Under the pieces are notes generated by a model. That model was not told where the DNA came from, ran no database searches, and worked only from the letters and a program-made list of their open reading frames with translations. DNA of 64,000 nt, taken from the NCBI GenBank assembly GCA_045530815.1, contig JAZSCU010000024.1, positions 65-64,064 of the forward strand. The letters are read 5' to 3'. How positions within the stretch are numbered: position 1 is the first letter of the stretch; each line of letters begins with the position of its first letter. Source of the stretch: Candidatus Nanosyncoccus sp. Lineage in GTDB: Bacteria > Patescibacteriota > Saccharimonadia > Saccharimonadales > Saccharimonadaceae. Of this stretch, positions 1-64,000 are shown piece after piece. The position numbers and the translations under genes were made by a program.

Positions 1-38
1 AAGCCAAAGATGACCTAGATGAGGAAGACGACTTCGCT

Positions 39-1400
39 ATGGATCCATTAAATAATAAAAAATCCAAAAAACCTAAGAAAAAAATCTCTAAAAAACGCAA
101 AATTATTACCATAGTTATTTTATCTATCGTATCTATTTTAATTATTGGTGTTATTTGGTTTATTCTTTGGGGTAATGACATTATTGCAAAAATCACCGGT
201 GGTCAAGGCAACGTTATGGATCTTCTTTTCCAATCCGAAACATATGAACCTCTAAAAACCGACGGAAACGGTCGCACTAATATTTTGGCCATTGGTACTA
301 GCGGCTACAACATGGAAGGAGACGAAGGCAACGGTGTTCACGACGGTGCTCAACTTACAGACTCTATTATGGTTATTAGCTTAAATCAAGAAACTGGCGA
401 CCTTGCCATGCTTTCCCTTCCTCGCGACTTAAAAGTCTCCCGTACTTGTACCGCTACCGGTAAAATAAACGAAATCTACTGGTGTAATAATATGGATGGT
501 AATGATGAAGCTGCTGGTAACCAAGCCATCATGGATGAAGTTGGCGAAATTCTCGGTATAGAATTCCAATACTACGTTCACGTTAACTGGGGATCCCTTA
601 TTAATATTGTCGATACCCTAGGTGGCATTACTATTACCCTAGATGAAGATATCGAAGATTATGGCTATACCGGCGCCGTATATGAAGCTGGCATACCATA
701 TACCTTAAATGGTGAAGATGCTCTCGGTCTTGCTCGTGCCCGCCATGGTACTGCTAGTGGTGATTTTTCCCGCGGTGCTTCTCAACAAAAAATTCTTATT
801 GGTATCAAAGATAAGCTCCTAGAAAAATCCCTTTCTATTCCCGAACTCTTAAGCCTAGCCAGTACTCTTGGTGATAATCTCCGCACTAACTTTTCTATCG
901 ACGAGCTCAAAACTTTTGCTCATCTTCTTAGCGATTTTGACCTTAACAATATGCGCCAAATTTCCCTCATTGAACCAGAAAAACTGATGACTACGGGTAA
1001 TATTGACGGCATCTCATATGTCATACCCTCTGCCGGTGTTGGTAATTATACCAAAATCCAAACCTATATCGAAAAGATGTTTTCTAATGATCCACGCGAT
1101 TATGAAGATGCTACAATTCTCGTCCTAAACGGCACTGACACACCAGGACTTGCCAGCACAGAACAATCAAATCTAGAAGAAGATGGCTATAATAACATAG
1201 ATATAGACGATGCACCTGAGGGTGAATATACTGATAAATACACTCTCTACTCTCTCTCCGATACTGCTCCAGGCACCAAAAAACTCCTAGAAGAAAAATA
1301 TAATATATCAGCAAAAACCCTCGAAGAGCTTCCAGAAAGCATCGACACCACCTATAACTTTGTCATTATTATAGGAAATGACAATAAGTCAGATAATTAA
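39..1400 (+). CDS. LCP (LytR-CpsA-Psr) family cell-wall glycopolymer transferase with LytR C-terminal domain
   Basis: Basic N-terminus plus one TM helix; LCP motifs NILAIG, TDSIMV, LSLPRD, KINE, ARARH..GDFSRGASQQ; C-terminal VLNGT..GLA motif. Confidence 0.9.
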   Translation: MDPLNNKKSKKPKKKISKKRKIITIVILSIVSILIIGVIWFILWGNDIIAKITGGQGNVMDLLFQSETYEPLKTDGNGRTNILAIGTSGYNMEGDEGNGVHDGAQLTDSIMVISLNQETGDLAMLSLPRDLKVSRTCTATGKINEIYWCNNMDGNDEAAGNQAIMDEVGEILGIEFQYYVHVNWGSLINIVDTLGGITITLDEDIEDYGYTGAVYEAGIPYTLNGEDALGLARARHGTASGDFSRGASQQKILIGIKDKLLEKSLSIPELLSLASTLGDNLRTNFSIDELKTFAHLLSDFDLNNMRQISLIEPEKLMTTGNIDGISYVIPSAGVGNYTKIQTYIEKMFSNDPRDYEDATILVLNGTDTPGLASTEQSNLEEDGYNNIDIDDAPEGEYTDKYTLYSLSDTAPGTKKLLEEKYNISAKTLEELPESIDTTYNFVIIIGNDNKSDN

Positions 1401-1420
1401 TAATAAATTTTTGAAACATT

Positions 1421-1527
1421 TAAAACTGCCCGATAAAAATTACAACAGTCACGGGCGAGTAGCCGGTACTGAAATACCGGGACGAGCCCGCCTGAGCTGT
1501 TGTAATTTTTATGCGGCGCAAGTTTTA
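1421..1527. repeat. Rod-shaped imperfect palindrome between convergent genes (probably also a bidirectional terminator)
   Basis: Perfect 14-bp stem AAAAATTACAACAG (1435-1448)/CTGTTGTAATTTTT (1497-1510); inner CCGGTA/TACCGG and CGGGC/GCCCG; outer TAAAACT/AGTTTTA. Confidence 0.8.
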
Positions 1528-1546
1528 GCGTTAAAAAAATTTATTA

Positions 1547-2005
1547 TTAATTAACCTTGCTTATTATCAATTTTCTTTCACGCCCTTCCCCCTCCGAGTG
1601 TGTTTCGATATCTGAATAATCCACCGCCACCTTATGTACGATCCTTCTATCAGCCGCATTAAGATTTATTTCCATTGGTTCTCCGGTGCGTCGCACTTTC
1701 TCAATCCACCCCTCCGCTTTTTCGGTGATTCTATCTGCACGTTGTTTTTTATAGTTTGCTACATCAACATTTACTCGTGTCACCTCTGCCTCTTTTGAGA
1801 CTAGCGCCATTGATACAATATGTTGCAAAGCTCTAAGGTTGTCCGCATTTCGTCCAATCAAAAGTGAATTCAAAGATGTTGATGGTACTGATAATTGAAT
1901 TACCTCGTCGTCAATCGTCGAAGTCACTGCCACATTAATTCCAAAAAAACTCAGCAGGTCTTCCAAATATTTTTCGGCAAACCTAATTGATTCATCTTTA
2001 TTCAT
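1547..2005 (-). CDS. jag: Jag/KhpB RNA-binding protein (KH + R3H), short form
   Basis: LLIGRNADNLRALQH KH motif, RRIVH R3H motif; follows yidC. Confidence 0.88.
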   Translation of the reverse strand: MNKDESIRFAEKYLEDLLSFFGINVAVTSTIDDEVIQLSVPSTSLNSLLIGRNADNLRALQHIVSMALVSKEAEVTRVNVDVANYKKQRADRITEKAEGWIEKVRRTGEPMEINLNAADRRIVHKVAVDYSDIETHSEGEGRERKLIISKVN

Positions 2006-2009
2006 ATTA

Positions 2010-3119
2010 TTATCTCCTTTTCTTTTTATTATCTTTTGCGGAGATACGAGTTATTTTTGTTCCTGTTTTTTTATTTTTTACCACCTCAGCTTCTTGAATC
2101 TTATTAAGTTCCTTCAAAACCGCCTTATCAGTCATCGCATCAATCTCCGAATCAACCTTCTTTAATACAATTCTCTGCTGAATAACTGTGATAATATTAC
2201 TTAAGAAATAATAAAATGCCAATGCCCCGTTAAGGTTAAACATGATAAAGAACATCATGAGTGGCATCATAAACGACATCTGCCCAGTCGCAAACCCTGC
2301 AACCTCGGAATCATCAATCTCTTTACCATCTTTAGCATCCTTAATAAGCTCACGGAATTTCTTTTTCTTCTCGGATTTTCCAGACGGCATCTGCTGCTTG
2401 GTTGCAAAGTACTGTACTACCGAAGCCATAATCGCACACATTAATATAAACAATGCACTCCAAGAAAATCTGCTAGAAAATACTTCACTAGCCTTTACAT
2501 CTAACCTTATCACTCCAAATAACATAGGATAAAAATCATATTTTGTTTTTTCTTCTGCCGGAATATCTTCATTCGTAAGATCAGCTAAATATATTTTTTG
2601 TTTCTCTTCTAAATTTCTAATCTCCGATCCTTCATAAGCAACAATTTCGTATGCTCGGTTTGTTAAATTATCTGTCGGCATCGGTGTAGCAATTACCCTA
2701 ATTGCTGAAAAAATTGCAATAAAGATAGGAAGTTGTATAATTAAAGTAATAATAGAAGCAAATGGTTTTACATTATATCTCTTATAGAGATCCATTGTTT
2801 GTAGAGATTCTAATTGTTTGTTTCCTTTGCAATTTTTCTTAATCTGCGTCAATTCTGGCTGTAATTTTCGCATTAATTTAGTTTGATTTAATTGTCTCTT
2901 AGTAAGAGGCCACATACATAGTTTTACTAGTATTGTAAATATAATAATAGCAAGACCAAAATCATGTACGAGATTAAATATTACAAACAAAATATTTACA
3001 ATCGGGCGCACAATAATCATATCAATAAAATTAAATGGGCTCCCTGTCGCAATTGAACCAGCCACAAAAATAGCTAAAATTCCAAGATATATATATTTTT
3101 TCACACTCTTTTTATCCAT
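2010..3119 (-). CDS. yidC: Membrane protein insertase YidC/Oxa1
   Basis: FGLAIIIFTILVKLCMWPL, LQPEL, QLPIF, LAFYYFLSNII..IQQ; rnpA-yidC-jag order. Confidence 0.93.
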   Translation of the reverse strand: MDKKSVKKYIYLGILAIFVAGSIATGSPFNFIDMIIVRPIVNILFVIFNLVHDFGLAIIIFTILVKLCMWPLTKRQLNQTKLMRKLQPELTQIKKNCKGNKQLESLQTMDLYKRYNVKPFASIITLIIQLPIFIAIFSAIRVIATPMPTDNLTNRAYEIVAYEGSEIRNLEEKQKIYLADLTNEDIPAEEKTKYDFYPMLFGVIRLDVKASEVFSSRFSWSALFILMCAIMASVVQYFATKQQMPSGKSEKKKKFRELIKDAKDGKEIDDSEVAGFATGQMSFMMPLMMFFIMFNLNGALAFYYFLSNIITVIQQRIVLKKVDSEIDAMTDKAVLKELNKIQEAEVVKNKKTGTKITRISAKDNKKKRR

Positions 3120-3168
3120 TCATCTAATTATACCACACCAAATATATAACTCCAAACACCTACTCTTT

Positions 3169-3510
3169 TTAAGATATTTGACTTTCCTTTACTAATTTAC
3201 CTACCATCTTTGTAAGCTCAGTAAAATCCATCTTCATCACGTCCTTAGAATAAATAACAAAAATATAATCTGTTTTTTTAGGGATACTATCAATATTAAG
3301 CCTCAGTATTTCATAAACTCTTCTTCTGATTCGATTTCTCCCTACTGCAGATTTTTCAACTTTTTTTGACACCACCACTGCCATCCGTGTAAAACCTTTA
3401 TTATTCGGTGTAAAAACAAGTGACATCTTCGAAGCCCGAATTGTCTTCCCTTTTTGATACACATATCTCACGCCCCCTCGTGAATGAAACCGATATTTTT
3501 TACTAAGCAC
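3169..3510 (-). CDS. rnpA: Ribonuclease P protein component
   Basis: [22 protein letters not shown] motif; GTG start overlaps the rpmH end. Confidence 0.95.
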
Positions 3511-3640
3511 TGAGTCTTGCCCGCCCCTTAATACGGCGACGTGCTAAAACCTTTCGCCCATTTCTTGTCGCGTTTCTTTTCATGAAACCATGTTCAACTT
3601 TGCGTTGTTTCTTATGTGGCTGATACGTCCTCTTTGGCAT
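3503..3640 (-). CDS. rpmH: 50S ribosomal protein L34 (45 aa, not in the ORF track)
   Basis: Hand translation [45 protein letters not shown]; divergent from dnaA. Confidence 0.96.
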
Positions 3641-3697
3641 AAAATATTATTCCTTAAACTTTATTTTTTTACAAATTCTTTATATAGTATACCTCAT

Positions 3698-3825
3698 TTT
3701 TCCACAATTTTCAAGCAGTTTTCCACAATATTTTTAGGGGTTAGTTATTTTCTGTGGAAAACTCCGCCTCTAATTTCAGATTTACATATTACAACATATT
3801 ATTTCCACAAAAAACCTGTGGAAAA
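3698..3825. promoter_or_regulatory. DnaA-box cluster upstream of dnaA (oriC-like or autoregulatory)
   Basis: TTTTCCACA at 3698 and 3719, TGTGGAAAA at 3753 and 3817, ATTTCCACA at 3801. Confidence 0.8.
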
Positions 3826-3870
3826 CTTTCATCTTCGTGCTATAATTAAGAAAAGGAGGCAACACTAAAA

Positions 3871-5229
3871 ATGTACGACGTATGGCAAAACGCCCTAGCT
3901 GAAATCGAGCAAAAAATTTCCCCAGCCAATTTTTCCACTTGGTTTCAAAACACTTCCCTTGTTTCTGCTGAACAAGACCACATTATTATTAGTGTTAAAA
4001 ATACTTTTTACGTCAAACAACTCAAAAACAGATATTTAGATATAATCAAAACTGCCCTTATCAATAATAATTTAAACCCTAAAGAAATTGAATTTGTCGT
4101 CCAAAGTAACAACAAAACTAAACTCCGCCCCCGCGAAGTCACCATTACTAGCCCCGAAATAAAAAAACACACCAATAAGTTTAGATCTTCCCTAGAATCT
4201 AATCATAACGAGACAGGACTCAACCAAAAGTATACTCTTGATAATTTTATTATCGGCTCCAATAATGATTTAGCAGTTTCCGCAGCTAAAAGCATTATTG
4301 ACAACCCTGGCTCCAAATATAACCCCTTCTTTCTTTATGGTGGACCAGGTCTTGGTAAAACCCACCTTGTTCAAGCTATTGGTAATGAACTGCTCAAAAA
4401 GGATCCTAATCTTAAAGTTTTTTACACTCCAATCTCACACTTTTATTCAGATTTTATTGATTCGGTAAAACTAGGTAAAGGAAAAGAATTTAATCTTAAA
4501 TTTCGTAAGTTGGATGTCCTTATTATTGATGATTTTCAGTTTATAGTTAATAAAGAAAAATCCCAAGAAGAATTTTTTAATATTTTTAATGACCTCTATC
4601 AATTAAATAAACAAATAATTGTTACCTCAGACCGGCTCCCAAGCCAAATTAAAACCGTTGATGAACGTCTAGCTTCACGTCTTACAATGGGTGGCGCTTT
4701 TGACCTCCAACTCCCCAAATTTGAAGACAAATGTGCAATTTTGCGCGCTAAAGCCGAAATCATGGGTGCAGAAATTGAACCAGAGGCTATAGAATATATC
4801 GCCGAAAACGTCACTACTAATATTCGCGACCTCGAAGGTGAATTTTCTACTATTCTCCTCATGTCTGAAGTTCGCGGCCTTACTCCATTAGAACTTATCG
4901 AAAACGGCTCCGTATCGGTTAATAAAACATCCAAACTCCGCCCTGTTTCCCCTAAACAGGTAGTTGAAAAAGTCGCTAAATACTATGATCTTTCAGTTAA
5001 AGAAATGTGTGGTAAATCTCGTGTTTCTCATATTAAAACCGCCCGTCAAATCGCTATGTTTCTCTTATCAAAAGAACTTCATCTAAGTACTAATAAAATA
5101 GCCCTTGAAGTAGGTGTAAAAGATCATACCACTGTAATGCATGGTGTTAAAAAGATCGAAAAAGACCTTAAATTAAATTTCATTCTTCGCGACCAAATCG
5201 AAGAAATCAAGGAGAAAATTTATGGTTAA
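3871..5229 (+). CDS. dnaA: Chromosomal replication initiator DnaA
   Basis: YNPFFLYGGPGLGKTHL Walker A, LIIDDFQ, RLASR, KDHTTVMH; AGGAGG SD. Confidence 0.98.
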   Translation: MYDVWQNALAEIEQKISPANFSTWFQNTSLVSAEQDHIIISVKNTFYVKQLKNRYLDIIKTALINNNLNPKEIEFVVQSNNKTKLRPREVTITSPEIKKHTNKFRSSLESNHNETGLNQKYTLDNFIIGSNNDLAVSAAKSIIDNPGSKYNPFFLYGGPGLGKTHLVQAIGNELLKKDPNLKVFYTPISHFYSDFIDSVKLGKGKEFNLKFRKLDVLIIDDFQFIVNKEKSQEEFFNIFNDLYQLNKQIIVTSDRLPSQIKTVDERLASRLTMGGAFDLQLPKFEDKCAILRAKAEIMGAEIEPEAIEYIAENVTTNIRDLEGEFSTILLMSEVRGLTPLELIENGSVSVNKTSKLRPVSPKQVVEKVAKYYDLSVKEMCGKSRVSHIKTARQIAMFLLSKELHLSTNKIALEVGVKDHTTVMHGVKKIEKDLKLNFILRDQIEEIKEKIYG

Positions 5230-5232
5230 CAA

Positions 5233-5422
5233 TGTGGAAAAAATGCGAAAAACTCAGTTTAAAACATTGCGAAAAATAAGCGCAAAAAATTGTGTAAAAA
5301 TTTTCTTTTTAAATTCTATGTGTAAAAAATCCACTTTTTCACACACTTTTCCAAGCTTTCACACCACATTATCCACCATTTTCTTACCCCTGTTTAAACC
5401 AAAGCTTTTCCACTATTCCACA
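5233..5422. promoter_or_regulatory. DnaA-box cluster in the dnaA-dnaN spacer (second half of a bipartite oriC-like region)
   Basis: TGTGGAAAA 5233, TGTGTAAAA 5291 and 5319, TTTTTCACA 5335, TTATCCACC 5369, TTTTCCACT 5406, TATTCCACA 5414, then an AT-rich tract. Confidence 0.75.
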
Positions 5423-5467
5423 ACCCCTACTATAACAACTACTTAATAAATAATAGAAAGGATTAAA

Positions 5468-6568
5468 ATGAAAATAAAAGTTTCACAAGAAAAGTTAAGT
5501 AAAGCCCTAAATAATGTAAGTAGAATAGCAATTGGTAAAGTAACTCTACCTATATTAAATAATGTATTAATAAGAGTAGATAAGAAAAAAGTTTCCCTCA
5601 CCACTACCAACTTAGATATGGCAGTAGTTGATTTCTTACCAGTCTCTAATTCAGAAGATGGAGTAGTTACCATACCAGCAAAACTTTTAGCTGAATTTGT
5701 CTCTAACCTTCCCAAAGGTGAAACCGTCGAAATAGAATCTAAAGATACAAAAGTAACAATCACTTCCGGTAAATATTCTTCCACGATTAATGGGAGCCTA
5801 GCGGATGATTTCCCAGAACTTCCAGAAATAGATGAAAAATCTGCAGTTATATATAAAATTAATGTGGATGAATTTAAAACCAGCCTAAGCCAAGTGATTA
5901 TTGCAAGTTCTAATGATCTAACTCGTCCTGCTCTAACTGGAGTATATTTTAATACTAATAATAACACTCTTGCTATAGCTGCTACTGATGGTTATCGTCT
6001 CGCAGAGAAAAAACTAATCGAAAAAGTCGAAAGCGAAGTAAAAGCAATTGTTCCAGCAAGCTCACTTCAAGAAGTCCTTCGTTCCCTCTCGGATGATATC
6101 GAAGAAGTAGAAATATCTTTCAATGAAGATTTAGTACGTTTTAGAATGGGTGAAATAGAAGTTATTTCTAAACTTATAGATGCTAGTTTTCCAGATTATC
6201 AAAAACTTATCCCCAAAAACAACGATATAGAAGTCACAATTAATCGTGAAGAGTTAATTAGAGTTACTCGCCTCGCTGCACTCTTTTCTCGCTCGGTAGG
6301 CGGTTCTATTATTTGTGAAACTAAAGAGCCAGACACTTTTCTAGTTAAATCCATTGCTAATGAATTTGGTGAAAATGATTCAAAAATTGAAACTATTGTA
6401 AAAAAATCCGGCAAAGTAAATCTAAACTCCCGCTTTTTAATTGATGCTCTAAATGCATTCGATGAAAAAGAAATTGAATTTAGTTTTTCAAGCCATGTTA
6501 CTCCTATTCTTCTTAAAAATAAGAAAAATAGTAAATATACTCATATCGTAATGCCATTAAACTCATGA
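5468..6568 (+). CDS. dnaN: DNA polymerase III beta clamp
   Basis: PILNNVLI, TNLDMAV, ATDGYRLAE, FPDYQKLIP, HIVMPL; follows dnaA. Confidence 0.97.
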   Translation: MKIKVSQEKLSKALNNVSRIAIGKVTLPILNNVLIRVDKKKVSLTTTNLDMAVVDFLPVSNSEDGVVTIPAKLLAEFVSNLPKGETVEIESKDTKVTITSGKYSSTINGSLADDFPELPEIDEKSAVIYKINVDEFKTSLSQVIIASSNDLTRPALTGVYFNTNNNTLAIAATDGYRLAEKKLIEKVESEVKAIVPASSLQEVLRSLSDDIEEVEISFNEDLVRFRMGEIEVISKLIDASFPDYQKLIPKNNDIEVTINREELIRVTRLAALFSRSVGGSIICETKEPDTFLVKSIANEFGENDSKIETIVKKSGKVNLNSRFLIDALNAFDEKEIEFSFSSHVTPILLKNKKNSKYTHIVMPLNS

Positions 6569-7566
6569 TAATAAAATCCATCAAACTAAAAAACTTTCGT
6601 AACCACTCAGAATATTTTTTGGAATGTAAAGATGAAACTTCACTTATTTTAGGTAAAAATGGCTGCGGTAAAACTTCAGTACTTGAAGCAATTTATATTC
6701 TAACTCGGGGTAAAAGCTTCCGTGCTACCGATATAGAAATATTAAAAAGGGACCAAGAATATTATAGGATTGAACTTGAATTTACTAACGGCGAAAAAAT
6801 TCTTGCAACCTTTGATGGTAAAACTAAAAGTTTTTCTATTTTGGATAAAAAAACCCGCCGTTTACCCAAAAATCATAAATACCCAGTTATATTATTTTTA
6901 CCGTCTGATTTAAATTTAATTAGCCATTCACCAGGACGACGTCGTGAATATTTTGATCGAATATTTAGCCAGTTTAATGAATTATATGCAGTAACCTTAT
7001 CAAAATATGAAAAATCCTTAAAACAACGCAATGAATTACTAAAAAAAGAAAATGTATCTACATTGGATGTTTTTTCTTGGGATATACTACTTGCAAATTA
7101 CGGTGCAAAAATACATCTTTTAAGAAAACAATATATTGATGAAATAAATAAACACCTTACCGATATTTATCGCAGTATCGCCAAAACGAAGGATGAAATA
7201 AATATTATCTATAAAACCGAACTAGACGATATTAGTAGTGATAAATATCTAAAAAAACTCGCCGAAAATTTTCAAAAAGATTTATATTTAGGACACACTT
7301 CTTTCGGTATCCATCGTGATGATTATATTTTTGAGTTTAATCATAAACTGGCCAACGGTTCTGCCTCACGTGGCGAATCGCGCTCAATAATTTTAGCTCT
7401 AAAATTCATCGAGGCAAATCTTATTTCAGAAAAACTTAATAAAAAACCGATTATTTTATTAGACGACGTGTTTTCGGAATTAGATGAAACAAGGAGAAAA
7501 TGTTTGGTTGATAATTTTAAAAATAACCAAGTAATAATTACTAGTGTAGAATATATAGATATTTAG
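6565..7566 (+). CDS. recF: DNA replication/repair protein RecF
   Basis: LKNFRNH, GKNGCGKTSVLEAI, RRREYFDR, GIHRDD, ASRGE, ILLDDVFSELD. Confidence 0.96.
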   Translation: MIIKSIKLKNFRNHSEYFLECKDETSLILGKNGCGKTSVLEAIYILTRGKSFRATDIEILKRDQEYYRIELEFTNGEKILATFDGKTKSFSILDKKTRRLPKNHKYPVILFLPSDLNLISHSPGRRREYFDRIFSQFNELYAVTLSKYEKSLKQRNELLKKENVSTLDVFSWDILLANYGAKIHLLRKQYIDEINKHLTDIYRSIAKTKDEINIIYKTELDDISSDKYLKKLAENFQKDLYLGHTSFGIHRDDYIFEFNHKLANGSASRGESRSIILALKFIEANLISEKLNKKPIILLDDVFSELDETRRKCLVDNFKNNQVIITSVEYIDI

Positions 7567-7617
7567 AAATTATTTTCCCCTATACTGTATCTTATAAAAT
7601 TTGTTATAATAAATAAG

Positions 7618-8778
7618 ATGTTAAAAATAGAGAAAATAATTCCTGGTGGGTTTGGTCTTAGTACCGATAAAGACGGACGTAAAGCTTTTTTATGGAATGC
7701 GCTTCCTGGTGAAAACGTTTTAGATTATGAAATCACCAAAAAGAAATCACACTATTTTGAAGCGGTTGCAAAAACTATTGAAAATAATTCCAAACATCGT
7801 GTAAGTCCTAAGGATAATATTTTTCTTTCTACTTCCCCGTGGCAGATTATGACTTATGAATATGAGTTACAAACAAAACAGGAGTTAGTAGTTGAATTAT
7901 TTAGAGAACATAATATTAGTATAGAAAAACCAGAAATTTTTACCGATCACAAAGACTACTTTTATCGCAACAAAATGGAATATTCCCTCTATTGGGATAT
8001 AGAAGAAGAAAAAATTAAACCCGCCTTTCGCATGCGTGGCTCCCACCGTAAAATACCAATAAATACCTCTTCTATTGAAAGACCAGAAATATTTGCCGCC
8101 GCTCAGAAAATAATTGATGATTTAAACTCTCGTGGCGAAGAAGCCCGCAAATATCAATCACTACTCTTACGCTGTGATAAAGATGGTAAGATTTCTGGTG
8201 GTCTTTATGAAAATCACAAACCCCACCCTATCTTCCCACCACTCACTGATCAAATTTTAGGTCATTCTTACTCTTATTCTCCAAATGGATTTTTCCAGAT
8301 AAATCTTCCAGTGTATGAAATGGCACTAAAAGAAATAAGAAAACAAATAAAAACCGACAAAGTTCTTGACCTCTATGCTGGTGTTGGTACTATTGGTCTA
8401 TCTGTTGCTAGAGATAAAGACCTCATCTTGGTTGAAGTCGATAAATCTGCCTACCAAGAACTACAAAAAAATTGTAAACAAGCCTCCCTAAATTTAGCCG
8501 ACGCAATCCTTGCACGTTCTGAAGATGTTTTAAATTATATTAACCCAGATCAGACCGTGATTATTGATCCTCCTCGTGCTGGCTGTGACCGCAAGCTAAT
8601 TGATCACCTAAACAAAACAAAGCCGAAAGTGGTTATATATTTATCCTGTAACCCAGCCACTCAAGCCCGCGACGTTAAAATGCTTCTTAGCAGCTACAAG
8701 ATTACAAATATTAAAACCTTTAATTTCTTCCCTCGTACACCTCATATCGAAAACCTCGTTATTTTAGAGTTGATATGA
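7618..8778 (+). CDS. RNA m5U methyltransferase, RlmD/TrmA family (TRAM-like N-terminus)
   Basis: [50 protein letters not shown]. Confidence 0.88.
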
Positions 8779-8795
8779 TATAATAAACAATAGAC

Positions 8796-8885
8796 GGAAG
8801 GGTGGCCGAGTGGTTTAAGGCGCACGCTTGGAAAGCGTGTGTGCGGGCAACCGTACCGCAAGTTCGAATCTTGTCCCTTCCGCCA
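8796..8885 (+). tRNA. tRNA-Ser(GGA)
   Basis: GGAAGGG/CCCTTCC acceptor stem, CACGC-TTGGAAA-GCGTG anticodon arm, long variable arm, TTCGAAT loop, encoded CCA. Confidence 0.97.
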
Positions 8886-8901
8886 TATTGATTATTTATT
8901 T

Positions 8902-9810
8902 ATGATTAGAACTGGAAAAAAATTTAGTAAACCCGAAATGTCGCGCGTTATCAACGGCGATTCTATTTTGCCGGAAGCTCCTGCAATAATTCCTAAAAAA
9001 CGCCTAGATTTGATGATGGTAGGCATTTATAAAAGTTATAATCGTTCTACTATTCAAAAATTTATCGAAAATGGTTTTGTTAAAGTAGATGGTGAACTCA
9101 TAACAAAACCTAACCAAAAATTCCCAGATGGTGTCAAAATTGATTTAAATGTTCCAGAAGACTTAAAAAATTCCGATGTTAAACCTAAAATTCTCTATGA
9201 AGATGAAAATTGTCTAGTGGTAGATAAACCAAATGGGCTTCTGAGTGAAGCAAAAGGCGAGTATTGTCCGGAGCGTACCTTGGCGGATTTCGGTTACATC
9301 GCCCACCGTCTAGATCGCGATACTTCGGGTGTGATGATTTTAGCCAAAAACGAAGAAACCCAAAAGTTTTTAAAAAAACAATTTCAAGCTCGCACCGTCC
9401 ACAAAACTTATTATGCTATCGTTGAGGGTACCCCTAAATTAGAAGAGGCACGTATTGATCTTCCACTTCTCCGTGACAAAAAGCGCCCTACCACCTTCCG
9501 AGTGGATCCGGGCGGTAAAGAATCCGAAACTTTTTATAAAGTCTTAAAGAGTAATGGTACTTATTCCCTTTTGGAGCTTCGCCCCACCACGGGACGTACT
9601 CATCAACTAAGAGTTCATATGAAATACCTTGGCCACCCCATTCTAGGTGATCCAGTATATGGTGACGAAAAGAAGACTAAAGAATCATCAGATATTACCG
9701 AACCAAAACGTCTCTATCTTCATGCTGGTAAACTCGAGATAACTCTACCAGGTGGTAAACGAGTTACTTTTGAGTCAAAGATCCCCAAGGATTTTAACGA
9801 TGTTTTTTGA
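8902..9810 (+). CDS. RluA/RluD family 23S rRNA pseudouridine synthase with S4 domain
   Basis: RLD..S4 motif, VVDKPNGL, HRLDRDTSG, TGRTHQLRVH, GHPILGD; start moved to ATG 8902 because the track start lies inside the tRNA. Confidence 0.92.
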   Translation: MIRTGKKFSKPEMSRVINGDSILPEAPAIIPKKRLDLMMVGIYKSYNRSTIQKFIENGFVKVDGELITKPNQKFPDGVKIDLNVPEDLKNSDVKPKILYEDENCLVVDKPNGLLSEAKGEYCPERTLADFGYIAHRLDRDTSGVMILAKNEETQKFLKKQFQARTVHKTYYAIVEGTPKLEEARIDLPLLRDKKRPTTFRVDPGGKESETFYKVLKSNGTYSLLELRPTTGRTHQLRVHMKYLGHPILGDPVYGDEKKTKESSDITEPKRLYLHAGKLEITLPGGKRVTFESKIPKDFNDVF

Positions 9811-10462
9811 TAATATTTCTCAAATTTCTGAAATCGCCAGCCGAACCGGTACCTCCATCTTTGTTTTACCAAACACTTTAACCATTACAATTAAAAATGC
9901 CATAATTTTAGAGCCTCAAGAAAAATCCGTTATTACTATTGATCAAATTCGTGGTGTCCTAGCTAGACTAAATGTAAAACAATCAAAAGATCAATATATT
10001 ATTATCCGCCCAGCCGATAAAATGAATGAGGAAGCGGCAAACGCATTCCTTAAAAATCTTGAAGAACCAGGTAGTCATACTCATTTTATCCTAATCACGG
10101 ATTCTCCATCCAAACTACTTCCTACTATCTTAAGTCGTGCCTCAATCTATTTTTTGCGTGAAAAAAACTCATCAGATAGTGAAATTATTGCTGACCCCAA
10201 AATTAAGGAACTTGCCAAAAAACTTATTACCGCATCCCCCGCTGATTTACCGTCTTTGGCCGAAGAAATAACCAAGAAAAAACAAGGTGTTAGAGAATAT
10301 ACCCTCTTAGTTCTTAGTGTAGCTATCGAAATGCTCTATAAATCTTATTACATCACAAGAAAACCAGCCTTTCTTTTAAAACTCCCCAGGTTTTTTAAAA
10401 CCTACGAGAATATTGAAAAAAATGGCCACATAAAACTACATCTTGTAGCCGATTTATGCTAA
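9800..10462 (+). CDS. holB: DNA polymerase III delta-prime (HolB)-like, N-terminally shortened
   Basis: ITIDQIR, ADKMNEEAANAFLKNLEEP, LLPTILSR; ATG overlaps the upstream stop. Confidence 0.75.
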   Translation: MFFDNISQISEIASRTGTSIFVLPNTLTITIKNAIILEPQEKSVITIDQIRGVLARLNVKQSKDQYIIIRPADKMNEEAANAFLKNLEEPGSHTHFILITDSPSKLLPTILSRASIYFLREKNSSDSEIIADPKIKELAKKLITASPADLPSLAEEITKKKQGVREYTLLVLSVAIEMLYKSYYITRKPAFLLKLPRFFKTYENIEKNGHIKLHLVADLC

Positions 10463-10471
10463 AATAATCAT

Positions 10472-18495: not shown

Positions 18496-20313
18496 ATGAT
18501 ACTTAGGATTCGCTCTAGCGAGCAAAGCTCTGTAAATAAGAAGCTTTTTGCTCTCCCATTAATCGTGGGCGTAGCTGGGATTGCCGCCGTTAGTAGTTCT
18601 GGCGCAGTGAGTGCTGCTAGTCTCACAGATAACCTAGAAATTAGCCCAGCTTACCAAAAATACATGGCAGACAAAAATTCAGGGCTTGGAGATAAGTGGG
18701 TCTTGATCCCAAATAAATATAATTTTAAACCAGGTGTAGCAGAGGGCCGTGGCAACGGAACAGAATTGCCAAGTTCTTATAATTTAATTGAGGCCGGTTA
18801 TAAAACACCACAAAAAAATCAGGGCGGAGATGGAGATTGTTGGGCATATGCAACTACCACAGCAATGGAATCTTACATGAAAAAGAATATGGGTGTTTCG
18901 ATTGAGTTTTCGCCAAAACAACTAGACTATATTGTTACTCCTAGCACCGAATACGGGACATTCTTGTCTCAAAAGTATGGCGCAAATAGAGAAATCGGTA
19001 CTGCCGGTAGCTTTATTTTAGCGAGCATAGGCCTAAGAAGTGATTATGTGTTAGACCGCGAAGATGTCTTTTTTGCCAGAATGAAAGCTAATGATTCAGA
19101 ATTAGCTAATTACCAATCTTTTAAACAATATAATGATGTTCATACAATTTTGGCTCCAGTTTCTAATTTTAAGGCCTATACTAAACCAATGTCTAGGGAC
19201 CAGATTCTTGGCGACAAAGCAGAATATCTGGTTGATGGTTTTGAATGGATAAATAAAAATGATCCAGACGCCGTGGCCAAAATCAAAGAAAAGGTCTACA
19301 CCAAAGGAGCGATGTATGTAGGAACATTTGCCCCAGAAACCGAAAACTGTTGGGACGAAAATTCCGACACGATCATTGATCGCGATGTAAATACCTGCGG
19401 AAGTGAAAACGGCCATGCTATGGCGATTGTTGGTTGGGATGATAATCATTCATATAAGAAACCAGATGGCACAACGGGGACCGGGGCCTTTATAGTACAA
19501 AATTCCTACGGGCAGGATAGTCTCTTTAGTGATTATGGTATTAACTCTGCCGATGATTACATAGAGTTTTTGCGAGAAGGTGGCGCCCTGGATAATATAT
19601 CACAAGGAGTAATCCAGCAAATACACGACGCAATTGCGCCAGTAATTGAAAACTGGGATGCCGACGAAACTATCTACCTAGCCTACGATTTTGAAAAAGG
19701 AAATAACGGAACTATCGAATTTGCGGCTATCACCAGTATGGTCAAAAATGATTTTGATAAAGTATATGATATGACGCAGGCAACAACAGAAGCTAAAGAC
19801 GGAACTTTCCTAAATTTCAAAATGAAAGGCCAAGGTGAGCAAGATTTAACAGCGGTCGGCCTTGATTTACTAGCTGCTCAATCGAGAAGTATTAATTTTA
19901 CCATAGGTGTGGACAGCAATAATGATGGTATCAGCGAATATGATCAGCCACTTACGTTTGGGGCAGCTGAAGCAGGTAGAAGAGTAGCTAAATTAGATAG
20001 ACCAATCCATGTGTCTGGAGATTTCACTCTTATGGTATCTGCAGAAGGATATGGATTAACAGCTGACAATGACGGCACTATATCAGCATTAGCCTATACA
20101 GGGGGTCCAGCGGCATCTCCAGATACTATTCCGGTTCCAAAAACCGGCAGCGATATTACCGTGCCAAATACCGGTCTCTCTACAAATGATGACAATGGTG
20201 TTAAATTTGGCGGTATAGTAGCAACCCTAGTAGGGATCTTAACCATCGTCGCAACAGCGATAGCATTCAAAAACCGCCATCGTTTACACAAAATCAAATT
20301 TGACAAAAATTAA
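18496..20313 (+). CDS. Secreted papain-like (C1) cysteine peptidase with C-terminal sorting-like signal
   Basis: Signal peptide; KNQGGDGDCWAY, GHAMAIVGWDD, VQNSYG (Gln/Cys/His/Asn); VPKTG and VPNTG + TM + basic tail. Confidence 0.88.
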   Translation: MILRIRSSEQSSVNKKLFALPLIVGVAGIAAVSSSGAVSAASLTDNLEISPAYQKYMADKNSGLGDKWVLIPNKYNFKPGVAEGRGNGTELPSSYNLIEAGYKTPQKNQGGDGDCWAYATTTAMESYMKKNMGVSIEFSPKQLDYIVTPSTEYGTFLSQKYGANREIGTAGSFILASIGLRSDYVLDREDVFFARMKANDSELANYQSFKQYNDVHTILAPVSNFKAYTKPMSRDQILGDKAEYLVDGFEWINKNDPDAVAKIKEKVYTKGAMYVGTFAPETENCWDENSDTIIDRDVNTCGSENGHAMAIVGWDDNHSYKKPDGTTGTGAFIVQNSYGQDSLFSDYGINSADDYIEFLREGGALDNISQGVIQQIHDAIAPVIENWDADETIYLAYDFEKGNNGTIEFAAITSMVKNDFDKVYDMTQATTEAKDGTFLNFKMKGQGEQDLTAVGLDLLAAQSRSINFTIGVDSNNDGISEYDQPLTFGAAEAGRRVAKLDRPIHVSGDFTLMVSAEGYGLTADNDGTISALAYTGGPAASPDTIPVPKTGSDITVPNTGLSTNDDNGVKFGGIVATLVGILTIVATAIAFKNRHRLHKIKFDKN

Positions 20314-20327
20314 AGTAAGATAAAACT

Positions 20328-20358
20328 CTAAAAACACCCCATAAAGGGGTGTTTTTAG
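20328..20358. terminator. Intrinsic terminator
   Basis: CTAAAAACACCCC-ATAAA-GGGGTGTTTTTAG. Confidence 0.8.
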
Positions 20359-20430
20359 TTACGCATACAATTCCCTTCTAAAATATATGGTATAATTATT
20401 AAAAATAATAGGGCAAGAGGAAATCCAAAA

Positions 20431-23148
20431 ATGAAATTCGCAAGTAGTTATGAACCGGGGGAATATGAAACTGACATTTATGCCGCTTGGGAAGCAGCTG
20501 GTGTTTTTAACCCTAACATTCCTACTGTCCCTGTTGATGTCGATAGCGACGGCCACGATGATCGAGAAGAAAAATCAAAATGCTTTTCTATTGTTATGCC
20601 GCCGCCAAACGCTAATGGTGATTTACATATCGGCCATGGTTTAACTGTAGCTCTTGAAGATTCCCTTACCCGTTATTACCGTCTAAAAGGCGCCTCCTCC
20701 TGGTATATTCCGGGCGCTGATCATGCCGGGTTTGAAACCTGGGTAGTTTACGAAAGAGAGCTCGAAAAACACGGCCATACTCGCTTCGAGTTTGATCGCA
20801 ATGAACTTTATGCTAGGGTCTGGGATTTTGTTGCAGAGCAACGTGGTAATATGGAACTCCAACTCCGCGCCTTGGGTGCTTCCTGTGCTTGGGACGATCT
20901 TACCTTTACTCTTGACGAAAACGTCATCGACCGCGTTTATACCACCTTTGAAAAAATGTGGAACGATGGCCTTATTTACAGAGGTAAAAAACTCGTGAAC
21001 TTCTGCCCCAAACACCAAACCGCCTTCGCTGATATCGAGGTTGAACATAAAGACGAAAAAGGTACTCTCTGGGAAATCGCATATGATGACATTATCGTAT
21101 CCACTACAAGACCCGAAACTCTTTTTGGCGACACTGCCGTTGCTGTCAATCCCGAAGATGAGAGGTACAAAGATCGCATCGGCAAAACAGTTCATCTTCC
21201 TCTAACCGATCGCGAAATTCCTATTATTGCTGACGAGCATGCTGATCCCGAGTACGGCACCGGCGCAGTCAAAATCACCCCTGCCCACGATTTTGACGAT
21301 TTTGAAGTGGGCGAGCGCCACAATCTAGAACAAATTCAGGTCATTCAAGAAGACGGCAAAATGATCAATGTTCCCGAAAAATATAACGGTCTTTCTACCG
21401 CCGAATGCCGCAAACAGGTTCTAAAGGATTTGAAAGAACAAGGTCTATTAAAAGGTGAGAAAAAAATCGTTCACTCTGTTGCTCATTGTTATAAATGTGA
21501 TACAGTACTAGAACCCATGCTAAAAGAGCAATGGTTTGTAGATGTCGAAAAACTTGCAAAGACAGCAATCGCGCACCTCGAAGCCAACGAAATACAATTT
21601 TATCCAGAAAATAAGCAAAAAGTCCTAATTAACTATCTAAATAACCTAAGAGATTGGAATATCTCTCGCCAAATTCCTTGGGGTATCGCTATCCCAATGT
21701 TTAAAAAAGCAAATGACGATGCGACAGACGAGCCAGATTGGATTTTTGATCGTCGCACCAACCTAAAAGAAATCGAAAAGAATGGTGTTAAGTATATACG
21801 AGACGAAGATACTTTTGACACTTGGTTTTCGAGTAGTCACTGGCCTATCGTCTGTACTGACTGGTCCGAGGATCACCACACCCCATATTATCCATTGAAT
21901 GTCATGGAAACCGGCGCCGACATTCTCTTTGCTTGGGTTGCCCGTATGATTATGATGGGGCTTTATGTTACAGATGAAGTACCGTTTAAGGAAGTATATC
22001 TTCATGGGCTCGTCCTCGATGAACACGGCAAAAAAATGAGCAAAAGCAAAGGCAACGTTATCAACCCTATGGACCTTGTTGCAAAATACGGTTCCGATGC
22101 GTTTCGTCTCGGTATCTTAAGGGGCCGCTCCGCCGGCATGAATCAAGCCTTTTCCGAAAACTCTGTTATTTCTGGTCGCAACCTCTGTAACAAACTCTGG
22201 AACATCTCCCGCCTCATCCAATCCCTCGTCGATGAAGAGGGCAGTAGTAGCGAATTTGAAAATAGTGCTACTCGAGGGCTTCCGGAGGTTACGACCGAGG
22301 ATGAGGGCGCGAGCCCCGTAACGAGGGGCGCGGGCGACCCGTCCCGAGAGAGCACTATTTCAAATTCGCCATATACAACTCTCAACATGGGCGAAGATTG
22401 GATCTGTCGCGAGATCAACAATTGTCTGTCACAGGTTGAAGACGACATCAAAACCTACCGTTTTGCCGAAGCAGTCGAAACATTGTACCAAACTATTTGG
22501 GATAAATATGCCGACTGGTTCCTAGAGAGTCAAAAAATTTTCCAGAATAAGGAGCTACTGGAGCGTACTCTAGAAACACTTTTGATTGCTCTTCACCCCT
22601 TTGCTCCTTTTGTTACTGAAACTATTTGGCAAAACCTCAGCTGGACCGAAGGCTTCATTATTACCGCTAAATGGCCCGAAAAACTAAAATATGACCCTAT
22701 TTCAGCCGAAAACTTTGAAAACATAAGAACTATCGTTTCTGAGGTTAGAGGCACCCTACAGGCCCTTCCAGGCACCAATAACGCGAAAAAATACACCTTG
22801 TTGTACGACAATGACAGCCTCGTAGAGGATAATTTACTACTTATCAAGACTCTGACAAAGGTCCCTACGATAAATCCTCTCAGTGGCGCCCCTAGAGGTC
22901 TCCGCCTCGCCTTGGCAAATCACGAGCTCTATTTAGATGTTCCTGCCGAAGTTGTAGCCGAATATAAGGAAACACTTACCGACAAAATTCTCTCTGTTGG
23001 GCGCGAGCTAGACGCCTTAAATCTCAGAATGCAAAATCCAAATTATGTCGAAAGAGCCCCTGCTCACCTCGTCAAAGAAACCAAAGATCAGATCAAGGAA
23101 AAAGAATCTCTCATCGATCGCCTAAAACAACAACTAGAATTAATTTAA
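20431..23148 (+). CDS. valS: Valine--tRNA ligase carrying a 40-aa palindrome-encoded insertion
   Basis: PPPNANGDLHIGH, TTRPETL.GDTAVAVNPEDERY, WNISRQ, DTWFSS, KMSKSKGN, C-terminal coiled arm. Confidence 0.97.
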   Translation: MKFASSYEPGEYETDIYAAWEAAGVFNPNIPTVPVDVDSDGHDDREEKSKCFSIVMPPPNANGDLHIGHGLTVALEDSLTRYYRLKGASSWYIPGADHAGFETWVVYERELEKHGHTRFEFDRNELYARVWDFVAEQRGNMELQLRALGASCAWDDLTFTLDENVIDRVYTTFEKMWNDGLIYRGKKLVNFCPKHQTAFADIEVEHKDEKGTLWEIAYDDIIVSTTRPETLFGDTAVAVNPEDERYKDRIGKTVHLPLTDREIPIIADEHADPEYGTGAVKITPAHDFDDFEVGERHNLEQIQVIQEDGKMINVPEKYNGLSTAECRKQVLKDLKEQGLLKGEKKIVHSVAHCYKCDTVLEPMLKEQWFVDVEKLAKTAIAHLEANEIQFYPENKQKVLINYLNNLRDWNISRQIPWGIAIPMFKKANDDATDEPDWIFDRRTNLKEIEKNGVKYIRDEDTFDTWFSSSHWPIVCTDWSEDHHTPYYPLNVMETGADILFAWVARMIMMGLYVTDEVPFKEVYLHGLVLDEHGKKMSKSKGNVINPMDLVAKYGSDAFRLGILRGRSAGMNQAFSENSVISGRNLCNKLWNISRLIQSLVDEEGSSSEFENSATRGLPEVTTEDEGASPVTRGAGDPSRESTISNSPYTTLNMGEDWICREINNCLSQVEDDIKTYRFAEAVETLYQTIWDKYADWFLESQKIFQNKELLERTLETLLIALHPFAPFVTETIWQNLSWTEGFIITAKWPEKLKYDPISAENFENIRTIVSEVRGTLQALPGTNNAKKYTLLYDNDSLVEDNLLLIKTLTKVPTINPLSGAPRGLRLALANHELYLDVPAEVVAEYKETLTDKILSVGRELDALNLRMQNPNYVERAPAHLVKETKDQIKEKESLIDRLKQQLELI
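22250..22369. repeat. 120-bp palindromic element inserted in frame in valS
   Basis: Arms GCGAATTTGAAAATAGTGCT / AGCACTATTTCAAATTCGC (19 bp, one bulged A); GC-rich core with GCCCC/GGGGC hairpin. Confidence 0.88.
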
Positions 23149-23161
23149 AAGAAAGGATGCT

Positions 23162-23530
23162 ATGATTGATCCAAATACACTTTTTGGTACAGAATCAGAT
23201 AATTCCGAAGCCAAAAAATGGGGAGTCGTGGAGAACACCCCTTTTGCCGGCGCAGAAGAGCCAGAGCAAACATAGACATCCGAGACAGAAAACGACCCCA
23301 ATAACTCAGAGGATGGCCCAGCTTACCCCTATGGTGCATTGATTAAAAATGAAGAAGATAAAGTTTTAGGCAAAGTCGTCAGTGCTCCCTTTGAGAATGA
23401 GCAGGACACTAAGGAAGCCTTGCAAGCCGATTCAAATAAAGTAAATGGTTACTCAGCGGCTAATCGCGTAGTTATGGCCCCTGATGATAGCAATTATTAC
23501 ATCATCGAACCAGAATATACTTCTATTTAA
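23162..23530 (+). pseudogene. Acidic hypothetical ORF split by one in-frame TAG (23273-23275)
   Basis: GAAAGGA SD + ATG 23162; the frame is continuous with track ORF 23339-23530 across a single TAG. Confidence 0.6.
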
Positions 23531-23690
23531 AAAATTCACGGCCGGTTTGCCATGGATTTTTCCGCAAAAAAAAGGACGCGACTAGTTAGCCGCGGGCCTT
23601 TTATAAGTTGGTAGGGGCTATAAGAATCCCCATTTGTCTACATTTACTACCTTAGAACATTTTTGTGGATTCTTCATTATAACCCTCCTT

Positions 23691-24410
23691 TCAACCTGCT
23701 TCATACTCCTCATCGCTAATATATGTTCCGCGCAAGTCACTGAACTCCCCTGCGTCGATTTGTCTCCAGTCCCCGGGGCCGCCTTCGTAGTAGGCTCGCA
23801 CGATATTAACTTGGATGATTATGCATCCTTGTTTCTCATCGTACTGTGGTATATCAGCAAGAATATATTGCTCTACGAGCTCAATTACCTCCTTAACACC
23901 GGCCCGGAACCAGAACCCGGAACAGTCTGAGTCATCAACCCATCCATCATCCGAATTGACGATAAAGTCGTCCTCTAGTTCGTCGTCCTGGATACCGTCA
24001 AGATACATAGCGATTTCATCCTCCAAAGTTTCCTTGTCGATCTTTGTAAAGATCCTCAGAGTCGACTCGACACCTTCCTGCATAGGAATGCGCCCCTCCG
24101 TAATACCTTTACGGAGCTCAGTCAATTCATCCCACCATTTCTGGATGATCTCGCAGATCGCCTGGACGTCACCGCTACTATAAGCTTCATTTGTTTTTAT
24201 AATAGTTACTTCTCCTTCCTTAACATCGATATTGATCCCTTTGTTTACATTTTCAAATGCGTATTTCATAGTTCCTTTTCCTCCTTCGTTTTTTACTTCA
24301 CTATTATTGTTTACGACTTCCTTATTAATATTGTTATTCATTGCATTCTCTCCTTTTCTGTTGTTCATCGTGATTTCCATGTTACCTTTTGCTTCTGTAT
24401 TAGTGTTCAT
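23691..24410 (-). CDS. Hypothetical acidic protein with repeated in-frame SD-ATG starts
   Basis: 239-aa ORF, AGGAGG SD, consensus promoter upstream, hairpin near 23570-23602 downstream. Confidence 0.7.
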   Translation of the reverse strand: MNTNTEAKGNMEITMNNRKGENAMNNNINKEVVNNNSEVKNEGGKGTMKYAFENVNKGINIDVKEGEVTIIKTNEAYSSGDVQAICEIIQKWWDELTELRKGITEGRIPMQEGVESTLRIFTKIDKETLEDEIAMYLDGIQDDELEDDFIVNSDDGWVDDSDCSGFWFRAGVKEVIELVEQYILADIPQYDEKQGCIIIQVNIVRAYYEGGPGDWRQIDAGEFSDLRGTYISDEEYEAG

Positions 24411-24569
24411 TGTGATTCCTCCTTAATCGTAATTTTCAAAAAACAAATGCTAAACTATATGTGACAAGTAGTAGTACCAACCTATTTTTTAAAGTACAAA
24501 CATTTTGTAACTTTTACAACCCCCGCTTTATTTAGTTACAAAGAGCTTATGCTTAAGCTCATTCTCACT

Positions 24570-24598
24570 ATTATATCACACAGTGCTAAATTTGTCAA
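24570..24598 (-). promoter_or_regulatory. Consensus sigma70 promoter for the 24410 gene
   Basis: Reverse complement TTGACA-17 bp-TATAAT with a TG extension. Confidence 0.75.
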
Positions 24599-24745
24599 TA
24601 TAATTAACACAATTCAAGTATCAAATCAATCAAAATACCGCCCTACGACCCCTGCAACAAACCAAAAGTAACAAAAAAGGCAGAAACTGCCTTTTTTGAT
24701 CATCATTATTTAACTGCTGTAAATATACTACAGATTAAATAATAA

Positions 24746-27700
24746 TTAGAAATTTCCTCCTAGCATTAATCTAAGATAGTCTTCTTCCGCGATTCGTCGG
24801 AGCTCTTCTTGGTAAGCACTTTCCCCACCTCTATTACGCGCCTCTGTTAGGCGTCTTTGAATTCTATCTTGCCTTTCCTGCCATGCTCTATATCCCGCCA
24901 AACTTCCAGGGAAACGTTCTTCTATACTATCTATCCCAATTGCTTCATCAGGGAAGTTTCGTTGCATATAATCACTAAATCCTACCCGACCGCGCTCGCC
25001 TGAACCATAGGTTCTAAGGAGTAACGCCTTCTTGTCGCCATCTCCTAAATACAACATGGCATTTCTAATAGCCTTATCTTTACCCAATTCTTCGTAATCC
25101 TGTATATCAACATGTGGGACTCGGGCAATTCGCTGATCATTATTTCGGATTGCATCGAGTTTGGAATAGAGGAATAGGTCTGTAAAATCTTCGTCTTTAT
25201 CTAGGCGCATCACATACATGGCGCTTTCATTATTGAAGCTCTCCATGATAACGCACTGTTTACCGCGGAAATTAAATTTAAAACCAATATATGAGTTTTG
25301 ATTATCGATATTAATATTGGCGAATGGATCATCTGGGTCATAGTCCTCAACCGATTCGCCGGAGAAGCCATCCATAAACCAATCAACCGAGTCTTCTCCT
25401 TCTGGATTATCAAAAGCCCCAGGTATATTGTTTTTGATCCAAAGATACCACTCATTCAACGCCATCACCTTCCTCAAACCAAAATCTTCAGGGGCTCCTT
25501 CGCCCTCGTATGCAGGAATTTCAGGTTTTGGTCTAGGAGGAGTAACACGAGAAGTGTAAGATTCATCAGAAAACGTACCTTCTACCGGCTCTAGACCATA
25601 CCCCTTAATTTTCTCTACCAGTTCTTTCTTATAACGATTAATCAATCTCTTGACGTCATCGTGTGAAAGTGACCTACGAGTCATGTGTGCTAGACCCTCA
25701 TCCAAAGCTTCAGCTTCCTCAGCTGCCTTTCTAGCTTCCTCTCGTTTCTTCTGTATTACATAATCCTTATAAGCTTCGTTGTTGTTTCTAAAACTGCCTA
25801 TCTTATTCTTTAATCCTCGTGGCGTATCTTCATCCGCCCATACACTATGTAGCATAAAATCAAATTTATCTGGATTAGTGACAAAAACGTTTTCGAAATA
25901 CCATTCAGCAGCCGAGCTTTTTTCACCTTTTGTGGCCTGCAAGACACGCATAAACCCATCAAACGCCTTATTGAAGACCTCAGGATCGCTAAAGTCAAGT
26001 CCTATCTCATCTTTATATTGCTTATAGAAGTCAGTTTCAAATATCTTCAGAAAATTATTATCTGGGTCCGAATAAGATGGATCTGTTATCCCAGTAGCCA
26101 AGCACTCGAGAAGAGCACTGCGGGCTGACTCCATCTTACCAGTAAATTCTACCTCTCTATCTGGATACAACATCTTAAGGACGTCGGCCGGAGGTAAGAA
26201 TTCTTCATAAGCGGCAAGCTCTTCAGGTACTTTTATAAGATCTGTAGAGGACCCAAAGGTCCATTTAACTTTCTCTCTATTCATCATCTCTTCAAGTAAT
26301 TCTTGTCGTCTGTCCTCATTAGCCCTATACCCAATGAGAGTACGTCCCAGATCAAAATTAGCTCCTTCTACTGCAGCTTTCTTGCGTTCCTCTATGGCGG
26401 AGACAAGTTCAGGATTGTCTTTTTCGGCCTCTGCGATAGTAGCTAGCATTTCACGTCGTTTTTCTTCTGCTGCGCTTGACACATCATCTGACAAATATCT
26501 AATTTCACCATTAATGTTTCTAACCCCAAAACGTGAACGCTCCCGGTCGAAGACCAAGCCATTTTCCGATGGAGCATCCATCATTTCAGCGACCAACTCT
26601 TTAAGAGCAAAGACTTCTGGGATGACGTTATTTTCATCTTCTTTATAACCGTTTGCTAGGATTTGCCTTCTTAGGCTTTGGTCATTAACGTCTAATCCTA
26701 GTTCTTGAATTTTTTCGACGATCTGTTCTCGGCTCAAATCACCAGCCTTAAAGAAGAGAGTACCCTCTTTAACACCTTTTGCAACCAAAGATTCTAATAC
26801 GAATTTTTCTTTTTCAGGCGTTAGTTCTTCAACCGTTTCCTGTAGTTCGCCACTTAAAAGTTCGGTCTGAGCACGATTAAGGATTGCTTGAGCTACTATA
26901 GGCGTTTCGTATGTATATTCAAAATTATATCTATGCCTATAAGAGTTCCAGCCACTATGCTTATTTTTAACTCTGAGCTCAGTACTTAGCGAACCAGCTA
27001 AACCTTCAGCTAATTCTTCTTTGCTAGGAGCGTCCATAGAGCCCTGCTCCATTTTGCGTTGGCGAGCTTCCCTGTAAGCGTCCTCCGCTGTAACGTCACC
27101 TTTTCTTAATGCTTCTTGTCTTTTCCCGAGATATTCAACTACTAAGCGCGGTATATCTTCTTTCATCCTTTCCATTCTGTATTTGGTGAACTTAGTATCA
27201 GGGAACATTTCTTGAGTAATTTTTTTAATCTCCTCAGGCGTTACAAACTTTGCTACCGCCTCGACACGTGCCTCATAAGCATCTTTTTCCTTACGCTCTT
27301 CTTCCTCACGTGCTCGTTTTTGTTCTTCTCTTTCTAACCTTGATTGCTTATCTTGCACATCTTCATAGTGCCTTGGCCTTCTCGTTTTTTCTCCGTTCTT
27401 TTGCCAATCTTTATATGCTGGTGTAGGTGCCCATACGTGTACTTTGTCATCATCCGGATCACGCATCAGTTTATAATCTTCCTTTTCGAAAGTTTCTGCG
27501 TCAAGCGGAGCACCCAATTCTTCAGCCTCTTTAAACGTATCTTCATGCTCTTTCCAGAATGGGTCAAGCTCACTCTTTTTTTCATCGTCAGCAGCTATAC
27601 CCACTGACCCCAACTTCCCTGCTAAACGGCTTTCATCTTCCATTTTTGCATCTTCAGCAGCTAAATCCGTTAGCCCTTGCAACTCCGCTAAACGCCTTTC

Positions 27701-27973
27701 ATAATCTTCTTGTGACTCACCATCTAGCTGAGGGTAGGTTTCTTCGCTAATGGTGCTATCATCTGTTGCCCCACGAGGCTCTTCTGCGAGATTGTCGAAC
27801 CCTCTCTCGATAACTTTGGCCTGCTGGTCCTCCGGCAAATCTTGCCCCAAATAAACAGTTTCACCCTTATCATTTGTTGTCGAGTGTGATGCCATTTGTT
27901 CTGCAATTGCTTGCCATTCTTTGCCGTTGCCCTGTTCGTCGCCTTGTGTATTTTTGTGATCTTCAGTGTTCAT
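24746..27973 (-). CDS. Large Glu/Asp/Lys-rich hypothetical protein (1075 aa)
   Basis: Long uninterrupted ORF with AAAGGAG SD; no motif recognised. Confidence 0.8.
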   Translation of the reverse strand: MNTEDHKNTQGDEQGNGKEWQAIAEQMASHSTTNDKGETVYLGQDLPEDQQAKVIERGFDNLAEEPRGATDDSTISEETYPQLDGESQEDYERRLAELQGLTDLAAEDAKMEDESRLAGKLGSVGIAADDEKKSELDPFWKEHEDTFKEAEELGAPLDAETFEKEDYKLMRDPDDDKVHVWAPTPAYKDWQKNGEKTRRPRHYEDVQDKQSRLEREEQKRAREEEERKEKDAYEARVEAVAKFVTPEEIKKITQEMFPDTKFTKYRMERMKEDIPRLVVEYLGKRQEALRKGDVTAEDAYREARQRKMEQGSMDAPSKEELAEGLAGSLSTELRVKNKHSGWNSYRHRYNFEYTYETPIVAQAILNRAQTELLSGELQETVEELTPEKEKFVLESLVAKGVKEGTLFFKAGDLSREQIVEKIQELGLDVNDQSLRRQILANGYKEDENNVIPEVFALKELVAEMMDAPSENGLVFDRERSRFGVRNINGEIRYLSDDVSSAAEEKRREMLATIAEAEKDNPELVSAIEERKKAAVEGANFDLGRTLIGYRANEDRRQELLEEMMNREKVKWTFGSSTDLIKVPEELAAYEEFLPPADVLKMLYPDREVEFTGKMESARSALLECLATGITDPSYSDPDNNFLKIFETDFYKQYKDEIGLDFSDPEVFNKAFDGFMRVLQATKGEKSSAAEWYFENVFVTNPDKFDFMLHSVWADEDTPRGLKNKIGSFRNNNEAYKDYVIQKKREEARKAAEEAEALDEGLAHMTRRSLSHDDVKRLINRYKKELVEKIKGYGLEPVEGTFSDESYTSRVTPPRPKPEIPAYEGEGAPEDFGLRKVMALNEWYLWIKNNIPGAFDNPEGEDSVDWFMDGFSGESVEDYDPDDPFANINIDNQNSYIGFKFNFRGKQCVIMESFNNESAMYVMRLDKDEDFTDLFLYSKLDAIRNNDQRIARVPHVDIQDYEELGKDKAIRNAMLYLGDGDKKALLLRTYGSGERGRVGFSDYMQRNFPDEAIGIDSIEERFPGSLAGYRAWQERQDRIQRRLTEARNRGGESAYQEELRRIAEEDYLRLMLGGNF

Positions 27974-28072
27974 TTTTTCTCCTTTGCGCCCCCCAAAAAA
28001 ATCATAACCTTTTTATAACTACATTTTAAACTAAAAAAAGGTATTAAGTCAAGTATTTTTTGTAATTATATC

Positions 28073-28101
28073 TTGACATAAACATAATACTATGCTATAA
28101 T
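28073..28101 (+). promoter_or_regulatory. Consensus sigma70 promoter followed by a leader of about 185 nt
   Basis: TTGACA(28073)-17 bp-TATAAT(28096) with TG extension. Confidence 0.78.
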
Positions 28102-28293
28102 ATTCAACAATCTAATGAGAGTATTAAATTAGAAGCAAATTAACAGCTGGAAACAGTATAGGATTTGTTTATATAGATTAATTTTTTGTTCCATCTTAGG
28201 CTTCCGCTAGCCAAGATTTTATATAGAGTAACCCGTAAATCAAGTATTTGAATCTGTAAAATATATAATCTTTTAAAGAAAGGGAGTCTAAAA

Positions 28294-28800
28294 ATGGAAA
28301 AATTTTTCAATGATACACTTAACAAGAAAATCGAAAAGATCACCAAGAAACTGAGGAAAAAGGGGTTCTGCACCCTGAAGGGCATCACCGAGTCCAACTT
28401 GTATGTTGAAGATTTTGATCACTTAAAGGAGCTCTTTGATGACCTTGGGATGTGGATCCTGATTATCCCCTGGAAGAAAGGGATCAAATTTATCAAATGG
28501 GAGCTGGCCGAAAAGGAGAATTTAACTCCTGTCGACGACGAGCTCGGCGATAATTGGCGTATGCCTTATCACGATCCGCGCCACAACTGGGGCTACTGGC
28601 GTCGCTCATATCTCGACAACGAAGAGTATAACAACTACCGGGATATGGACGACTACAAGGCGGTCCAGGATGCCATATGGTTATCCGTCAGAAATGGCGA
28701 CTGTGATTATCATTATAAATATGAGGCAGATTACCGCGATTGGTTTTTAGATCTGCTCAATGATTATAATGATGAGCACGGGCTCCCTTATGTCGACTAA
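28294..28800 (+). CDS. Hypothetical protein (168 aa, Trp/Tyr/Asp-rich)
   Basis: GAAAGGGAG SD, open frame, strong promoter upstream. Confidence 0.7.
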   Translation: MEKFFNDTLNKKIEKITKKLRKKGFCTLKGITESNLYVEDFDHLKELFDDLGMWILIIPWKKGIKFIKWELAEKENLTPVDDELGDNWRMPYHDPRHNWGYWRRSYLDNEEYNNYRDMDDYKAVQDAIWLSVRNGDCDYHYKYEADYRDWFLDLLNDYNDEHGLPYVD

Positions 28801-28982
28801 TAAAAAACAAATCCCCAAAAAATAAGTGGGTGCCCTTTATGGGTTTTTACATATCGGGCGATGAGCCCCTCTGATGAGCTTTGCATTAAAGTGCTTCAGG
28901 GGTGCGTCCCCCTGTTCACCCGCAGCCTTCACCGTATTATAGACGTGTCACAAAAATATTCAATAAAAAAAGGAGAAAAACT

Positions 28983-29174
28983 ATGGATAAGAAAAAAATT
29001 GCAATGTTGATATCTGGTGCCGCGTTAATAATGATCGGACTTGGCTTCTTCGTTTTAACAGGAGTATCCATCCTGACGATCGCCCACATAGCAGTAGGCG
29101 ACATATTGTTAGTATGGGGCTTCTTCATAAAGGAGGACCAGGTCGATATTTTAGAAAGGAGGAAAAAACGATGA
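28983..29174 (+). CDS. Small two-TM membrane protein (63 aa)
   Basis: AAGGAG SD before ATG 28983; two hydrophobic helices; hairpin + T tract at 29205-29230. Confidence 0.65.
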   Translation: MDKKKIAMLISGAALIMIGLGFFVLTGVSILTIAHIAVGDILLVWGFFIKEDQVDILERRKKR

Positions 29175-29441
29175 TTAGAAACTGTTACCAGCAACCAAAA
29201 AGGTCTCTGGCATGCCAGAGCCTTTTTTTTGAATAAAAAAAGGCGCCGCTCTCGCGGTCGCCACATCACCCCCTTATAATAAACTAATTATATTCTGCAA
29301 TTACTCCGTATTAAATACCGTTACACTCCCAGAACGCGTCTTCCGACTCGTATCCGTCCCAATAAACACCATCAGCATTTTCACCATAAACTCTAGCACT
29401 AATCTCTTCCCCTCTTCCCCTAAAAATGCTACAATCACCCT

Positions 29442-29927
29442 ATAAGTATCAAAATTAGAAAAGCCACCAAAGATGATATTAAAATAATTCAGCAGTTCGG
29501 TCTTGAGCTCTTGGAGTACGAGCGAAAAGGTTGGGATCCGACCGTAGAAACAGATTGGCCCTTTAGTGAGTCCGGTAGAAAAGCCTACGAAATGGCTATC
29601 GATAAGGGATATGTCACTATCGCTGAAAATGAAGAAAACGGAGAAAAGCAACCAATCGGCTTCCTTATTGGTAGAGTCTCCTATGCCGACAAAAATGCTC
29701 CCCGTGTAATGACTGCCGCCCATATCCATAACATCTTTGTCTACCCCGAGTTTCGCGAGAAAAACGTTGGCAAAAAGCTGTTTGAAAACTTCAAATCACA
29801 CTGCAAAAAAGAAGGTGTCAAAAAACTTAGCATCACTGTCAACAGCAAAAACGACATCGCTATTAAATTTTACGAAAAAACTGATTTTAAACCCTCCTCT
29901 ATTATTTTCTCCCAAAATCTCGAATAA
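29442..29927 (+). CDS. GNAT acetyltransferase, apparent ATA start (or start-codon-mutated pseudogene)
   Basis: Frame extends from the track start to ATA 29442 and matches the N-terminus of paralog 35448-35960; IFVYPEFREKNVGKKLF, AIKFYEK motifs. Confidence 0.8.
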   Translation: MSIKIRKATKDDIKIIQQFGLELLEYERKGWDPTVETDWPFSESGRKAYEMAIDKGYVTIAENEENGEKQPIGFLIGRVSYADKNAPRVMTAAHIHNIFVYPEFREKNVGKKLFENFKSHCKKEGVKKLSITVNSKNDIAIKFYEKTDFKPSSIIFSQNLE

Positions 29928-30019
29928 TTCCCCATTTTAAAACCTTAGTTCCGTACACCAGGGTCACTAAAAAGCCCATTCTCCCTTTAAATATCATCAT
30001 TTTCCTTGCCGCTATCACC

Positions 30020-30238
30020 TTGGCACAATTCACCTTCACTGGCATCGTTAACCTGCCACCGGTACCATATCTTGGCACCTACCTCTCTGCTATCAGCTGT
30101 TTCGCCTTCTTTGGCGCTTATATGACTCTCACCCTGATGCCTCTTCAAAAAATCCCCTTTAAGGATCCTGTTACCGGTCAATACGGCTTTCGCGCTCACC
30201 GGAATTTTTTTAAAGCTCTTAAGAAAAATAAAAAATGA
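30020..30238 (+). CDS. Possible small membrane protein or gene fragment
   Basis: Hydrophobic open frame that extends upstream without an ATG; no SD or promoter seen. Confidence 0.25.
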   Translation: MAQFTFTGIVNLPPVPYLGTYLSAISCFAFFGAYMTLTLMPLQKIPFKDPVTGQYGFRAHRNFFKALKKNKK

Positions 30239-30276
30239 GCATTGACTCCATCTATGATAAATGGTATAATAGTAAA

Positions 30277-30570
30277 ACTAGCTGTCAATTGTAACTTAAA
30301 AACGGTAACTCTTTTTTATCAAAACTAAACCGCCCTAGGCGGAAAACCTTAATTCATCGATGAAATTGAAAAAGTAACAAGAAGTTAAGCACAAAAAAAG
30401 AGATTACTAGCACCGTGGAATTTTCCACAGAGAGAAAGGAAGGAAAAACTGGGAGGAACATTTTAGTTTTTAGACCGTGTAGGTGTTTTATAGGTTTAAC
30501 CTTTCGGAAGTTTATCTAAAATTGTCCCCTTCTTCTCTAGTACATTTATATCCGCTTCGGCGGATTTTTT
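30277..30570 (+). ncRNA. Candidate structured ncRNA (about 290 nt)
   Basis: TGGTATAAT at 30262; long-range stems; ATCCGC-TTCG-GCGGAT terminator + T tract; no ORF. Confidence 0.5.
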
Positions 30571-30776
30571 CATTTTTTATTAAATTTATCCAAATTAAAT
30601 AAGGGCTTTTTGTCGCCGTCAATAATTCCCTGCGCTTTTCGCACCAGCTTTTCGAGCGCCGCCTCAGATGCCGCTGAACCCACGTGCACAGTCTTTACAA
30701 CGTGATTCCCTTCCTTGTAGCACACCTGTACCCCAGTCGCCCCCGAAGTCGTCTTAAATTTCCGAATGTAAGCCAT
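30570..30776 (-). mobile_element. Stand-alone 68-aa ORF resembling the N-terminal domain of IS1634-family transposases
   Basis: MAYIRKFKTTSGATGVQV..VKTVHVGSA.SEAAL resembles the IS1634 N-terminus as recalled (not searched); intact TGATACAAT promoter 6 nt upstream; no DDE domain. Confidence 0.6.
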
Positions 30777-30812
30777 ACCTTAATTGTATCATAACCAAGT
30801 TTGACTTATTCC

Positions 30813-30985
30813 CTAACCCCAAATTTTTATTTGCATTGAGCAAACCCGAGAAAGTTTTTATGGGATTTAGGAAAATTTAACTCGCGAACCGTGAAGACAG
30901 CCGTGAGACGAGCAAATTGTCCGTTAAAAATCCCATAAAAATTTTACCGGCGTGAAGCGAAGCGCAAATAAAAATTAGGGTTTAG
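30813..30985. repeat. Rod-shaped palindromic element (about 173 bp), homolog of 45161-45335
   Basis: Stems AATTTTTATTTGC/GCAAATAAAAATT and TTTTTATGGGATTT/AAATCCCATAAAAA; loop motifs shared with the 45161 copy. Confidence 0.88.
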
Positions 30986-31003
30986 TGATTAACCCAAACA
31001 TGC

Positions 31004-31045
31004 TTATGCACAACAAATCCACAAGCTTTTTCCACAAAAACCACA
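31004..31045 (+). promoter_or_regulatory. Cluster of co-oriented DnaA-box-like 9-mers
   Basis: TTATGCACA 31004, AAATCCACA 31015, TTTTCCACA 31028, AAAACCACA 31037. Confidence 0.4.
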
Positions 31046-31136
31046 AGCAAAATTAGACTAATTCCCTTGTGTCTAGCAACCACCTCGCCTGGCAACCGCA
31101 CTTGACAAACAAAAAAGCTCAAGCTAAAATAAAACC

Positions 31137-31325
31137 AACAACCGAGGCCAAAAACCTCGAGTTGGGAGAAAATTAGCATTCTAAGATTTCTACAAGAAGA
31201 AGTTGCAGGAAATCCTCTAACCCCTGGTAAAGAGCAGGGAAATGCTAAAAAGATTTTGTTAAACCGTCTAAAACATACAGCCGGGAGTTTTTGCATAAGC
31301 AGAAATAAAATAAAATGCTTATGAA
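31137..31325 (+). ncRNA. Candidate structured ncRNA (about 190 nt)
   Basis: TTGACA(31102)-17 bp-TAAAAT(31125); CGAGG/CCTCG, TAGCATT/AATGCTA, CCCTG/CAGGG, CATAAGCA/TGCTTATG stems. Confidence 0.45.
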
Positions 31326-31379
31326 GTCAACTAATTTCACAGCACAACAGGACTAAATACGTATGATATAATTAGTACG

Positions 31380-32378
31380 ATGAATAATCCAATCACACAG
31401 TCCAAATTATGGCAAAAACTCCAGGATGACCTCGGAGAATCTTGCATTTACAGAGAAGGAAAAGACTATCATTTTCTTGCTATAATAATGAAAACACCAG
31501 TGGGGAATTATCTATATTGTCCTTATGGGCCCGTGGCAAAAAGCGAAACTGCATTTAAAGAGGCTCTATCGGAATTAAAAAAACTCGCCAAAGAAAATAG
31601 CGCAATTTTTGTCCGGGTTGAACCAGAGAACCTTGCCTATCAGAATTTACTACCAAAAAATGCCAAAAAATCCAAAGATTTAAACCCTAAAGACACCTGG
31701 GTTTTAGATTTAACACCAGATCGGGCAGAGATTATCACTAATTTTAGCCAGGGAACTAGAACTCGTTTTAATACTTTTAAGAAAAAAGGCCTCGAGGTAG
31801 AAGCAACCAAGGATAAGGACGAGATTAAGCACCTAGTAAAACTCCAAAATCAGCTTTTTAAGGCTAAAAACTTGCATACTTTTAGTGAAAAATACCTCAA
31901 AACAGAGCTAGAGCAACCCTTTGCTACCCTTTATTTAGTAAAATATTACACCCCAGAAGAGACACCGAAAGCATCAGAGAAAAACGCCACAAAAGCTCCG
32001 GCACAATCTCAGCCCACCCCTAATGATGGCCAAATTCTCGCCGCCAGTCTCTTTTTTGATTACGACGACACGCGCTACTATATGCAGTCGGCCGCGGACA
32101 ATACATTTAAAAAACTCCCCGCGACGGTTGCACTTCTGACGACTGCAATTTTTGATGCCAAAGAACAGGGAATCAAAAATTTTGATTTTTGGGGTATCGC
32201 CCCGGATAATGCACCAAAAGATCACCCCTGGGCCGGCTTTACGGAATTTAAAAAATCCTTCGGTGGGGAAGCCAGACACTACCTAGGTACTTATGATTTG
32301 CCTGTCAGCCCGGCCAAATATAAACTCTACCAATCGACTCGTAAATTTGGCAAACTCATCCGCAAAACTCGCGTCTAA
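31380..32378 (+). CDS. FemAB/FemX (MurM)-type peptidoglycan bridge aminoacyltransferase
   Basis: ITQSKLW, YLYCPYGP, FVRVEP, TWVLDL, FSQGTR, FDFWGI, FTEFKKSFGG. Confidence 0.9.
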   Translation: MNNPITQSKLWQKLQDDLGESCIYREGKDYHFLAIIMKTPVGNYLYCPYGPVAKSETAFKEALSELKKLAKENSAIFVRVEPENLAYQNLLPKNAKKSKDLNPKDTWVLDLTPDRAEIITNFSQGTRTRFNTFKKKGLEVEATKDKDEIKHLVKLQNQLFKAKNLHTFSEKYLKTELEQPFATLYLVKYYTPEETPKASEKNATKAPAQSQPTPNDGQILAASLFFDYDDTRYYMQSAADNTFKKLPATVALLTTAIFDAKEQGIKNFDFWGIAPDNAPKDHPWAGFTEFKKSFGGEARHYLGTYDLPVSPAKYKLYQSTRKFGKLIRKTRV

Positions 32379-32428
32379 GCAAAAAAACACACCGCAAAAA
32401 CTCATATCTAAGTAAAAAACCACAAAAA

Positions 32429-32452
32429 AAGACGCTGGAATCCCAGCGTCTT
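32429..32452. terminator. Hairpin between convergent genes
   Basis: AAGACGCTGG..CCAGCGTCTT. Confidence 0.7.
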
Positions 32453-32468
32453 GTGGTGATAGGCTAAA

Positions 32469-33083
32469 CTACCAAATCGCATTAGCGATCTCTCTAGCAT
32501 AGTCCAATTGACTAAGCGGGGTATTACTAATGATCCCCATCCCGCTAAGAAGAATATCTAAATTATCTTCATTAATCAATCGGCTAACCAAATGATTAAC
32601 GTCCTCCATACCTCTAGGGTTCCCCTCATGGTAAAAGGTGGAATATTTGATCTGGAGTGGCTCAAAAATCAGCATAGTCTGAAGCAGCGACGATTTAGTT
32701 AAATTGTCCTTAACTTCAACAGACATTTTTCCTCTTGGAGGTTCAATGGACGCAGCCAAAAATGACCGTGTACAAACTGCACCGTTTTTGCGCAATACCT
32801 CAAGGGTGTTTAAATATGAATGAATATTGTCCATTTCTGCAATGGAAGAAATTTTCAGACTGTATCTTGAAATCAAATCGAGTTTTTGCTCCATCTCGGG
32901 ATCCTCTTCGCCATATTTATGCCAATACATCACAAAATGATCCTTGACCAGCGCGATATTAGTATCTCTGCGCTTTTCTACGGCCCAGGTCTTCCCAAGA
33001 CTGTCTTGAGCCAATACATCCTTAGCCTCCTCGTAGCCTATACCACTAATGTTCAACCTTACTACAAGTTTCTGATCTTTCAT
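32469..33083 (-). CDS. Hypothetical protein (204 aa)
   Basis: AGGGAGGT SD, own promoter-like region, terminator downstream. Confidence 0.7.
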   Translation of the reverse strand: MKDQKLVVRLNISGIGYEEAKDVLAQDSLGKTWAVEKRRDTNIALVKDHFVMYWHKYGEEDPEMEQKLDLISRYSLKISSIAEMDNIHSYLNTLEVLRKNGAVCTRSFLAASIEPPRGKMSVEVKDNLTKSSLLQTMLIFEPLQIKYSTFYHEGNPRGMEDVNHLVSRLINEDNLDILLSGMGIISNTPLSQLDYAREIANAIW

Positions 33084-33184
33084 ATATACCTCCCTATAAG
33101 ATGCAGAACAATAAAGTAACCTCTATAATATTAGCATATTCTCTGGGAATTGCAAGTTAAGGGCCCCTGAGTTATAATCAATCT

Positions 33185-35548
33185 ATGGATTTAAATGGGT
33201 TATCATCAGCTGAGGTTGCCGAAAAAACCCGGCAGGGTAAAGTCAACTACTCTACGGATCAAAAATCAAATTCGATCGGTAAAATCATCCTAAAAAACAC
33301 CTTAACTATTTTTAATTTAGTCAATCTAATTTTGGCGGTGTTAATTCTGATTGTTGGCTCTTATAAAAATCTACTCTTCGTTCTGATCGCTATTGTAAAC
33401 ACACTAATTAGTATTATCAACGAAATTCGCGCCAAGCGCACCATCGACAAAATGCGCCTTATCTCTGAGCAAAAACCCACTGTAATCAGAGGTGGCAAAA
33501 TCCTTCAGATTAACCCAGACCAACTAGTAGAAGGAGATCTGCTGGCTCTTTCTCTGGGCGACCAAATCATCGTGGATTCAAAAATCAAACAGGGGACTAT
33601 AGAGGTCAACGAGTCCTTTATCACTGGTGAGCAAGATAATATTATTAAAAAGCCTGGAGATAATCTAATTTCTGGGAGCTTTATTGTATCGGGTAGTTGC
33701 AAGGCCACTGTTACCGCCGTCGGCAAAGATAACCTCATCAACAAACTAGAATCTTCCGCCCGTACCATCAAAACCGCCGACAGCAAGCTGTTTTCTATCA
33801 TGAACAACATCGTAAAATATATTAGCTTTGCGCTGATTCCTATTGGCGCGCTCCTCCTCTGGGCGCGTTTTCGGGTAGATGGTACCACAACAGAGGTCGC
33901 GGTCACTAGTACTGTTGCCGCCCTTATCAATATGATCCCAGAAGGCCTGATTCTTTTAACTAGTACCGTTCTGGCTCTTGCTACTATCCGTCTTAGCAAA
34001 AAGAAAGTACTTGTACAAGATTTTTATTCAATAGAAACACTCGCTCGTGTTGATACGATATGTCTAGATAAAACCGGCACCTTAACCACGGGCAAAATGT
34101 CTGTCCACGACTTTGTTTTGCCGGACGGTACTGTATTAAACAAACTATCAAAGGCTCCTACCCAGCCAGAAAAATCCTTTCTAAGGACCCTCACGTCCAT
34201 TTTAACAAATCAAACTTCCGAAAATGCAACCATAACCGCTTTGAAACAAAAATTCAAAGAAGGTGCCAAATTTGGCGAAATACAGGATATTACAGAAATA
34301 ATCAGTTTTTCATCCGAACGCAAACATTCCGGCTTCCACACTAAAGATGCCACCTATCTCCTTGGGGCTATAGAGTTTATTACAGAAGATAAAGCATTGA
34401 TAAAAAAGGTAAAATCTGCCTCCGCCGGCTATCGCACCTTAGCGATTGTAAAGAGGAAGGCTATTTCGGCATCATCTGATACATTACTGGGTTTTGTTCG
34501 CCTCGAAGATGAAATTCGCAAAGACGCAAAAGATATTATCAACTATTTTTATGACAACAACATTGACGTCAAAATCATCTCCGGTGATGATTTTGACTCT
34601 GTCACCAAAATTGCCGAGCGAGTCGGTGTAAGAGAATTAAAAGGATTCAATCTTTCCTCCGAAAAATCTCACAATTACGCAAAATTAGCCAAGGAATACA
34701 CTATTTTTACACGGGTTACACCTATAGAAAAGAAATCTATAATTGCTGCACTAAAAAAACAGGGAAAAACTGTTGCCATGACCGGAGATGGAGTCAACGA
34801 TATTCTCGCAATGAAAGAGGCTGACTGCTCTATGGCTATTGGCGAAGGATCTGATGCGGCCCGCCGTGCCTCCAAATTGGTTCTCTTAAATTCCGACTTT
34901 TCCGCCGTCCCGTCAATTATTAATGAAGGCCGCCAATCAATCAATAATCTCGAACGCTCCACTACTCTTTTCCTCTCTAAAACCGTCTATGCCTCTATTC
35001 TCGCCGTTCTCTTTACCATACTCCCATTAGAATATCCTTATGCTCCGATCGAAATGTCATTGCTAAATTTCGCCTGTATTGGCTTCCCCGGGGTCATCTT
35101 AGCCCTTGAGAAGAATACTGCTCGCATTAAGAACCAGTTTGTCAAAAACATCAAAAACTACTCCATCCCCACCGGCATTACCGTTTCTATCGCGATGATT
35201 ATTCTCTCAATTATTGCCGAAATCAACAATTTTACTCGCCCCGAACTTCTCACCGCTTCACTCTTTATCACCTTCGCTATCGACATTGCCTTAATTTATC
35301 AAATCAGCAGACCCCTAAATTTGCTCCGTACCATACTCCTTACTACTATTATCGCAATCGTTATTGGCGCCTTCCTAATTGTTCCAACTCATAATCTTCT
35401 AGATCTCGGCTATCTTCAAGGTAATCCTCTTCTTATTACTCTAATAATTACCGCTTCTGCTCTAGTCCTCTTTGCTCTTCTCCGTCTTTTAATTCACAAG
35501 ACATCATCAAGCGAGAAGGAGAATATCCCATCTTCTCGTAAAATTTAA
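33185..35548 (+). CDS. Cation-transporting P-type ATPase (CtpE-like)
   Basis: NESFITGE, MIPEGL, CLDKTGTLT, FSSERK, KIISGD, MTGDGVND. Confidence 0.93.
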   Translation: MDLNGLSSAEVAEKTRQGKVNYSTDQKSNSIGKIILKNTLTIFNLVNLILAVLILIVGSYKNLLFVLIAIVNTLISIINEIRAKRTIDKMRLISEQKPTVIRGGKILQINPDQLVEGDLLALSLGDQIIVDSKIKQGTIEVNESFITGEQDNIIKKPGDNLISGSFIVSGSCKATVTAVGKDNLINKLESSARTIKTADSKLFSIMNNIVKYISFALIPIGALLLWARFRVDGTTTEVAVTSTVAALINMIPEGLILLTSTVLALATIRLSKKKVLVQDFYSIETLARVDTICLDKTGTLTTGKMSVHDFVLPDGTVLNKLSKAPTQPEKSFLRTLTSILTNQTSENATITALKQKFKEGAKFGEIQDITEIISFSSERKHSGFHTKDATYLLGAIEFITEDKALIKKVKSASAGYRTLAIVKRKAISASSDTLLGFVRLEDEIRKDAKDIINYFYDNNIDVKIISGDDFDSVTKIAERVGVRELKGFNLSSEKSHNYAKLAKEYTIFTRVTPIEKKSIIAALKKQGKTVAMTGDGVNDILAMKEADCSMAIGEGSDAARRASKLVLLNSDFSAVPSIINEGRQSINNLERSTTLFLSKTVYASILAVLFTILPLEYPYAPIEMSLLNFACIGFPGVILALEKNTARIKNQFVKNIKNYSIPTGITVSIAMIILSIIAEINNFTRPELLTASLFITFAIDIALIYQISRPLNLLRTILLTTIIAIVIGAFLIVPTHNLLDLGYLQGNPLLITLIITASALVLFALLRLLIHKTSSSEKENIPSSRKI

Positions 35549-35960
35549 TCGCGGGAATATTTTTGGAATTTACCATTACATCAATTTTTTGGACATTCTC
35601 TTTTTTGCAACGAGCACAAAGCTCCGTAAATAGCTTTTTGCCGATACCACTTCCGCGAAAATCTGGTTTTACATATATATTTTCTAAATATGCCGTCACT
35701 AAATGTCGAGCATCGTTAGGCCCTGGATGCAAAATCTTGCAAATTAAATACCCAATCGGAGTGTCATCTTGCTCGACGATTAGAGAAATTTTTTCGCTAA
35801 TAGCCTTTATGTAGGCTGCTTCACCTTCTTTGCTAAACGACCAGTTGGAATCTAGTGTTTTATCCCAACTCTTTCGTTCATATTCAGAAAGTTCAAAACC
35901 CAACTGTTGTATTGTTTTTAGATCATCAAGTGTAGCTTGTCGGATAGAGATATTGTCCAT
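35448..35960 (-). CDS. GNAT acetyltransferase (paralog of 29442-29927)
   Basis: ISIRQATLDDL, IYVKPDFRGSGIGKKL, NIPAIKFYEKMGY. Confidence 0.88.
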   Translation of the reverse strand: MDNISIRQATLDDLKTIQQLGFELSEYERKSWDKTLDSNWSFSKEGEAAYIKAISEKISLIVEQDDTPIGYLICKILHPGPNDARHLVTAYLENIYVKPDFRGSGIGKKLFTELCARCKKENVQKIDVMVNSKNIPAIKFYEKMGYSPSRLMMSCELKDGEEQRGLEQKR

Positions 35961-36043
35961 AATTGCGAATATTATAACATGGATTTAAATATTTAGGCCA
36001 TCAACCTGGGATCGTATGATATAATTAAAAAAAAGGAGTTTTT

Positions 36044-36559
36044 ATGGCAAAATCACAAGATTTTATTCAAAGAAGTTTAGTAGTATTAAAACCAGACACT
36101 GTCCAGCGAGGTATCATTGGCGAAATAATCCAACGCTTTGAACGTGTTGGCCTTAAAATCGTCGGCATGAAAATGGTTATGCCAGATGAGCATCTTTACC
36201 GCGAACACTACGAGGGTATCGGTCAGATGATTACTCGTCGTGGCGAACAAATTTTCCGCTATAATGTTGAGTACATGATGACTGGTCCGGTGATTGCTAT
36301 GGTACTAGAAGGTGTTGAGGCTGTGCCGCTTGTTCGTAAAATCGTCGGCCCAACCGAACCAAAATCCGCAGAAATGGGTACTATTCGCGGTGACTATTCT
36401 CACATGAGCTTTGGTTACTCCGATGCTAAAGGTACTGGTGTGCCAAACCTTGTCCATGCTTCCTCAAATGCTGAAGAAGCCAAAAAAGAGATCGACCTCT
36501 GGTTTAATGGTAATGAACTTTACGATTACTCCGATCTTAACGAAAAATTCACAAGATAA
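36044..36559 (+). CDS. ndk: Nucleoside diphosphate kinase
   Basis: LVVLKPDTVQRG.IGEII.RFE, GPVIAMV, GTIRGDY, NLVHAS. Confidence 0.96.
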   Translation: MAKSQDFIQRSLVVLKPDTVQRGIIGEIIQRFERVGLKIVGMKMVMPDEHLYREHYEGIGQMITRRGEQIFRYNVEYMMTGPVIAMVLEGVEAVPLVRKIVGPTEPKSAEMGTIRGDYSHMSFGYSDAKGTGVPNLVHASSNAEEAKKEIDLWFNGNELYDYSDLNEKFTR

Positions 36560-36605
36560 AAGCTTTAGTCACAGATTATTCTTGAGTTTATAGTTTATAC
36601 GTAGC

Positions 36606-36634
36606 ATTCAACCCACCCCTAAGGTGGGTTGAAT
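36606..36634 (+). terminator. Intrinsic terminator of ndk
   Basis: ATTCAACCCACC-CCTAA-GGTGGGTTGAAT + T tract. Confidence 0.8.
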
Positions 36635-36705
36635 TTTTATTATTTCTATGCTATAATTTACCGAAATAGGAAGGTGGACTACGCACATTAAAAAGGAGGT
36701 ATTCG

Positions 36706-37797
36706 ATGAAAAGTGTAAAGCAAATCGTAGTCGAACAAACTGACCGTGGTTACGGACATTTACTTGAGGACAAACTCGATGAATGGGCTTGTCATCAGAT
36801 CAAGCTGTCAAGTTCTTATCGCAACGGAAGTTTGGCTCCGGTATCATCTACAACGGATGGCGGCAGCCGAAAACGAGCGATCATGGAACGCGTTAAAATC
36901 ACAATGGCGCATAGCTCCATGTCTGAAAAAGAGGTGGTTTGCCGCCTCATCGAGCTTGAGAGACGCCTGGAAGATCCGGGCCTCTTAGAGAATTTCGAGT
37001 ATTTTGACATTCCGAGCTCGGAATTCATGTTGTCATTCTACTTCACACTGTGGGATGGCAGAATTGCCGAAGTCATGGATTTTCTCCATGATTATGGGAA
37101 AGATCTGAGCGGTGTCGCCCAGCATATTCCCGAAGGAGATGTCTGGCGCAAGATGTCTTACTTCGAGGGCATGAACATCGACAAAAGAAAACAGGCAAGA
37201 GATGTGGTGGAGTTTATGAACTTTCATCATGTCAAAAAAGCCACCTCTTTTGGCGGTGGAAACATTCCCGAAAGATTCTATGGGATGCCCGAGGATCTGG
37301 AGTTGACAGTCTTTGATAATGGCCCTGTGAGCTCACTCCCGGAATTGTTTCCGGACGAGAAGCAGCGGAAAAGGGTGAATTACATTCACGAATTATTATC
37401 CGCGGCTCCCCGTTACCCAGAATTAATTAGTACACAGGAACTGGTATGGATGCACGGCGTCTCTATGTACCTGGATGAAACATCGCTGATTGGCGCAATC
37501 GTCTGCGCTCACGCTCTGCTTCAGCCAGATGGATATATGTGCTATGACTACCTGCTGAACAACCAATCCTTGCAGAGAGCAGTTGTTACACAGGGATGGC
37601 CATATAATCCAGAAAAACCGATGACCATTTTCGAACGGCCTGAGACAGCCATTGAGTATGGCTTAAACATCATTAAAGCCGTCAACAAAAAGCTGGAAGG
37701 AAGATCCTTCATGGATGTAGTTGATGTCAAAGTCAATATTCTGGATCCATGGGGACCAACCAGTGTGTATTTTATACTGCAAAAACACGGAGAATAG
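36706..37797 (+). CDS. Hypothetical protein with a possible degenerate class I SAM-methyltransferase fold
   Basis: ATSFGGG, LTVFD, WMHGVSMYL, LLQPDGYMCYD spaced like class I MTase motifs; AAGGAGGT SD. Confidence 0.45.
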   Translation: MKSVKQIVVEQTDRGYGHLLEDKLDEWACHQIKLSSSYRNGSLAPVSSTTDGGSRKRAIMERVKITMAHSSMSEKEVVCRLIELERRLEDPGLLENFEYFDIPSSEFMLSFYFTLWDGRIAEVMDFLHDYGKDLSGVAQHIPEGDVWRKMSYFEGMNIDKRKQARDVVEFMNFHHVKKATSFGGGNIPERFYGMPEDLELTVFDNGPVSSLPELFPDEKQRKRVNYIHELLSAAPRYPELISTQELVWMHGVSMYLDETSLIGAIVCAHALLQPDGYMCYDYLLNNQSLQRAVVTQGWPYNPEKPMTIFERPETAIEYGLNIIKAVNKKLEGRSFMDVVDVKVNILDPWGPTSVYFILQKHGE

Positions 37798-37809
37798 TCC
37801 GCCTCCTAA

Positions 37810-37841
37810 AAAATCCCGTACCAAACCAGGTACGGGATTTT
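37810..37841. terminator. Bidirectional terminator
   Basis: AAAATCCCGTACC..GGTACGGGATTTT between convergent genes. Confidence 0.82.
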
Positions 37842-37857
37842 ACTGTCAAGAAGAGAA

Positions 37858-39219
37858 TTATAGCAAGTGCTTCTTGATCTGGTGATCGCCAGGGCTCGTT
37901 ACCGCCGGTACTACTTGCATTACTATTTCTACCGGGACCAAATCACGTTCATCCAAACTGAAGTGTCCTCTAGATTTGCCGAATAATACTTTGCCCACTA
38001 TCTTACCTTTACTATCGCGTAGTTCTGCTACTGCTGCGATATCTAGGTTTTTGAGTTTTTTCATTAATTCGTCATCTGGCTCTAGCCAAATCCCGCCACT
38101 GGTTTTCTTTAGCCCTTCAACTTTTTTAATTATCTCAGGTGAGATTTTTAATTTTCTAGAACCATAGACCTCGCCGTTTATTACAAAACCAATATATTGG
38201 AAATGTAAATGATCTCGCAAAAAGTCTGCGAGCTCTAAGAGATTCACGTTGTTGCCTACTAATTTAGTTAATTTTTTTACGATATACGCTACGTCTACCT
38301 CATCAGTTGAAGCTAAAGACCCCACAAAGGTACTTAATTCGTTTAAAGCAGGGAAGAGCAACATCACTGCTGCAATCATTAAGAGATTTAGCAAAATTAC
38401 CTGAGTAGAAGGGGTAGGTACTCTAAATAGTGCCGCAAATATTGCGAAGAATATCACAAGGTATACAATCGCCGCAAGCGACATTATAATTATTTTTGAA
38501 AAACCTCTTAGCCACGGGCTGCATAGGTCAAGCAGTCTATACCTTAGAATTGCGTAATAATGGAAAATCCAAGCAATTGACATGGCAATTACTCCAACCC
38601 AAATGGTGCTATATTTGCCAAAATAAGGTAAAATAAAGTTAAAGACTAATGCTAAAACTCCAGTGATTGAAAAACCAATTAACACCATCCAGTTAGCTCT
38701 TCGTATACTCGCGGTCTTACCCTTGCGAGCAGTATATGCTAAACCTATCATATAGAGAATTACTGCTAAGAAATGATATGCCCCGTATAAAATATAAAAC
38801 ATATCATGACGTACGTGTACGACATTACCGCTGGCTTCATTTAGCTCATAACCGCTATAGAGCAAGTCCGGATTTACTAGAATTAATGTTACGAATATTG
38901 CACAGACTAATCCTAGTATTCCCATACCGATTTTACCTGGTAAATATTTATGACAAGTATATGCCATCAGCCCCCAACACATCACTGGTGCTCCGATATA
39001 GAACATATCGATTGACATGGATGCCCATTTATCTCCAGTGGATTCTGGAAGAGATAAGAAAATTCCCACACCAACTGCCCAGGCCAGCGCCGCTAGGGTT
39101 GTCAAGAAAAACAAAAATGCTTGCAGTCTGTCGCCTTTGTGGGCCCCCGATACCACCGCTACACCTGAAAGCGCGGTTAATATTGCGACAATAATGAGTA
39201 ATAATGTTGTTAGTTGCAC
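37858..39219 (-). CDS. Polytopic membrane protein, HisKA-7TM-like sensor region without a kinase domain
   Basis: About 9 hydrophobic segments, YAILRYRLLD motif, soluble C-terminus with no H-box or G-box; GTG start. Confidence 0.65.
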   Translation of the reverse strand: MQLTTLLLIIVAILTALSGVAVVSGAHKGDRLQAFLFFLTTLAALAWAVGVGIFLSLPESTGDKWASMSIDMFYIGAPVMCWGLMAYTCHKYLPGKIGMGILGLVCAIFVTLILVNPDLLYSGYELNEASGNVVHVRHDMFYILYGAYHFLAVILYMIGLAYTARKGKTASIRRANWMVLIGFSITGVLALVFNFILPYFGKYSTIWVGVIAMSIAWIFHYYAILRYRLLDLCSPWLRGFSKIIIMSLAAIVYLVIFFAIFAALFRVPTPSTQVILLNLLMIAAVMLLFPALNELSTFVGSLASTDEVDVAYIVKKLTKLVGNNVNLLELADFLRDHLHFQYIGFVINGEVYGSRKLKISPEIIKKVEGLKKTSGGIWLEPDDELMKKLKNLDIAAVAELRDSKGKIVGKVLFGKSRGHFSLDERDLVPVEIVMQVVPAVTSPGDHQIKKHLL

Positions 39220-39271
39220 GTTTGCCTCCTTGTTAATTAAAGTTTATCACGTGGTTTACTCAAAATCAATG

Positions 39272-40231
39272 TTAAAAGTTAGAGAAATATTGTGACCAGT
39301 GCGTCTTGTGCTGCGAATCCAGATCAAAATAAAAACCTACTGCTAGTTTTGTGAAATCTGGATTCAAAATATTTTCTCGATGTTTTTCTGAATTCATCCA
39401 TGCCGCCACTGTTGTCTCCGGTGATACTGCAGAATTTCCTACCACCAGATTTTCGCCCTCTAAAGATACCGCATTGCCGTTAGGATTGTCGCAGGCTGTA
39501 CTCCAAGGTGTACCATCTGGACGCGTATGTGAATACAAAGTCACCAGCTCTTCTGCTCGGATTTCTGCCGCATCTGTACAAGTATCTCCCCAGGTCAACT
39601 TTGACAAACCATTACGAACCCTTTCTTGGTTTACTAAAGATAAAATCTCATACTCCCATTTAATTTTTGGCACCTTTTCTACTACTACTTCTATCGAATC
39701 GCGCCTTGTACCATCATAAGTACCTGCCGTAATTGTAGTGGTCCCTACACCTGAAATAATCGGGAACCTACAGGTATCATCTGAATAACCCAACCAAGTA
39801 CGAGCACCAGAGAAAAATCCAGAGATCACATCAGTATTACTGGTCTGCCAATACATTTCACCCAAATTAGATAGCCCACCACCTACACAAATATCGTAAT
39901 CTGCTGATTCGTAAATCGTAACTACATCCTCAGCCCATAATTCACCTGCTGGCACTGGCGCCGAATCTACCCCTGTTGAAGTGTGTACTGATGTCCTATA
40001 CTCTTTTTGTGCATCAGTTAAACTTGCGCTAGAATTACTTTCTGCGCCAATTAGCTCTGGGGTCTCCACTGCGCCACCGTCATCATCACTTCGTTCATCT
40101 ACTACCTTGAATTCCATCCCCCCGTTAAAGAAAATTGCACCAGCTACTAGTACGCCGGCCACTAAAATAGCCACCGCATTTAACGATAATAAAATTGTTA
40201 TTTTTGTTTGTCTAAAAGCCGCCGCCGTCAT
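39272..40231 (-). CDS. Membrane-anchored CAP (SCP/PR-1) domain protein with Ig-like domain
   Basis: LSLVNQER..GLSKL, SHTRPDG, GENLVVG, AWMNSEKHRENIL. Confidence 0.85.
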   Translation of the reverse strand: MTAAAFRQTKITILLSLNAVAILVAGVLVAGAIFFNGGMEFKVVDERSDDDGGAVETPELIGAESNSSASLTDAQKEYRTSVHTSTGVDSAPVPAGELWAEDVVTIYESADYDICVGGGLSNLGEMYWQTSNTDVISGFFSGARTWLGYSDDTCRFPIISGVGTTTITAGTYDGTRRDSIEVVVEKVPKIKWEYEILSLVNQERVRNGLSKLTWGDTCTDAAEIRAEELVTLYSHTRPDGTPWSTACDNPNGNAVSLEGENLVVGNSAVSPETTVAAWMNSEKHRENILNPDFTKLAVGFYFDLDSQHKTHWSQYFSNF

Positions 40232-40283
40232 TAATTACCTTCACTTAATGCTTATTTATATCATTATATGGCAACTTTATGCT

Positions 40284-41453
40284 CTAGTCAATCTCCACCC
40301 TTGGATAGATATTAAGAGAATATGGATCCGTTGGCTCTACCCCAGATTTTATTTCAAAGAAAGCTGCCGCCGCCACCATCGCACCATTGTCTCCAGATAA
40401 TTTTAGCTCAGGAAAGTATACTTTTACATTTTTATTAAATTTTTCTATCATTTTCTTTCGCAACTCTTTGTTAGCGCTTACTCCTCCTGCTACTACAATT
40501 GACTTAGTATCAGGGTATTTTTCTAGTGCTAACTTCATTTTTTCGCACAAAATCTCTATCGCGGTTTTTTGGAATGAAGCCGCAAAATCACAAACTTGCT
40601 TCTTTGATAGTAATTCTTTTAGCTGATGGGAAGGATAAGAAATTGGCACCCCCACCTCTTTTTGCACTGCTCGAAGCACCGCTGTTTTTAGTCCCGAAAA
40701 CGAAAAATCTAGCCCTGGGATTTTTGGGTGCGGGAGCCGATACATATTTGCGTCACCAGAGAGATCATAGTTGCCACTAGCTGCAGCTGCAATCGATGGT
40801 CCTCCCGGATACGGCAATCCTAGAATTTTTGCTACTTTGTCAAAACACTCCCCCACCGCATCATCCCTTGTCGTCCCCACAATCTTAAACTGGTTATGTG
40901 CCGGCATATAAAGTATTTGGGTATGCCCACCCGAAACTACCAGTGCCAAAATCGGAAATTTCGGACTACAATTATTCATGTCCAGCTCGAGGGGATTCGG
41001 AGTCTGGCAAGGCGAGGACGGGCGTCGATCGCCCATGCCGATGGGTCGACCGGACGCGGCTCGAGAGTGAGCATGAATATTGTCTCCGGCTAACCAGTTT
41101 GCATAAACATGTGATTTAAGATGATGCACCGCATAAAGAGGCTTATTGTATAAAATTGCCAAAGTTCTCGCCGTCAAAGTACCAATTAAAAGGGAACCAA
41201 GAAGCCCCGGTGCATGCGTCACCGCAATTGCATCAATATCGTTCCACGAACAGCTAGCATCCTCTAGGGCCTTTTTTACGACGGGCATCATCACCTCTAG
41301 GTGGCTTCTCGCTGCCACCTCTGGTATTACCCCACCATATTCTGCAAAAATATCAATTTGCGACACCACAACATTAGACAAAATTTTTACTCCATCCTCT
41401 ACTACCGAGGCGGCCGTCTCGTCACAACTAGTCTCAATCCCCAATATTTTCAT
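40284..41453 (-). CDS. tsaD: tRNA N6-threonylcarbamoyltransferase TsaD with a palindrome-encoded insertion of about 42 aa
   Basis: ILGIETSCDET, GGVIPEVAARSH, HHLKSH, VSGGHT, DDAVGECFDKVA..LGLPYPGGP, FSFSGLKT, GDNGAMVA. Confidence 0.96.
   Translation of the reverse strand: MKILGIETSCDETAASVVEDGVKILSNVVVSQIDIFAEYGGVIPEVAARSHLEVMMPVVKKALEDASCSWNDIDAIAVTHAPGLLGSLLIGTLTARTLAILYNKPLYAVHHLKSHVYANWLAGDNIHAHSRAASGRPIGMGDRRPSSPCQTPNPLELDMNNCSPKFPILALVVSGGHTQILYMPAHNQFKIVGTTRDDAVGECFDKVAKILGLPYPGGPSIAAAASGNYDLSGDANMYRLPHPKIPGLDFSFSGLKTAVLRAVQKEVGVPISYPSHQLKELLSKKQVCDFAASFQKTAIEILCEKMKLALEKYPDTKSIVVAGGVSANKELRKKMIEKFNKNVKVYFPELKLSGDNGAMVAAAAFFEIKSGVEPTDPYSLNIYPRVEID
40962..41088. repeat. Palindromic element (about 126 bp) inserted in frame in tsaD
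   Basis: Arms CGGACTACAATTATTCATG / CATGAATATTGTCTCCG; inner CTCGAG..CTCGAG and CCCAT/ATGGG; core resembles the valS element. Confidence 0.82.
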
Positions 41454-41500
41454 CTCTTAATTATACCACAAGTAACTAAAAACGTATATTTAAACAGGGG

Positions 41501-41563
41501 AAATATATCACCAGATGAATATTAGAATATAAACATTACTACAAATATATCACCAGGTGAATA
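41501..41563. promoter_or_regulatory. Pair of 21-bp operator-like direct repeats upstream of tsaD
   Basis: AAATATATCACCAG(A/G)TGAATA at 41501 and 41543; core TCACC-A-GGTGA dyad. Confidence 0.55.
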
Positions 41564-41570
41564 AATTTTG

Positions 41571-42002
41571 TTATACGTGATGATATTTTCCACCTCTCGC
41601 TATCTCTTGTGCTCGGTAAGTTTGTTCCATAACTATCATTCTAGCCATCATATGAGGAAATACCAGACGCGAAAAACCCCATATAAAGTTCGCTTTTTCT
41701 CGCACCTCGGCTGGAAATCCATATGCTCCGCCAATTAATATCACTACTTCCAAACCTTGTTCCATTGCCTCAGTAATTTTTGACGAATATTCGTCCGATG
41801 ATATATTATTACCCCGTTCGTCACAACAAATCACATATTCCCGCCCCGTAAATGGCCATTTTTCTAATTTTTGGATTAGTTTATCTTCCTCAACAAATTC
41901 CCACTTCACCTCATATGGTTTCCTTAGTCGCTTTTCATACTCTGCGATAATTTCACTCACCGCCCCCTGATTTTTCTTTCCCCCGGCAATTATTCTAATC
42001 AT
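41571..42002 (-). CDS. rlmH: 23S rRNA (pseudouridine1915-N3)-methyltransferase
   Basis: EYEKRL, DERG, LIGGAYG, LVFPHMMAR..MEQTYRA..I..G.KYH. Confidence 0.95.
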   Translation of the reverse strand: MIRIIAGGKKNQGAVSEIIAEYEKRLRKPYEVKWEFVEEDKLIQKLEKWPFTGREYVICCDERGNNISSDEYSSKITEAMEQGLEVVILIGGAYGFPAEVREKANFIWGFSRLVFPHMMARMIVMEQTYRAQEIARGGKYHHV

Positions 42003-42230
42003 ATATTATCCTTATAAGACATTTGTTCGAACAATATTTTACTTCACTTCAATCTATTTTGCAATTAATTTTAGATAAAACAAAAAAATATGAAAAAAAT
42101 GTGGTATATTACGAGGCTAACCAATTGGATATAAGCTATATTAATATATAAAAACGAGAAACAAAGATATCAAATACTTATCCAAGAAAAGTCATTGGGA
42201 CAGGTTGCGATAAAAAAATAAAGATAGGTC

Positions 42231-42450
42231 ATACATAAAAAAACAAAAAGTTTTTTAAGCAAAACTCTTACAAGTTTTAAAAATATAAGACTTCTGATCT
42301 TTTTGTTGCTAATTGTAGTAGCAACCTCTGTTCTTAATTTTGATTCACCAGTATCCGCAAAAAATAGTACTCCTACCCTTGAACTTAGGAGTAGCAGCAT
42401 GTCGGTAAATATCACCCCAAATCTTTCTTCTGGGGTTTTAATAAATCTAC
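42231..42450 (+). pseudogene. 5' remnant of a secreted or surface protein gene
   Basis: Open frame IHKKTKSF..IRLLIFLLLIVVATSVLNFDSPVSAKNSTPTLEL looks like a signal peptide; no ATG; runs into the tRNA-linked element at 42451. Confidence 0.4.
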
Positions 42451-42686
42451 AAGCAAAAGTCTTCCGTCCTCCTTGCTCGAAATATCATGAGCAAACTCCC
42501 TATATTCTCTCGTTTCGTCGTCCGGTCGAACCTACGGTTCTCATCCTACCAGTTTTTATTATAGAAAATACCCGAACAAATGCTCGGGTATTTTCTATGG
42601 CTAGGCTGGCAGGATGACGGCTTCGCTTCGCTACGCCTAGACCTCGCTTCGCTCGGTGCGAACCTACGGTTCTCATCCTACCAGCT
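42451..42686 (-). repeat. tRNA-Gln-linked repeat array (two structured units + hairpin)
   Basis: 18-bp copy of the tRNA 3' end TGGCTAGGCTGGCAGGAT at 42598; 26-bp direct repeat CGAACCTACGGTTCTCATCCTACCAG at 42527 and 42659. Confidence 0.88.
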
Positions 42687-42691
42687 TAAGT

Positions 42692-42739
42692 ATATGAATT
42701 AAAATAAGACTCCTTCGGAGTCTTCTTCTAATTCATATG
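42692..42739 (-). terminator. Hairpin directly after tRNA-Gln
   Basis: ATATGAATT..AAGACTCC-TTCG-GAGTCTT..AATTCATAT. Confidence 0.7.
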
Positions 42740-42812
42740 GCTAGGCTGGCAGGATTCGAACCTGCGAATGACGGGACCAAAACCCGTTGCCTTACCACTT
42801 GGCGACAGCCTA
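42738..42812 (-). tRNA. tRNA-Gln(TTG)
   Basis: TAGGCTG/CAGCCTA acceptor, ACGGG-TTTTGGT-CCCGT, TTCGAAT, GCCA. Confidence 0.96.
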
Positions 42813-42894
42813 ACGTAATTCTGATTATACCACATAAAACCAAAAATCCAAAATCACTATACCTTGTCTTAAGAGGCTAAACTCTTTTAGCTAA

Positions 42895-45099
42895 TTACAC
42901 TAGACTATCAAATTCTTCCATAGAAGAAATCAAAAGTTCACGCGGTTTATTACCATTTTGTGGTCCAATCACCCCAATTTCCTCAAGCCACACCGCAAGA
43001 CCAGATACAAAACCGTGGCCTTTACCAAGATAAGTCTGAAGCATGGCAGTAGAGAATTTACCCTTATTCAGAGAAATTTCCACAGCTTTTCTTACAACTG
43101 GATCATTTGGATCATAGCGACGTCCAAGATCCCCGATGCTTCCACCACCAGAAGGCCCCATACCCTTGATTGCTACAGCCTGTGCAGTAACCTCATTATT
43201 GTATTCAGGTGGACGTTGTGCTCGCAAGAAATCAGTAACCTTATTGATATCCTCATCAGATGCCCAAGCACCCTGAATTCGACGCGGTTTCCCCATCATC
43301 TCGGTAGTCAGAAGAAGCATATCACCTTTACCAAGCAACTTTTCTGCCCCGCCCTGGTCAAGCATGATTTGCGAATCTATACGAGAGCCCACAGCAAAAG
43401 CGATTCTCCCCGGAATGTTTGCCTTAATCAAACCAGTAATCACCTTTACCTCTGGACGCTGAGTCGCGAGCACCAAGTGAATACCTGCGGCACGACCTTT
43501 TTGCGCAATTCTCACAATCAGCATTTCTAGGTCTTTGCCGGCCATCATCATAAGATCAGCCATCTCATCAATCACAATAACGATATAAGGCATTTTACCT
43601 TCTTTTTCAGGAGCTTTTTCAGCAGATTTGGCCATTTTTGCGTTATAATCAGCGATATTTTTGACCTTTTCTTCTGCCATCAGCGTATAACGTCTTTCCA
43701 TCTCGCCTACCGCCCATTTCATCGCCGAAAGCGCCTTTTCTGTAGAGGTAATAATTGGAGCCAGAAGATGCGGTATATCTTGATATTGCGCCATTTCAAC
43801 CTGCTTAGGATCGACAATAATCAACTTCATATCCGATGGAGCATTGCGATAAAGCAGGGAACTAATCAGGGTATTTGTCATCACTGACTTACCAGAACCA
43901 GTAGTACCAGCAATCAAAAGGTGGGGCATTTTAGCAAGATTAGTTACTACAGATCGGCCGGAAATATCTTTGCCTACTGCAAAAGTTAAAGGATCGGCAG
44001 CTTTCTTCCATTCATTACTCTCAAGTACACCTCTAAGCCTTACGTCGGCAGATTTAGAGTTTGGAATTTCTACCCCGACCGATCTAGTTCCAGGAATTGG
44101 CGCCTCAATCCTAATCTTATCAACAGCAAGATTTAAAGCTAATTCCTTATCCCGGGCCAAAATTTTAGAAAGATTTACCCCGGCCGGTGGACGCATCGTG
44201 TACTGAGTTACGCGTGGCCCCACATTTGCCCCCTCCATCTCTACTTCTATACCAAATTCCGCCAAAGTGGATTTAATAATATAGGCATTCTGTTGGATAT
44301 TACCCGCATCTGCAGGGGACTGTTTTTTCTCCAAAAGGTCAGTACTAGGCATTTTCCAGTCAGGATCGTCCATTGCTACTAATGCAGTTGGCTCCTTAGG
44401 CGCTTCTGGTGCGGGAGCTTTGGTTGGAACTTTATGCAAAAGTCGCCCAGCGGATTTTACAGGGGCAGCCTCAGCTGCTGCTACACCGGCATTGACTTTA
44501 ATCTCGAGCTGTCCAGGTTTTCGCGCTTTTTTGACCCCATCATCTGCTTCATCGGCGGCCTTTTTGCTGGGCTTAACCAGATTTTTAGTGCCTTTAAATA
44601 GGGTAATAGGGGAAATTTGTAGTAAGAATGCTAGAGTAATAAAAATCAAAACAATATAAATAATAATTACAAACCCTTGATCTAGAGCCTTAGTCATAAT
44701 ACTGTTTAGCCAATTACCAACAATCCCACCGTTACCCCAAATTGCACCAACACCAGTAAGCCAAAACAACATAATAAGACTCGCTAGGTAAACAGGAAAT
44801 GCCACTCTGTTGTCTTCTGCGCGAAAGATTTTTATTGCTAAATAGACTAGGAGTGGAGGAATAAAATAAGTTGCTACCCCTAGGCCTTTTGCAATTGTCT
44901 GATGGATAATATTAAGTACGGAACCACCATGTCCAAACCAAGTAATCACAAAAAACAATGCAAGAGCAATCATCAGGACTGCCATAATCTGTCGCCAAAA
45001 CCCACCAGGCAATTCGTGTTCTGGCCTTACCTCCTTACTAGAGCTTCTTGTTGAGCGTTTTTTAGTTTTTTTTGAAGTTTTACGTTTTTTCGTTGCCAT
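42895..45099 (-). CDS. ftsK: DNA translocase FtsK/SpoIIIE
   Basis: N-terminal TMs, GPRVTQY, IRIEAPIPG, PHLLIAGTTGSGKSV, IDEMADLMM, ATQRP, gamma domain; start at ATG 45099 after TGGTACAAT. Confidence 0.96.
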   Translation of the reverse strand: MATKKRKTSKKTKKRSTRSSSKEVRPEHELPGGFWRQIMAVLMIALALFFVITWFGHGGSVLNIIHQTIAKGLGVATYFIPPLLVYLAIKIFRAEDNRVAFPVYLASLIMLFWLTGVGAIWGNGGIVGNWLNSIMTKALDQGFVIIIYIVLIFITLAFLLQISPITLFKGTKNLVKPSKKAADEADDGVKKARKPGQLEIKVNAGVAAAEAAPVKSAGRLLHKVPTKAPAPEAPKEPTALVAMDDPDWKMPSTDLLEKKQSPADAGNIQQNAYIIKSTLAEFGIEVEMEGANVGPRVTQYTMRPPAGVNLSKILARDKELALNLAVDKIRIEAPIPGTRSVGVEIPNSKSADVRLRGVLESNEWKKAADPLTFAVGKDISGRSVVTNLAKMPHLLIAGTTGSGKSVMTNTLISSLLYRNAPSDMKLIIVDPKQVEMAQYQDIPHLLAPIITSTEKALSAMKWAVGEMERRYTLMAEEKVKNIADYNAKMAKSAEKAPEKEGKMPYIVIVIDEMADLMMMAGKDLEMLIVRIAQKGRAAGIHLVLATQRPEVKVITGLIKANIPGRIAFAVGSRIDSQIMLDQGGAEKLLGKGDMLLLTTEMMGKPRRIQGAWASDEDINKVTDFLRAQRPPEYNNEVTAQAVAIKGMGPSGGGSIGDLGRRYDPNDPVVRKAVEISLNKGKFSTAMLQTYLGKGHGFVSGLAVWLEEIGVIGPQNGNKPRELLISSMEEFDSLV

Positions 45100-45160
45100 T
45101 ATATCTTTATTGTACCACATTCTAAAGAGAACCACAAGCACGATGCGAAGTGGCTAATTT

Positions 45161-45335
45161 TCTGAACTCTGCTATTTATTTACATTGAGCGAGCCCGAGA
45201 AGATTTTTCTAAATTTTAGGAAATTAGCTCGTGCGAACCGCATAGGCAGACGTGAGACACGAGTAATTTCCGTTAAAAAATTTAGAAAAATCCTTCTCGG
45301 CGCGAAACGAAGCGCAAATAAATAGTAGAGTTAGA
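45161..45335. repeat. Rod-shaped palindromic element (about 175 bp), homolog of 30813-30985
   Basis: Stems AACTCTGCTATTTATTT/AAATAAATAGTAGAGTT and GATTTTTCTAAATTTT/AAAATTTAGAAAAATC. Confidence 0.88.
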
Positions 45336-45404
45336 GATTTAAACACTATGAGTCATATTGATTATTTCTCTGTTATGTGCTACAATAAAAACATAATATC
45401 AGCT

Positions 45405-45470
45405 CAGCAGGTGTGTCAACCCACTCGCGATGAGAAACGGAGAACAGCACTTGCTTTAACCAAAGGAGTT
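45405..45470 (+). promoter_or_regulatory. Structured rpsF 5' leader (possible S6:S18-type autoregulatory RNA)
   Basis: AGCAGGTG..CACTTGCT stem ending just before the AAGGAG SD; TGCTACAAT promoter upstream; position matches known rpsF leaders. Confidence 0.4.
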
Positions 45471-45473
45471 TCT

Positions 45474-45857
45474 ATGAAAGATTACGAACTCACAGTCGTG
45501 TTTCATCCCGATCTTGAGATGAATATCGACCCTGCCCTTGACAAGGTCAAAAAAGTCCTAGAGTCAAACGGCGGCAAAATCACCAAAGAGGAAAGTGACG
45601 GCAAAAAACGTCTCGCCTACTCTATCAAAGGTCAAGATTTTGGCATCTACTATTATTTAGAAGTCTCACTACCTACCGACTCTCTAGATAAAATTTCATC
45701 AACATTTAATATTACCGACGAAATTTTACGCTACCTCCTCGTTCGAGTAGATGAACGTAAAAGCAAAATGAATGCTCGTCGCCAGGCAAATGAGTCAGAA
45801 GACGAAGGTTCTAAGGAAGAGGTGGAAGATAACACAACTAACGAAAAAGGAGAATAA
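45474..45857 (+). CDS. rpsF: 30S ribosomal protein S6
   Basis: MKDYELTVVFHPD, KKRLAYSI, ILRYLLVR; AAGGAG SD before ATG 45474. Confidence 0.96.
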   Translation: MKDYELTVVFHPDLEMNIDPALDKVKKVLESNGGKITKEESDGKKRLAYSIKGQDFGIYYYLEVSLPTDSLDKISSTFNITDEILRYLLVRVDERKSKMNARRQANESEDEGSKEEVEDNTTNEKGE

Positions 45858-45863
45858 CTTATT

Positions 45864-46322
45864 ATGCGCGGTTTTAGTAAAGCTATCATTACTGGTAATC
45901 TAACTCGTGATCCAGAACTCAGAACCACACCAAATGGTTCCTCGGTTTGTAGTTTCTCGGTTGCCGTTAATCGCACCTACCGTGATACCAGTGGCGAACA
46001 GAAAGAAGACGTTTCTTTCATTGACTGTTCGGCTTGGGGTAAACTCGGCGAAATGATTAATCAGTATGCCAAAAAAGGCACTGGCGTCCTCGTTTCTGGC
46101 CGCCTAGATCAGCGTAGCTGGGAGGACAAAACTAGTGGTCAAAAACGCTCTCGCGTTGAGATTGTAGTTGAAGATTTCAACTTTACCGGTTCTGCTCCTC
46201 GTGATAACGGAGGTTCTAACAACTTTAGTGCCAGCGATGCAGCAGGTTCTGCTGATGCACCGGCTGACATCCCAGACGACATTCCTGATGGCGAAATTGA
46301 CCTCAGCGATGTCCCATTCTAA
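45864..46322 (+). CDS. ssb: Single-stranded DNA-binding protein
   Basis: GNLTRDPELRTT, FSVAVNR, GRLDQRSW, acidic DVPF tail. Confidence 0.97.
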   Translation: MRGFSKAIITGNLTRDPELRTTPNGSSVCSFSVAVNRTYRDTSGEQKEDVSFIDCSAWGKLGEMINQYAKKGTGVLVSGRLDQRSWEDKTSGQKRSRVEIVVEDFNFTGSAPRDNGGSNNFSASDAAGSADAPADIPDDIPDGEIDLSDVPF

Positions 46323-46350
46323 ATAATTAATTGTAGGAGAACACTAAATT

Positions 46351-46545
46351 ATGAAAAGATTGAAAAACGATCCTAATTTATATTTTGACTACCGCGATGT
46401 GAAGACCTTACAGCGCTATATTGACAGCTACGGTCGCATTGAGCCAATGTCAAAAACTGGCCTTTCCGCCAAACAACAGCGTCAACTCGCTGTTGCAATT
46501 AAGCGCGCTCGCCACCTAGCTCTTTTGCCATTCGTATCTAAATAA
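46351..46545 (+). CDS. rpsR: 30S ribosomal protein S18 (short)
   Basis: [36 protein letters not shown]. Confidence 0.96.
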
Positions 46546-46559
46546 ATAAAGGAGAAAAA

Positions 46560-47120
46560 ATGTACGGACCAACAGATCTAAAGAAAAATACCCTTATCAC
46601 TTTAGACGGCCAGCCGTATAAGGTGGTAGATTATTCCCAAAAAGTTATGGGACGCGGGGGTTCCATCGTTAATGTTAAGGTTAAAAACCTCATTACTGGT
46701 GCTTTGCTCCCCAAAACTTTTAAAGGCCAGGAGAAAATCGAGCCTGCCGAAGTTACGAATAGAAAAGTTCAATATCTCTATCGCGACGACGAAAAGTTTT
46801 ATTTCATGGACCCAGAATCCTTTGAGCAATACGAACTTACCGCCGATATGGTTGGCGATTCCAAGGATTTTATGAAAGATGGCGACGAAATGGAGATACA
46901 GTTCTATAATGGTACTCCAATCAATCTCCAGCTTCCCAAAAATCTCTGGCTTACCGTCACTTATACCGAGACGGCCGTCAAAGGTGATACTACTAGCTCT
47001 GTAATGAAAGATGCTACTCTAGAGACTGGCCTTGTCATTAAAGTACCGGCCTTCATTAAAGAAGGTGATGTTGTCTCAGTAGACACGGAGACTTATGCGT
47101 ACCGCGAACGCCGCAAATAG
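46560..47120 (+). CDS. efp: Elongation factor P
   Basis: MGRGGSIV, KGDT, ATLETGL.IKVP.FI..GD...DT. Confidence 0.95.
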   Translation: MYGPTDLKKNTLITLDGQPYKVVDYSQKVMGRGGSIVNVKVKNLITGALLPKTFKGQEKIEPAEVTNRKVQYLYRDDEKFYFMDPESFEQYELTADMVGDSKDFMKDGDEMEIQFYNGTPINLQLPKNLWLTVTYTETAVKGDTTSSVMKDATLETGLVIKVPAFIKEGDVVSVDTETYAYRERRK

Positions 47121-47655
47121 GGGCTATCTCAAAATTGAAGGTGCAGCACATGCCTTCAATTTTGATTTTCGCGATAAAACAGTACTTGATATTGGTTCTT
47201 CCACTGGTGGTTTTACTGAATATGCCTTAAAGCATGGCGCCAAAAAGGTCATTGCCGTCGAAAAGGGAACCAATCAAATGAAATCACCCCTCCGTTATGA
47301 TCCACGTATTGAACTGCACGAAAAAACCGATATTTTTGACGTAAAGATTAATCCCCCAGATATTATCGTGGCAGATGTATCATTTTTAAGCCTTACCAAA
47401 ATTTTAGATTATGCCAAACTAAACCTGGCGGATAAACACACCAATTTTTTGGTTATGCTAAAACCTCAATTCGAGGCTGAACCTCATCAGCTCAATAAAG
47501 GAATTATCAAAAACGATAAAATCCGACGCGAAATCATTAAAAAATTTGAACAGTGGCTTAAAAATAATAATTTTGCCACTATCAAAAAACAAGACAATCA
47601 ACTTCATGGCAAACATGGTAATCTCGAACGTTTTTATTGGCTAAGAATAATCTAA
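47095..47655 (+). CDS. tlyA: TlyA-like RNA 2'-O-methyltransferase lacking the S4 domain
   Basis: NRGYLKI, VLDIGSSTGGFT, ADVSFLSL, LKPQFEA, GKHGNLE. Confidence 0.78.
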   Translation: MRTANAANRGYLKIEGAAHAFNFDFRDKTVLDIGSSTGGFTEYALKHGAKKVIAVEKGTNQMKSPLRYDPRIELHEKTDIFDVKINPPDIIVADVSFLSLTKILDYAKLNLADKHTNFLVMLKPQFEAEPHQLNKGIIKNDKIRREIIKKFEQWLKNNNFATIKKQDNQLHGKHGNLERFYWLRII

Positions 47656-47701
47656 TTTTTGGCTTGATTTTTCAAAAACATAAGCATATAATATATACAT
47701 A

Positions 47702-48748
47702 ATGAATTTATTGCATGGCGTGGGCGACTTCTTTTCGCTAGATATCGGAACAAACTCAATGCGTATAGTACAGCTTTCTGGTGGCAGCCAGCATGGCTGG
47801 ACTTTGCAGAAATTTGCTTATGTTCCAGTTGAGCAAAAGCTTATACAGGATTCCTCAGAACTAGGCAAAAAACGTCTCGGCGAGGCAATTCTTGGTGCTG
47901 TCAACCAAGCTGGTATCAAAACTAAAAATTTGGCTCTTGGTCTTCCTGCTAACAAGACATTTACCGCCATTGTCGAAACCGAAACTATGCCAGAAAAAGA
48001 GCTAAGAAAAGCCTTTAAGTATGAACTAGAAAAATATGTCCCAATGTCCATCAATGATGCTAAGGCTGATTTTGTTATTTTAGGCCCAAGCCCTAACGAT
48101 CCAGCTAAAACCGAAGTTCTAGTTTCTTCCGTAGCCAAAGACTATGCAGAATCTACCATGGAAATGATTGAAAAAACCGGTCTAAATATTATTGCTATGG
48201 AGCCAGAACCACTTGCGATGGCTCGCTCTCTCGCTGTACCTGGCGCAATAGATGCCACAATGATTATCGATTTTGGCGAAAAATCCACTGATCTAGTCGT
48301 TGTATATAAAGACAAACCTAGACTAGTCCGCTCCATTCCAGGTGGGTTTGAAGTATTAATCAAAGCTGTTTCTGGCGGCCTCAGTGTTCGTGAAGATCAG
48401 GCACGCCAATTTATTCTTAAATTTGGTTTAGACGAGCATCAAATTGAAGGTCAGGTATTTAAAATTCTAAACACTCACCTTGATAATTACGCATCTGAGC
48501 TTACTAAATCGGTCCGTTTCTTCCAGACTAAATACATCAACGGCAAAGTCGGTGGTATTGTTCTTTCTGGTTACGCCAGCATTATTCCATTATTCCCTGA
48601 GTATATTGAGGCAAAAACCAACATCCCAACCATGAAAGGTAATCCATGGCAGCTAGTTCGCACCACGAATGCCCAGCAACAAGCTCTTTCTAGTGTCGCC
48701 AGCGAATTTGCAGTAGCGATTGGACTATCGGAAAGGAGCAATGACTAA
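47702..48748 (+). CDS. pilM: Type IV pilus assembly protein PilM
   Basis: SLDIGTNSMRIVQL, IIDFGEKSTDL, RSIPGG, IVLSGYAS, AVAIGLS. Confidence 0.93.
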   Translation: MNLLHGVGDFFSLDIGTNSMRIVQLSGGSQHGWTLQKFAYVPVEQKLIQDSSELGKKRLGEAILGAVNQAGIKTKNLALGLPANKTFTAIVETETMPEKELRKAFKYELEKYVPMSINDAKADFVILGPSPNDPAKTEVLVSSVAKDYAESTMEMIEKTGLNIIAMEPEPLAMARSLAVPGAIDATMIIDFGEKSTDLVVVYKDKPRLVRSIPGGFEVLIKAVSGGLSVREDQARQFILKFGLDEHQIEGQVFKILNTHLDNYASELTKSVRFFQTKYINGKVGGIVLSGYASIIPLFPEYIEAKTNIPTMKGNPWQLVRTTNAQQQALSSVASEFAVAIGLSERSND

Positions 48749-50202
48749 TGGCTCGCGAAATTAACCTCGTACCAGATATCAAAGGAGAGATGATTAAAAC
48801 TCTCAAACTTCGCAATTTTATTTTCTTCCTCTGTATTGTTGTGTCTGCCGGCAGTATTGGCTTTGCGGCCATTCTTGGTATCATCGCCGGTGGTCAGCAA
48901 ACTGTCATTAATGGCAAACAGTCCACCATCGACAATCTCTCTAGCAGGATGAATTCGTACAACGATCTCAGTGAATTTCTTACAATTAAGAACCAAGTAG
49001 AGGACGTTAATATTTTATCTAATAACAAAAAAGTTCTTTCGCGTACCTTCAGTATTCTTTCGGCTATTATTCCTACTGGTGCCGACTCTGTTAAAATCTC
49101 TAAATTGTCCGTAAATCTCGAAGAAGAAATTCCTACCTTTGGTTTTGATGCTCAGGCCGATGCCGGACAAGAGCCATTCATCGACTACAACGTACTAGAC
49201 TCTTTCAAAAAGAGCATGAAATATATGCGCTATGACTATGGAAAATACGTCGATAAAGAAGGGAATAACATTCCTTCCTACTGTATTATCGAAAATGGCA
49301 CGGATGGCGCAACTCTAAAAGATTCAGAAAAAGGCTACTATGGTCTCTGGACTATTGAGGCTGAAGGTTGTAATCCAAATAAAGAAGATAACGAACAAAG
49401 CAGCAACCAAAGTAGTAGTCAAAGTAGCAGCCAAAACAGCAGCCAAAACAACGGACAAAGTAGCAGCCAAAACAACAACCTAGACTACAGTACAGAAGAA
49501 TACGAAGGTCAAAATGTCGTTCGTATCTGGCGTACTCCACAGTTTGGTGAGTGGTATGGTAGTGGAAACACGGGTTCTCTAGACACACCTACTATAGATC
49601 TAAAAGGCGAGATTAGTAATACTCCTCACTTTGTCAGTTCCTGTATTACCTACACTGGCCACGAAAGCGCCGATTACGCAGCAAAGCCGGAAGAAACCGT
49701 TATAGCTAGACTAAATGGTATCACCTGGACTAGCCAAAACGAAGAATGTAAACTTGTGCCAGATGCTAACGATGAAGGTACTGGTGGTATTACTATTTCA
49801 GATTCTTCAAACGGTCGCGGCAACTCAGATGAATTGGTCCTACGTTTTACCGCTGCTATTGAATTCAATCCTGCCGTGTTTATCTTTGCCAACGAGCATT
49901 TTATGGCTATTCCTCCTTCTGGTCGTCACAACGTAACAGATTCCTACGTCCAAATACAAGCAATGTTTGGTGAACGCGCAGCAGACTGCGAAGAAGGCGA
50001 TACTGCCTGCGCCAATGCTAATAATACCAACAATAACAGTAATAACAGTAATAACAGTAATAACAGTAATAATAGTAATAACAATAACAATAGTAATAGC
50101 AATAGCAATAGCAATAGCAATAGCAACAATAACACTAATACCAACTCAGATTCTAAGACCAACAGCACTAGTGGCAACACCACAAAGAATGGAGGCAAAT
50201 AA
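48748..50202 (+). CDS. PilN-like protein with large Cys-containing insertion and low-complexity repeats
   Basis: EINLVP start + TM helix directly after pilM; QSS and NNS/NS repeats. Confidence 0.6.
   Translation: MAREINLVPDIKGEMIKTLKLRNFIFFLCIVVSAGSIGFAAILGIIAGGQQTVINGKQSTIDNLSSRMNSYNDLSEFLTIKNQVEDVNILSNNKKVLSRTFSILSAIIPTGADSVKISKLSVNLEEEIPTFGFDAQADAGQEPFIDYNVLDSFKKSMKYMRYDYGKYVDKEGNNIPSYCIIENGTDGATLKDSEKGYYGLWTIEAEGCNPNKEDNEQSSNQSSSQSSSQNSSQNNGQSSSQNNNLDYSTEEYEGQNVVRIWRTPQFGEWYGSGNTGSLDTPTIDLKGEISNTPHFVSSCITYTGHESADYAAKPEETVIARLNGITWTSQNEECKLVPDANDEGTGGITISDSSNGRGNSDELVLRFTAAIEFNPAVFIFANEHFMAIPPSGRHNVTDSYVQIQAMFGERAADCEEGDTACANANNTNNNSNNSNNSNNSNNSNNNNNSNSNSNSNSNSNNNTNTNSDSKTNSTSGNTTKNGGK
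50032..50124 (+). repeat. Coding microsatellites (AATAACAGT)x4 and (AATAGC)x5
   Basis: Exact copies at 50032-50067 and 50095-50124. Confidence 0.9.
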
Positions 50203-51090
50203 ATGGCAATTAATAAAATGATCAAAGAAGTTGCAATCGGGAAACGCGCCAAAATCTCTCAGGCGCAACAGTATATGCTTCTAGCTGTTCTTGGTGCCTC
50301 AATTTGTCTTGGTGTCGGCGCATCGCTAATCGTGCATTTCTTCAAACAAATTACCTTTAGTGCTAGTGTAATTTCTGCGGAAGACGGTTCCATTGTCAAT
50401 TATTCAAATATTATTAGAGATACTGGTATCTGCGAAGCTCCAAAAGGTAGTACCTATTCTGATGAGGAATTGGCAAAATGTAACCCAGATAGCATTAGTG
50501 TCTCCAAAATCCCAAATACTCTGCGTTACAATATTTTAAATAAACTTGCATCGAATGAGGCCTTAAACTCAGTACCAAAAGAAGATAGCTCTAGCTGTAT
50601 TGATCCTGCCACAAAGAAAAATTTTACCTATGAAGATCTTCGCAAAATGTATGATGACGCGTCAAATAGTTCGGAATTAGTCACGGCTAGCCAACGCATC
50701 AAGCGCTGTTCGGCTCTCCGTGTTATTCCAGATGCTCTCCCATCATACAAAAATGAAGAGGCTCTGCTTGCTAGCTTGAACAAACTTTTTAAAGAATCCG
50801 ACTGGGAACCTGAGTCCCTCAGCCCTACTGGTGAAATTTCAGTATCTCCACTTGGTAATGGTAACCTCAATACTATTTCTGTTAAATTATCCGTCGAAGC
50901 TAATACTCGTACCACTATGAGTGTTCTTAATAACATTGAACGTTCTATTCGCGAATTTGATATCAATAATGCTACTATCGAATGGGATGGCACTGATACA
51001 CTTCTCCTAAATGCTCAAGCTACAGCCTACTTCACTGACCAGGCAACTCTAAGAGAAACCACTAAAACTATGAAAGCGGAGGGCAACTAA
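50203..51090 (+). CDS. PilO-like protein
   Basis: TM helix, position after pilN, C-terminal LNNIERSIREFDI..ATI. Confidence 0.6.
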   Translation: MAINKMIKEVAIGKRAKISQAQQYMLLAVLGASICLGVGASLIVHFFKQITFSASVISAEDGSIVNYSNIIRDTGICEAPKGSTYSDEELAKCNPDSISVSKIPNTLRYNILNKLASNEALNSVPKEDSSSCIDPATKKNFTYEDLRKMYDDASNSSELVTASQRIKRCSALRVIPDALPSYKNEEALLASLNKLFKESDWEPESLSPTGEISVSPLGNGNLNTISVKLSVEANTRTTMSVLNNIERSIREFDINNATIEWDGTDTLLLNAQATAYFTDQATLRETTKTMKAEGN

Positions 51091-51398
51091 TGAAAACTGA
51101 CTTATTAACTTCATCTATTATCGCTATCGTTGGCGCCTTAATTGCTTTCTTTGTCTGCAATTATCTTTTTGGCGAAATTGGCGATGTTTCATTTAAAGTA
51201 GTAGAAGGTTCTGTTAGCGCCGATGTGGCCGATCCTAACCCTGAGATTTTTAATTACAAAGCACTCAACCCAACCGTCGAGGTGTACGTTGGTGATTGTA
51301 CTCAGTATAGTGATTCAGGCGAATGTATGGATAATAACTCTGGTATTGTTAATATTGAAGAGTCTTCGAATTCTGATGCGGACCAGGAGAATAATTAA
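51090..51398 (+). CDS. Small membrane-anchored pilus-locus protein
   Basis: Coupled ORF (overlapping stop/start), N-terminal TM, ALNPT motif. Confidence 0.65.
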   Translation: MKTDLLTSSIIAIVGALIAFFVCNYLFGEIGDVSFKVVEGSVSADVADPNPEIFNYKALNPTVEVYVGDCTQYSDSGECMDNNSGIVNIEESSNSDADQENN

Positions 51399-53161
51399 TG
51401 GCTCTGCTCACCAAAGATGCTGAGGAGAAAATTGCCAGCCTCGTCGTAAGTGAAGGTTTGGCTGATGCTGATTTGGTTTACCGCATTAAACAAGAAGCCG
51501 AAAATGAAGGCAAACCAGTTCTTGCGGAACTCATAAACCGCAAAATTATTAGCAACGACATAGTTGCGCGTGCCACGGCCGCTATTATTGGTGTACCATA
51601 TGTTGAACTAAAAAATATCACCATAGACCAAGATGTCCTGGCTCTTATACCAGGGGATGCTTCTTCTCGCGTTCTCGCTATCGCTCTTGGTGAAAAAGAC
51701 GGCATATTAAATGTCGCCATGGTTGATGTTACCAACGTCCAAGCCACCGACTACCTTTCAAATTTAGTTAATCGCCCTATTAGGGTTTGGATGTCGTCTG
51801 AGCGCGGTATTCGCGAGATGCTTGACAAATATCACGGCGATTTTTCCGGAGTCAAAGAAGCGGTTGAGGAAACCGACACCGAAGCAAGAGAGGAAGAAAA
51901 AAAGGACGTCAAAACTATTGTCCAAGATTCTCCTATCTCAAAAGCTTTGACTACTATATTAAGTTATGCCGCCAAAACCAAAGCCTCTGATATCCATATT
52001 GAGCCACTAGAAAATTCGCTTATTATTCGTTGTCGCATTGATGGTGTGCTTCGCAAAATCATGGATTTGCCCAGAACTGTCGCTCCCGCCCTTGTCTCGC
52101 GTGTCAAAATTCTCAGTAATCTCAAAATCGATGAACATCGTATCCCTCAAGACGGTCAATTTACTGTACTAGTAGACGATCAAGAAATCGATTTGCGTAT
52201 TGCAATTTCTCCAGTTACATGGGGCGAACAAGTGGTTATTCGTCTTCTTGATAAAACTGGTGTTACTATGGAAATTGAAAAAATGGGAATGAGTGGCCGC
52301 GCTCTCCGTATGGTTCTTGACGGCATCAAAAAACCAAATGGCATGATCCTAACGTCTGGTCCAACTGGTTCTGGTAAATCCACCACTCTTTATGCATTGA
52401 TTCAAAAAATTAAATCCGAAGAAATTAACATTGTGACCCTGGAAGATCCGGTTGAGTATAAGATGAACGGTATTAACCAAATTCAGGTCAATGTCGATGC
52501 TGGGCTTACCTTTGCCAGTGGTCTTCGTAGTATTCTTCGTCAGGACCCAGACGTAGTGATGGTGGGTGAGATTCGTGACTCCGAAACCGCCGCACTTGCC
52601 GTCCAGGCTGCCCTTACCGGCCACCTCGTCTTTAGTACTCTCCATACAAATTCAGCTGCCGGTATCTTGCCGCGTCTTCTAGATATGGGCATCGAACCAT
52701 TCCTCCTTGCCTCAACTCTCAACGTTGTCATTGGTCAGCGTCTAGTTCGTCGCATTACCGAAAAAAGGGAAACATATAAATCAAATGAGATTGAAACCAA
52801 AAGTATCAACGAAATTGTAGGGAATATTTTGCCACAGACTCAAGAAGAAGTTGCTAAAGTTAGCGAAGATTTAGGTTATCCTGGCCTACCATACAAGAAT
52901 GATAATTCATATATACTTGCAAGGGGTGTAAACTCCAAAGAAACTCCAGGTGGCTACAAAGGTCGTACCGGACTTTACGAAACAATTAGTGTAGATGAAG
53001 ATTTCCAAAAAATGATTATTTCCCATGCAACTGCCAACGAAATTATGCGTCTAGCCAAAGCTAAGGGCACCGTTACAATGCGCCAAGACGGTATTTTAAA
53101 AGCTCTGTCTGGTATTACGTCAATTGAGGAGGTGAATCGTGTCGCAAGTGATTTATCTTAA
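51398..53161 (+). CDS. pilB: Type IV pilus extension ATPase (PilB/GspE)
   Basis: ASDIHIEP, RIPQDG, GPTGSGKSTTLY, TLEDPVE, LRQDPD, TGHLVFSTLHTN. Confidence 0.95.
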   Translation: MALLTKDAEEKIASLVVSEGLADADLVYRIKQEAENEGKPVLAELINRKIISNDIVARATAAIIGVPYVELKNITIDQDVLALIPGDASSRVLAIALGEKDGILNVAMVDVTNVQATDYLSNLVNRPIRVWMSSERGIREMLDKYHGDFSGVKEAVEETDTEAREEEKKDVKTIVQDSPISKALTTILSYAAKTKASDIHIEPLENSLIIRCRIDGVLRKIMDLPRTVAPALVSRVKILSNLKIDEHRIPQDGQFTVLVDDQEIDLRIAISPVTWGEQVVIRLLDKTGVTMEIEKMGMSGRALRMVLDGIKKPNGMILTSGPTGSGKSTTLYALIQKIKSEEINIVTLEDPVEYKMNGINQIQVNVDAGLTFASGLRSILRQDPDVVMVGEIRDSETAALAVQAALTGHLVFSTLHTNSAAGILPRLLDMGIEPFLLASTLNVVIGQRLVRRITEKRETYKSNEIETKSINEIVGNILPQTQEEVAKVSEDLGYPGLPYKNDNSYILARGVNSKETPGGYKGRTGLYETISVDEDFQKMIISHATANEIMRLAKAKGTVTMRQDGILKALSGITSIEEVNRVASDLS

Positions 53162-53190
53162 TAATATTAAACTTATGGTATAATTACATT

Positions 53191-54285
53191 ATGGAAAATA
53201 GTGGGCAATCAAACAACACAACAAGTACAACAAGAATTGAAAATCTTCTTGAGGAATGTATCAAACGAAATGCCTCAGATCTGCATATTCAATATGGGCT
53301 TCCACCAATTTTGCGTATTGATGGCGCCCTGACCCCTATCAGTGGCTATTCTAACCTCAACGAAGAAACCGTGCATAACCTCATTTTTTCCACTTTAGAT
53401 GAAGAACAACAAAAGATTCTTATGAAGGACAAAGAGTTTGATTTCTCCTTTGCTTTTGGCGATATAGCGCGTTTTCGTGTTAACGCATTTCATGAACGCG
53501 GTAAACTTGCGGCTGCTTTTCGTTTGATCCCCAACCAAATCAGAAGTGTCAATGATCTTGGCATGCCGCCAATCATTGAGACCTTCGCCGATTTTCCTCG
53601 TGGCTTAGTTCTGGTTACTGGTCCAACTGGTTCTGGCAAATCTACTACTCTTGCCGCTCTTGTTGATAAAATTAACCGTGAAAAATCTGTCCATATTATT
53701 ACGATTGAAGACCCGATCGAATTCACTCACAAATCTATTCGCTCCGTCATTGCTCAGCGCGAAGTTCATTACGACACTTTTAGCTTTGCTGCGGCTTTGC
53801 GTTCTGCGCTTCGTGAAGATCCAGATGTAGTTTTGATTGGTGAGATGCGCGACCTAGAAACCATCCAGGCTGCGATTACTATTGCCGAAACCGGCCACCT
53901 TGTTTTTGCCACACTACACACCAACTCCGCCGCTCAATCTATTGACCGTATGGTAGATGTTTTCCCAGCTCACCAGCAACCTCAGGTTAGAACTCAGCTC
54001 TCAAATATGTTAATGGCCATCTGTGCTCAACGTCTCGTTCCGGCTATTGGTGGTGGACGTATTGTTGCGGCCGAAATCATGGTAGCTAATTCTGCCATTC
54101 GCGCATTAATTCGTGATGGCAAAACCCATCAACTAGATACCGCAATCCAGACTGGCGCCGACCAAGGCATGCAGACTATGGATCGTAATCTCGCCAAACT
54201 TGTTCAGACTGGTGTCATCACCTATGATGCTGCTCGTGAATTTGCTGTTGATATTAACGAACTAAATAGACTAGTTAAAGGCTAA
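53191..54285 (+). CDS. pilT: Type IV pilus retraction ATPase
   Basis: ASDLH, GPTGSGKSTTLAA, TIEDPIE, ALREDPD, AIRALIRDGK, GMQTMD. Confidence 0.95.
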   Translation: MENSGQSNNTTSTTRIENLLEECIKRNASDLHIQYGLPPILRIDGALTPISGYSNLNEETVHNLIFSTLDEEQQKILMKDKEFDFSFAFGDIARFRVNAFHERGKLAAAFRLIPNQIRSVNDLGMPPIIETFADFPRGLVLVTGPTGSGKSTTLAALVDKINREKSVHIITIEDPIEFTHKSIRSVIAQREVHYDTFSFAAALRSALREDPDVVLIGEMRDLETIQAAITIAETGHLVFATLHTNSAAQSIDRMVDVFPAHQQPQVRTQLSNMLMAICAQRLVPAIGGGRIVAAEIMVANSAIRALIRDGKTHQLDTAIQTGADQGMQTMDRNLAKLVQTGVITYDAAREFAVDINELNRLVKG

Positions 54286-54287
54286 AC

Positions 54288-55487
54288 ATGAAACGGTTTA
54301 ATTATAAAGCAAAAGAAAAGGGAACCGGCAAAGTCGTTAAAGGCAATATCCAGGCCGAAAACGAACAAACCGCCGGCCGACTTTTGCTTGAACAGGGCTA
54401 TGTTCCTGAATCCATTATTGAAGAAGGCACCGGGATTTTGGGAAAGGGTCACGTTACTACTAAGGACCGCATTACTTTTACTCGCCAACTTGCTACTCTA
54501 ATTGGTGCTGGGCTCCCTCTAGCCACTAGCCTTCGCACCGTTGCTGCCCAAACCCAGTCCAAAGCCATGAAGGGTGTGGTTGAAGAAATTCTCGTCAGTG
54601 TAGAATCTGGTAAAACTCTCCACGAATCTTTTGCTTCTCATTCCGACATCTTTAATGGTGTTTATCTTGCTTTGATTCAAGCTGGTGAAACTTCTGGTAC
54701 TTTGGATTTAGCTCTTCGTCGTCTTGCTGATCAAGAAGAAAAAGATGCCGCTCTCATGTCCAAAATTCGTGGCGCCTTAGTTTATCCTGCTATTATTCTC
54801 TTTGTGATTATCGGTGTACTTGTTTTTATGATGGTCGCCGTTGTCCCTCAGGTAGAAAACCTTTACGAAGACATGAACCAAACTCTCCCTACTCTTACCC
54901 AATTTCTCGTTAATATGACTAATTTCTTTGCCGATTTTTGGTGGCTTGTTGCGTTGCTCGTTATAGGTGCAATTTTTGGAGCCTTCTTCTTTGTTAAACG
55001 TACTCCTACTGGTCGTCAGATGATGGATAACCTAAAAATCCACGTTCCTATCTTTGGTGGACTTTTTCGCAAACTCTATGTATCTCGTTTTGCTCGCACC
55101 GCCGAGATGATGTTAGCCACTGGTGTACCGATGCTAGACTCTGTCAAAATTTCTATCGGCGCAGTTAATAATACCATCGTAGAAAAAGAATACAGTAAAT
55201 CTGTAGAAGTTATCAAAGGAGGTAAACCTCTTTCTACTTCTCTAGAAGGCCTAAATTATATGCTGCCACTTGTTCCACAAATGGCTAGTATCGGTGAGGA
55301 ATCCGGTAAGATCGACGAAATGCTCGGCAAAGCCGCCCAAGTTTACGAAAGTGAGCTCGAAGAGCAAGTCAACAATATCTCAACCATGATTGAGCCTATT
55401 CTCATGGTTATCATGGCCGCCCTAATTGGTGTAGTTATTGGCGGTACTCTTCTCCCGATCTACTCCCTCGTTAGCAACGTTGCCTAA
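54288..55487 (+). CDS. pilC: Type IV pilus platform protein (PilC/GspF)
   Basis: FTRQLATLIGAGLPL, AGETSGTL, ALVYPAII, GEESGKIDEML, IEPIL. Confidence 0.95.
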   Translation: MKRFNYKAKEKGTGKVVKGNIQAENEQTAGRLLLEQGYVPESIIEEGTGILGKGHVTTKDRITFTRQLATLIGAGLPLATSLRTVAAQTQSKAMKGVVEEILVSVESGKTLHESFASHSDIFNGVYLALIQAGETSGTLDLALRRLADQEEKDAALMSKIRGALVYPAIILFVIIGVLVFMMVAVVPQVENLYEDMNQTLPTLTQFLVNMTNFFADFWWLVALLVIGAIFGAFFFVKRTPTGRQMMDNLKIHVPIFGGLFRKLYVSRFARTAEMMLATGVPMLDSVKISIGAVNNTIVEKEYSKSVEVIKGGKPLSTSLEGLNYMLPLVPQMASIGEESGKIDEMLGKAAQVYESELEEQVNNISTMIEPILMVIMAALIGVVIGGTLLPIYSLVSNVA

Positions 55488-55620
55488 AGCTAGTTAATAT
55501 AATTACAAAACTAGTAGGTCTAAGTACTTTGTCTTCTTTATTACTAAACTAAGGTACCAGCCATACGTGTACCTAATCTATTTGACCTGTGATTATTAAT
55601 CATACTGATCTATCAATAAA

Positions 55621-55650
55621 AAAATAAACCGGACTTCTCCGGTTTATTTT
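55621..55650. terminator. Bidirectional terminator
   Basis: AAAATAAACCGGA-CTTC-TCCGGTTTATTTT. Confidence 0.85.
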
Positions 55651-55662
55651 CTAACTCTCATT

Positions 55663-56163
55663 TTAGTTATTAGCGCAGTAGTAAGATGCCCCTTCAAGCT
55701 TGATCACAAAAGCGAGTTTACCGTTGCCCTGTGAATATTTAGCATGGTCACCATCACAAGTAGCATTGGTATAAACAGTAATATCCCCCATTATCTCAGA
55801 CGGGTTTTGGGTACACTTATCTGAATCAGCAGCCTTAGCACATGTATAAACATTTTTAAACACATAGTCGCTGTTAGAAGAAGGATCTGAGAAAGAATCA
55901 CCGTTTGTCTTTAGATAATTAGTGTAGAAAGTACTGTCTGATTTATATTCAGCTGCAGTATTAGGCACCTTGTTCTTATTATTTGATTGATAATTCTGTA
56001 TGGCGGTAATTAAGCGCCCCATATCATTCCTTCTTTGCGTATCTCTTTGTGATCGCTGCAAAGCCGGCAAAGCTACGAACACCATGAGGAAGATTAAGCC
56101 TGCAATGGCAAGAACCAAGACTACCTCAATGATCGTAAACCCTTGTTTGTTTGTTCTCTTCAT
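55663..56163 (-). CDS. Type IV pilin (probable major pilin)
   Basis: KQG|FTIIEVVLVLAIAGLIF class III signal, LPALQRSQRD, Cys pairs; AAGGA SD. Confidence 0.92.
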   Translation of the reverse strand: MKRTNKQGFTIIEVVLVLAIAGLIFLMVFVALPALQRSQRDTQRRNDMGRLITAIQNYQSNNKNKVPNTAAEYKSDSTFYTNYLKTNGDSFSDPSSNSDYVFKNVYTCAKAADSDKCTQNPSEIMGDITVYTNATCDGDHAKYSQGNGKLAFVIKLEGASYYCANN

Positions 56164-56282
56164 AGATTTTATCCTTTCTTATAGATTCTTAATAAAATAA
56201 TAACAAATTTCCCAAAAAAAGCAATAACATTTTAGAGAAGACGCGCCAGGATAAATCGGGAACATAAAGAACGTAATATTTT

Positions 56283-56822
56283 CTACGTATTCCCGCAATA
56301 AACTCCAACTTCTAGATGGTACAGTACTGCAATTTTTCTTGGGTTGGATGTCTTTAGCGCCTTCTCACCATCGCAAGTTGCACTTAATACTATTGCAATT
56401 TGGTTATATACATCATCAAAACTTTTATCACTGTATTGCACTGAACACTCTTCTCCTGAGTCTAAATCTTTTCCGCAATCATACACATCTAGTACATACC
56501 CACTAACATCACTCGGATCAGCAAAATCACTTCCTAAATAGTTTTTATAAAAACCACTCCAAGATGTTTTATCGGCGGTGTCACTAATAGTTACATTCTC
56601 AGGTAAACCGGTCGGTAGAGCTCCCCGGTTATTCTGCTGATATCTTTTTATATTGCTAATTAGCTCCATCATATCATCTCGCCTTTCTGTATCGCGCTGT
56701 GACCTCTGTAGCGCCGGGAGTGCGAGAAAAATTACCATAAAAATCAACCCAGCCACTGCTAGCACTAGAGATACCTCTATGATTGTGAACCCATTTTTAT
56801 GTCTAATATCACCCTTTTTCAT
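56283..56822 (-). CDS. Type IV pilin paralog
   Basis: KNG|FTIIEVSLVLAVAGLIF, LPALQRSQRD; start placed at ATG 56822 after an AGGAG SD. Confidence 0.9.
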   Translation of the reverse strand: MKKGDIRHKNGFTIIEVSLVLAVAGLIFMVIFLALPALQRSQRDTERRDDMMELISNIKRYQQNNRGALPTGLPENVTISDTADKTSWSGFYKNYLGSDFADPSDVSGYVLDVYDCGKDLDSGEECSVQYSDKSFDDVYNQIAIVLSATCDGEKALKTSNPRKIAVLYHLEVGVYCGNT

Positions 56823-56889
56823 AATTCTCCTTACGTTTATTATAAGATTAATCTCACTAAAAAACAAGAGTGTATGCTAAAATAATTTT

Positions 56890-57729
56890 ATGCAGACGGC
56901 TTTATTCTTGATAACACTCTTTATTCTAGGTGCCTGCTTTGGCTCCTTTTTGTGCTGCCAAGCTCGTCGCCTTCATTACCGTCTAAAAAATACTTCTTCC
57001 ACCAAAAAATCTGCTAAAAAATCCAGAAGCACTACAAACCTTGGCTCTCGTTCAGTTTGTTTAAGTTGCCATCGCCAACTAAAATGGTATGAAAACATTC
57101 CAATTTTTTCCTGGCTTTTTCTAAAAGGGAAGTGTAGAAGTTGCGGCAAAAAAATCGGTATTGCCGAACTACTATCCGAGGTAGGTGTTGCTACCGCTTT
57201 TGCACTTATAGGCACTACCATTAATCTAGAATTTACCACTCCTCTTGATTGGTTAATTTTTGGCTTTGCACTTCTGCTTATTCTTGTCTTAAGCTTTTTG
57301 GCAATCTATGACGGCATTTATGGTGAACTTCCCGTTTTTGCTTTAATCCTCACTATTATTTTTGCAACATTCCTGCTTCTATTAAAAATCACTTCCACAC
57401 TTATCATTACACAGTTTACACCCGAACTGATTTATAAACCTCTAGTTTCGGTACTTATTCTTGGCGGACTTTACCTTGCCCTCTACTGCATCTCCAAAGG
57501 CAAATGGGTCGGCGATGGCGATTGGCTGCTTGGCCTGGCACTTGGTCTAGCACTTGGAGAGCCGTGGCTTGCTCTTCTTGTCCTTTTCCTTTCTAATACC
57601 ATCGCCTGCTTAGTTATGTTCCCGGTTGCAAAAAAGCAAAAACAGCACCAAATTCACTTTGGCCCATTTTTGGTTATTGCTTTTGTGATAGTCTACACTC
57701 TCTCCACCCCTCTTATATCTTTGATTTAG
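56890..57729 (+). CDS. pilD: Prepilin peptidase
   Basis: LGACFGSFL, RSVCLSC..L.WYENIPIFSWLFLKGKCRSC, AIYD, GDGD, FGPFL. Confidence 0.93.
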   Translation: MQTALFLITLFILGACFGSFLCCQARRLHYRLKNTSSTKKSAKKSRSTTNLGSRSVCLSCHRQLKWYENIPIFSWLFLKGKCRSCGKKIGIAELLSEVGVATAFALIGTTINLEFTTPLDWLIFGFALLLILVLSFLAIYDGIYGELPVFALILTIIFATFLLLLKITSTLIITQFTPELIYKPLVSVLILGGLYLALYCISKGKWVGDGDWLLGLALGLALGEPWLALLVLFLSNTIACLVMFPVAKKQKQHQIHFGPFLVIAFVIVYTLSTPLISLI

Positions 57730-57767
57730 CCATTTTAAATAAGAAATGCTTATGATATAATAAATTT

Positions 57768-58526
57768 ATGGTGAGAAAAGGCGATACTTTGATCGAAGTT
57801 ACCTTAGCCGTAGGCATTTTTTCTATGGTTGCCGTTTCTGTTGTTACAGTCCTTGGCAATGACACTTCAGATGCCCAAACCGCACTCGAAACCACTCTTG
57901 CTCGTGAAGAAATCAACACTCAAGCTGAAGCGCTTCGTTTTATTCAATCTTCCTATATCTCCGGTAAGGATAATGTCGATGAAATTTCCCAAAATTACAG
58001 CGATTTATGGAAGGAAATTACCGGAAAAGCTGTCAATGCTGAAGATGATCTTGATGACAAGGCTATTGCAAGGTATGTTAATTTCTCTCCTTCAAGCTGC
58101 GCAGAATTATACAGTGGAGATAACGAACAAATTTCCAAAGGTTTCGTGATAAATCCTCGCGCTTTATCAAATGGTATCGAAACTTACGAAAACATCAAAG
58201 AATCCGTAGTGTCTAATAGTGAAGCAAGCAAACCACTTTCTCAAACTATTACATACCCTAGGTTACTATTTAATAGTGACACTTCGAGCACTCTTATTAA
58301 TAGTGACATTGGTAGGCAAGTACAAAAGGCTGAGGGCATTTATGTTATTGCTGTCAAAGACGCAAACACTACCACTATCAATGGTGAAGACAAATCCGCC
58401 TTCTACGATTTTTATATTCGCACCTGCTGGTATGCCACAAACGGCGACCAACCTCTTACTGTTTCCACCGTTGTGCGCCTCTACGACCCAGAAGCTCTCC
58501 CGACTATAATAAAGCCTAAGATATAA
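57768..58526 (+). CDS. Minor pilin / pseudopilin
   Basis: RKG|DTLIEVTLAVGIF class III-like signal. Confidence 0.8.
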   Translation: MVRKGDTLIEVTLAVGIFSMVAVSVVTVLGNDTSDAQTALETTLAREEINTQAEALRFIQSSYISGKDNVDEISQNYSDLWKEITGKAVNAEDDLDDKAIARYVNFSPSSCAELYSGDNEQISKGFVINPRALSNGIETYENIKESVVSNSEASKPLSQTITYPRLLFNSDTSSTLINSDIGRQVQKAEGIYVIAVKDANTTTINGEDKSAFYDFYIRTCWYATNGDQPLTVSTVVRLYDPEALPTIIKPKI

Positions 58527-58628
58527 TTGTGAATACACCTATCGAAAATCAAAATTATTACTATCACGACTTACACAAGAATTACGGTCATTCCATCCGT
58601 TACGTAAAGATCGAGGAATAACTAAATA

Positions 58629-59567
58629 TTATTTTGTCTCTGAATGAAATTTATCATGTATCTCTTTGAGGTGCGCATCCGTCACGTGGGTATATATTTG
58701 TGTTGTAGAAATATCTGCGTGTCCAAGCATCGATTGCACCGACCTAAGATCCGCGCCGTTCATCAAAAGATCTGTCGCAAATGAGTGTCTTAAGGTATGT
58801 GGCGATACGTGCTTGGTAATTCCAGCCAGCCTGGCATACTTTTCTACAATTCTTTCCACACTTCTTGCTGTAATTCGGCGGTAATTTCCCGAAGTGTCCA
58901 CTGTTTGTGTATGCCTTGAATTATTTAAAAATAGCGCTGGCAGGGAATCAGTCCTTGCGTCCAAATAATCAGCTACCCTGTCTGCACAAGTTTCCGAAAT
59001 AAAAATCGGCCGGTCTTTGGATCCTTTTCCTCTCACCATAAATTCTCGTCGCTCTAGGTTGATCGAGTCTCTGTTAAGTCCCACCAATTCAGACACCCGT
59101 AGTCCACCGGAGTACAACAGTTCAATAATCGCCCGATCGCGCAGTCCAGATTCATTTGAAGTATCTATCTGGTCAAGCATATCCTCTACTTCGTCAAAAT
59201 GAAGGAATGTTACCTGTTTTCGTACTACTCTAGGTAATTCCACTAGCGACGGGTCCAAAGATTTAATATCCCGCTTCGCTAAGTATTTCAAAAACCCCCT
59301 TAGTGCAATTAAATGATAAGCTTGTGTAATCACCTTTAAATCGTCTTCGCCATTTTCCGAACCGTATCGATTTAGTTTTAATCTATATTTTCTTAACAAC
59401 TCTTTTGTGATTTCGTTAGCATTCAAAGATTCCTTTTTCATGATATCAAGAGCGATTTCATAAAATCTTTCAAGGTATAGCCGATAATTATCTATTGTCT
59501 TTTTGCTTCTGCCACTTTCCACCTCTAAGTGTTCTAGAAAATCATTGATCAAATCATTTATTTCCAT
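58629..59567 (-). CDS. XerC/XerD-type tyrosine recombinase
   Basis: TIDNYR, LRDRAIIELLYSGGLRVSEL, GKGSKDR, SPHTLRHSFATDLL.NGADLR.VQ.MLGH, TTQIYTHV. Confidence 0.93.
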   Translation of the reverse strand: MEINDLINDFLEHLEVESGRSKKTIDNYRLYLERFYEIALDIMKKESLNANEITKELLRKYRLKLNRYGSENGEDDLKVITQAYHLIALRGFLKYLAKRDIKSLDPSLVELPRVVRKQVTFLHFDEVEDMLDQIDTSNESGLRDRAIIELLYSGGLRVSELVGLNRDSINLERREFMVRGKGSKDRPIFISETCADRVADYLDARTDSLPALFLNNSRHTQTVDTSGNYRRITARSVERIVEKYARLAGITKHVSPHTLRHSFATDLLMNGADLRSVQSMLGHADISTTQIYTHVTDAHLKEIHDKFHSETK

Positions 59568-59570
59568 AAA

Positions 59571-60299
59571 TTATAGTACTTTCTCCAAAAATTCTTTTAC
59601 CCGAGGAGTCTTTGGGTTCTCAAAAAATTCTTTTGGGGTTCCTTCTTCGATTATCTGCCCCTTGTCGATAAAGACAATTCTCGAAGCGATCTCTCGTGCA
59701 AAACCCATCTCATGAGTCACTATCATAATTGTCATTCCAGCATCGGCTACTTCACGAATTAAGGACAAAACATCTCCGATAGACTCTGGGTCCAGGGCCG
59801 AGGTTGGTTCGTCAAACAATAATACTTTAGGATCCATCATCATCGCTCTAACTATCGCAATCCTTTGTTTCTGGCCACCAGAAAGACTCGCCGGATACGC
59901 CTCTGCCTTAGAGGCCAAATTAATATGTTCAAGCAATTTTTTGGCCTTTTTCTCGGCCTCACTTTCTGTCATTAATTTCAAAACAGTAGGCGCCAAAGTT
60001 AGATTTTTCATCACCGTTAAATTATTTATTAAGTTAAAGTGCTGAAACACCATACCAATTTCTTGGCGCATTTTTTGGATATTTTTATCCGTAATCAAAG
60101 TACCATTAAAATATATTTCGCCACATGTCGGCTCTTCCATCTTATTGATACACCTTAAAAACGTAGATTTACCAGACCCACTAGGCCCCAGCACCACCAC
60201 TTTTTCTCCTGCCGTAAGTTCAAAATTAATACCTTTTAATACTTTATTTTTTCCATATTCCTTTTTTAAGTCATGAATCTTCAATATTTTTTGTTCCAT
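59571..60299 (-). CDS. Polar amino-acid ABC transporter ATPase (GlnQ-like)
   Basis: GPSGSGKST, MVFQHFNL, LSGGQKQRIAI, FDEPTSALDPE, VTHEMGFA. Confidence 0.93.
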   Translation of the reverse strand: MEQKILKIHDLKKEYGKNKVLKGINFELTAGEKVVVLGPSGSGKSTFLRCINKMEEPTCGEIYFNGTLITDKNIQKMRQEIGMVFQHFNLINNLTVMKNLTLAPTVLKLMTESEAEKKAKKLLEHINLASKAEAYPASLSGGQKQRIAIVRAMMMDPKVLLFDEPTSALDPESIGDVLSLIREVADAGMTIMIVTHEMGFAREIASRIVFIDKGQIIEEGTPKEFFENPKTPRVKEFLEKVL

Positions 60300-60306
60300 C
60301 TTCCTC

Positions 60307-61005
60307 CTATGCCCTTAACTCGCTTCTGCGCAGTCGTTTTTCAATTCGCTTAATAATAAATGTGATCAAATATACTACGGCTAGGTAGAACAATGCCGCC
60401 ACAAACATTGGCACAATATAGCTCGCCATATTTTGCCCAGAGCCGATATCTTTAGCCGCCATGTTAAGATCATATAAACCTACCATGCTGACGATTGCTG
60501 TCTCTTTAATTACAGTGATAATCTCATTCCCAAGCGCCGGAATAATATTTTTTATAGCTTGGGGTGCAATTATTTTTCTAAAAATCGTGAATTGCGACAA
60601 TCCTAATGCCATCCCAGCCTCTTTTTGCCCAGGATCCACCGACTGTATCCCGCTCCTAATTACTTCTGCCGTGTAAGCTGCTGAATTAAAACCGAAAGCC
60701 AAAATTGCGATAATTATTTGCGGGAATCCCCTGATTGCAAAAATCACAAAGAACATAATAAAAAGTTGTAATGCCATCGGTGTCCCACGGATGATCGTCG
60801 TATAAACTCTAGTTATCGCTTTTGGGATGATTGTCCATTTTGTTCTTTTTGCGGTATCGATTAACGCAATTATCGTCCCTAGTATTAGCCCAATAATAAT
60901 TGCAAAAAACGATATTTGCATTGTTAATAAAAATCCGTGCAACAGTGACTCTATATATTGTGGTGTTGTAAATAGCTCAACTGTTTTATCGAAAAAATTA
61001 TTCAT
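60307..61005 (-). CDS. Polar amino-acid ABC transporter permease
   Basis: IRGTPMALQ, AYTAEVIRSGI.SVDPGQ.EA..ALGL, KETAIV. Confidence 0.92.
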   Translation of the reverse strand: MNNFFDKTVELFTTPQYIESLLHGFLLTMQISFFAIIIGLILGTIIALIDTAKRTKWTIIPKAITRVYTTIIRGTPMALQLFIMFFVIFAIRGFPQIIIAILAFGFNSAAYTAEVIRSGIQSVDPGQKEAGMALGLSQFTIFRKIIAPQAIKNIIPALGNEIITVIKETAIVSMVGLYDLNMAAKDIGSGQNMASYIVPMFVAALFYLAVVYLITFIIKRIEKRLRRSELRA

Positions 61006-61870
61006 TTGTTAGTCCCATATATTTTAATATTAACTTATTCATTTCAGTTTCGCCAGCCTCATTTGGTTTTAACATCTCTTCTAACACTTCATTAAATGCA
61101 TTTAAAAGTTCCGTACGCTCTTTATTTACCGCTATAGCATATGACTCCTCTACTGGATAATCCTCGTTTGCCTCGTCCCCCTGGTAGTATAACGGCAAAG
61201 CCTTAAGTTCGGGATTTTTTTCTATAATAAATTTAGCTGCCAATTCATCTGCAATTGCATAGTCAATAATATGTGCACCAATCGCATCTGCTGCCAGCTG
61301 ATAAGAGTCTAGCCCTTTTATACTTGTATTAGTATCTTTTAATACACCATCTTTTATTTCGTTTGAGGTGAAAATATACCCAGTACTACCCGTTTGCGTA
61401 CCTAAAATTTTTCCGTTTAGCGCTTCCCACACTATGTGACCGTCGCGTTCCTCCGGCGCATTGTCATCCTTAAAAATTACATACTGCACGGACGTATAAT
61501 AGGGAATACTAAAATCAACTTTCTCCGCCCTTGCCGGTGTAATGGTTAAACCCGCTGCCCCCGCATCCGCAATTACTCCATTAGCGACATTGTCGATGAT
61601 CATATCAAATTCTACATTTTTTATATCAATTTTTGCATTTAATTTTTCTGCTACCTTATTAATAATCTCTACGTCTACCCCCACAATTTTCCGGTTATCA
61701 TAGTATTCAAATGGTGCGAAAAAAGCATTTGTCTCCACTATATAGTCATAAGTTTCAATACTTCTCGCAAAGAAAAAAGTGCTCACCGCCACAACTAGAA
61801 TCATCAGCCCCACTATCACTCTCTCGGCTGTAAACAGTCTCGCCAGCTTGTTCTGTGACCTTTTAACCAT
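60998..61870 (-). CDS. Polar amino-acid ABC substrate-binding protein
   Basis: FFAPFEY, GVDVEI, AGLTITPARAEKVDFSIPYY, GTQTGSTG. Confidence 0.92.
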   Translation of the reverse strand: MVKRSQNKLARLFTAERVIVGLMILVVAVSTFFFARSIETYDYIVETNAFFAPFEYYDNRKIVGVDVEIINKVAEKLNAKIDIKNVEFDMIIDNVANGVIADAGAAGLTITPARAEKVDFSIPYYTSVQYVIFKDDNAPEERDGHIVWEALNGKILGTQTGSTGYIFTSNEIKDGVLKDTNTSIKGLDSYQLAADAIGAHIIDYAIADELAAKFIIEKNPELKALPLYYQGDEANEDYPVEESYAIAVNKERTELLNAFNEVLEEMLKPNEAGETEMNKLILKYMGLTNE

Positions 61871-61919
61871 AAGTTAATTATAGCACAAATAAGACCCTAA
61901 AGGGTCTTCTTCGTTTCAG

Positions 61920-61954
61920 TGGTGACCTTTGGTAGCGAGTCGCACCGAAGGTCC
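61920..61954 (-). repeat. Degenerate copy of the tRNA-Arg(CCT) 3' half forming a CCA-ended hairpin
   Basis: Minus strand GACCTTCGGTGCGACTCGCTACCAAAGGTC-ACCA versus tRNA GTGCGTTCGACTCGCACCGGGGTCACCA. Confidence 0.7.
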
Positions 61955-61996
61955 GACTCTGGGCTAAAAAAAGCCTACTGGAGGCATTGAATAGTA

Positions 61997-62072
61997 TGGT
62001 GACCCCGGTGCGAGTCGAACGCACAACCTTCTCCTTAGGACGGAGCCGCTCTATCCATTGAGCTACGGAGCC
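61997..62072 (-). tRNA. tRNA-Arg(CCT)
   Basis: GGCTCCG/CGGGGTC acceptor, GCTCC-GTCCTAA-GGAGA, GTGCG-TTCGACT-CGCAC, ACCA. Confidence 0.9.
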
Positions 62073-62096
62073 AAAATATGTTATAATTATTATATC

Positions 62097-63122
62097 ATGA
62101 GTCTGCTAAAGAAGAAAGACACCAAAAAAACCGAACAAGAAAAGGTTGAAGAGCGTCGCGAAGAGGTTCTAAGCCAAGGTAGAAAATTTAAATACCCCTT
62201 ACAGTGGACTCGACATCGCATTGTTATTAACACTGTCCTTATTACAATCATTGTTTTTGCGATGATTATCGTTGGTGGTTGGCTTGCACTCTATCGTCTA
62301 GGTAGAACTGATGACCTTTTATTTAAAATCACCGAAATTTTCCCGATTTCAGTCGCCAGTGTAGACGATGAAAACGTTCGTTTTTCCGATTATTTAATGT
62401 TTTATCGTAGCAGTATTACTTCTATTGAGCGACAATCTGGCAGCCAGTTTGAAGACGGCGCTATTGAGGGGCTCCGGGCTGACTATAAGCGTTCCGCTCT
62501 AAACGAGGCCGAAGATTACACCTATGCATTAAAGCTCGCCAAAGAGCAAAACATTGAAGTAAGCAGTGAAGAAGTTTCTAACGAGTTTAATCGTCACCTC
62601 AAAATAGGTGGTGTCGAACGCAGCGAGGAAGGTTTTATTAAAATAATTGGGGACAATTTTGGGCTTAACAAAAGTGAATATGAAAGAATGCTTTATCTTA
62701 CTCTAATGAAAGCCAAGGTTGAAACAGCTATCGACAAAACAGCTAGTAAAATCGCAAACGAGGTGGAGTCTCTTCTAAAAGATAACGACAATGATTATCA
62801 GGATGTTGCCGAGAAATTAGGTGACAAAATCATCTATCAAGAAACCGACGGGCTCGTTAATAACCAAAACATCGATGGTGGTCGTGCCACCGAGGCCATG
62901 AAATTAGAGCCAGGCCAAAGCAGTGGCAAGTTTATTTCTATGAACGGTGACGGTTATTACTTTGTAAAGCTTATTAGCAAAACCGAAACTGGAGTTAATT
63001 TCGTTTCGATCAGAGTACCGTTTACAGAATTCGACAAGCAAATGTCCGATCTAAGGGCCTCTGACAAAGTTAAAGAGTTTATCGAAATCAAAAACCCTAA
63101 CGACGAACCCGAAGGTATATAA
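62097..63122 (+). CDS. Membrane-anchored SurA/PrsA-like foldase
   Basis: TM helix, VASVDDENV, LKLAKEQNIEVS.EEV, degenerate parvulin-like C-terminus; start moved to ATG 62097 because the track start lies inside the tRNA. Confidence 0.7.
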   Translation: MSLLKKKDTKKTEQEKVEERREEVLSQGRKFKYPLQWTRHRIVINTVLITIIVFAMIIVGGWLALYRLGRTDDLLFKITEIFPISVASVDDENVRFSDYLMFYRSSITSIERQSGSQFEDGAIEGLRADYKRSALNEAEDYTYALKLAKEQNIEVSSEEVSNEFNRHLKIGGVERSEEGFIKIIGDNFGLNKSEYERMLYLTLMKAKVETAIDKTASKIANEVESLLKDNDNDYQDVAEKLGDKIIYQETDGLVNNQNIDGGRATEAMKLEPGQSSGKFISMNGDGYYFVKLISKTETGVNFVSIRVPFTEFDKQMSDLRASDKVKEFIEIKNPNDEPEGI

Positions 63123-63176
63123 TACTATTTATGGATATAAAAAAAGACGCTCTATTAAGAGCATCTTTTTTGTAAC

Positions 63177-63515
63177 TTATATTAACTTTAGTCTGATACC
63201 AAGCACTCCAAATTCTGCTTGTTTTTCTGGAGTATAAAACTCAGACAACGCGTCAAGCAATTCTTGTCTTGTCATAGATTTATCAGCTAGGACAGAAATA
63301 TCAAAATCTTCAAATAAATCATTGAACGAATTATATCTGAGAAGTCCGATAACCTCTGCTTTAAATTTTTCGTTTTCTGATTTAGCGAATTCGATGATGT
63401 CGCCAAGTTCTATCTGTTGGCGCTTTTCGTCAAATAGGCGGAGCTCAATTCGTTTCGTGCCATCCTTAATGAAATTAAAATACTTTGGCTGCAAATTCAT
63501 TTTATGCGTTTTCAT
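63177..63515 (-). CDS. ASCH domain protein
   Basis: HKMNL..YF..I..GTKRIELRL.DEKR..I..GD.I.F; ATG 63515 is 6 nt after TGCTATAAT. Confidence 0.88.
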   Translation of the reverse strand: MKTHKMNLQPKYFNFIKDGTKRIELRLFDEKRQQIELGDIIEFAKSENEKFKAEVIGLLRYNSFNDLFEDFDISVLADKSMTRQELLDALSEFYTPEKQAEFGVLGIRLKLI

Positions 63516-63629
63516 ACCAACATTATAGCATAGAGATAGTAGAAACGACTCCCGCTTAGCTAACACCAGCAAGTTCGGACCAACAAAAACAGATGAAAAA
63601 CGCCTCTAAAAGAGGCTATTTATCAACAC

Positions 63630-63704
63630 TGGTGCGGGTACGGCGAGTCGGACGCCGATCTCATCCTTGGGAAGGATACATAATAGCCGTTATACGATAC
63701 CCGC
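63630..63704 (-). tRNA. tRNA-Gly(CCC)
   Basis: GCGGGTA/TACCCGC acceptor, TATCC-TTCCCAA-GGATG, CGGCG-TCCGACT-CGCCG, ACCA. Confidence 0.92.
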
Positions 63705-63755
63705 TAAGACCCTCTCATTATATCATATCTCTGTAAAATATGCTATAATTATTTT

Positions 63756-64000
63756 ATGCAAGATTTGCGGGATCAACTTAAAAAAGTTATTCAAGACCTT
63801 TACGGTCTAAATTTTGACCCCGACATTACTCCTTCTCCAGATAATATCGATGCTGATTATTCTTCAAATGCTCCGTTAAAATTAGCTAGAGATCTTCATA
63901 AGCCCCCAATGGAAATCGCAAACGAACTATTAAAAGAGCTAAAAAAGAGTACATTTAACGGGGAATATCAAGAAAATATTTTTTTAAGCCCCCCGGGTTT
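63756..64000 (+). CDS. argS: Arginine--tRNA ligase N-terminal domain (runs off the window edge; not in the ORF track)
   Basis: Hand translation MQDLRDQLKKVIQDLYG..ADYSSNAPLKLARDLHKPPMEIANEL..SPPG. Confidence 0.8.
   Translation, partial: MQDLRDQLKKVIQDLYGLNFDPDITPSPDNIDADYSSNAPLKLARDLHKPPMEIANELLKELKKSTFNGEYQENIFLSPPG

Follow-up and report, generated by a model that had tools for sequence, protein, structure and literature searches.

Rickettsia palindromic elements (RPEs) are intragenic, in-frame, MITE-like repeats (review PMC10969869). A second described system are the RtT or tyrT 178-bp repeats of E. coli (Rfam RF00391; rttR); RtT is a processed RNA (bioRxiv 10.1101/2024.07.17.603846). A third group comprises the REP/BIME elements with RAYT and the classical MITEs (Correia, ERIC, RUP, BOX), i.e. 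short, non-autonomous, hairpin-forming dispersed repeats. Some of them (ERIC, Correia) can occur within transcripts or ORFs.

We analysed a window of 64,000 nt, i.e. the whole stretch of DNA, whose source is a Saccharibacterium of the rumen that is closely related to Ca. Nanosyncoccus. The valS gene shares 82% identity with that of a Ca. Nanosyncoccus MAG, in agreement with the original prediction of a Saccharibacteria-type organism. The window sequence is present in sheep and bovine gut runs, but the organism was found in no RNA run. The prediction had tentatively united GC-rich hairpins at eight loci in one superfamily of selfish palindromes. The hairpins are real, each listed locus holding a structure as described, and the three pairs that had been called solid (valS/tsaD, 30813/45161, Tyr/Gln) are all homologous. 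The tests sort them into three repeat families, not one, and this separation held in every test that could be run. We therefore distinguish three classes, and we regard it as probable that they are a selfish palindrome (A), RtT-like tRNA modules (B), and intergenic rods (C).

The window elements share with REP/BIME and MITEs the short, non-autonomous, hairpin-forming and dispersed character. They differ in that neither a nearby RAYT, IS200 or other transposase nor a visible target-site duplication was found, and that the outer “terminal inverted repeats” vary between copies; they are also far longer than REP elements and intragenic. The suggested link to REP and RAYT thus found no support: no transposase, RAYT, HUH, IS200 or integrase was present among the 40 window ORFs scanned, and the class A elements, with 110 nt and an intragenic location, are unlike REP.

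An in-frame palindrome in valS and tsaD

Class A is represented in the window by two elements:

22240..22368, no strand, element in valS: in-frame GC-rich palindrome (ORF 20431-23148, + strand)
40962..41085, no strand, element in tsaD: in-frame palindrome at insertion site 1 (ORF 40284-41453, - strand)

The palindrome is about 110 nt long and GC-rich. Its core of about 90 nt (TCTCGGGG-CGCGTCCGGCCGGCCCATCGCCATGGGCGGCCGGCGC-TAATCCTCGCGCTGCCGCGCTCCGGAA-CCCC) is flanked by AT-rich arms, which are site-specific, yet complementary to each other. A covariance model of the ORF element (R1) comprised 12 training sequences, including both window inserts. R1 matched the valS element, which has the reverse orientation relative to the family reference, at 22254-22365(-) with 81.6 bits and the tsaD element at 40970-41082(-) with 89.9 bits; as both were training members, the independent support for their homology is their placement in a multi-genome alignment. 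The fold of the valS insert (22233-22372) has z values of -5.3/-5.4, that of the tsaD insert (40956-41090) is weaker (-1.95 on the + strand, -3.1 on the - strand). The tsaD element aligns with copies in L081, L082, L085, L093, L115, L119, and L111, and insertion site 1 is empty in the orthologues of L086, L089, L096, L124, and L138. The insert is missing from valS orthologues with about 51% identity; in closer relatives, variable inserts are present.

Outside of the window, R1 detected 37 copies in about 1.3 Mb of contigs from related Saccharibacteria, 26 beyond the training set and 11 training members (35 in 857 kb of tsaD-neighbour contigs, two in the valS set). Among 55 loci from other phyla (about 0.9 Mb) the number was zero. 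Of 12 checked non-training matches, 11 lie inside long ORFs; the host genes include tsaD, valS, a P-type ATPase, and other long ORFs. Across tsaD orthologues, copies occupy three insertion sites, and tsaD carries two direct copies with 92% identity in L093 and two inverted copies in L115. Both orientations occur, and the copies use at least three reading frames; translation of the same element yields ARPAGPSPWAAGA, AASGRPIGMGDRR, or, for the reverse orientation, FRSAAARGLAPAAHGDGPAGR. In the class A alignment (A4), 18 of 27 pairs have changes on both sides, i.e. compensatory changes.

Metagenome depth is raised over the core of the valS element (22271-22355). In run X10 it is 150-375 in the core versus 7-56 in the left and 0-21 in the right flank; part of this excess may stem from the presence of the element in numerous related species, and not from a high copy number within each genome. 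In a strain with about 99% identical flanks, the valS insert is partly replaced. A comparison of filled and empty tsaD sites revealed no visible target-site duplication.

Class A elements are thus dispersed and polymorphic, occur in multiple frames and orientations, and are maintained as hairpins. The RPE-like behaviour that had been proposed (dispersed, polymorphic, reading frame kept) is supported for the valS/tsaD palindrome. As its share of the three-class reading, class A is probably a lineage-specific, non-autonomous selfish DNA palindrome. It would colonise tolerant sites in conserved proteins and survive only where the reading frame stays open, so that it would be read as a filler peptide in whichever frame it landed. 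Turnover would be fast, via re-insertion or recombination among copies, and the element may move as a DNA hairpin, by a trans-acting enzyme or by template switching.

Class A resembles RPEs in that the repeats are palindromes of about 100-150 bp, that many of them lie in unrelated conserved protein genes with the frame intact and are translated as an extra peptide, and that they are present or absent among orthologues in a reduced, host-dependent genome. Class A belongs to another phylum, and a sequence relationship is not expected. In contrast to RPEs, class A has a GC-rich core in an AT-rich genome, with site-specific AT-rich outer arms, and it strikes tsaD at three sites, sometimes twice per allele. 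One element is read in at least three frames/orientations, whereas each RPE family has one conserved peptide, and almost all checked class A copies are intragenic.

RtT-like units downstream of tRNA genes

Class B units follow four tRNA genes of the window, and a possible remnant follows a fifth:

11276..11360, + strand, tRNA-Tyr(GTA), anchor of unit Y
11361..11397, + strand, terminator-like hairpin between tRNA-Tyr and unit Y
11398..11538, + strand, unit Y, long type (read directly from the sequence)
17163..17253, - strand, tRNA-Ser(CGA), anchor of units S1 and S2
17084..17138, - strand, unit S1, minimal type: hairpin, then tRNA-Ser 3′-end copy with CCA
17009..17059, - strand, unit S2, minimal type: T-arm-like hairpin, then exact tRNA-Ser 3′-end copy with CCA
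42738..42812, - strand, tRNA-Gln(TTG), anchor of units QB and QA
42694..42737, - strand, terminator-like hairpin between tRNA-Gln and QB
42599..42685, - strand, unit QB, nearest of the units to E. coli RtT
42561..42598, - strand, terminator-like hairpin between QB and QA
42451..42553, - strand, unit QA, long type: core as in Y, 5′ arm matching tRNA-Gln
61997..62072, - strand, tRNA-Arg(CCT), anchor of a minimal unit
61920..61964, - strand, minimal unit at tRNA-Arg(CCT): hairpin, then degenerate tRNA-Arg 3′-end copy (…AAAGGTCACCA)
63546..63568, - strand, possible remnant: partial antisense copy of the tRNA-Gly(CCC) 3′ end (read by eye)

The units after tRNA-Tyr, tRNA-Gln, tRNA-Ser, and tRNA-Arg are built like E. 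coli RtT: their 5′ arm is antisense to the 3′ end of the tRNA, their core reads GGTTCG…GAGCGAAGCGAG, and the tRNA end is present once more, as a copy, on the 3′ side. In unit Y, the arm antisense to the tRNA-Tyr 3′ end is followed by GCGAACC-GCA-GGTTCGC and the GACGAAGCGAGAGAA core plus hairpin; then come a stretch of GAGGAGGAACGGAAGAC, a hairpin insertion, and a 3′ arm that is degenerate (GACCTACTATTATGACA). The tRNA-Tyr 3′ end, the terminator-like hairpin and the 5′ arm of Y together form a palindrome of 87 nt. Y (fold z -2.4) and QA are 89% identical over 91 nt, so that the predicted Tyr/Gln homology is real. The RtT/tyrT design of the tRNA-linked units had been missed. QA has no recognisable 3′ arm and no stable fold alone (z +0.3). 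The tRNA-Ser 3′-end copy of S1 is exact over 16 nt (fold z -2.8), and S1 is missing 3′ of the same tRNA in L022; the S2 hairpin contains GAGCGAAGCGA on the + strand (z -3.4). The tRNA-Arg unit has a z of -4.1.

The outer stem of QB measures 13 bp, its core is GAGAACC-GTA-GGTTCG CACCGAGCGAAGCGAGG, and on the 3′ side the unit carries the tRNA-Gln end as a copy with CCA. It aligns directly with the E. coli tyrT units, its fold (42599-42697, - strand) has a z of -4.1, and it has orthologues in L093 and L120. In a whole-window scan with the Rfam RtT model, QB alone scored (37.4 bits, E 1.3e-3), below the threshold of 45 bits; Y and the units in L005, L013, and L017 gave no match, and a reciprocal model scored only 7.8 bits (E 8.6) on the E. 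coli unit E1. The putative assignment to RtT is based on this one sub-threshold match and the common architecture. In runs X1 and X3 a 140-nt allele without the QB module is the major allele, and 20 nt fit both sides of the joint.

Copies of tRNA 3′ ends were found downstream of several tRNAs, both in the window and in relatives. Most weaker full-length matches of model R3 with a checkable tRNA context lie 37-122 nt downstream of Ser or Gln tRNAs in the same orientation, and in their alignment 83.5% of the cells pair, compared with about 37% when the partners are slid. The possible remnant sits about 60 nt downstream of tRNA-Gly(CCC).

A class B module, placed after a tRNA gene, thus probably consists of a terminator and, behind it, an RtT-like unit whose two arms are antisense and sense copies of the 3′ end of its own tRNA. 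The 18-20-nt direct repeat of the tRNA end permits gain and loss of modules by recombination, as shown for QB. Any read-through transcripts would be predicted to form a helix resembling the acceptor/T arm, with CCA as the 3′ tail, like E. coli RtT RNA.

Like the E. coli RtT repeats, class B units are found downstream of a tRNA gene in the same orientation, have a 5′ arm complementary to the T-stem and the acceptor 3′ strand, end with a tRNA 3′-end copy including CCA, share internal words (GGATGAGAACC, GGTTCG, CGAGCGAAGCGAG, GCGAAGC), and form tandem arrays with variable unit number. In contrast, they are tied to Gln, Ser, Tyr, and Arg tRNAs and not to tyrT, are shorter (45-140 nt, with minimal and long subtypes), and are each parted from their tRNA by a terminator-like hairpin. 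In addition, the core motif can have either orientation relative to the tRNA (S1, S2, and L121 versus QB), and class B has no tpr-like ORF.

Long rods in intergenic gaps

Two homologous rods of 170–220 nt and one unrelated rod were found:

30790..31008, no strand, class C long rod, 219 nt, in the divergent gap between a 68-aa ORF (30570-30776, - strand) and femAB (31380, + strand)
45161..45336, no strand, class C long rod, 176 nt, between the ftsK start (45141, - strand) and rpsF (+ strand)
1394..1553, no strand, long rod between the convergent lytR-family (+ strand) and jag/khpB (- strand) genes

The 219-nt rod has minimum free energies of -72.9/-77.8 kcal/mol (z -9.1/-10.5), and the z values of the 176-nt rod are -8.8/-8.9. 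They align end to end (A5, rods 30822/45166), and stem changes compensate. The rod model R2 scored 190.5 and 198.4 bits, respectively, on these rods, both of which were training members, and matched only these two in 1.26 Mb. The 64-kb window holds only two homologous rods, just as it holds only two class A copies. At the site of the 219-nt rod, L022 has only a 45-nt hairpin, one metagenome contig has 38 nt in place of 30780-31027, and other contigs have the core alone in common. Some metagenome contigs break within the 176-nt rod; others have just 45183-45283 in common. Further class C copies and an alternative allele were seen in metagenomes. The third part of the three-class reading is thus that class C is probably a separate dispersed, polymorphic family of long rods in intergenic gaps.

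The arms of the rod at 1394 overlap the stop codons of both adjacent genes, and its fold (1412-1535) has z values of -8.7/-9.2. It has no demonstrable relation to the other rods, is matched by neither R1 nor R2, and shows a weak 17-nt similarity to a rod at L003 13644-13869. Rfam yielded no match for the rods.

Relationships between the classes and alternative explanations

That all eight loci form one superfamily of selfish palindromes and owe their spread to one HUH (RAYT/IS200-like) enzyme recognising a GC-rich hairpin appears unlikely. The short words that had been taken to connect the loci are at the predicted positions, with the exception of one GCGAACC, which sits at 30884 instead of 30874. 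Most occurrences are inside elements, but the counts are barely above chance: neither GCGAACC (7 observed, 4.2 expected; 15 of 100 shuffles reach 7) nor GAGCGAAGCGA with at most one mismatch (3 versus 0.85; 8 of 100) is significantly enriched. GCGAAGCG is enriched (5 versus 1.3; 1 of 100 shuffles), four of five copies lying within elements, and purine loops of this type are common to rods, RtT-like units, and E. coli RtT. AT-rich outer arms surround GC-rich cores in all three classes, and the core of S1 (CTCGCGCTGACGCGCTCGAATC) is similar to the 3′ domain of class A (CTCGCGCTGCCGCGCTCCGGAATC). S1 is the third-best R1 match of the window; however, as the best match among rods and tRNA-linked units it reaches only 11.5 bits (E 1.2). 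Unfiltered R1 misses the rods, Y, QA, QB, the E. coli RtT units, and the RtT-like units of L005, L013, L017, L085, and L093. Together with the restriction of R2 to its two rods and the lack of HUH enzymes in the 40 scanned ORFs, this leaves a superfamily unsupported. As R1, R2, and R3 are narrow models (R3 misses other subtypes even inside its own class), there may be a distant relationship between the classes.

Selection at the RNA level is the least probable alternative. The rods would be non-coding RNAs or mRNA leaders/terminators, the tRNA-linked units processed small RNAs mimicking the tRNA acceptor/T arm, as the processing of E. coli RtT might suggest, and the ORF inserts stabilising or regulatory mRNA hairpins. 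Compensatory changes in all three classes, the location of each RtT-like unit between two terminator-like hairpins in the orientation of its tRNA, and the rod at the ends of two convergent genes are compatible with this, but it is at odds with class A copies in both orientations relative to the mRNA, with their presence/absence polymorphism and strain-level replacement, and with the lack of Rfam matches for the rods. We also give little credence to palindromes that are not mobile, i.e. to hairpins (terminators, T-arm DNA) growing outward by intrastrand template switching/quasipalindrome correction in a lineage-specific process, which would afterwards keep the arms alike. Such growth would fit outer arms that are unique per site yet always complementary (pairs 4-10 with 184-190), the resemblance of one arm to the target sequence in two filled-versus-empty comparisons, the single palindromes of 87-95 nt, centred on the terminator loop, that are formed by tRNA 3′ end, terminator and antisense copy, and the short hairpin of L022. 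It fails to explain, however, why the same 90-nt core, with 85-92% identity, is found at three tsaD sites and in unrelated genes and in both orientations, and why core depth is in excess in metagenomes. Growth in place could act alongside dispersal and shape the arms after insertion. A further point in favour of such growth is that G:U-type and A:C-type mismatches are about equally frequent in the class A alignment (roughly 10 each, our own tally), which suggests that neither strand is preferred, as would be the case if the constraint acted on the DNA.

Hairpin loci of the window and their relationships

The material consisted of the window, 159 related loci, and the rttR locus of E. coli. The window has a G+C content of about 40% and contains eight tRNA genes, housekeeping genes, and the origin-region genes yidC, jag/khpB, dnaA, dnaN, and recF. 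Its ValRS shares 82% identity with that of a Candidatus Nanosyncoccus MAG and 64-71% with those of other Saccharibacteria. Near-identical DNA was found in metagenome runs of sheep and bovine gut, and no RNA run was found to contain this organism. Upstream of dnaA, the gap at 3510-3871 contains two TTTTCCACA-like words that are inverted relative to each other, AGTTTTCCACAATATTTTT and AAAAAACCTGTGGAAAACT (e.g. 3717-3735 and 3809-3827), and look like DnaA boxes. These words, together with yidC, jag, dnaA, dnaN, and recF, suggest that the window spans the replication origin. The distance between valS and femAB is about 8 kb in the window, whereas it is only about 1.2 kb in the related contig L022. 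Three ORFs of 1075, 239, and 363 aa (24746-27973, minus strand; 23691-24410, minus strand; 36706-37797, plus strand) have no Pfam match at E<=0.01.

The original prediction had tentatively united at least eight hairpin loci in one superfamily of selfish palindromes resembling Rickettsia palindromic elements (RPEs) or REP/RAYT systems. A hairpin-forming element is present at every locus that was named. In comparison with shuffled sequences, the long rods have the most pronounced folds, with z values of -9.1/-10.5 (30790-31008), -8.8/-8.9 (45161-45336), and -8.7/-9.2 (1412-1535). For the inserts within ORFs, the values are -5.3 (valS) and, weaker, -2 to -3 (tsaD). The units linked to tRNA genes reach -4.1 at best, namely the unit QB after a tRNA-Gln and the unit after tRNA-Arg(cct), and the second Gln unit, QA, has no stable fold. 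The short words said to recur among the loci are located where they had been reported, with a single 10-nt slip, but they occur no more often, or hardly more often, than expected by chance.

Three pairs had been regarded as solidly homologous, i.e. valS/tsaD, 30813/45161, and Tyr/Gln, and all three are. They belong to three classes, the palindromes inside ORFs (class A), the tRNA-linked units (class B), and the intergenic long rods (class C). The proposed superfamily of all loci was not upheld, as the covariance models of class A (R1) and class C (R2) have no matches outside their own class. A blastn-short comparison of all elements with the window and the loci yielded only the match between the Tyr unit Y and QA and matches of tRNA ends, and R1 has zero matches to E. 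coli RtT and other RtT-like units. The sole hint across classes is that the core of S1, a unit after tRNA-Ser(cga), resembles the 3′ domain of class A (R1, 11.5 bits, E 1.2). The models are narrow and miss even subtypes of class B, and a distant common origin of the three classes may therefore exist, but none of the tests that were run supports it. On the whole, the observation was borne out, and its interpretation is partly supported.

Palindromes within reading frames

The class A element is dispersed and polymorphic, is tolerated independently of the reading frame, and is maintained as a hairpin. Its alignment (A4) and consensus fold identify it as a repeated palindrome that is about 100-150 bp long and has a core conserved between copies. 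The core of about 90 nt was aligned across twelve copies, both window inserts included, and the consensus fold has 27 pairs, with compensatory changes in 18 of them. R1 identified 39 copies in total, 12 of which are training members. With filters off, only the two known copies were found in the window, while 35 copies were found in 857 kb of tsaD-neighbour contigs and two in the valS set (11 of these 37 are training members). Further copies thus exist in related Saccharibacteria contigs, and no copy was found in 55 loci of other phyla (about 0.9 Mb). The new copies are located in valS, tsaD, a P-type ATPase gene, and other long ORFs, and 11 of the 12 non-training copies that were checked lie within long ORFs.

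The valS and tsaD ORFs of the window are intact, and empty sites in orthologues were found for both genes. The ValRS alignment has a hypervariable insertion point with inserts of unequal length in the window and in contigs L022, L002, L004, and L005, those of the window, L022, and L004 being strong rods. The site is empty in L007-L021 and L025, and no relative at about 51% identity has an insert. In TsaD of 20 related contigs, inserts occur at three distinct sites, every one of which is unoccupied in several orthologues, and recurring peptide motifs are found at different sites. Site 1 is empty in L086, L089, L096, L124, and L138, and sites 2 and 3 are filled in some orthologues only. Two direct copies with 92% identity occupy sites 1 and 3 of tsaD in L093, and two inverted copies occupy sites 2 and 3 in L115. 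In one orientation the element is read in at least two frames, and in the opposite orientation a third frame is used; this use of several frames argues against a selected protein module.

The metagenomes contain additional alleles. In the rumen run X10 the depth of the core is 150-375, compared with 7-56 for the left flank and 0-21 for the right flank, and many rumen contigs have the class A core with other palindromic arms. One strain with flanks that are about 99% identical has half of the valS insert replaced. Metagenome contigs break at these repeats, and alignments, phylogenies, and assemblies suffer from the hypervariable inserts in marker genes such as valS and tsaD. The inserts can also be used as fast strain markers.

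Two further observations concern tsaD. At site 3 of the window gene (40400-40460) there is a short AT-rich extra segment, KKMIEKFNKNVKV, where relatives have full elements; it could be what remained of the outer arms after an element was lost. In the metagenome contig L081, codon 7 of the tsaD orthologue (4695-5819) is an in-frame stop (MKILGI*TSC), which may reflect a sequencing error, recoding, or a pseudogene.

Several known repeat systems were considered as counterparts of class A. Classical MITEs have terminal inverted repeats that are conserved between copies, and this trait is absent in class A: the two outer arms of any one copy are complementary to each other, but their sequence changes from copy to copy (A4 pairs 4-10 with 184-190; L093 site 1 versus site 3). 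REP/BIME elements are about 20-40 nt long, extragenic, often clustered, and flank a RAYT gene, whereas class A elements are about 110 nt long and intragenic. A scan of 40 window ORFs against Pfam revealed no Y1/HUH protein, no cognate autonomous element or transposase with class A ends, and no RAYT/IS200-like or other transposase. RPEs, compared by their description in PMC10969869, match the behaviour of class A functionally, i.e. a repeated palindrome, in-frame location in unrelated genes, and presence or absence among orthologues; this is a likeness of kind, and we do not claim membership in the Rickettsia families (RPE-1 to RPE-10). A full-text search of a paper library yielded no paper joining RPEs with Saccharibacteria or CPR bacteria and no description of such elements there. 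As an RPE-like family whose palindromes lie in frame in genes of Saccharibacteria, class A has apparently not been described before. To our knowledge, Rickettsia is the only known parallel for a selfish palindrome inside essential proteins. Confirmation of this finding would make Saccharibacteria a second host-dependent lineage with reduced genomes, unrelated to the first, that harbors such an element.

Filled and empty tsaD sites differ by the replacement of about 15 nt without a clear direct duplication, the compared alleles being from different species, and in both comparisons one outer arm resembles the target sequence. We propose that the RPE-like element of class A would move as a DNA hairpin through some further activity. 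It might spread by fold-back, with the GC-rich core entering a site and copying the adjacent target inverted as its outer stem, and with a core that may descend from RtT-like units, although we regard this combined scenario as rather improbable. If true, fold-back copying would explain why the AT-rich arms are unique yet perfectly matched and why no clear target-site duplication was seen. Descent from RtT-like units is considered because of the T-arm-like CCGGAATCCCC and of a motif, CTCGCGCTGNCGCGCTC, that also occurs in S1. In that case, a selfish element that invades proteins would have its origin in tRNA 3′-end repeats, which would range from E. coli RtT to CPR bacteria.

RtT-like units downstream of tRNA genes

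The RPE-like palindromes of class A, together with the RtT-like tRNA-linked modules, are the most interesting result of the analysis. At gathering thresholds, Rfam identified only tRNAs in the window. An E-value scan of the whole window uncovered a similarity of 42598-42697 (minus strand) to RtT RNA (RF00391), with 37.4 bits compared with a gathering threshold of 45 and an E-value of 1.3e-3. The Rfam RtT model did not match Y or the units of L005, L013, and L017. In the E. coli rttR/tyrT repeats, the 5′ arm is complementary to the T-stem and to the acceptor 3′ strand of the tRNA. It is followed by GAGAACC-loop-GGTTCG, the GAGCGAAAGCGAGAGAA motif, a hairpin, segments rich in GCGAAGC, and, on the 3′ side, a copy of the tRNA end that includes CCA. 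QB has every element of this design and was aligned with three E. coli units using MAFFT. Y and QA, which are 89% identical, have a 5′ arm specific to their own tRNA, GGTTCG, and a GAAGCGAGAGAA core. In S1, S2, and the Arg(cct) unit, the design is reduced to a hairpin and a tRNA 3′-end copy. Exact 16-nt copies of the tRNA end are found twice after tRNA-Ser(cga) and also after tRNA-Gln, while those after Tyr and Arg(cct) are degenerate.

The pairing of the 5′ and 3′ arms and the shared internal motifs are evident from the cmscan alignment, the MAFFT alignment with the E. coli units, and the pair counts of the alignment of class B model matches (A11), in which 83.5% of cells pair, compared with about 37% in slid controls. 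This model, R3, was trained on three near-identical QB-type units. Its matches are weak, and most of the full-length ones with checkable context are located 37-122 nt 3′ of a tRNA gene and share its orientation. The match of R3 to the E. coli unit E1 is at the right place and strand and is, with a model of three near-identical sequences, not significant (7.8 bits, E 8.6). Because of this reciprocal score, and because the other units are not scored by the Rfam RtT model, we call the units RtT-like and not members of RF00391.

Units 3′ of a tRNA, in the same orientation and ending in a tRNA-end copy, are also found in L005, L013, L081, L085, L089, L093, L111, L120, L121, and L138. After Gln and Ser tRNAs, this arrangement is found again in many related contigs as well as in Saccharibacteria that are more distant; L022 has no S units. 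In the metagenome runs X1 and X3 the major allele lacks a 140-nt module of QB plus terminator. Twenty letters at the joint fit either side and represent the direct repeat of the tRNA end, and modules are therefore gained and lost by recombination between these repeats. An origin of the tRNA-end copies as remnants of integrase att sites was set aside, since the units of E. coli and Saccharibacteria have a conserved internal core in common and there is no integrase in the vicinity. The RNA of the RtT-like units might mimic the acceptor/T arm of a tRNA. The results suggest that the little-understood tyrT repeats of E. coli belong to a much wider design of tRNA-linked repeats. As the number of units varies between strains via the tRNA-end repeat, their function can be tested in cultivable Saccharibacteria.

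The terminator hairpins that follow tRNA genes are a conserved module, AAGAAGACYC-loop-GRGTCTTATTTT. Its occurrence with different tRNAs and in different genomes suggests that it may constitute a separate, terminator-like repeat.

Sites of the terminator module
Window, 11361-11397
Window, 42694-42737
Window, 61885-61912
L085, 2655-2692
L089, 153-196
L093, 7010-7047

In L037, a contig of an Elusimicrobium MAG, a stretch that comprises the 3′ end of tRNA-Ser(gga), the terminator, and about 190 nt is duplicated in tandem behind this tRNA (9100-9384, minus strand). Repeats of tRNA ends therefore also exist outside Enterobacteria and Saccharibacteria. A protein with RhuM-family and Fic/DOC domains (15718-16764, minus strand) adjoins the tRNA-Arg/Pro/Ser cluster of the window and is possibly the remnant of a mobile or toxin-related island.

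Long rods in intergenic regions

Class C elements have dispersed, and an alternative allele exists. The rods at 30790 and 45161 can be aligned over about 165 nt with compensating differences in the stems, and both are located in divergent intergenic gaps. R2 detected only these two training rods in a search of 1.26 Mb of related loci, and exact words of the rod motifs are absent from 160 loci. Metagenome contigs contain other copies of the rod with a common core and different flanks, and in one such contig 38 nt are found in place of 30780-31027. The orthologous site of L022 has only a 45-nt terminator-like hairpin. The rod at 1394 covers the stop codons of two convergent genes and has no demonstrable kinship to the other rods; it shares only a 17-nt word with a rod in L003. 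The possibilities that the rods are 6S, SRP, or tmRNA or a leader were dropped, as there was zero Rfam signal.

A 68-aa ORF (30570-30776, minus strand; MAYIRKFKTTSGATGVQVCYKEG…) abuts the rod at 30790, is found in the same place in L022, and has no Pfam match; its N-terminus may resemble the start of some IS-family transposases. The words CCACAAG and AACCACAAGCA are located beside the two homologous rods, to the right of 30790 (31009-31050) and to the left of 45161 (45126-45141), and related TCCACAA words are present at the orthologous sites of L022 (13570-13610) and L004 (3600-3650). They could represent a binding-site motif, a promoter motif, or DnaA-box-like sequences.

Follow-up and report, generated by a model that had tools for sequence, protein, structure and literature searches.

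Coding palindromes have so far been reported as peculiar to Rickettsia, apart from a small number of isolated cases in other organisms. The Rickettsia palindromic elements (RPE; Ogata et al. 2000, 2002) are long stem-loop repeats of ~105-150 bp, dispersed through a small, reduced genome both between genes and, often, in frame within housekeeping genes, where they add a peptide loop to the host protein; a transposase is not known, and target-site duplication is unclear (PMC2229807, PMC10969869). Other intragenic bacterial MITEs include the 107-bp form of Correia/NEMIS, ERIC and the protein-coding palindromic repeats of Wolbachia (PMC2229807). Here we describe a hairpin repeat family in ruminant-gut Saccharibacteria, apparently undescribed so far, starting from a copy that lies in frame in valS.

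The window, by which we mean the whole 64-kb stretch of DNA analysed, carries this copy as a 120-nt imperfect palindrome (Table 1), whose sequence, position and translation match those given in the sequence-only reading. The insert is indeed GC-rich (60% GC vs 39.9% for the window; the host genome has 40%), and an 80-nt stretch within it, at 72% GC, is the GC peak of the window. The 19-bp inverted repeat reported earlier holds only with a bulge allowed, not as an uninterrupted repeat: the perfect terminal part is 12 bp (22250-22261 / 22358-22369), with 7 further pairs beyond a 1-nt bulge (extra A at 22262). Similarly, the insertion does amount to exactly 40 codons, its length being a multiple of three, but the element itself begins at codon position 2. 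Removal of the 40 codons yields ..LVDEEGSSPYTTLNMGEDW.., matching the earlier statement. The inserted residues are abundant in Ser, Glu, Thr, Gly, Pro and Arg, with GLPEVTTEDEGASPVTR as the predicted tryptic peptide.

Table 1. Coordinates of the two family copies and their host genes in the window.
Feature	Position	Strand	Details and basis
Host gene valS (valine-tRNA ligase)	20431..23148	+	905 aa; ORF listing
Palindromic element, window subfamily, full 120-nt unit	22250..22369	+	Sequence, inverted repeat, fold
40 inserted codons, SEFENSATRGLPEVTTEDEGASPVTRGAGDPSRESTISNS = ValS residues 607-646	22249..22368	+	ORF and orthologue alignment
P1 outer stem, 5' arm	22250..22279	+	Minimum-energy fold
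P1 outer stem, 3' arm	22341..22369	+	Minimum-energy fold, covariation
Conserved family core, UCGAGGG .. P2 .. P3 .. CCCGAGA	22269..22353	+	nhmmer, covariance model
P2, small inner hairpin, apex GGU-UACG-ACC	22281..22301	+	Fold, covariation
P3, apical hairpin with GAGCCCCGUAACGAGGGGC	22305..22340	+	Fold
Host gene tsaD	40284..41453	-	389 aa; aligned with 339-345-aa orthologues without the insert
Second family copy, whole hairpin	40961..41089	+	BLAST to L093 insert, nhmmer, R1, fold

In the minimum-energy fold, P1 of the valS element comprises 27 pairs and encloses two inner hairpins, of which P3 ends in a 5-bp stem and a 7-nt loop (G-U-AAC-G-A). The fold of 22240-22380 reaches -65.5 kcal/mol (z = -6.1; 0/200 shuffles equally stable) and is the stablest among all 140-nt segments across the 64 kb. 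Rfam at its gathering threshold returned tRNAs only, all located elsewhere than the valS element, while a permissive scan of 22150-22470 gave just a chance-level snoRNA match (E = 0.49) and ARAGORN found no tRNA or tmRNA in the element. Known RNA families, ribozymes, T-boxes and tRNA-like elements were therefore rejected. A DGR, an intein, an intron and translational bypass were also rejected: the insert is short, contains no stop codon, has a length divisible by three, matches no corresponding model and occurs in many genes.

The best 120 homologues of ValS are all Saccharibacteria ValRS (76-94% identity; Pfam tRNA-synt_1 and Anticodon_1). An empty site is evident among them, with 19 of the 120 being ~40 residues shorter exactly at the insert; the other 101 carry an insert at this site. 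The alignment to Thermus thermophilus ValRS (1GAX) breaks at the insert, between residues 597 and 627, which bears out the proposed position at the start of the anticodon-binding domain. AlphaFold2 modelling of ValS with 34 close homologues gave coil at 601-652 with a mean pLDDT of only 45, too low for surface mapping. Of 80 loci found in genome contigs with generic ValRS peptides, 8 were Saccharibacteria. At the insert site, a long insert is present even in L006, a more distant Saccharibacterium (62% identity).

The presence of an insert in 101 of the 120 orthologues, and even in L006, could be read as a lineage-specific, vertically inherited ValRS loop with a function at the protein level, its palindromy being incidental or secondary. 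We regard this as very improbable, since it is the DNA core that is conserved and not the peptide. The apex U(RRCG)A of other copies is translated in two frames, as SPVTTG or EPRNDGR, and, as the core is read in different frames across orthologues, the conserved entity is a nucleic acid rather than a peptide. Moreover, near-identical ValS proteins hold unrelated inserts: pairs with 98-99% identical flanks differ in this way, and the window and locus L081 are ~99% identical up to both insert edges, with inserts from unrelated subfamilies. 'Empty' alleles also resemble deletion remnants, as in orthologue P0107 (..ESENIISNS..), and genes other than valS contain this DNA as well.

The wider family emerged from several searches. 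With the window element as query, neither BLAST nor a pattern search allowing 3 mismatches found a further copy within the window; plain sequence searching with this element fails because each copy has arms of its own and the divergence between subfamilies is too great, and further copies surfaced only once inserts from several orthologues served as queries. When several valS inserts were then compared by BLAST with 528 kb of related loci, matches appeared in other genes. An nhmmer core profile, which recovers the core of the valS copy at E = 5.7e-15, produced 36 matches in valS neighbourhoods (27 unique), and a 23-nt core pattern identified 44 copies at 36 metagenome loci. With the covariance model R1, non-seed loci yielded 45 copies at 29-109 bits and the window exactly two, of which the valS copy, itself part of the model seed, scored 91.7 bits on 22256-22365. 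Metagenome loci hold 41 distinct copies. Profile and covariance model together give ~68 distinct copies in ~0.8 Mb of related ruminant-gut Saccharibacteria DNA. In contigs from ruminant-gut metagenomes and metatranscriptomes the core is over-covered, its loose ends entering many different flanks, in line with a dispersed family. Phage and plasmid collections yielded no match.

The second copy in the window lies within tsaD. Here the element is on the + strand, antisense to the gene, and encodes TsaD residues 126-161, IHAHSRAASGRPIGMGDRRPSSPCQTPNPLELDMNN (40971-41078). Its core was placed at 40985-41070 by nhmmer, with BLAST of valS inserts matching 40987-41066, and it scored 80.7 bits with R1, likewise as a seed copy. 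At 70% GC it is the second GC-richest island in the window.

All 27 unique copies near valS lie within long ORFs with the host frame open, and over each of their cores 3-5 frames are open (3-6 of six family-wide). The RPE-like reading is upheld, with family members lying in frame within 16 or more different housekeeping genes. Pfam identified the hosts of metagenome copies as PheT, LeuRS, ArgRS, FemAB, P-type ATPase, Der, QueA, TGT, TsaD, UvrC, BipA, LepA, TatD, MnmA, DNA methylase and RarA, and ValRS hosts family copies at two sites: the full unit, including its GCGAATT.. ends, recurs at the valS N-terminus of L094 (87% over 121 nt). About a quarter of the metagenome copies (~11 distinct) are intergenic, often occupying short spacers between genes, convergent pairs included. 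At the peptide level, a word-index search with the insert peptide gave no match and a representative protein library only 6 weak ones: a TatD protein (P0123) and two short ORFs (P0122, P0124) with the peptide in them, two further matches without annotation and a thrombospondin-repeat match considered spurious.

This dispersal bears directly on whether the valS hairpin could serve valS itself. ThrRS autoregulates via the thrS operator, and by analogy the element might be a regulatory mRNA hairpin specific to valS, acting either as a mimic of the tRNA-Val anticodon arm or as a translational pause site at the domain boundary. Its extreme fold stability, its location exactly where the anticodon-binding domain starts and an apex loop resembling an anticodon loop with a valine anticodon (UGAC in some orthologues) are what such a function would lead one to expect. 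However, L093 and L094 have UGGCGA at the apex and L095 has yet another sequence, which leaves A35 and C36 unconserved, and the anticodon-arm mimic was rejected given copies with UGGCGA or an unrelated apex. Orthologues exist without the element, Rfam and tRNA searches do not match it, and it recurs in unrelated genes in both orientations as well as between genes. Dispersal thus largely refutes valS-specific regulation, which we consider extremely improbable.

Each copy consists of a conserved ~86-nt core, a three-way junction, set inside the long outer stem P1. The core comprises a GGG/CCC helix flanked by tandem G-A, the short P2 hairpin and the long P3 hairpin, at whose apex a 33-nt module can be nested. 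P1 ranges from 15 to 27 bp and differs in sequence in almost every copy, with pairing kept. The earlier reading therefore needs a further correction: the part that is conserved and mobile is the inner 86-nt core, and the terminal repeat varies by copy. The model pairs are formed in 93% of cells over 41 distinct non-seed copies, vs 68% when shuffled and 34-44% when slid, and compensatory changes occur at 33 of 41 model pairs, including 17/17 modelled P1 pairs. A MAFFT alignment not fitted to the structure gave 76% paired vs 61%.

The strong covariation of P2 and P3, together with tandem G-A and GNNA-type or closed tetraloops as RNA-like motifs, raises the question of a functional structured RNA module that has spread or been co-opted (for instance as RNase III/processing sites, mRNA stabilisers or terminators), with the junction serving the host. 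Such a role would accord with the filling of short spacers by intergenic copies, with the occurrence of the core in metatranscriptome contigs, where DNA carry-over is possible, and with the strand asymmetry of the fold, the element-sense strand folding ~7 kcal/mol better than its complement in 62/65 copies. This gap is, however, a trait of one shared core and does not amount to 65 independent observations. G-U pair counts were uninformative as a strand test, being equal on both strands (123 vs 128). Furthermore, 26 metagenome copies are sense and 18 antisense to their host genes, so host mRNAs carry either strand; presence and absence differ between near-identical strains, and there is no Rfam family. 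On balance, a host-serving RNA module appears improbable.

Several comparisons point to recent movement. Filled and empty alleles were both seen for valS, tsaD and femAB. L082 and L093, whose valS DNA is 95% identical, share a 100% identical 88-nt core at different sites, femAB for one locus and valS for the other, and each is empty at the other's insertion site. Subfamily swaps at one loop could also reflect homologous recombination between strains or gene conversion rather than fresh transposition. Direct repeats at the hairpin ends were absent from 39 of 62 copies and only 1-3 nt, at chance level, in the others, with the ends set by fold alone, a procedure by which a short duplication may be missed. 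No flank or target motif was found beside the hairpins among the copies examined, and ~0.8 Mb contained no autonomous parent, half-element or partial or split match flanking an ORF. Neither 10 window ORFs nor the precomputed Pfam lists for the loci contained a transposase, Y1/HUH included (partial scans, ~0.8 Mb). Copies in the same neighbourhood are co-oriented in 19/21 comparisons, and in 65/80 copies the C-rich strand is the one in element sense, both figures being confounded by gene orientation, shared site ancestry and the position of replication origins.

An assembly or binning artefact, namely a chimeric join via the repeat, was also considered, since assembler contigs break at the element. 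Read support, the lack of which the sequence-only reading had treated as grounds for abandoning the insertion, is partial: the right junction is present in assembler contigs at 99% identity, and contig X4 (22321-22420; 2 differences in 100 nt) crosses it, but the left junction of the exact strain was spanned by none in the four best runs. Against a chimera, the reading frame is intact over both junctions, and inserts lie at the same codon position in independent ENA, NCBI, JGI and Logan assemblies. Near-identical inserts at the valS site occur in independent assemblies from other samples (L092, L091; P0003-P0005), hence the valS insert is not an assembly artefact, and we put the chance of a chimeric join at practically nil.

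Taken together, the valS element is most probably one copy of a dispersed, recently mobile and selfish family of GC-rich, non-coding hairpins of MITE- or RPE-like kind. Empty sites, the dispersed in-frame family and the position of the site also support the original view that insertion of palindromic DNA has added peptide sequence to an essential enzyme. We propose that the family has spread through the small genomes within one clade of ruminant-gut Saccharibacteria. Because the core is rich in GC while the genome is AT-rich, stop codons are absent from 3-6 of six frames; an insertion into a gene would therefore survive provided that it preserves the reading frame by its length and falls in a tolerant loop. 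In valS, the copy adds 40 residues at the point where the anticodon-binding domain begins. The synthetase is presumably produced and functional with this loop, and for the protein the insert would be neutral or mildly deleterious. The conserved core may be the module recognised by the mobilising machinery, whereas P1 pairing, which sometimes extends into host codons, may be kept by hairpin-templated repair (template switching), by selection at the level of the element, or by both.

A more specific and rather unlikely version of this model is a new form of hairpin-based mobile DNA. The ~86-nt core alone would then be copied, perhaps in the form of single-stranded DNA and with a bias towards one replication strand. 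The outer arms, which are long, perfectly paired and site-specific, would be made or lengthened at each new site through fold-back or template-switch synthesis that at times draws in host codons. Occupied loops might be preferred landing sites, which would explain both the replacement of subfamilies at the same codon and the nested 33-nt module at the P3 apex.

Returning to the selfish hairpin family, it would be an independent and abundant family of coding palindromes in the Candidate Phyla Radiation (CPR), among episymbionts with tiny genomes, and suggests that genome reduction repeatedly leads to selfish hairpin DNA in essential genes, which would then be no oddity of Rickettsia. Its copies in aminoacyl-tRNA synthetases, tRNA-modification enzymes and GTPases are natural 'loop-insertion experiments', and filled, empty and swapped alleles in near-identical strains may help to study how proteins tolerate or use new sequence. 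In practical terms, the repeats fragment metagenome assemblies, inflate the apparent protein divergence of CPR marker genes and can mislead alignments and phylogenies built from ValRS, TsaD and similar proteins. The combination of a conserved core with hypervariable paired arms also poses a mechanistic question about how the element moves.

The comparison with known systems places the family apart from each of them. The ends of classical MITEs are transposase binding sites; here, conserved terminal inverted repeats, a classical MITE criterion, were not found, the outer stems varying at every position, nor was target-site duplication, a second such criterion, seen among the 62 copies. Correia/NEMIS, ERIC and the Wolbachia repeats, unlike the present family, have conserved terminal inverted repeats, and are usually A+T-rich and mostly intergenic, with TA ends and target-site duplications, in all of which the present family differs. 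REP/REPIN (RAYT) and IS200/IS605-type elements show hairpin-dependent mobility without target-site duplication and with orientation biased by chromosome strand; REP/REPINs are extragenic with a conserved GTAG motif, and IS200/IS605 relatives insert beside a fixed tetra- or pentanucleotide. The present family resembles them in its hairpin, in that no target-site duplication was found and perhaps in an orientation bias, but neither GTAG nor a fixed target motif was seen in ~0.8 Mb, and it is often intragenic. The GC clusters of yeast mitochondria are GC-rich palindromic mobile sequences of ~30-50 bp, some of them in frame in var1. They share with the present family a short, GC-rich, palindromic and mobile character within an AT-rich genome, in-frame cases included, but belong to a eukaryotic organelle, are much shorter and of other structure, and have no known relation to it.

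The closest likeness is to RPE, in length, in the long stem-loop, in dispersal through a reduced genome with intergenic and in-frame housekeeping insertions, and in the lack of any transposase found. The label 'RPE-like' therefore fits as an analogous kind (repeated, palindromic, in frame, with empty alleles), whereas the evidence does not extend to homology with RPE, and, given the Saccharibacteria host, strict membership of RPE is very unlikely. RPE hosts are Alphaproteobacteria, while the present family resides in Saccharimonadota, CPR episymbionts, and is GC-rich within an AT-rich genome. Its copies are read in several frames and both orientations, and so share no single conserved 'RPE peptide'. 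In contrast to RPE, finally, the family conserves an inner three-way-junction core within an outer stem that varies per copy, and its subfamilies replace each other at one site between near-identical strains.

The window, at 39.9% GC, belongs to a Saccharibacteria (TM7) genome; gut metagenomes of sheep and cattle hold the public reads closest to it. Its valS carries a palindromic element in frame, and sequence, coordinates and peptide agree with what the sequence-only reading had quoted; the insert preserves the frame and codes for ValS residues 607-646. The surrounding region (22240-22380; -65.5 kcal/mol, z = -6.1) is the most stable of the window's 140-nt folds, and the element holds the window's GC-richest 80-nt island (72%). 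The terminal inverted repeat had been put at 19 bp, a length that stands if one bulged A is allowed, but the perfect part is only 12 bp; the minimum-energy fold pairs 27 bp of the ends. Likewise the 40-residue peptide is as quoted, but the element begins at codon position 2. The proposed boundaries are sensible, because the full 120-nt unit of this subfamily, GCGAATT.. ends included, recurs at the N-terminus of valS in the related locus L094, a site other than that of the window copy (87% over 121 nt). A femAB copy in another locus, L089, is 94% identical to the unit over 108 nt.

Aligned to Thermus thermophilus ValRS (1GAX), the query runs to residue 597 and resumes at 627, an interval spanned by 68 residues against 29 in the solved enzyme; the 40 extra residues lie within it, where the anticodon-binding domain starts. 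AlphaFold2 places a coil (601-652) between two helices (576-600 and 653-674), with a mean pLDDT of only 45, which makes it weak support.

Saccharibacteria account for every one of the 120 best ValS homologues (76-94% identity, 865-983 aa), and insert presence was gauged from the spacing of the invariant anchors NKLWNISR and YRF. This spacing is 80-105 aa in 101 proteins and 49-53 aa, a short linker, in 19, so that the empty site expected among orthologues was found. Some of these ‘empty’ alleles look like deletion remnants, such as that of the homologue P0107, which keeps ..ESEN|IISNS... Many types, unrelated to one another, can be told apart among the inserted peptides, and the insert DNA from 20 loci forms a long hairpin every time (-65 to -98 kcal/mol). 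Depending on the orthologue, the hairpin apex, ..CCCCGU(RRCG)ACGGG.., is translated as SPVTTG or as EPRNDGR, and its third frame holds a stop; the conserved entity is thus the nucleic acid and not the peptide. In a distant Saccharibacterium (L006, ValS 62% identical), an unrelated 190-nt hairpin (-97 kcal/mol) occupies the same site, and this loop has apparently long been a hot spot.

The read-level view rests on assembler contigs. These show a relative of the L081 type (a related locus compared below) in sheep-gut runs, and one of 100 nt, with two differences, covers the window allele's right junction. Core depth is several-fold in excess, and loose contig ends lead to differing flanks, the picture that a multi-copy repeat would give. 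The core is also at high depth in a cattle-gut metatranscriptome, which agrees with the inserts being transcribed but is no proof of it.

With the window element as sole query, BLAST gave no further copy. Inserts of several orthologues, searched against 528 kb of Saccharibacteria loci, gave many matches beyond the valS site, in femAB, a P-type ATPase gene, tsaD, a trmA-like gene, the valS N-terminus and window 40987-41066. Built iteratively from the 86-nt core, an nhmmer profile returned 36 hits (27 unique), all inside long ORFs with the host frame open across each. In JGI metagenomes, a 23-nt core word retrieved 44 copies at 36 loci, of which 26 share the orientation of the host ORF and 18 have the opposite one; hosts identified by Pfam are PheT, LeuRS, ArgRS, FemAB, P-type ATPase, Der, QueA, TGT, TsaD, UvrC, BipA, LepA, TatD, MnmA, DNA methylase and RarA. 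About 11 distinct metagenome copies are intergenic or immediately upstream of a gene. Run without filters on the window, the covariance model of the family core, R1, finds exactly two copies, in valS (91.7 bits) and tsaD (80.7 bits), scores that are expected to be high because both are in the model seed; all else is at or below 15 bits. These are also the window's only two strong GC islands. The tsaD copy adds 36 residues (TsaD 126-161) that are absent from TsaD orthologues of 339-345 aa.

The sequence conserved at the core is U(C/U)GAGGG - P2 - P3 - CCCGAGA. It forms a three-way junction closed by a GGG/CCC helix with tandem G-A flanks; P2, a short hairpin, and P3, a longer one rich in GC, branch from the junction, and an outer stem (P1) surrounds the whole. 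In an R1-fitted alignment of 41 distinct copies outside model building, pairing holds in 93% of base-pair cells, a figure that falls to 68% when the sequences are shuffled and to 34-44% when the partners are slid, and two-sided changes occur at 33 of the 41 model pairs. All 17 P1 pairs run through every Watson-Crick type, and P1 is therefore essentially arbitrary sequence kept complementary. A MAFFT alignment, not fitted to the model, gave 76% paired against 61%, and RNAalifold found compensatory changes at 9 of 13 pairs. As for known RNA families, Rfam returned only tRNAs elsewhere and one chance hit, and ARAGORN nothing; a tRNA-Val anticodon mimic was rejected, the apex being unconserved. 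Copies of different subfamilies and in different host genes carry a 33-nt module, CTCGCCCCTTGGGACGCGAATTGCCGAAGGCAA, always at one position in the P3 apex, with GT(R)(R)CG on one side and ACGGG on the other; it is a mini-element nested there or else a module that recombines.

Coordinates of the features described (window unless a related locus is named)
Feature	Locus	Position	Strand	Remarks
valS	window	20431..23148	+	ORF, 905 aa
Palindromic element in valS	window	22250-22369		120 nt, 60% GC, complementary ends
Element copy in tsaD	window	40961-41089	+	antisense to tsaD (40284..41453, -), in frame
33-nt module	L091	11923-12040		span of the copy with the module
33-nt module	L103	4714-4833		span of the copy with the module
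33-nt module	L129	2535-2654		span of the copy with the module
33-nt module, variant	L117	4047-4164		span of the copy with the variant
33-nt module, variant	L126	2938-3059		span of the copy with the variant
Unrelated hairpin at valS site	L006	2268-2459
Second hairpin family	L090	11807-11983		valS
Second hairpin family	L096	19186-19347		P-type ATPase
Second hairpin family	L091	17320-17470		femAB
Third hairpin type	L095	4928-5092		valS only
tRNA gene	window	11276-11357	+	3' part is a repeat arm
tRNA gene	window	42741-42812	-	3' part is a repeat arm
Inverted repeat, 42-46 nt	window	11336-11422
Inverted repeat, 42-46 nt	window	42668-42762
AT-rich nested hairpin	window	1394-1553		apparently intergenic
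AT-rich nested hairpin	window	30790-31008		apparently intergenic
Coding hairpin string	window	36900-37120		within ORF 36706..37797
Acidic ORF	window	24746-27973	-	1075 aa, no Pfam domain
Neighbouring ORF	window	23691..24410		no Pfam domain

Close relatives differ in where the element sits. In two loci with 95% identical valS DNA, L093 has the element in valS and an empty femAB, and L082 has it in femAB and an empty valS; the two cores are identical (100%) over 88 nt, with the outer 12 bp of the stems wholly different. The window and L081 (protein P0002) are about 99% identical in DNA right up to both insert edges, and their inserts belong to different subfamilies (62 of 193 aligned positions mismatched). 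Inserts are unrelated in many pairs of the 120 proteins whose flanks are 95-99% identical, and similar inserts also occur in proteins just 81% identical; the femAB and tsaD sites likewise show several subfamilies plus empty alleles. This turnover could reflect either repeated hits on the same loops or exchange of inserts by short-patch recombination or gene conversion. Short patches 10-17% diverged between the window and L081 (21200-21299, 22600-22699 and past 23000) suggest that strains often recombine over short tracts within valS and near it. Some of these loop sites are taken instead by a second, unrelated coding-hairpin family of ~165 nt, with the peptide ..CDFDDCEPRTLRN.., and a third type was seen only in valS.

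In two cases, DRFE (L091 valS N-terminus) and AEVS (L082 femAB), host coding sequence forms one P1 arm, and the other is an inverted copy, missing from empty or differently occupied alleles; these hint that template switching can extend P1 into host sequence. Neither target-site duplication nor flank motif was found at the copies, no transposase was seen within the limited sequence examined, and the family was absent from the phage and plasmid collections searched. In valS neighbourhoods, 35 of 36 nhmmer hits share one chromosomal strand irrespective of host-gene strand, copies are co-oriented in 19 of 21 comparisons within multi-copy loci, and for 65 of 80 copies the C-rich strand is the one that carries the element in sense. 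Such co-orientation fits a replication-linked single-strand mechanism, but is suggestive only, because it is confounded by shared ancestry of the sites and by gene-strand bias. We consider it rather improbable that the mobility mechanism is itself new. GC skew of the window's + strand is negative in all 4-kb bins (1-64000), though this strand carries most genes, so the coding, presumably leading, strand is C-rich, the opposite of the usual bacterial pattern.

Several further features of the window were recorded. Two tRNA genes each supply one arm of an inverted repeat, the second arm being an inverted partial copy across a similar AT-rich spacer. The AT-rich nested hairpins are long, bear no sequence relation to the GC-rich family and are among the window's most stable GC-corrected folds. 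A coding stretch forms a string of short hairpins (-92 kcal/mol, z = -5.8); it is not GC-rich, has no family-model hit and lies in an ORF without a Pfam match. The very acidic ORF and its neighbour form a block missing from the syntenic valS neighbourhoods of other loci.

A full-text literature search for Saccharibacteria or CPR with palindromic elements or MITEs returned nothing relevant, and the family is apparently undescribed in the literature searched. Rickettsia palindromic elements (RPE) are summarised as hairpin repeats of 105-150 bp, present in intergenic DNA and, in frame, within many conserved genes, whose insertions are neutral or slightly harmful where tested (PMC2229807, PMC10969869). 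The Saccharibacteria family behaves as those summaries describe, and the proposal that RPE-like palindromic DNA makes new peptide in an essential enzyme is supported. It differs from RPE in host phylum, in its high GC within an AT-rich genome, in having a conserved inner core and hypervariable arms rather than conserved ends, in being read in several frames and both orientations, and in the turnover of its subfamilies at the same site.

Follow-up and report, generated by a model that had tools for sequence, protein, structure and literature searches.

The plus-strand interval 30277-30572 of the window (the whole 64,000-nucleotide stretch that was analysed, which is contig C10 of an assembly that comprises 743 kb in 34 contigs and is 92% complete) is best read as the gene for a stand-alone, trans-acting structured small RNA (sRNA) of about 295 nt. 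We put the probability of this reading at roughly 0.6. The sRNA gene would probably be new and narrowly distributed, and the non-coding unit as such is very probably real and under selection. By its sequence the interval has the generic attributes of an sRNA gene: its own promoter, an intrinsic terminator and no coding capacity. The sequence-only reading had proposed an undescribed non-coding RNA, possibly partnered with the neighbouring small protein. The first half of this proposal is supported as the likeliest reading, as no Rfam family matches, no ORF is conserved, promoter and terminator are kept and the unit is constrained. The partnership found no support in the comparison of genomes that is described below. 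Proteins homologous to those encoded in the window carry the name Candidatus Saccharibacteria. The coordinates of all features are collected in Table 1.

Table 1. Features of the non-coding unit and its surroundings (positions in the window unless a contig is named), with the identity between the window and lineage L101 where it was determined.
Feature	Position	Strand	Sequence or pairing	Identity to L101	Remarks
Strain-variable segment	23149-30248				7.1 kb, between the valS stop and the RNA unit
72-aa ORF, membrane-like	30020-30238	+			Left neighbour of the RNA unit
Promoter, sigma-70 type, extended -10	30242-30270	+	TTGACT-17-TGgTATAAT	100%	11/12 hexamer matches plus TG
Predicted non-coding transcript	30277-30572	+			About 295 nt; no conserved ORF; no Rfam match
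Closing helix	30290-30296 with 30539-30544	+	UGUAACU with AGUACA		RNAalifold consensus
Domain-1 stem, 5' arm	30304-30317	+	GGTAACTCTTTTTT (RNA GGUAACUCUUUUUU)	93-94% (arms)	
Domain-1 stem, 3' arm	30394-30408	+	AAAAAAGAGATTACT (RNA AAAAAAGAGAUUACU)	93-94% (arms)	
Domain-1 apical part (interior)	30318-30393	+		61%, with indels	Variable, with indels
Inner hairpin	30330-30342	+	CCGCC-CTA-GGCGG		Inside domain 1
Palindrome/inner hairpin	30353-30364	+	TTCATCGATGAA		Inside domain 1
Hairpin segment	30408-30429			82%	
Hairpin	30415-30428	+	GTGGAATTTTCCAC (RNA GUGGAAUUUUCCAC)		Between domains 1 and 2
DnaA-box-like 9-mer	30421-30429		TTTTCCACA		Overlaps hairpin 30415-30428
Domain 2	30431-30538	+	Outer stems AGAGA/UCUCU and GGAAG/CUUCC	83%	
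Terminator segment	30542-30572			79%	Hairpin stem invariant
Intrinsic terminator	30550-30565 (stem); T tract to 30578	+	ATCCGC-TTCG-GCGGAT		
68-aa ORF	30570-30776	-			Convergent right neighbour; homolog of IS1634-family transposase N-terminus
femAB-like gene	from 31380				Beyond the 68-aa ORF
RNase P RNA (RF00010)	C15:9745-10079				228 bits
tmRNA (RF00023)	C15:13622-13975				103 bits

The extended -10 element that had been pointed out upstream of the unit was recovered by a consensus scan, which placed both the TG and the TATAAT within 30242-30270. From this promoter a transcription start at about 30276-30278 is expected. At a lax threshold the scan gave 4 sites with 3.7 expected, which is not beyond chance. 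When all 743 kb of the genome were scanned under a strict criterion, which demanded the TG and a match at 11 or more of the 12 hexamer positions, 35 sites were found against a mean of 1.55 in block shuffles, an enrichment of about 23-fold. Of these 35, 23 lie no more than 60 nt from an ORF start, ORFs of 50 aa and more being counted. Only two sites, that at 30242 among them, have no such ORF within 400 nt. By this genome-wide criterion the promoter is beyond chance. It is 100% identical in the metagenomic lineages L101, L102 and L103. Strain L044 has an equivalent at the same position, TAGACA-17-TGtTATACT; the promoter region of this strain is only about 65% identical to the window, yet the -35 hexamer, the TG, the -10 hexamer and the 17-nt spacing are all kept.

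At the 3' end, the UUCG terminator with a T tract that had been described as abutting the stop codon of the convergent ORF was confirmed at 30550-30572, where the T tract overlaps the TGA stop (30570-30572) of the 68-aa ORF. The U tract is good on the plus strand and poor on the minus strand, and the terminator stem is invariant across all lineages. The long-range pairings that had been listed for domain 1, the small hairpin and domain 2 were likewise all found in place, and the long-range complementarities appear in the minimum free energy (MFE) fold. The domain-1 stem, between 30304-30317 and 30394-30408, comprises 14 pairs and one bulged A. Domain 2 is closed by the imperfect pairing of AGAGA/GGAAGG (30431-30443) with CCCCTTC/TCTCT (30526-30538) and contains a local 11-bp hairpin (30444-30454 with 30461-30471) that is followed by two more hairpins; it is rich in Shine-Dalgarno-like tracts (AAGGAAGG, GGGAGG) and in UCCC-type pyrimidine tracts. 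The helix that would close the whole structure (30290-30296 with 30539-30544) is invariant in all lineages save for one strain change. In the model that we propose, RNA polymerase with the housekeeping sigma factor would start at the extended -10 promoter, at about 30277, and stop at the intrinsic terminator at about 30570-30578, which would also keep plus-strand transcription out of the convergent 68-aa gene. The transcript would then consist of a short 5'/3' closing helix, an invariant 14-bp stem with a fast-changing tip, a small hairpin and a multi-branched domain 2.

A promoter and a terminator at these places could also be accounted for if the interval were the 3' tail or terminator region of an upstream plus-strand gene (valS in L044, the 72-aa ORF here) and its RNA a functionless product of an incidental promoter. 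The 72-aa ORF ends 3 nt before the -35 hexamer and the gap holds no terminator; valS of L044 stops 85 nt before the conserved block, and in this strain no clear terminator precedes 30550; and convergent genes need a terminator anyway. This explanation is nevertheless unlikely. The promoter belongs to the 35 strongest of the genome, and behind three different upstream genes either this promoter or an equivalent of it is present. Moreover, about 180 nt beyond what a terminator requires are under constraint, and where valS directly adjoins the small ORF, as it does in some relatives, only about 5-45 nt suffice.

The unit lies within a variable-cargo hot spot between valS and the 68-aa ORF. In this genus valS and femAB almost always accompany the small ORF, the gap between valS and the small ORF measures from a few bases to 3.4 kb, and the orientation of valS varies. 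No analogous RNA unit was found in these gaps in relatives; their fillers are heterogeneous and mutually unrelated (a SIS gene, a PIN/MazE pair, small membrane ORFs, orphans). In the window the gap is occupied by the 7.1-kb strain-variable segment, which carries a 1075-aa orphan, a 239-aa ORF, a 168-aa ORF, a GNAT gene and the 72-aa ORF and which is missing from strain L044. Its edges were checked and showed no flanking direct repeats, nor does it contain an integrase. The GNAT/72-aa end is common to the window and L101 at a dS of 0.13-0.45, which suggests that this end has recently been exchanged. On the far side of the unit, upstream of the 68-aa ORF, a palindromic stretch of about 212 nt (30794-31005) was noticed that looks like a MITE-type insertion. 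In its place most relatives (L048-L060, L098-L106) have about 10 nt; L101 keeps the segment at 75% identity. An Rfam match to MIR8007 in this stretch is just the long hairpin.

The distribution of the unit is narrow. In the near-identical strains L044, L046 and L047 the block 30272-30570 is about 99.7% identical to the window and everything to the left of it differs. Two metagenomic lineages carry homologs, namely L101 and L102/L103, both found via the small-ORF allele P0005. L101 shares the left neighbours of the window (the GNAT gene and the 72-aa ORF) and L102/L103 have a different one. As the left neighbours differ among the carriers, the unit stays with the small ORF while the cargo to its left changes. 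The contigs of this organism derive from SRR29514811, SRR29514808, SRR29514844 and ERZ27234995. BLAST searches with the DNA of the unit were negative in 36 genomes of the same genus, in 24 genomes from other families of the order and in 368 other species of the genus. From the 3' half (the hairpin, domain 2 and the terminator) a covariance model, R1, was built; in these 368 other genomes it returned no more than 5 short hits, with E values of 4e-4 to 0.01 per genome, which is about chance. Exact-word scans of metagenome, genome and viral collections returned nothing or chance hits only. A mobile or repeated element was rejected as an identity of the unit, which is present in a single copy in the genome and gave nothing in phage and plasmid collections. 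As far as these searches reach, the unit would be confined to only three closely related lineages.

How strongly the unit is constrained was estimated from the comparison with L101. Over 288 aligned positions there are 48 mismatches (K about 0.19), and the blocks GTAACTTAAAAACGGTAACTCTTTTTT, AAAAAAGAGATTACTAGCAC and CTTTCGGAAGTTTATCTAAAATT are invariant. In the flanking genes dS amounts to 0.96 at the start of femAB and to 1.19-1.35 in the small ORF, a highly conserved gene with a dN of 0.03 and a dS above 1. An identity of 75-79% is likewise seen in the neighbouring non-coding DNA that precedes the small ORF, and in this respect constraint is not unique to the unit. To the left, the 72-aa ORF has a dS of only 0.13, which implies that this side was recently exchanged; such an exchange, and not selection, may explain part of the conservation of the promoter and the 5' end. 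It cannot be the cause of the conservation of 30392-30572, since this part is flanked by the diverged interior of domain 1 on one side and the diverged small ORF on the other.

Part of these observations would fit a non-functional relic, such as a spacer left behind or cargo in decay at a recombination hot spot, with a promoter that is orphaned or there by chance. The unit is found in one subclade only and in none of 368 other species of the genus, its position coincides exactly with the border of the 7.1-kb strain-variable island, its folding energy is unexceptional and other relatives have unrelated fillers at the same spot. We regard a relic as improbable, given a K of about 0.19, where the flanking genes have a dS of about 1 or above, and a pattern of invariant stems with variable tips. 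Six-frame translations compared with the loci fetched from relatives and with the rest of the genome gave no significant match either (best E 0.034), and on this ground a decayed IS1634-like gene or pseudogene was rejected as well. IS1634 transposases do not match the flagged interval; their match in the window is confined to 30579-30776. The preferred reading is that the sRNA gene either originated in, or was acquired by, a single small subclade within a genus of gut Saccharibacteria and that selection would have kept it there.

Whether selection acts on an RNA fold was judged from the structure and its variation. Folding energy beyond that of shuffled sequences was not seen: z was -1.1 for the whole unit on the plus strand, -1.5 on the minus strand and -1.1 to -1.8 for the plus-strand domains. 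The alignment consensus obtained with RNAalifold comprises 71 pairs in 11 helices, 64 of which pairs are invariant. Five vary on one side, all still pairing as G-U on the plus strand, and two have one broken cell each. None of the 71 pairs changes on both sides in this count; shuffles equal the observed values, a comparison which with some 2-3 lineages is without power. By eye, one compensatory change could be recognized, from CCGCC/GGCGG to CCACC/GGUGG (G-C to A-U) in both other lineages. This change was misaligned by MAFFT. In domain 1 all 14 pairs of the stem are invariant in the three lineages while the enclosed sequence diverges, and several MFE helices inside this domain are broken in relatives. 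The changes in domain 2 convert G-C to G-U or A-U to G-U, by which pairing is kept on the plus strand only; the loop of the domain-2 hairpin changes from AAC to GUU and one consensus pair is broken in L101.

A clearer signal came from pairing probabilities that were calculated from the window sequence alone, the relatives having had no part in the choice of the structure. On the plus strand the mean pairing probability is 0.37 at the 81 positions that vary in L101/L102 versus 0.62 at conserved ones (Mann-Whitney p = 5e-7, Fisher p = 2e-6), a difference that no circular shift reaches. On the minus strand the corresponding values are 0.59 and 0.56 (p = 0.33). That conservation and pairing are linked on the plus strand only points to selection on the plus-strand RNA fold.

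For the hairpin 30415-30428 the evidence runs in another direction. Its GUGG/CCAC stem is kept and its inner A-U pairs are lost in L101-103, in which lineages the overlapping 9-mer TTTTCCACA becomes a perfect DnaA box, TTATCCACA. These changes favour a DNA motif (a DnaA box) over RNA pairing at this place. DnaA-box-like 9-mers (TTWTNCACA) occur at 30421, 31004 and 31028, so that a stretch of 610 bp about the small ORF holds three of them. L101 has retained each of the three, and the one at 31028 is present upstream of the small ORF also in the distant L048, L054, L060 and L104. Beyond this 9-mer no motif was found that is common to the unit and the region upstream of the small ORF. The main cluster of DnaA boxes of the window is at 3.7-5.3 kb, presumably oriC. 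A replication origin at the unit was rejected in view of this cluster and of a GC skew that does not switch here.

The unit could be a DNA-level element, a regulatory spacer with binding sites for proteins such as DnaA or the IS1634-N-like protein. Besides the 9-mer that is retained and perfected at the expense of the hairpin and the further boxes, the domain-1 arms, which form an invariant inverted repeat, would suit such an element. This, too, seems improbable to us for the unit as a whole. DNA sites predict neither a strand-specific link between conservation and pairing nor changes that preserve G-U pairs on the plus strand only; in addition, the genome has no further copies of the arm motifs, and the position of the main box cluster and the GC skew do not fit.

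The coding potential of the unit is negligible. Its only ATG ORF has 5 codons (30360, MKLKK), as had been noted before. Further ORFs are a 34-aa GTG ORF on the plus strand and a hydrophobic 35-aa ATG ORF on the minus strand, and one could imagine that a small protein is encoded, either from a leaderless or non-canonical start or as a type I toxin on the opposite strand. This is hardly credible, as none of the ORFs has its start, frame or length preserved in all three lineages and a properly spaced Shine-Dalgarno sequence is missing. Nor does the transcript, by prediction, begin with a start codon, which sets the unit apart from the leaderless mRNAs of the genome. A type I toxin-antitoxin system was rejected specifically, as the 35-aa minus-strand ORF loses its start and frame in L101/L102.

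The convergent 68-aa ORF had been labelled IS1634-like, and this label holds. The ORF has more than 1500 metagenomic relatives of similar length (82-94% identity). Searches of 37 genomes of the genus found it in 27, and searches of 24 other families of the order did not find it. More weakly related sequences, with 44-47% identity over residues 1-61 and E about 1e-5, are the extreme N-termini of IS1634-family transposases, and the proteins concerned match the NCBIfam model for this family, e.g. P0174 at 224 bits. On this evidence the ORF is taken to be a domesticated stand-alone N-terminal module and not a decayed insertion sequence.

A partnership between the RNA and this protein, as a ribonucleoprotein or through gene regulation by convergent transcription, would agree with the arrangement in all 7 of the 7 contigs that carry the RNA, where it is convergent with and abuts the small ORF, and with the overlap of the two 3' ends at the terminator. 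When co-occurrence was checked, the ORF proved to be genus-wide and the RNA absent from the 368 other species of the genus; the RNA is missing even from most close alleles of the 68-aa ORF. With nearly all homologs of the protein lacking such an RNA, and adjacency being expected from vertical descent in one subclade, we hold the partnership to be very improbable. More doubtful still is an elaboration of it in which the RNA combines a conserved scaffold with an exchangeable segment and acts together with the neighbouring protein, as a domesticated DNA-binding module from the IS1634 N-terminus, at the hot spot between valS and the small ORF. This idea stems from L101 and L102, which are nearly identical over the rest of the unit and have a domain-1 tip that can hardly be aligned; the tip might for this reason be read as an exchangeable specificity segment. 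If true, it would represent a hitherto undescribed type of site at which insertion or exclusion is guided or marked by RNA.

As to known RNA families, the statement that the unit shows no signature of RNase P RNA, tmRNA or 6S RNA was borne out. In the window only 7 tRNAs score at the gathering threshold of any Rfam 15 family. With lax filters, the matches in 30100-31100 that overlap the unit score 13.8-18.9 bits (E 3.9-9.6), far below the cut-offs. RNase P RNA and tmRNA are encoded elsewhere, on contig C15, and the 6S model RF00013 finds nothing in the genome or the region. 6S RNA was rejected on this basis, as well as for the fold, which is multi-domain and not a single long hairpin, and for the absence of the unit from other species of the genus. 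SRP RNA was rejected similarly: RF00169 and RF01854 match neither the region (E <= 10) nor any other part of the genome, and the unit lacks conservation across the genus. More generally, absence from 368 congeneric species means that the unit is not a housekeeping RNA. What it shares with 6S and SRP RNA is that it is a strongly promoted candidate for a small stable RNA in a genome where RF00013, RF00169 and RF01854 find none. As an aside, RF00169 gave nothing at E <= 0.1 in 21 genomes of the genus (G000 plus 20), and control genomes do match; either the SRP RNA of the genus is very divergent or the first pass of the search misses it.

A sponge for CsrA was considered on account of an enrichment in GGA motifs (8 versus 3.3 expected, p = 0.012) and a weak alignment with rsmX (14.7 bits), in which the unit resembles CsrB and RsmX/Y/Z. 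It differs from these in that most of its GGA motifs lie in predicted stems and no CsrA was found in the genome, the best and weak hit of the homolog search being inside a pilin-like protein. The absence of a CsrA gene and a gathering score of 56 for rsmX led to the rejection of this candidate. T-box leaders resemble the unit as non-coding promoter-to-terminator units of about 290 nt, and in L044 the unit adjoins valS. Unlike them, it is located downstream of valS, is not followed by a gene on its strand and has no T-box sequence. A T-box riboswitch was rejected for want of a downstream plus-strand gene and of an RF00230 match at E <= 10. Since there is no gene downstream of the unit on the plus strand, a cis-regulatory leader is excluded.

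The closest parallels are perhaps to be sought among trans-encoded sRNAs of Gram-positive bacteria such as Staphylococcus aureus RNAIII and RsaE/RoxS. Like these, the candidate has its own promoter and a Rho-independent terminator, several stem-loops, UCCC-type pyrimidine tracts and Shine-Dalgarno-like purine tracts, is non-coding and has a narrow taxonomic range. Unlike these, it has no sequence or covariance-model match, and its C-rich tract should, by prediction, be base-paired within the molecule and not exposed, whereas RsaE/RoxS present C-rich seed motifs; moreover, an Hfq gene was not found in the genome. With the orphan RNAs OLE, raiA motif, ROOL and GOLLD it has in common that it is unannotated, bounded by promoter and terminator, apparently folded and without an Rfam family. 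It is far smaller than those RNAs (about 295 nt) and occurs in three close lineages only. Furthermore, its folding energy is unexceptional and its covariation almost nil.

The candidate sRNA would act as a trans-acting riboregulator or as a protein-binding RNA. A search for antisense matches in the rest of the genome produced no convincing target, the longest match being 14 nt, as chance predicts. There are two matches of this length, which is about the chance expectation. One of them concerns a nearly leaderless gene (G000:C25:96720-96741), the codons 2-6 of which (ATGAGTAAAAAAGAGTTAC) are perfectly complementary over 14 nt to 30305-30318 in the 5' arm of the domain-1 stem. Saccharibacteria are ultra-small and host-dependent, and their regulatory RNAs are practically unexplored; a search of the paper library found nothing on them. 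The candidate would add a young, lineage-restricted sRNA gene and with it a view of the birth of an sRNA in a cargo hot spot of a streamlined 0.74-Mb genome. With its narrow distribution the find is modest.

The strict promoter criterion may have a wider use, as it picks out candidate RNA genes in Saccharibacteria genomes. On the minus strand of G000:C18, at about 32690-33039, a promoter TTGACA-17-TGaTATAAT heads some 340 nt without an ORF, which end in the hairpin ggctcaggtaGTGCCCACCCatacctgagcc (loop GUGCCCACCC) followed by T6. This second unit adjoins a dprA-like ORF, with pth beyond it, has no Rfam match and shares no sequence with the unit at 30277-30572. Other strict promoters without an ORF start within about 200-400 nt are located at C2:4285(+), C18:46606(+), C19:3791(+) and C25:122848(-), all four again without an Rfam match. 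Some of the ORF-less strict promoters precede terminator-like hairpins, as does the one at C18:46606, which would head a unit of about 55 nt.

Follow-up and report, generated by a model that had tools for sequence, protein, structure and literature searches.

A dispersed, insertion-polymorphic family of hairpin repeats in Saccharibacteria

The 64,000-nucleotide stretch analysed here (the window), from a Candidatus Nanosyncoccus contig, carries two rods of 175 bases, A and B, which a first-pass annotation made from the letters alone had described as lying between divergent promoters. The question that they raise is whether A and B are a pair of local promoter-associated regulatory structures. 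They are not; the two rods are two of three window copies of a dispersed, insertion-polymorphic hairpin repeat family of Saccharibacteria, a point that the annotation had missed.

Rods A and B

Both rods were located where the annotation had placed them, and pairing extends slightly further than its ends on each side. The features of the two rods and of the third copy, C, are as follows.

30806 to 30992, plus strand: copy A, complete rod of type 1 (extent of the fold; covariance-model match 30812-30986, 182 bits), between a 68-aa ORF (30570-30776, minus) and a FemAB-family gene (31380-32378, plus)
30834 to 30852, plus strand: copy A, 5' strand of the core or 'bubble', CATTGAGCAAACCCGAGAA, invariant or nearly so in 9 of 10 copies
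30866 to 30930, plus strand: copy A, type 1 apical domain (TTTAGGAAA ... GCGAACCG ... GTGAGAC ... CCGTTAAAAAT), common to A, B, L044, L074 and L015a
30945 to 30964, plus strand: copy A, 3' strand of the core, ACCGGCGTGAAGCGAAGCGC
45155 to 45341, plus strand: copy B, complete rod of type 1 (extent of the fold; covariance-model match, 166 bits), between ftsK (42895-45141, minus) and the rpsF-ssb-rpsR operon
45183 to 45201, plus strand: copy B, 5' strand of the core, CATTGAGCGAGCCCGAGAA
45214 to 45280, plus strand: copy B, type 1 apical domain, almost identical to that of L015a (a copy in a Nanosyncoccus assembly, L015)
45296 to 45315, plus strand: copy B, 3' strand of the core, CTCGGCGCGAAACGAAGCGC
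1394 to 1553, plus strand: copy C, the third and diverged copy, whose core is degenerate (CATTTAAAACTGCCCGATAA / GCGGCGCAAGTTTTAGCG; covariance-model match, 57 bits, E 1e-12)

All seven words that had been singled out as conserved (CATTGAGC, CCCGAGAA, TAGGAAA, GCGAACCG, GTGAGAC, CCGTTAAAAA, CGAAGCGCAAATAAA) occur in A and B in the same order, and the stem words quoted for each rod were found and are complementary. The description of stems that are replaced but still paired was also correct: when B is laid on the fold of A, 47 pairs are identical, 5 are kept through a one-sided change, 11 are kept through double compensatory changes and 3 are broken. The closing stem is an exception in its inner part (TTTATTT/AAATAAA), which is common to both rods. 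In the window the bubble word has exactly two occurrences, where 0.14 would be expected. On the plus strand the folding energy is -60.5 kcal/mol for A (z = -9.0 relative to dinucleotide shuffles) and -68.2 kcal/mol for B (z = -8.9); as the minus strands fold equally well (z of -8.5 for A and -9.2 for B), energy alone does not give the choice of strand. Type 1 copies, A and B included, have stop codons in all six frames. Copy B, with 4 substitutions, was also found in sheep-gut contigs.

A family defined by its core and its covarying stems

A covariance model (R1) identified A, B and C in the window and eight copies in six other Saccharibacteria assemblies, a sample of 11 copies from 7 assemblies. 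Three of the copies elsewhere lie within 3.2 kb of one another in L015 and the others are in L039, L044, L070, L074 and L113. The model gave zero matches in 707 kb of unrelated loci in which the 16-nt word is present through chance, no further copy in the 64-kb window with filters off, and none in the neighbourhoods of eight other rpsF genes (L138-L145). Copy C, with a fold of -72.8 kcal/mol (z = -11.1), occupies the spacer between a convergent pair, a LytR-family gene (39-1400, plus) and jag/khpB (1547-2005, minus).

The copies are 158-190 nt long and share one layout. Outermost is a closing stem of 20-25 bp and variable sequence. Next comes the conserved irregular helix, in which 5' CATTGAGCnnnCCCGAGAA pairs with 3' CCCGGnGnnnAGCGAAsCGC; as modelled, its pairing runs U.G, U-A, tandem G.A/A.G, G-C, C-G, a 2x3 loop and then ACCCG/CGG-GU. 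Inside the bubble are an inner stem of variable sequence and an apical domain that is kept within each subtype. It is the unpaired or irregular words that are best conserved across genera: the core stands at about 90%, whereas the closing stems are saturated with their pairing retained. The element is an inverted repeat over its full length, and its extreme ends show a loose consensus only (AAAWCTnnAAY...RTTnnAGWTTT).

The first-pass annotation had proposed collecting homologs, and had staked its claim of selection for pairing on covariation among them. Among 10 copies, 91% of cells pair, whereas shuffled controls reach 70% and controls with slid partners 37-53%, and both sides have changed in 37 of the 50 pairs. 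The single G.T pair on which the annotation had relied for the plus strand is weak as evidence, but outside the core the family as a whole has 22 G.U against 5 A.C combinations on that strand. This tolerance of G.U and avoidance of A.C points to folding of the plus strand, and together with the covariation it supports selection for pairing in one strand.

These properties bear on a rival reading in which each rod is a free-standing gene for a structured ncRNA, with several paralogues; the product might be a 6S-like RNA polymerase decoy or some other RNA that binds protein. A length of about 175 nt, a rod with an irregular conserved interior between two helices, a z-score near -9, strong covariation, a plus strand that tolerates G.U, and a core and type 1 apical domain kept between genera are all consistent with such genes, and in our own reading the modelled tandem G.A/A.G motif of the core resembles protein-binding RNA helices. 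A conserved core next to saturated yet paired closing stems is no less in keeping with a functional RNA than with a selfish element. We nevertheless regard ncRNA genes as quite improbable. Our reasoning for this is that: (i) no Rfam family, 6S included, matches A or B at E up to 10 (241-nt searches), and the other copies have no match at E up to 0.01; (ii) in consensus scans of the plus strand, neither A nor B was preceded by a promoter-like site or followed by a terminator-like one; (iii) close relatives have no copy at syntenic sites; and (iv) two of the three copies in L015 lie in frame inside ORFs.

Empty sites, genomic contexts and in-frame copies

At the site of B, a relative (L146) whose S6 protein is 93% identical has the same ftsK(-)/rpsF(+) arrangement with a spacer of 123 bp. 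This spacer has no counterpart of a block of about 195 nt (about 45146-45340 in the window) that corresponds to B, and the promoter and leader are conserved. The setting between divergent promoters, with which consensus scans agree for both rods, is thus incidental, since the same rpsF promoter and leader occur without the element. Given that promoter-like sites flank the rods on their outer sides, the transcription units on either side probably do not include A and B, so that for these two copies an RNA role is a candidate only. Copy C is missing at the same site in two close relatives, L151 and L153 (92-93% identity in Jag), and a different hairpin of 70 nt fills the spacer that holds C in the window. 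Each empty site could reflect a deletion instead of an insertion. ATTT flanks B on both sides and is not present at the empty site of L146, where the junction can be placed only to within about 4 nt; around the copies, no direct repeat that would mark a target-site duplication was recognised consistently.

The settings of the copies are varied and include the order thyA-folA-element-glyA, a position upstream of recG, and the convergent ends of MgsA/ABC and ORF/M16 gene pairs. Type 1 is intergenic in 5 of 5 cases. Eight of the ten intergenic copies start about -32 to +20 nt from the stop codon of a co-oriented upstream ORF: C follows the LytR gene, L015a follows obg, L039 lies on the MgsA stop, the folA stop carries L044, L074 and L113a, and L070 and L113b are also stop-adjacent. 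Five copies are in convergent spacers. Copies occur on both strands within 3 kb of L015, and orientation tracks the host gene and not one replichore.

This bias towards stop codons and convergent spacers, along with the different hairpin that relatives have in the spacer of C, is what would be expected if the rods were primarily cis-acting RNA modules at gene 3' ends, an element domesticated as a barrier between convergent genes, a 3' stabiliser or a processing site. We consider this explanation unlikely as A and B, between divergent promoter-like sites, are not downstream of any co-oriented gene, there is no T-run 3' of either rod, and copies inside ORFs cannot be terminators. The positional bias may merely reflect which insertion sites are tolerated.

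The in-frame copies come from L015, where stop-free variants lie inside the essential genes trmD and obg, in sense and in the same frame. The two insert peptides are 73% identical to each other, and between the two copies the hairpin is kept with 8 double compensations. In TrmD, residues 3-101 and 161-266 align with the solved structure 3ky7 and the insert falls between these two segments; in Obg the alignment of the GTPase domain to solved ObgE ends at residue 372, the Pfam C-terminal domain resumes at 443, and the insert sits between these positions. The predicted products of translation are hydrophilic inserts of about 55 aa. A search with the insert peptide gave no match among 5.8 billion proteins, and knowledge of the in-frame variant (type 2) is accordingly limited to one assembly. 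The valS gene of the window, and other hosts, contain in-frame copies of a second family that has the same architecture, and P0244 is a gene call that runs through a copy of this sister family.

A probable mobile element and its relation to known systems

Given the distribution of the copies, the covariation with its strand asymmetry, the empty sites and the in-frame variants, we favor as probable the reading that the family is a non-autonomous mobile palindromic element of the MITE or Rickettsia-palindromic-element kind. Mobility as the mechanism, a recognising protein and an RNA or single-stranded-DNA intermediate are what we infer from this pattern. The plus strand would fold back on itself as single-stranded nucleic acid, and a trans-acting protein would recognise the conserved core and apical domain; the stems would need only to pair and so would covary. 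Selection would then leave copies at sites of low harm: A and B between divergent promoters, C and most others beside stop codons and in convergent spacers, and the remainder in protein loops that tolerate them. Pfam scans that covered about 49 of the window's 64 ORFs found no transposase domain among them, the sole recombinase being XerD-like.

A bolder version, which we consider unlikely, is that of a self-propagating structured element (ssDNA or RNA) that has no recognisable transposase and is mobilised by a housekeeping enzyme reading the irregular helix. Candidate mobilisers would be the XerD-like recombinase or, as Saccharibacteria are naturally transformable, their machinery for competence and recombination. 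As a by-product, such an element would supply essential proteins with new segments of 40-55 aa (in TrmD, next to the knot, and in Obg, with ValRS through the sister family) and would be a source of protein innovation in minimal genomes.

Saccharibacteria and other CPR bacteria have tiny genomes and are usually regarded as poor in mobile DNA, and until now 'coding palindromes' have been viewed as peculiar to Rickettsia. If the mobile-element reading is true, coding palindromes would extend to a second lineage of obligate symbionts (in frame in trmD, obg and valS). Annotation would benefit as well, since such repeats account for otherwise odd insertions in proteins and for chimeric gene calls, of which P0244 is one, in metagenome-assembled genomes of this kind. 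The sharply conserved core could also serve as bait for the putative recognising protein.

Among known systems, 6S RNA (RF00013 and relatives), which binds the RNA polymerase holoenzyme and serves as a template for product RNA, resembles the rods by shape only, in its length, closing stem, irregular interior and long terminal stem. The rods differ in being multi-copy and not syntenic, in having copies inside ORFs and no Rfam match, and in that their bubble is largely pairable and close to the base. We rejected an identity with 6S RNA, as no model matched (E up to 10 for A and B, up to 0.01 for the other copies) and the syntenic absences and in-ORF copies contrast with a conserved gene present once or twice per genome.

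Integron attC sites have R''/R' core sites (RYYYAAC / GTTRRRY) at the base of a hairpin of 57-141 nt. Like the rods, they are one-strand hairpins in which pairing and extrahelical features are conserved over stem sequence. If the rods were single-stranded-DNA recombination or initiation sites (attC-like, a Xer-dependent hairpin or a primosome assembly site), recognition by shape would account for their conserved extrahelical parts and free stems, and it would agree with the strand-specific pairing that tolerates G.T, with several ends that read nAAC...GTTn and with the XerD-like tyrosine recombinase encoded at 58629-59567. Even so, we judge this to be very improbable: the rods, at 160-190 nt, are longer than attC, and their sequence-conserved part is the inner core and not R boxes at the ends (some ends read TCTnAAC...GTTnAGA, but 20-25 bp away from the core). 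The copies are isolated, with no cassette arrays and no uniform orientation (the L015 copies being on both strands and orientation going with the host gene rather than one replichore), and no integron integrase was found, the recombinase fitting XerD/XerC best and scoring 122 bits against the integron-integrase model TIGR02249, whose cut-off is 265.

Among mobile elements, Correia/NEMIS, ERIC, bcr1 and QMITE are bacterial MITEs whose transcripts fold into rods, and like our family they are small, multi-copy, AT-rich and intergenic, lack a transposase gene, form very stable predicted stem-loops and vary in presence between strains (PMC10969869). The family described here is likewise short (copies of 158-190 nt, below 500 bp) and without a transposase gene, is dispersed in unrelated contexts (3 copies in the 64-kb window and 3 in 3.2 kb of L015) and is present or absent at orthologous sites (B in L146; C in L151 and L153). 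Classical MITEs have well-conserved terminal inverted repeats, which are their best-conserved part, and generate target-site duplications. The termini of our family, in contrast, are its least conserved part, no duplication was recognised and no parent IS was seen.

There is published precedent for in-frame palindromic repeats in the Rickettsia palindromic elements (RPE), dispersed palindromes that measure about 100-190 bp, form long hairpins and have no known transposase (PMC10969869). As in our family, RPE are found both between genes and in frame in unrelated housekeeping genes, each family with a conserved peptide. RPE belong to Alphaproteobacteria and our family to Saccharibacteria, and given the phylum sequence homology to RPE-1 to RPE-10 is unlikely; we treat the family as an analogue and not a member. 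It differs from RPE in that the type 1 copies of the window have stops in every frame and are strictly intergenic (copy C is also intergenic), and in being defined by a sequence-conserved internal irregular helix combined with freely covarying stems.

Rods A and B, their fold and their surroundings

Two of the three hairpin repeats in the window had been described in the first-pass annotation as rods whose stems differ yet stay paired around conserved words. This description is borne out: the seven words are present in A and B in identical order, and the stem words quoted for each rod are complementary within A and within B. In A and B the pairing reaches to the limits listed here; also listed is a third copy, C, that emerged from the covariance model described below.

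30806-30992 (+): rod A, with a 68-aa ORF on one side and a FemAB-family gene on the other
45155-45341 (+): rod B, with ftsK on one side and rpsF-ssb-rpsR on the other
1394-1553 (+): rod C, a diverged copy scoring 57 bits

As RNA, rod A folds at -60.5 kcal/mol (z -9.0) and rod B at -68.2 kcal/mol (z -8.9), with none of 200 shuffles as good in either case. The reverse strands are just as stable when folded, which means that stability alone cannot pick the relevant strand. When B is laid on the fold of A, 47 pairs are unchanged, 5 show a one-sided and 11 a two-sided change, and 3 are broken.

Both rods had also been placed between divergent promoters. The setting holds, in that the promoter-like sites of FemAB, rpsF and ftsK found by a promoter scan all lie outside the rods, but its link to the rods is incidental since a relative's locus, L146, keeps the rpsF promoter and leader without a rod. 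Promoter and terminator scans revealed neither a plus-strand promoter upstream of A or B nor a T-tract after them. We considered 6S RNA as an identity for the rods and rejected it, as Rfam searches at the gathering threshold and at permissive E-values returned only tRNAs and noise, with no family matching any copy.

The window derives from a member of Saccharibacteria of the ruminant gut: sheep and bovine gut runs contain it, and 'Candidatus Saccharibacteria' is the source name given for its homologues of S6 and Jag. The jag-yidC-rnpA / dnaA-dnaN-recF origin region lies within the window. Just left of A (28000-30800), where synteny with relatives breaks, lie small ORFs that match nothing in Pfam or NCBIfam. 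In the rpsF 5' leader (45397-45473) a 31-nt block, TAATATCAGCTCAGCAGGTGTGTCAACCCAC, is identical in L146 while the spacer around it has diverged; this is probably an autoregulatory S6:S18 leader, and Rfam gave no match for the leader at the gathering score. Elsewhere, at 11336-11422 and 42668-42762, a palindrome with arms of 42-46 nt comes after tRNA-Tyr (+) and after tRNA-Gln (-), one arm comprising the tRNA's own 3' end and a word common to both (GAATTAAAATnAGACyCC) and the other a slightly diverged inverted copy; fold energies are as low as -80 and -74 kcal/mol. Three clustered tRNA genes (16791-17253) adjoin a gene for a RhuM/Fic-domain protein (15718-16764, -).

A family with a nearly invariant core and covarying stems

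Relatives of the rods were sought with the 16-nt word from the 'bubble', the conserved irregular helix between closing and inner stems. Used alone against a genome collection, this word gave 120 matches, mostly chance occurrences in GC-rich genomes; the real relatives are confined to six Saccharibacteria loci, each with a rod whose core is identical in kind and whose stems are quite different. A two-part pattern run on metagenomes gave 2 matches, both chance, and viral contigs gave 15 chance matches with no rod. A covariance model built from seven rods added, besides C, two extra copies in locus L015 and one in L113. It matched nothing in 707 kb of unrelated loci containing the bubble word by chance and, with filters off, nothing in the window besides A, B and C. 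The core is common to all copies and the apical domain differs, which defines the following subtypes.

Subtypes by apical domain (L numbers, Saccharibacteria loci; a-c, individual copies)
Type 1: A, B, L044, L074, L015a
Type 2: L015b, L015c
Type 3: L039, L070
No subtype: C, which stands alone

The first-pass annotation had proposed selection on a single-stranded RNA or DNA structure, and this is supported both by covariation in ten copies and by a strand asymmetry of mismatches. With regard to covariation, 91% of cells in the model-based alignment are standard pairs, compared with 70% when 3' partners were shuffled and 37-53% when they were slid by 1-3 columns; two-sided changes occur in 37 of 50 pairs, and none of 500 shuffles reaches any of the pairing measures. 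These values come from an alignment fitted to the covariance model, which favors structure, but the margins are nonetheless large, and an independent MAFFT alignment still has two-sided changes in 31 of the 50 pairs.

A duplex-DNA palindrome free of single-strand constraint would be expected to show G.U pairs and A.C mismatches equally. The core adds to raw G.U counts in the minimum-energy folds to a different extent on the two strands and so distorts them; the counts used here are those outside the core. On the plus strand there are 22 G.U pairs versus only 5 single A.C mismatches, about three of the latter being core positions in copies where the core mask failed. Given the equality expected of an unconstrained duplex, this excess points to the plus strand as the folding strand; RNA and single-stranded DNA are equally compatible with it. 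As modelled, the core consists of U.G, U-A, tandem G.A/A.G, two G-C pairs and a 2x3 loop, followed by ACCCG/CGG-GU, which contains one bulge and one A x C mismatch, and its sequence is nearly invariant across copies.

Occupied and empty sites, between and within genes

In L146, S6 is 93% identical, ftsK(-) and rpsF(+) are arranged as in the window, and the intergenic region is only 123 bp. Alignment at this site leaves ~195 nt of the window (45146-45340) with no counterpart in L146; these comprise the complete rod, closing stem included. The rpsF promoter and leader right of B are conserved. At the site of C, two relatives (L151 and L153, Jag 92-93% identical) have a jag/LytR spacer with a different hairpin of ~70 nt. 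None of eight rpsF neighborhoods of other relatives carries a copy. In sheep-gut contigs B is present with four substitutions, two of which shift it towards the family consensus, and variant copies are abundant among the contigs of these samples.

Several further observations concern these sites. The ~70-nt hairpin (apex GGCCGAACGGCC; L151 10466-10598, L153 966-1032) occupies C's position in the convergent jag/LytR spacer. The ftsK gene (window 42895-45141, -) is opposite in direction to rpsF here and in L146, an inversion with copy B at one of its edges; eight other Saccharibacteria loci (L138-L145) have ftsK(+) directly before rpsF(+). At site A, one contig of sequencing run X21 seems, from contig arithmetic, to have ~79 other letters replacing 30780-31025, although this is not solid. 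The type-1 apical domain (30872-30959) has a contig word depth of ~110 in run X15, compared with ~16 for the flanking sequence, and many short variant contigs are present; this fits a repeat common to many copies or strains of that sample or, should X15 be an RNA run, abundant RNA.

Gene contexts elsewhere are unrelated (thyA-folA-element-glyA, upstream of recG, two convergent gene ends), and the window proteins flanking the elements have no homologues in the six copy-bearing loci. The starts of eight of ten intergenic copies fall between approximately -32 and +20 nt relative to the stop codon of an upstream ORF in the same orientation; such sites may be the tolerated ones, or the copies may have a secondary function at 3' ends.

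Copies also occur within genes. In L015 (Candidatus Nanosyncoccus) the type-2 copies are found in trmD and obg, where both run in sense and share a reading frame. The TrmD insert reads VDFANIEQTREKSEEASRDEYETGISAQSRLVDEDFSRSAAKREQN and its Obg counterpart is 73% identical as peptide; relative to each other, the hairpins are kept with 8 double compensations. Residues 3-101 and 161-266 align with the solved TrmD structure 3ky7, which skips the insert; the insert is placed immediately ahead of the strand that enters the AdoMet loop. In Obg, the insert separates the G domain from the C-terminal domain. No match to the insert peptide was found among 5.8 billion proteins. All six frames of type-1 copies contain stop codons, and each of these copies is intergenic. 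Such a distribution is expected if copies in ORFs are translated and not removed, with stop-free variants being the only ones to survive in genes.

A sister hairpin and the nature of the element

The valS gene of the window (20431-23148) contains an in-frame hairpin of ~120 nt (22250-22372, +; z -5.35) that adds ~39 aa (…SSEFENSATRGLPEVTTEDEGASPVTRGAGDPSRESTISNS…) relative to Thermus thermophilus ValRS (1gax) and can be aligned with another hairpin lying in frame in L015 obg (aa 98-146), in addition to the type-2 copy of that gene. Among 1.84 billion representatives the insert peptide matched four unrelated gene calls, including P0244, which continues into a TatD gene (locus L155), and P0246, a class I synthetase fragment. 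The GC-rich core at L155 is close to that of valS by eye, and the closing stem is unrelated; the architecture of this sister family is the same as that of the main family. A circular permutation linking the two, suggested by swapped CCCGAGAA and CCGGAG, was dropped as the words are near-identical. In tsaD (40284-41453, -), TsaD has 389 aa versus 343-379 in relatives, with ~40 extra GC-rich residues near aa 116-160. Since the local hairpin does not reach significance (z -1.0), these residues may represent an insert that has decayed.

We lean towards the view that the rods are a non-autonomous mobile palindromic element. The core and apical domain would be candidate recognition sites, and of the stems pairing alone would be required. 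Our confidence is limited by several features: (i) none of the ~49 of 64 window ORFs scanned encodes a transposase, the sole recombinase being XerD-like; (ii) no target-site duplication was recognised; (iii) the termini are only loosely conserved; and (iv) the core is deeply conserved, which would suit a functional RNA. An attC identity was set aside, there being no integron integrase and no cassette arrays, and Xer-type sites are unlikely.

A limited literature search found no paper linking such palindromic elements to Saccharibacteria or CPR and, as far as that search goes, such a family is without earlier description in the host phylum. The rods represent a known kind of element and, within it, a new family that is unusual in its conserved internal core, its free stems and its coding and non-coding subtypes. 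The closest precedent is provided by the Rickettsia palindromic elements, which occur between genes and in frame within genes (PMC10969869); the Saccharibacteria element, too, is found both between genes and in frame inside them.

Follow-up and report, generated by a model that had tools for sequence, protein, structure and literature searches.

The tsaD gene of the 64-kb stretch of DNA analysed here (the window) is interrupted by a GC-rich palindrome that is very probably a copy of a non-autonomous, hairpin-forming mobile DNA specific to Nanosyncoccus-like Saccharibacteria from ruminant guts, strand-polarised by a replication-linked asymmetry. We show that the orientation of the copies is tied to the chromosome strand and is independent of the direction of the host gene. 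The repeat family appears to be previously undescribed, and literature searches returned no description of such elements in Saccharibacteria. In-frame palindromes of this kind are known from Rickettsia; the chromosome-strand polarity appears to be new.

The tsaD insert and its relative in valS

A preliminary description of the window had proposed a palindromic, in-frame insertion in tsaD, and our analysis bears this out. Both ends are found exactly, at 40962-40980 (CGGACTACAATTATTCATG) and 41072-41088 (CATGAATATTGTCTCCG), and the 42-residue peptide attributed to the insert is read without a stop codon, as YANWL-AGDNIHAHSRAASGRPIGMGDRRPSSPCQTPNPLELDMNNCS-PKFPILAL (Table 1). The GC content of the insert is 0.62-0.70, against 0.40 for the 64-kb window. 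The longest exact inverted repeat within it is 8 nt (TATTCATG/CATGAATA), and the tsaD copy taken by itself folds only modestly better than shuffled sequences (z-score of -1.7 to -2.3), so that significance is carried by the comparison of family members. The insert was found in four independent sheep-gut metagenome assemblies with a few SNPs, and is therefore not an assembly artefact.

Table 1. The two element copies of the window, their host genes and the parts of the tsaD copy (forward-strand positions).
Feature	Position	Strand	Description
tsaD	40284-41453	(-)	tRNA t6A37 threonylcarbamoyltransferase subunit, 389 aa; essential; host gene; identified by ORF, TIGR03723 and PDB matches
Complete palindromic element (tsaD copy)	40962-41088	(-)	127 nt; reference strand = minus = tsaD sense; HMM built from the other loci only, E 2e-9
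P1 5' arm	41060-41088	(-)	AT-rich, fast-evolving part 41072-41088; closing motif TCTCGAG at 41060-41066
Hairpin P2	41026-41052	(-)	base covaries among copies; apical hairpin CCCATCGGCATGGG at 41032-41045
Hairpin P3	40996-41018	(-)	TCCTCGCCTTGCCAGACTCCGAA
P1 3' arm	40962-40992	(-)	CCCCTCGAG ... CATGAATAATTGTAGTCCG
valS	20431-23148	(+)	valine-tRNA ligase, carrying the second copy; identified by NCBIfam NF004349 (885 bits) and translation
valS copy	22250-22369	(-), model sense; antisense to valS	120 nt, 40 codons; arms GCGAATTTGAAAATAGTGCT/AGCACTATTTCAAATTCGC

The NCBIfam model TIGR03723 matches the window tsaD with 372 bits, the match being broken into two stretches at the insert, and matches to TsaD structures in the PDB are interrupted at residues 121/162. 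Residues 122-161 stand where Salmonella TsaD (3ZET) has 2 residues. The net gain over an 18-nt empty loop is 114 nt (38 codons), the 127-nt palindrome taking in a few host-like bases at either end, and the insert adds about 38-40 residues to the protein. In an AlphaFold model of moderate overall quality (mean pLDDT 69), residues 121-161 have pLDDT values below 50 and no secondary structure, and lie between a helix and a strand. With low confidence values there and only 2 equivalent residues in 3ZET, the insert position is that of a surface loop compatible with the fold. From the open frame, the insert is predicted to be translated as part of TsaD, which would yield junction peptides such as YANWLAGDNIHAHSR.

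The second copy, in valS, has 19-nt arms and folds with a z-score of -5.9. A covariance model of the family matches it at 22263-22359(-) with 85.2 bits, and matches the tsaD copy at 40978-41076(-) with 85.5 bits, the stem of the latter extending to 40962/41088. The kinship of the two inserts had been proposed from shared words. When they are aligned directly the result depends on stringency: a stringent local alignment is not significant, and a permissive global/local alignment of the cores is, in the +/+ orientation only (z ~5, reached by 0/2000 shuffles). Homology is settled by intermediates in other genomes, here designated by locus number (L). To the valS insert, the tsaD inserts of L032, L026 and L023 show identities of 94.8% (over 96 nt), 89% and 73% (over 84 nt, E 1e-6), respectively; the window tsaD insert in turn shares 79-81% identity with its counterparts in L001 and L023 (81% for L023). 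A subfamily of about 95% identity thus occurs in valS in the window and in tsaD in L032. Moreover, an HMM built from the copies of other genomes only recovers exactly two sites in the window, with E values of 2e-15 and 2e-9, both on the minus strand. Run with filters off, the covariance model revealed no third family copy in the 64 kb. The GC-rich peaks at 23723, 33844, 42599 and 52541 were considered as palindromic elements and rejected, and a long complementarity of the valS flanks outside the element was dismissed as alignment noise.

The window also holds repeats of other types. An AT-rich, intergenic, palindromic repeat is present at 30840-30956 and 45190-45306 (in wider limits, 30790-31008 and 45165-45332); its two copies share the motif CCCGAGAA...GCGAACCG...AGACAGCCGTGAGAC...CGGCG, can be aligned well to one another and show no relation to the tsaD/valS element. 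The genes for tRNA-Gln (42738-42812, minus) and tRNA-Tyr (11276-11360) are each followed, immediately at the 3' end, by an inverted partial self-copy, which gives long hairpins at 42599-42762 and 11336-11422 with arms of 42-46 nt that are 80-83% complementary; a further tRNA-Gln-like fragment lies at 42599-42617. These inverted copies could be terminators or the scar of an integrative element. Two long open reading frames have little or no annotation: that at 24746-27973 (minus, 1075 aa) has no NCBIfam or Pfam match, and that at 18496-20313 (plus, 605 aa) has just a weak papain-like match in these collections.

Fold and reading frames of the family

Family members are 112-133 nt long and share a fold in which a long, variable, AT-rich outer stem (P1, ~20 bp) closes a GC-rich, conserved three-way junction. 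P1 evolves fast yet remains paired, the apex of P2 (CCCGTCGYYACGGG, of which CCCATCGGCATGGG is the version in the tsaD copy) is nearly invariant, and the short P3 completes the junction. The closing motif common to the aligned copies is TCTCGGG...CCCTCGAG. RNAalifold predicted 29 pairs from 12 sequences, of which 21 show compensatory changes. Over 82 copies, in an alignment that was fitted to the covariance model and so leans toward the structure, 88.9% of the cells are paired, compared to 62.9% after shuffling and 41-51% when the partners are slid, and both-sided changes are seen in 27 of the 29 pairs. The arms are loosely homologous among copies residing in different genes and therefore belong to the element, not to its target. 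For the same reason we rejected the idea that the outer stems are an inverted duplication of the target flank. A count of G-U against A-C oppositions over the copies, aimed at choosing the strand that folds, gave no clear strand preference.

The preliminary description had suggested that the family is open on both strands, which proved correct: two frames of one strand and three of the other are used, five in all. A single motif is read as PVATG (...RPVATGG...) or as RPSSRG, depending on the species. Conservation therefore operates at the nucleotide level, not at that of the protein. A protein search with the element-encoded peptide, its sensitivity limited by the word index, gave no match. 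Against Rfam, the window gave only tRNAs at the gathering threshold, and neither insert was matched at E values up to 10.

In some copies the loops of P2 (and P3) contain an extra small hairpin, GCGTCCCAAGGGGCG (L021, 3069-3216; L034, 10374-10539; L049, 1293-1425). This suggests a mini-element nesting in the hairpin loops.

Host genes, orthologous sites and turnover

We found 82 family matches in 1.28 Mb of sequence around tsaD from 80 species which, with the 2 window copies, make 84; an exact-pattern scan of metagenome contigs added 65 further loci. The copies are mostly intragenic: 79 of the 84 lie in ORFs of at least 150 aa, and 56 of 67 metagenome copies lie in long ORFs. In the tsaD-centred loci the hosts include tsaD (three loops), valS (several loops), a P-type ATPase, a FemX-like protein and TlyA. 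The metagenome hosts group into 23 clusters of proteins, among them LepA, PolA, PcrA, UvrB, UvrC, LigA, TruB, Tgt, Der and QueA, and at least 15 different host families can be named. Intragenic copies keep the reading frame and contain no stop codon. They are found in poorly conserved loops, and the peptide that they encode is hydrophilic and predicted to be disordered.

The nearest homologues are Candidatus Nanosyncoccus and other Saccharibacteria MAGs from ruminant guts, among which close relatives have TsaD proteins of 340 to 461 aa. This spread can be followed at the orthologous site. Over 80 loci, the segment from YANW to xFPLLAL measures 18-30 nt in about 35 species, and this is the empty site that an insertion predicts, whereas it measures 93-234 nt in about 45. 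Many orthologues have a loop of 6 codons. The segment is a stop-free multiple of 3 in 79/79 readable loci, L055 being left out of the count because one of its flanks was not located. Some loops are intermediate and contain just half an element, or the stems alone; presence/absence and partial-deletion scars are seen at the orthologous sites of L010, L033, L035, L057 and L059. The tsaD loop is also a hot spot: depending on the species, it is filled by one or another of at least three palindrome families that are unrelated to one another, and the three occur in two further tsaD loops as well.

The other two families are likewise in-frame palindromes, unrelated to the first. Family 2 has the core GCGCTCAAGGGCGCTCGCCCAAGCTTAC, and family 3 is about 190 nt long with conserved arms, AACCTGTCTTTTCTTCAGC. 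Palindromes of these types, of about 90 nt and about 190 nt, occupy the same tsaD loop elsewhere. Loci with other families in the tsaD loop are L006, L009, L015, L017, L043, L048, L063, L070, L007, L022, L036 and L080, and further loci listed for families 2 and 3 are L008, L012-L014, L019, L028, L038, L056, L075 and L077.

The element core is 90-95% conserved between species whose host proteins are 70-80% identical. One PolA loop holds copies in both gene-relative orientations in different species, and arm-bearing copies have reached the same loops independently, which shows that insertion was repeated. Since the L138 copy in PolA has the same arms as the valS copy of the window, there is no support for an inversion of the core in situ with the arms staying fixed. 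In metagenome contig L106 (~1470-3225), a chimeric ORF joins the N-terminus of TsaD to the C-terminus of LepA at precisely the position of the element. The probable cause is misassembly across repeat copies that hardly differ, which implies that near-identical copies were present in two genes of one population.

Copies thus land in coding sequence, in poorly conserved loops, and would be read through as a peptide which the host protein presumably tolerates. Since one stretch of DNA serves in five different frames across genes and species, the peptide itself probably has no function. Turnover is fast: sites are empty, filled, scarred, occupied by nested copies or taken by other families. Searches for the machinery of mobility gave no candidate. 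The window and the 1.7 Mb of loci showed no transposase, no reverse transcriptase and no autonomous parent, and we found no left and right ends separated by an ORF, the mark of an autonomous parent. Viral contigs, phage records and plasmids contained no family match. Neither a conserved flanking target nor a target-site duplication is evident beside the element ends. Derivation from a DDE transposon as a MITE was rejected, since the arms vary between copies and the flanks show no target-site duplication.

By analogy, the Rickettsia palindromic elements (RPEs) come closest among known kinds; they are selfish palindromes that lie in frame in housekeeping genes, in a genome that has been reduced (Ogata et al. 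2000, 2002, via PMC10969869), and the RPE-like character noted earlier is supported by 112-133-nt repeats that are in frame and stop-free in at least 15 host families. As far as RPEs are described in that account, both are 100-150 bp palindromic repeats of a host-dependent bacterium with a reduced genome, form several families with no known transposase, and lie in frame in unrelated housekeeping genes, where they add a peptide to tolerated loops. The present elements differ by their host phylum (Saccharibacteria, CPR), by a GC-rich three-way-junction core with variable AT-rich arms, and by the use of five frames on both strands, while each RPE family is described as encoding one conserved peptide. 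A strict orientation by chromosome strand such as that described below is not among the RPE properties reported there. The likeness to the RPE families (RPE-1 to RPE-10) is thus one of kind only, judged from their description; homology is unlikely, phylum and composition being different.

Other hairpin-based systems are more distant. Integron attC sites are comparable in being recombination sites that a folded single strand defines, and not a sequence; however, attC sites flank cassettes beside an integrase, whereas here single copies are scattered in genes with no integrase. Chromosomal attC arrays show an orientation bias relative to replication that limits their folding. REP/REPIN sequences with their RAYT are also hairpin repeats in which pairing is maintained, and REP dimers fold into ~100-nt hairpins (PMC3733652). 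Some CGTC REP families correspond to RPE-4 and RPE-6, and CGTC REPs have no associated transposase (PMC3733652). REPs, however, are 20-40 bp long, mostly extragenic, and have an unpaired GTAG or CGTC head and conserved stems (PMC3733652), whereas the present element is intragenic, with variable stems, a conserved apex and CGTC in the loop.

Orientation on the chromosome and its possible origin

In 83 of the 84 copies of the window and tsaD-centred loci, it is the G-rich strand of the chromosome that bears the element's reference strand; many of these copies are orthologous and hence not independent, a bias that the metagenome and per-cluster tests below correct in part. Relative to the host genes the same set shows 30 sense and 49 antisense copies. 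With every locus oriented to read tsaD from the plus strand, 77/82 matches are on plus. The proportion is 77/78 in loci of positive skew (the exception is L041), and in the seven loci with negative GC skew on the tsaD strand, 4/4 matches are on minus. In two of these inverted-skew loci, L029 and L049, the tsaD-site copy is itself inverted. Similarly, the valS copies of L038 and L063, where valS and tsaD are on the same strand, are sense; elsewhere they are antisense. Both window copies have their reference strand on the G-rich minus strand. Thus tsaD, on the minus strand, reads the element sense and valS, on the plus strand, reads it antisense because the orientation is fixed to the chromosome strand. 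The opposite gene-relative orientation of the two inserts, already pointed out in the preliminary description, is therefore not incidental but follows from this rule.

The same holds for the independent metagenome sample, in which 32 of 35 copies agree with the local skew where |skew| is at least 0.1 (p 4e-7), and 45 of 57 do so overall. Concordance climbs with skew magnitude (7/13, 6/9, 19/21 and 13/14), and host genes carry 28 sense and 29 antisense copies. At the level of host-gene clusters, 19 agree with the skew and 2 do not. The strand rule also holds for families 2 and 3 (30/30 and 17/17, respectively). The polarity is not a product of mutational skew, since the reference strand of the element is C-rich (skew -0.13) and opposes the skew of its surroundings.

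The direction of replication relative to this polarity is read from GC skew, which is -0.05 to -0.16 throughout the window. Coding bases lie to 65% (window) and ~74% (loci) on the C-rich strand. The gene-rich strand of bacterial chromosomes is usually the G-rich one, the opposite of the pattern in the window and the loci. The G-rich strand bears 6 of the 8 tRNA genes of the window, and rRNA and marker-gene motifs for fixing the leading strand gave too few matches. For other CPR lineages, unusual skew has been reported (PMC7143001).

The polarity requires a strand-asymmetric DNA process, for which replication is the obvious candidate. Two routes can be envisaged: the element may insert at the fork as a single strand in folded form, in the manner of IS200/IS605-type or retro-type elements, or there may be preferential loss of those copies whose stabler hairpin strand lies on the lagging-strand template. 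The first, in which polarity is set as the folded strand enters fork-exposed DNA, is a serious candidate that stops somewhat short of being probable. The enzyme that drives it would be a HUH/Y1-type transposase acting in trans, as in IS200/IS605-like PATEs, or else a reverse transcriptase for which nascent lagging strands provide the primer. Entry at the fork would explain why the bias is strong relative to the strand and absent relative to the gene, and why one permissive site has been entered independently in both gene-relative orientations by arm-bearing copies; a rule common to three unrelated families is expected if the fork is their common entry point, and the conserved hairpin with its invariant loop could be a protein recognition site. 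The elements also resemble IS200/IS605-derived PATEs in being small and hairpin-bearing, in having no evident target duplication and in an orientation tied to the inferred direction of replication (83/84 and 32/35 copies concordant with GC skew). However, IS200/IS605 elements have separate subterminal LE and RE hairpins and a fixed tetra- or pentanucleotide as target, on the 3' side of which they insert, whereas here a single closing stem makes one whole-element hairpin enclosing two unlike inner hairpins, and no conserved target tetranucleotide adjoins the ends. No Y1 (HUH) TnpA was seen within the 64 kb and the loci, and the lack of a transposase or reverse transcriptase in the 1.7 Mb and of any match in viral contigs, phages and plasmids also weighs against this route.

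It is possible, though in our judgement rather unlikely, that polarity arises later, through survivorship. Copies would insert either way, and those with the stabler strand on the lagging-strand template would be deleted fast by slipped mispairing or hairpin cleavage. In 1991, Trinh and Sinden reportedly described an asymmetric-palindrome effect of this type, with orientation-dependent deletion. The G-rich antisense strand of the element folds more stably than its complement in 75-77 of 81 copies. It is located on the C-rich strand of the chromosome, and if skew follows its usual rule this is the leading-strand template, seldom exposed as a single strand. Scars with stems or halves alone are common at the tsaD site, and a general structural filter would act on all three families alike. 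Yet the energy gap between the strands is small, ~7% or about 2.6 kcal/mol of 35 with DNA parameters, and so weak a filter would need to yield a bias of about 95%. Moreover, the assignment of leading and lagging strands rests on the usual skew rule, and skew in CPR can be atypical (PMC7143001).

We consider it improbable that the copies are instead polar chromosomal sites useful to the host (in priming, fork handling or segregation), kept by selection and lodged in genes for want of intergenic space. The conservation of the core beyond that of the host proteins, the strict polarity and the base-pair covariation would all suit such a role. However, there are just 2 copies in the 64-kb window, close species differ in presence or absence, sites are scarred or filled by unrelated families in the same loops, and the chimeric assembly implies near-identical young copies. 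Selfish turnover therefore fits better than a fixed function. A structured RNA in the mRNA (intron-like or regulatory) or a selected protein loop, to which the covariation and the in-frame position of all intragenic copies might point, is very improbable, since 49/79 and 29/57 copies are antisense to their host and so yield no single RNA from the mRNAs, the frame is always kept, although a spliced element could do without this, there is no match in Rfam, and the peptide varies with frame and strand and is predicted to be disordered. A self-splicing intron or cis-acting mRNA structure was rejected outright on the inconstant sense orientation and the universally kept frame.

Mobile hairpin DNA polarised by replication thus remains our preferred explanation. 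More tentatively, the three unrelated palindrome families may together represent a replication-polarised class of hairpins that enters, or survives in, essential genes in one strand orientation only. If true, this would reveal either an undescribed pathway of single-strand transposition without a recognisable transposase or a natural, genome-wide case of orientation-dependent hairpin deletion, and the orientation of the copies would inherently mark the direction in which CPR genomes are replicated. The strand rule could itself serve to separate the two mechanisms, insertion at the fork and hairpin deletion. These repeats inflate and diversify housekeeping proteins, split HMM matches and produce chimeric metagenome assemblies. 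Protein-coding palindromes had been presented as a peculiarity of Rickettsia; the occurrence of several families in an unrelated, ultra-small episymbiont suggests that in-frame selfish DNA recurs where non-coding space is nearly absent.
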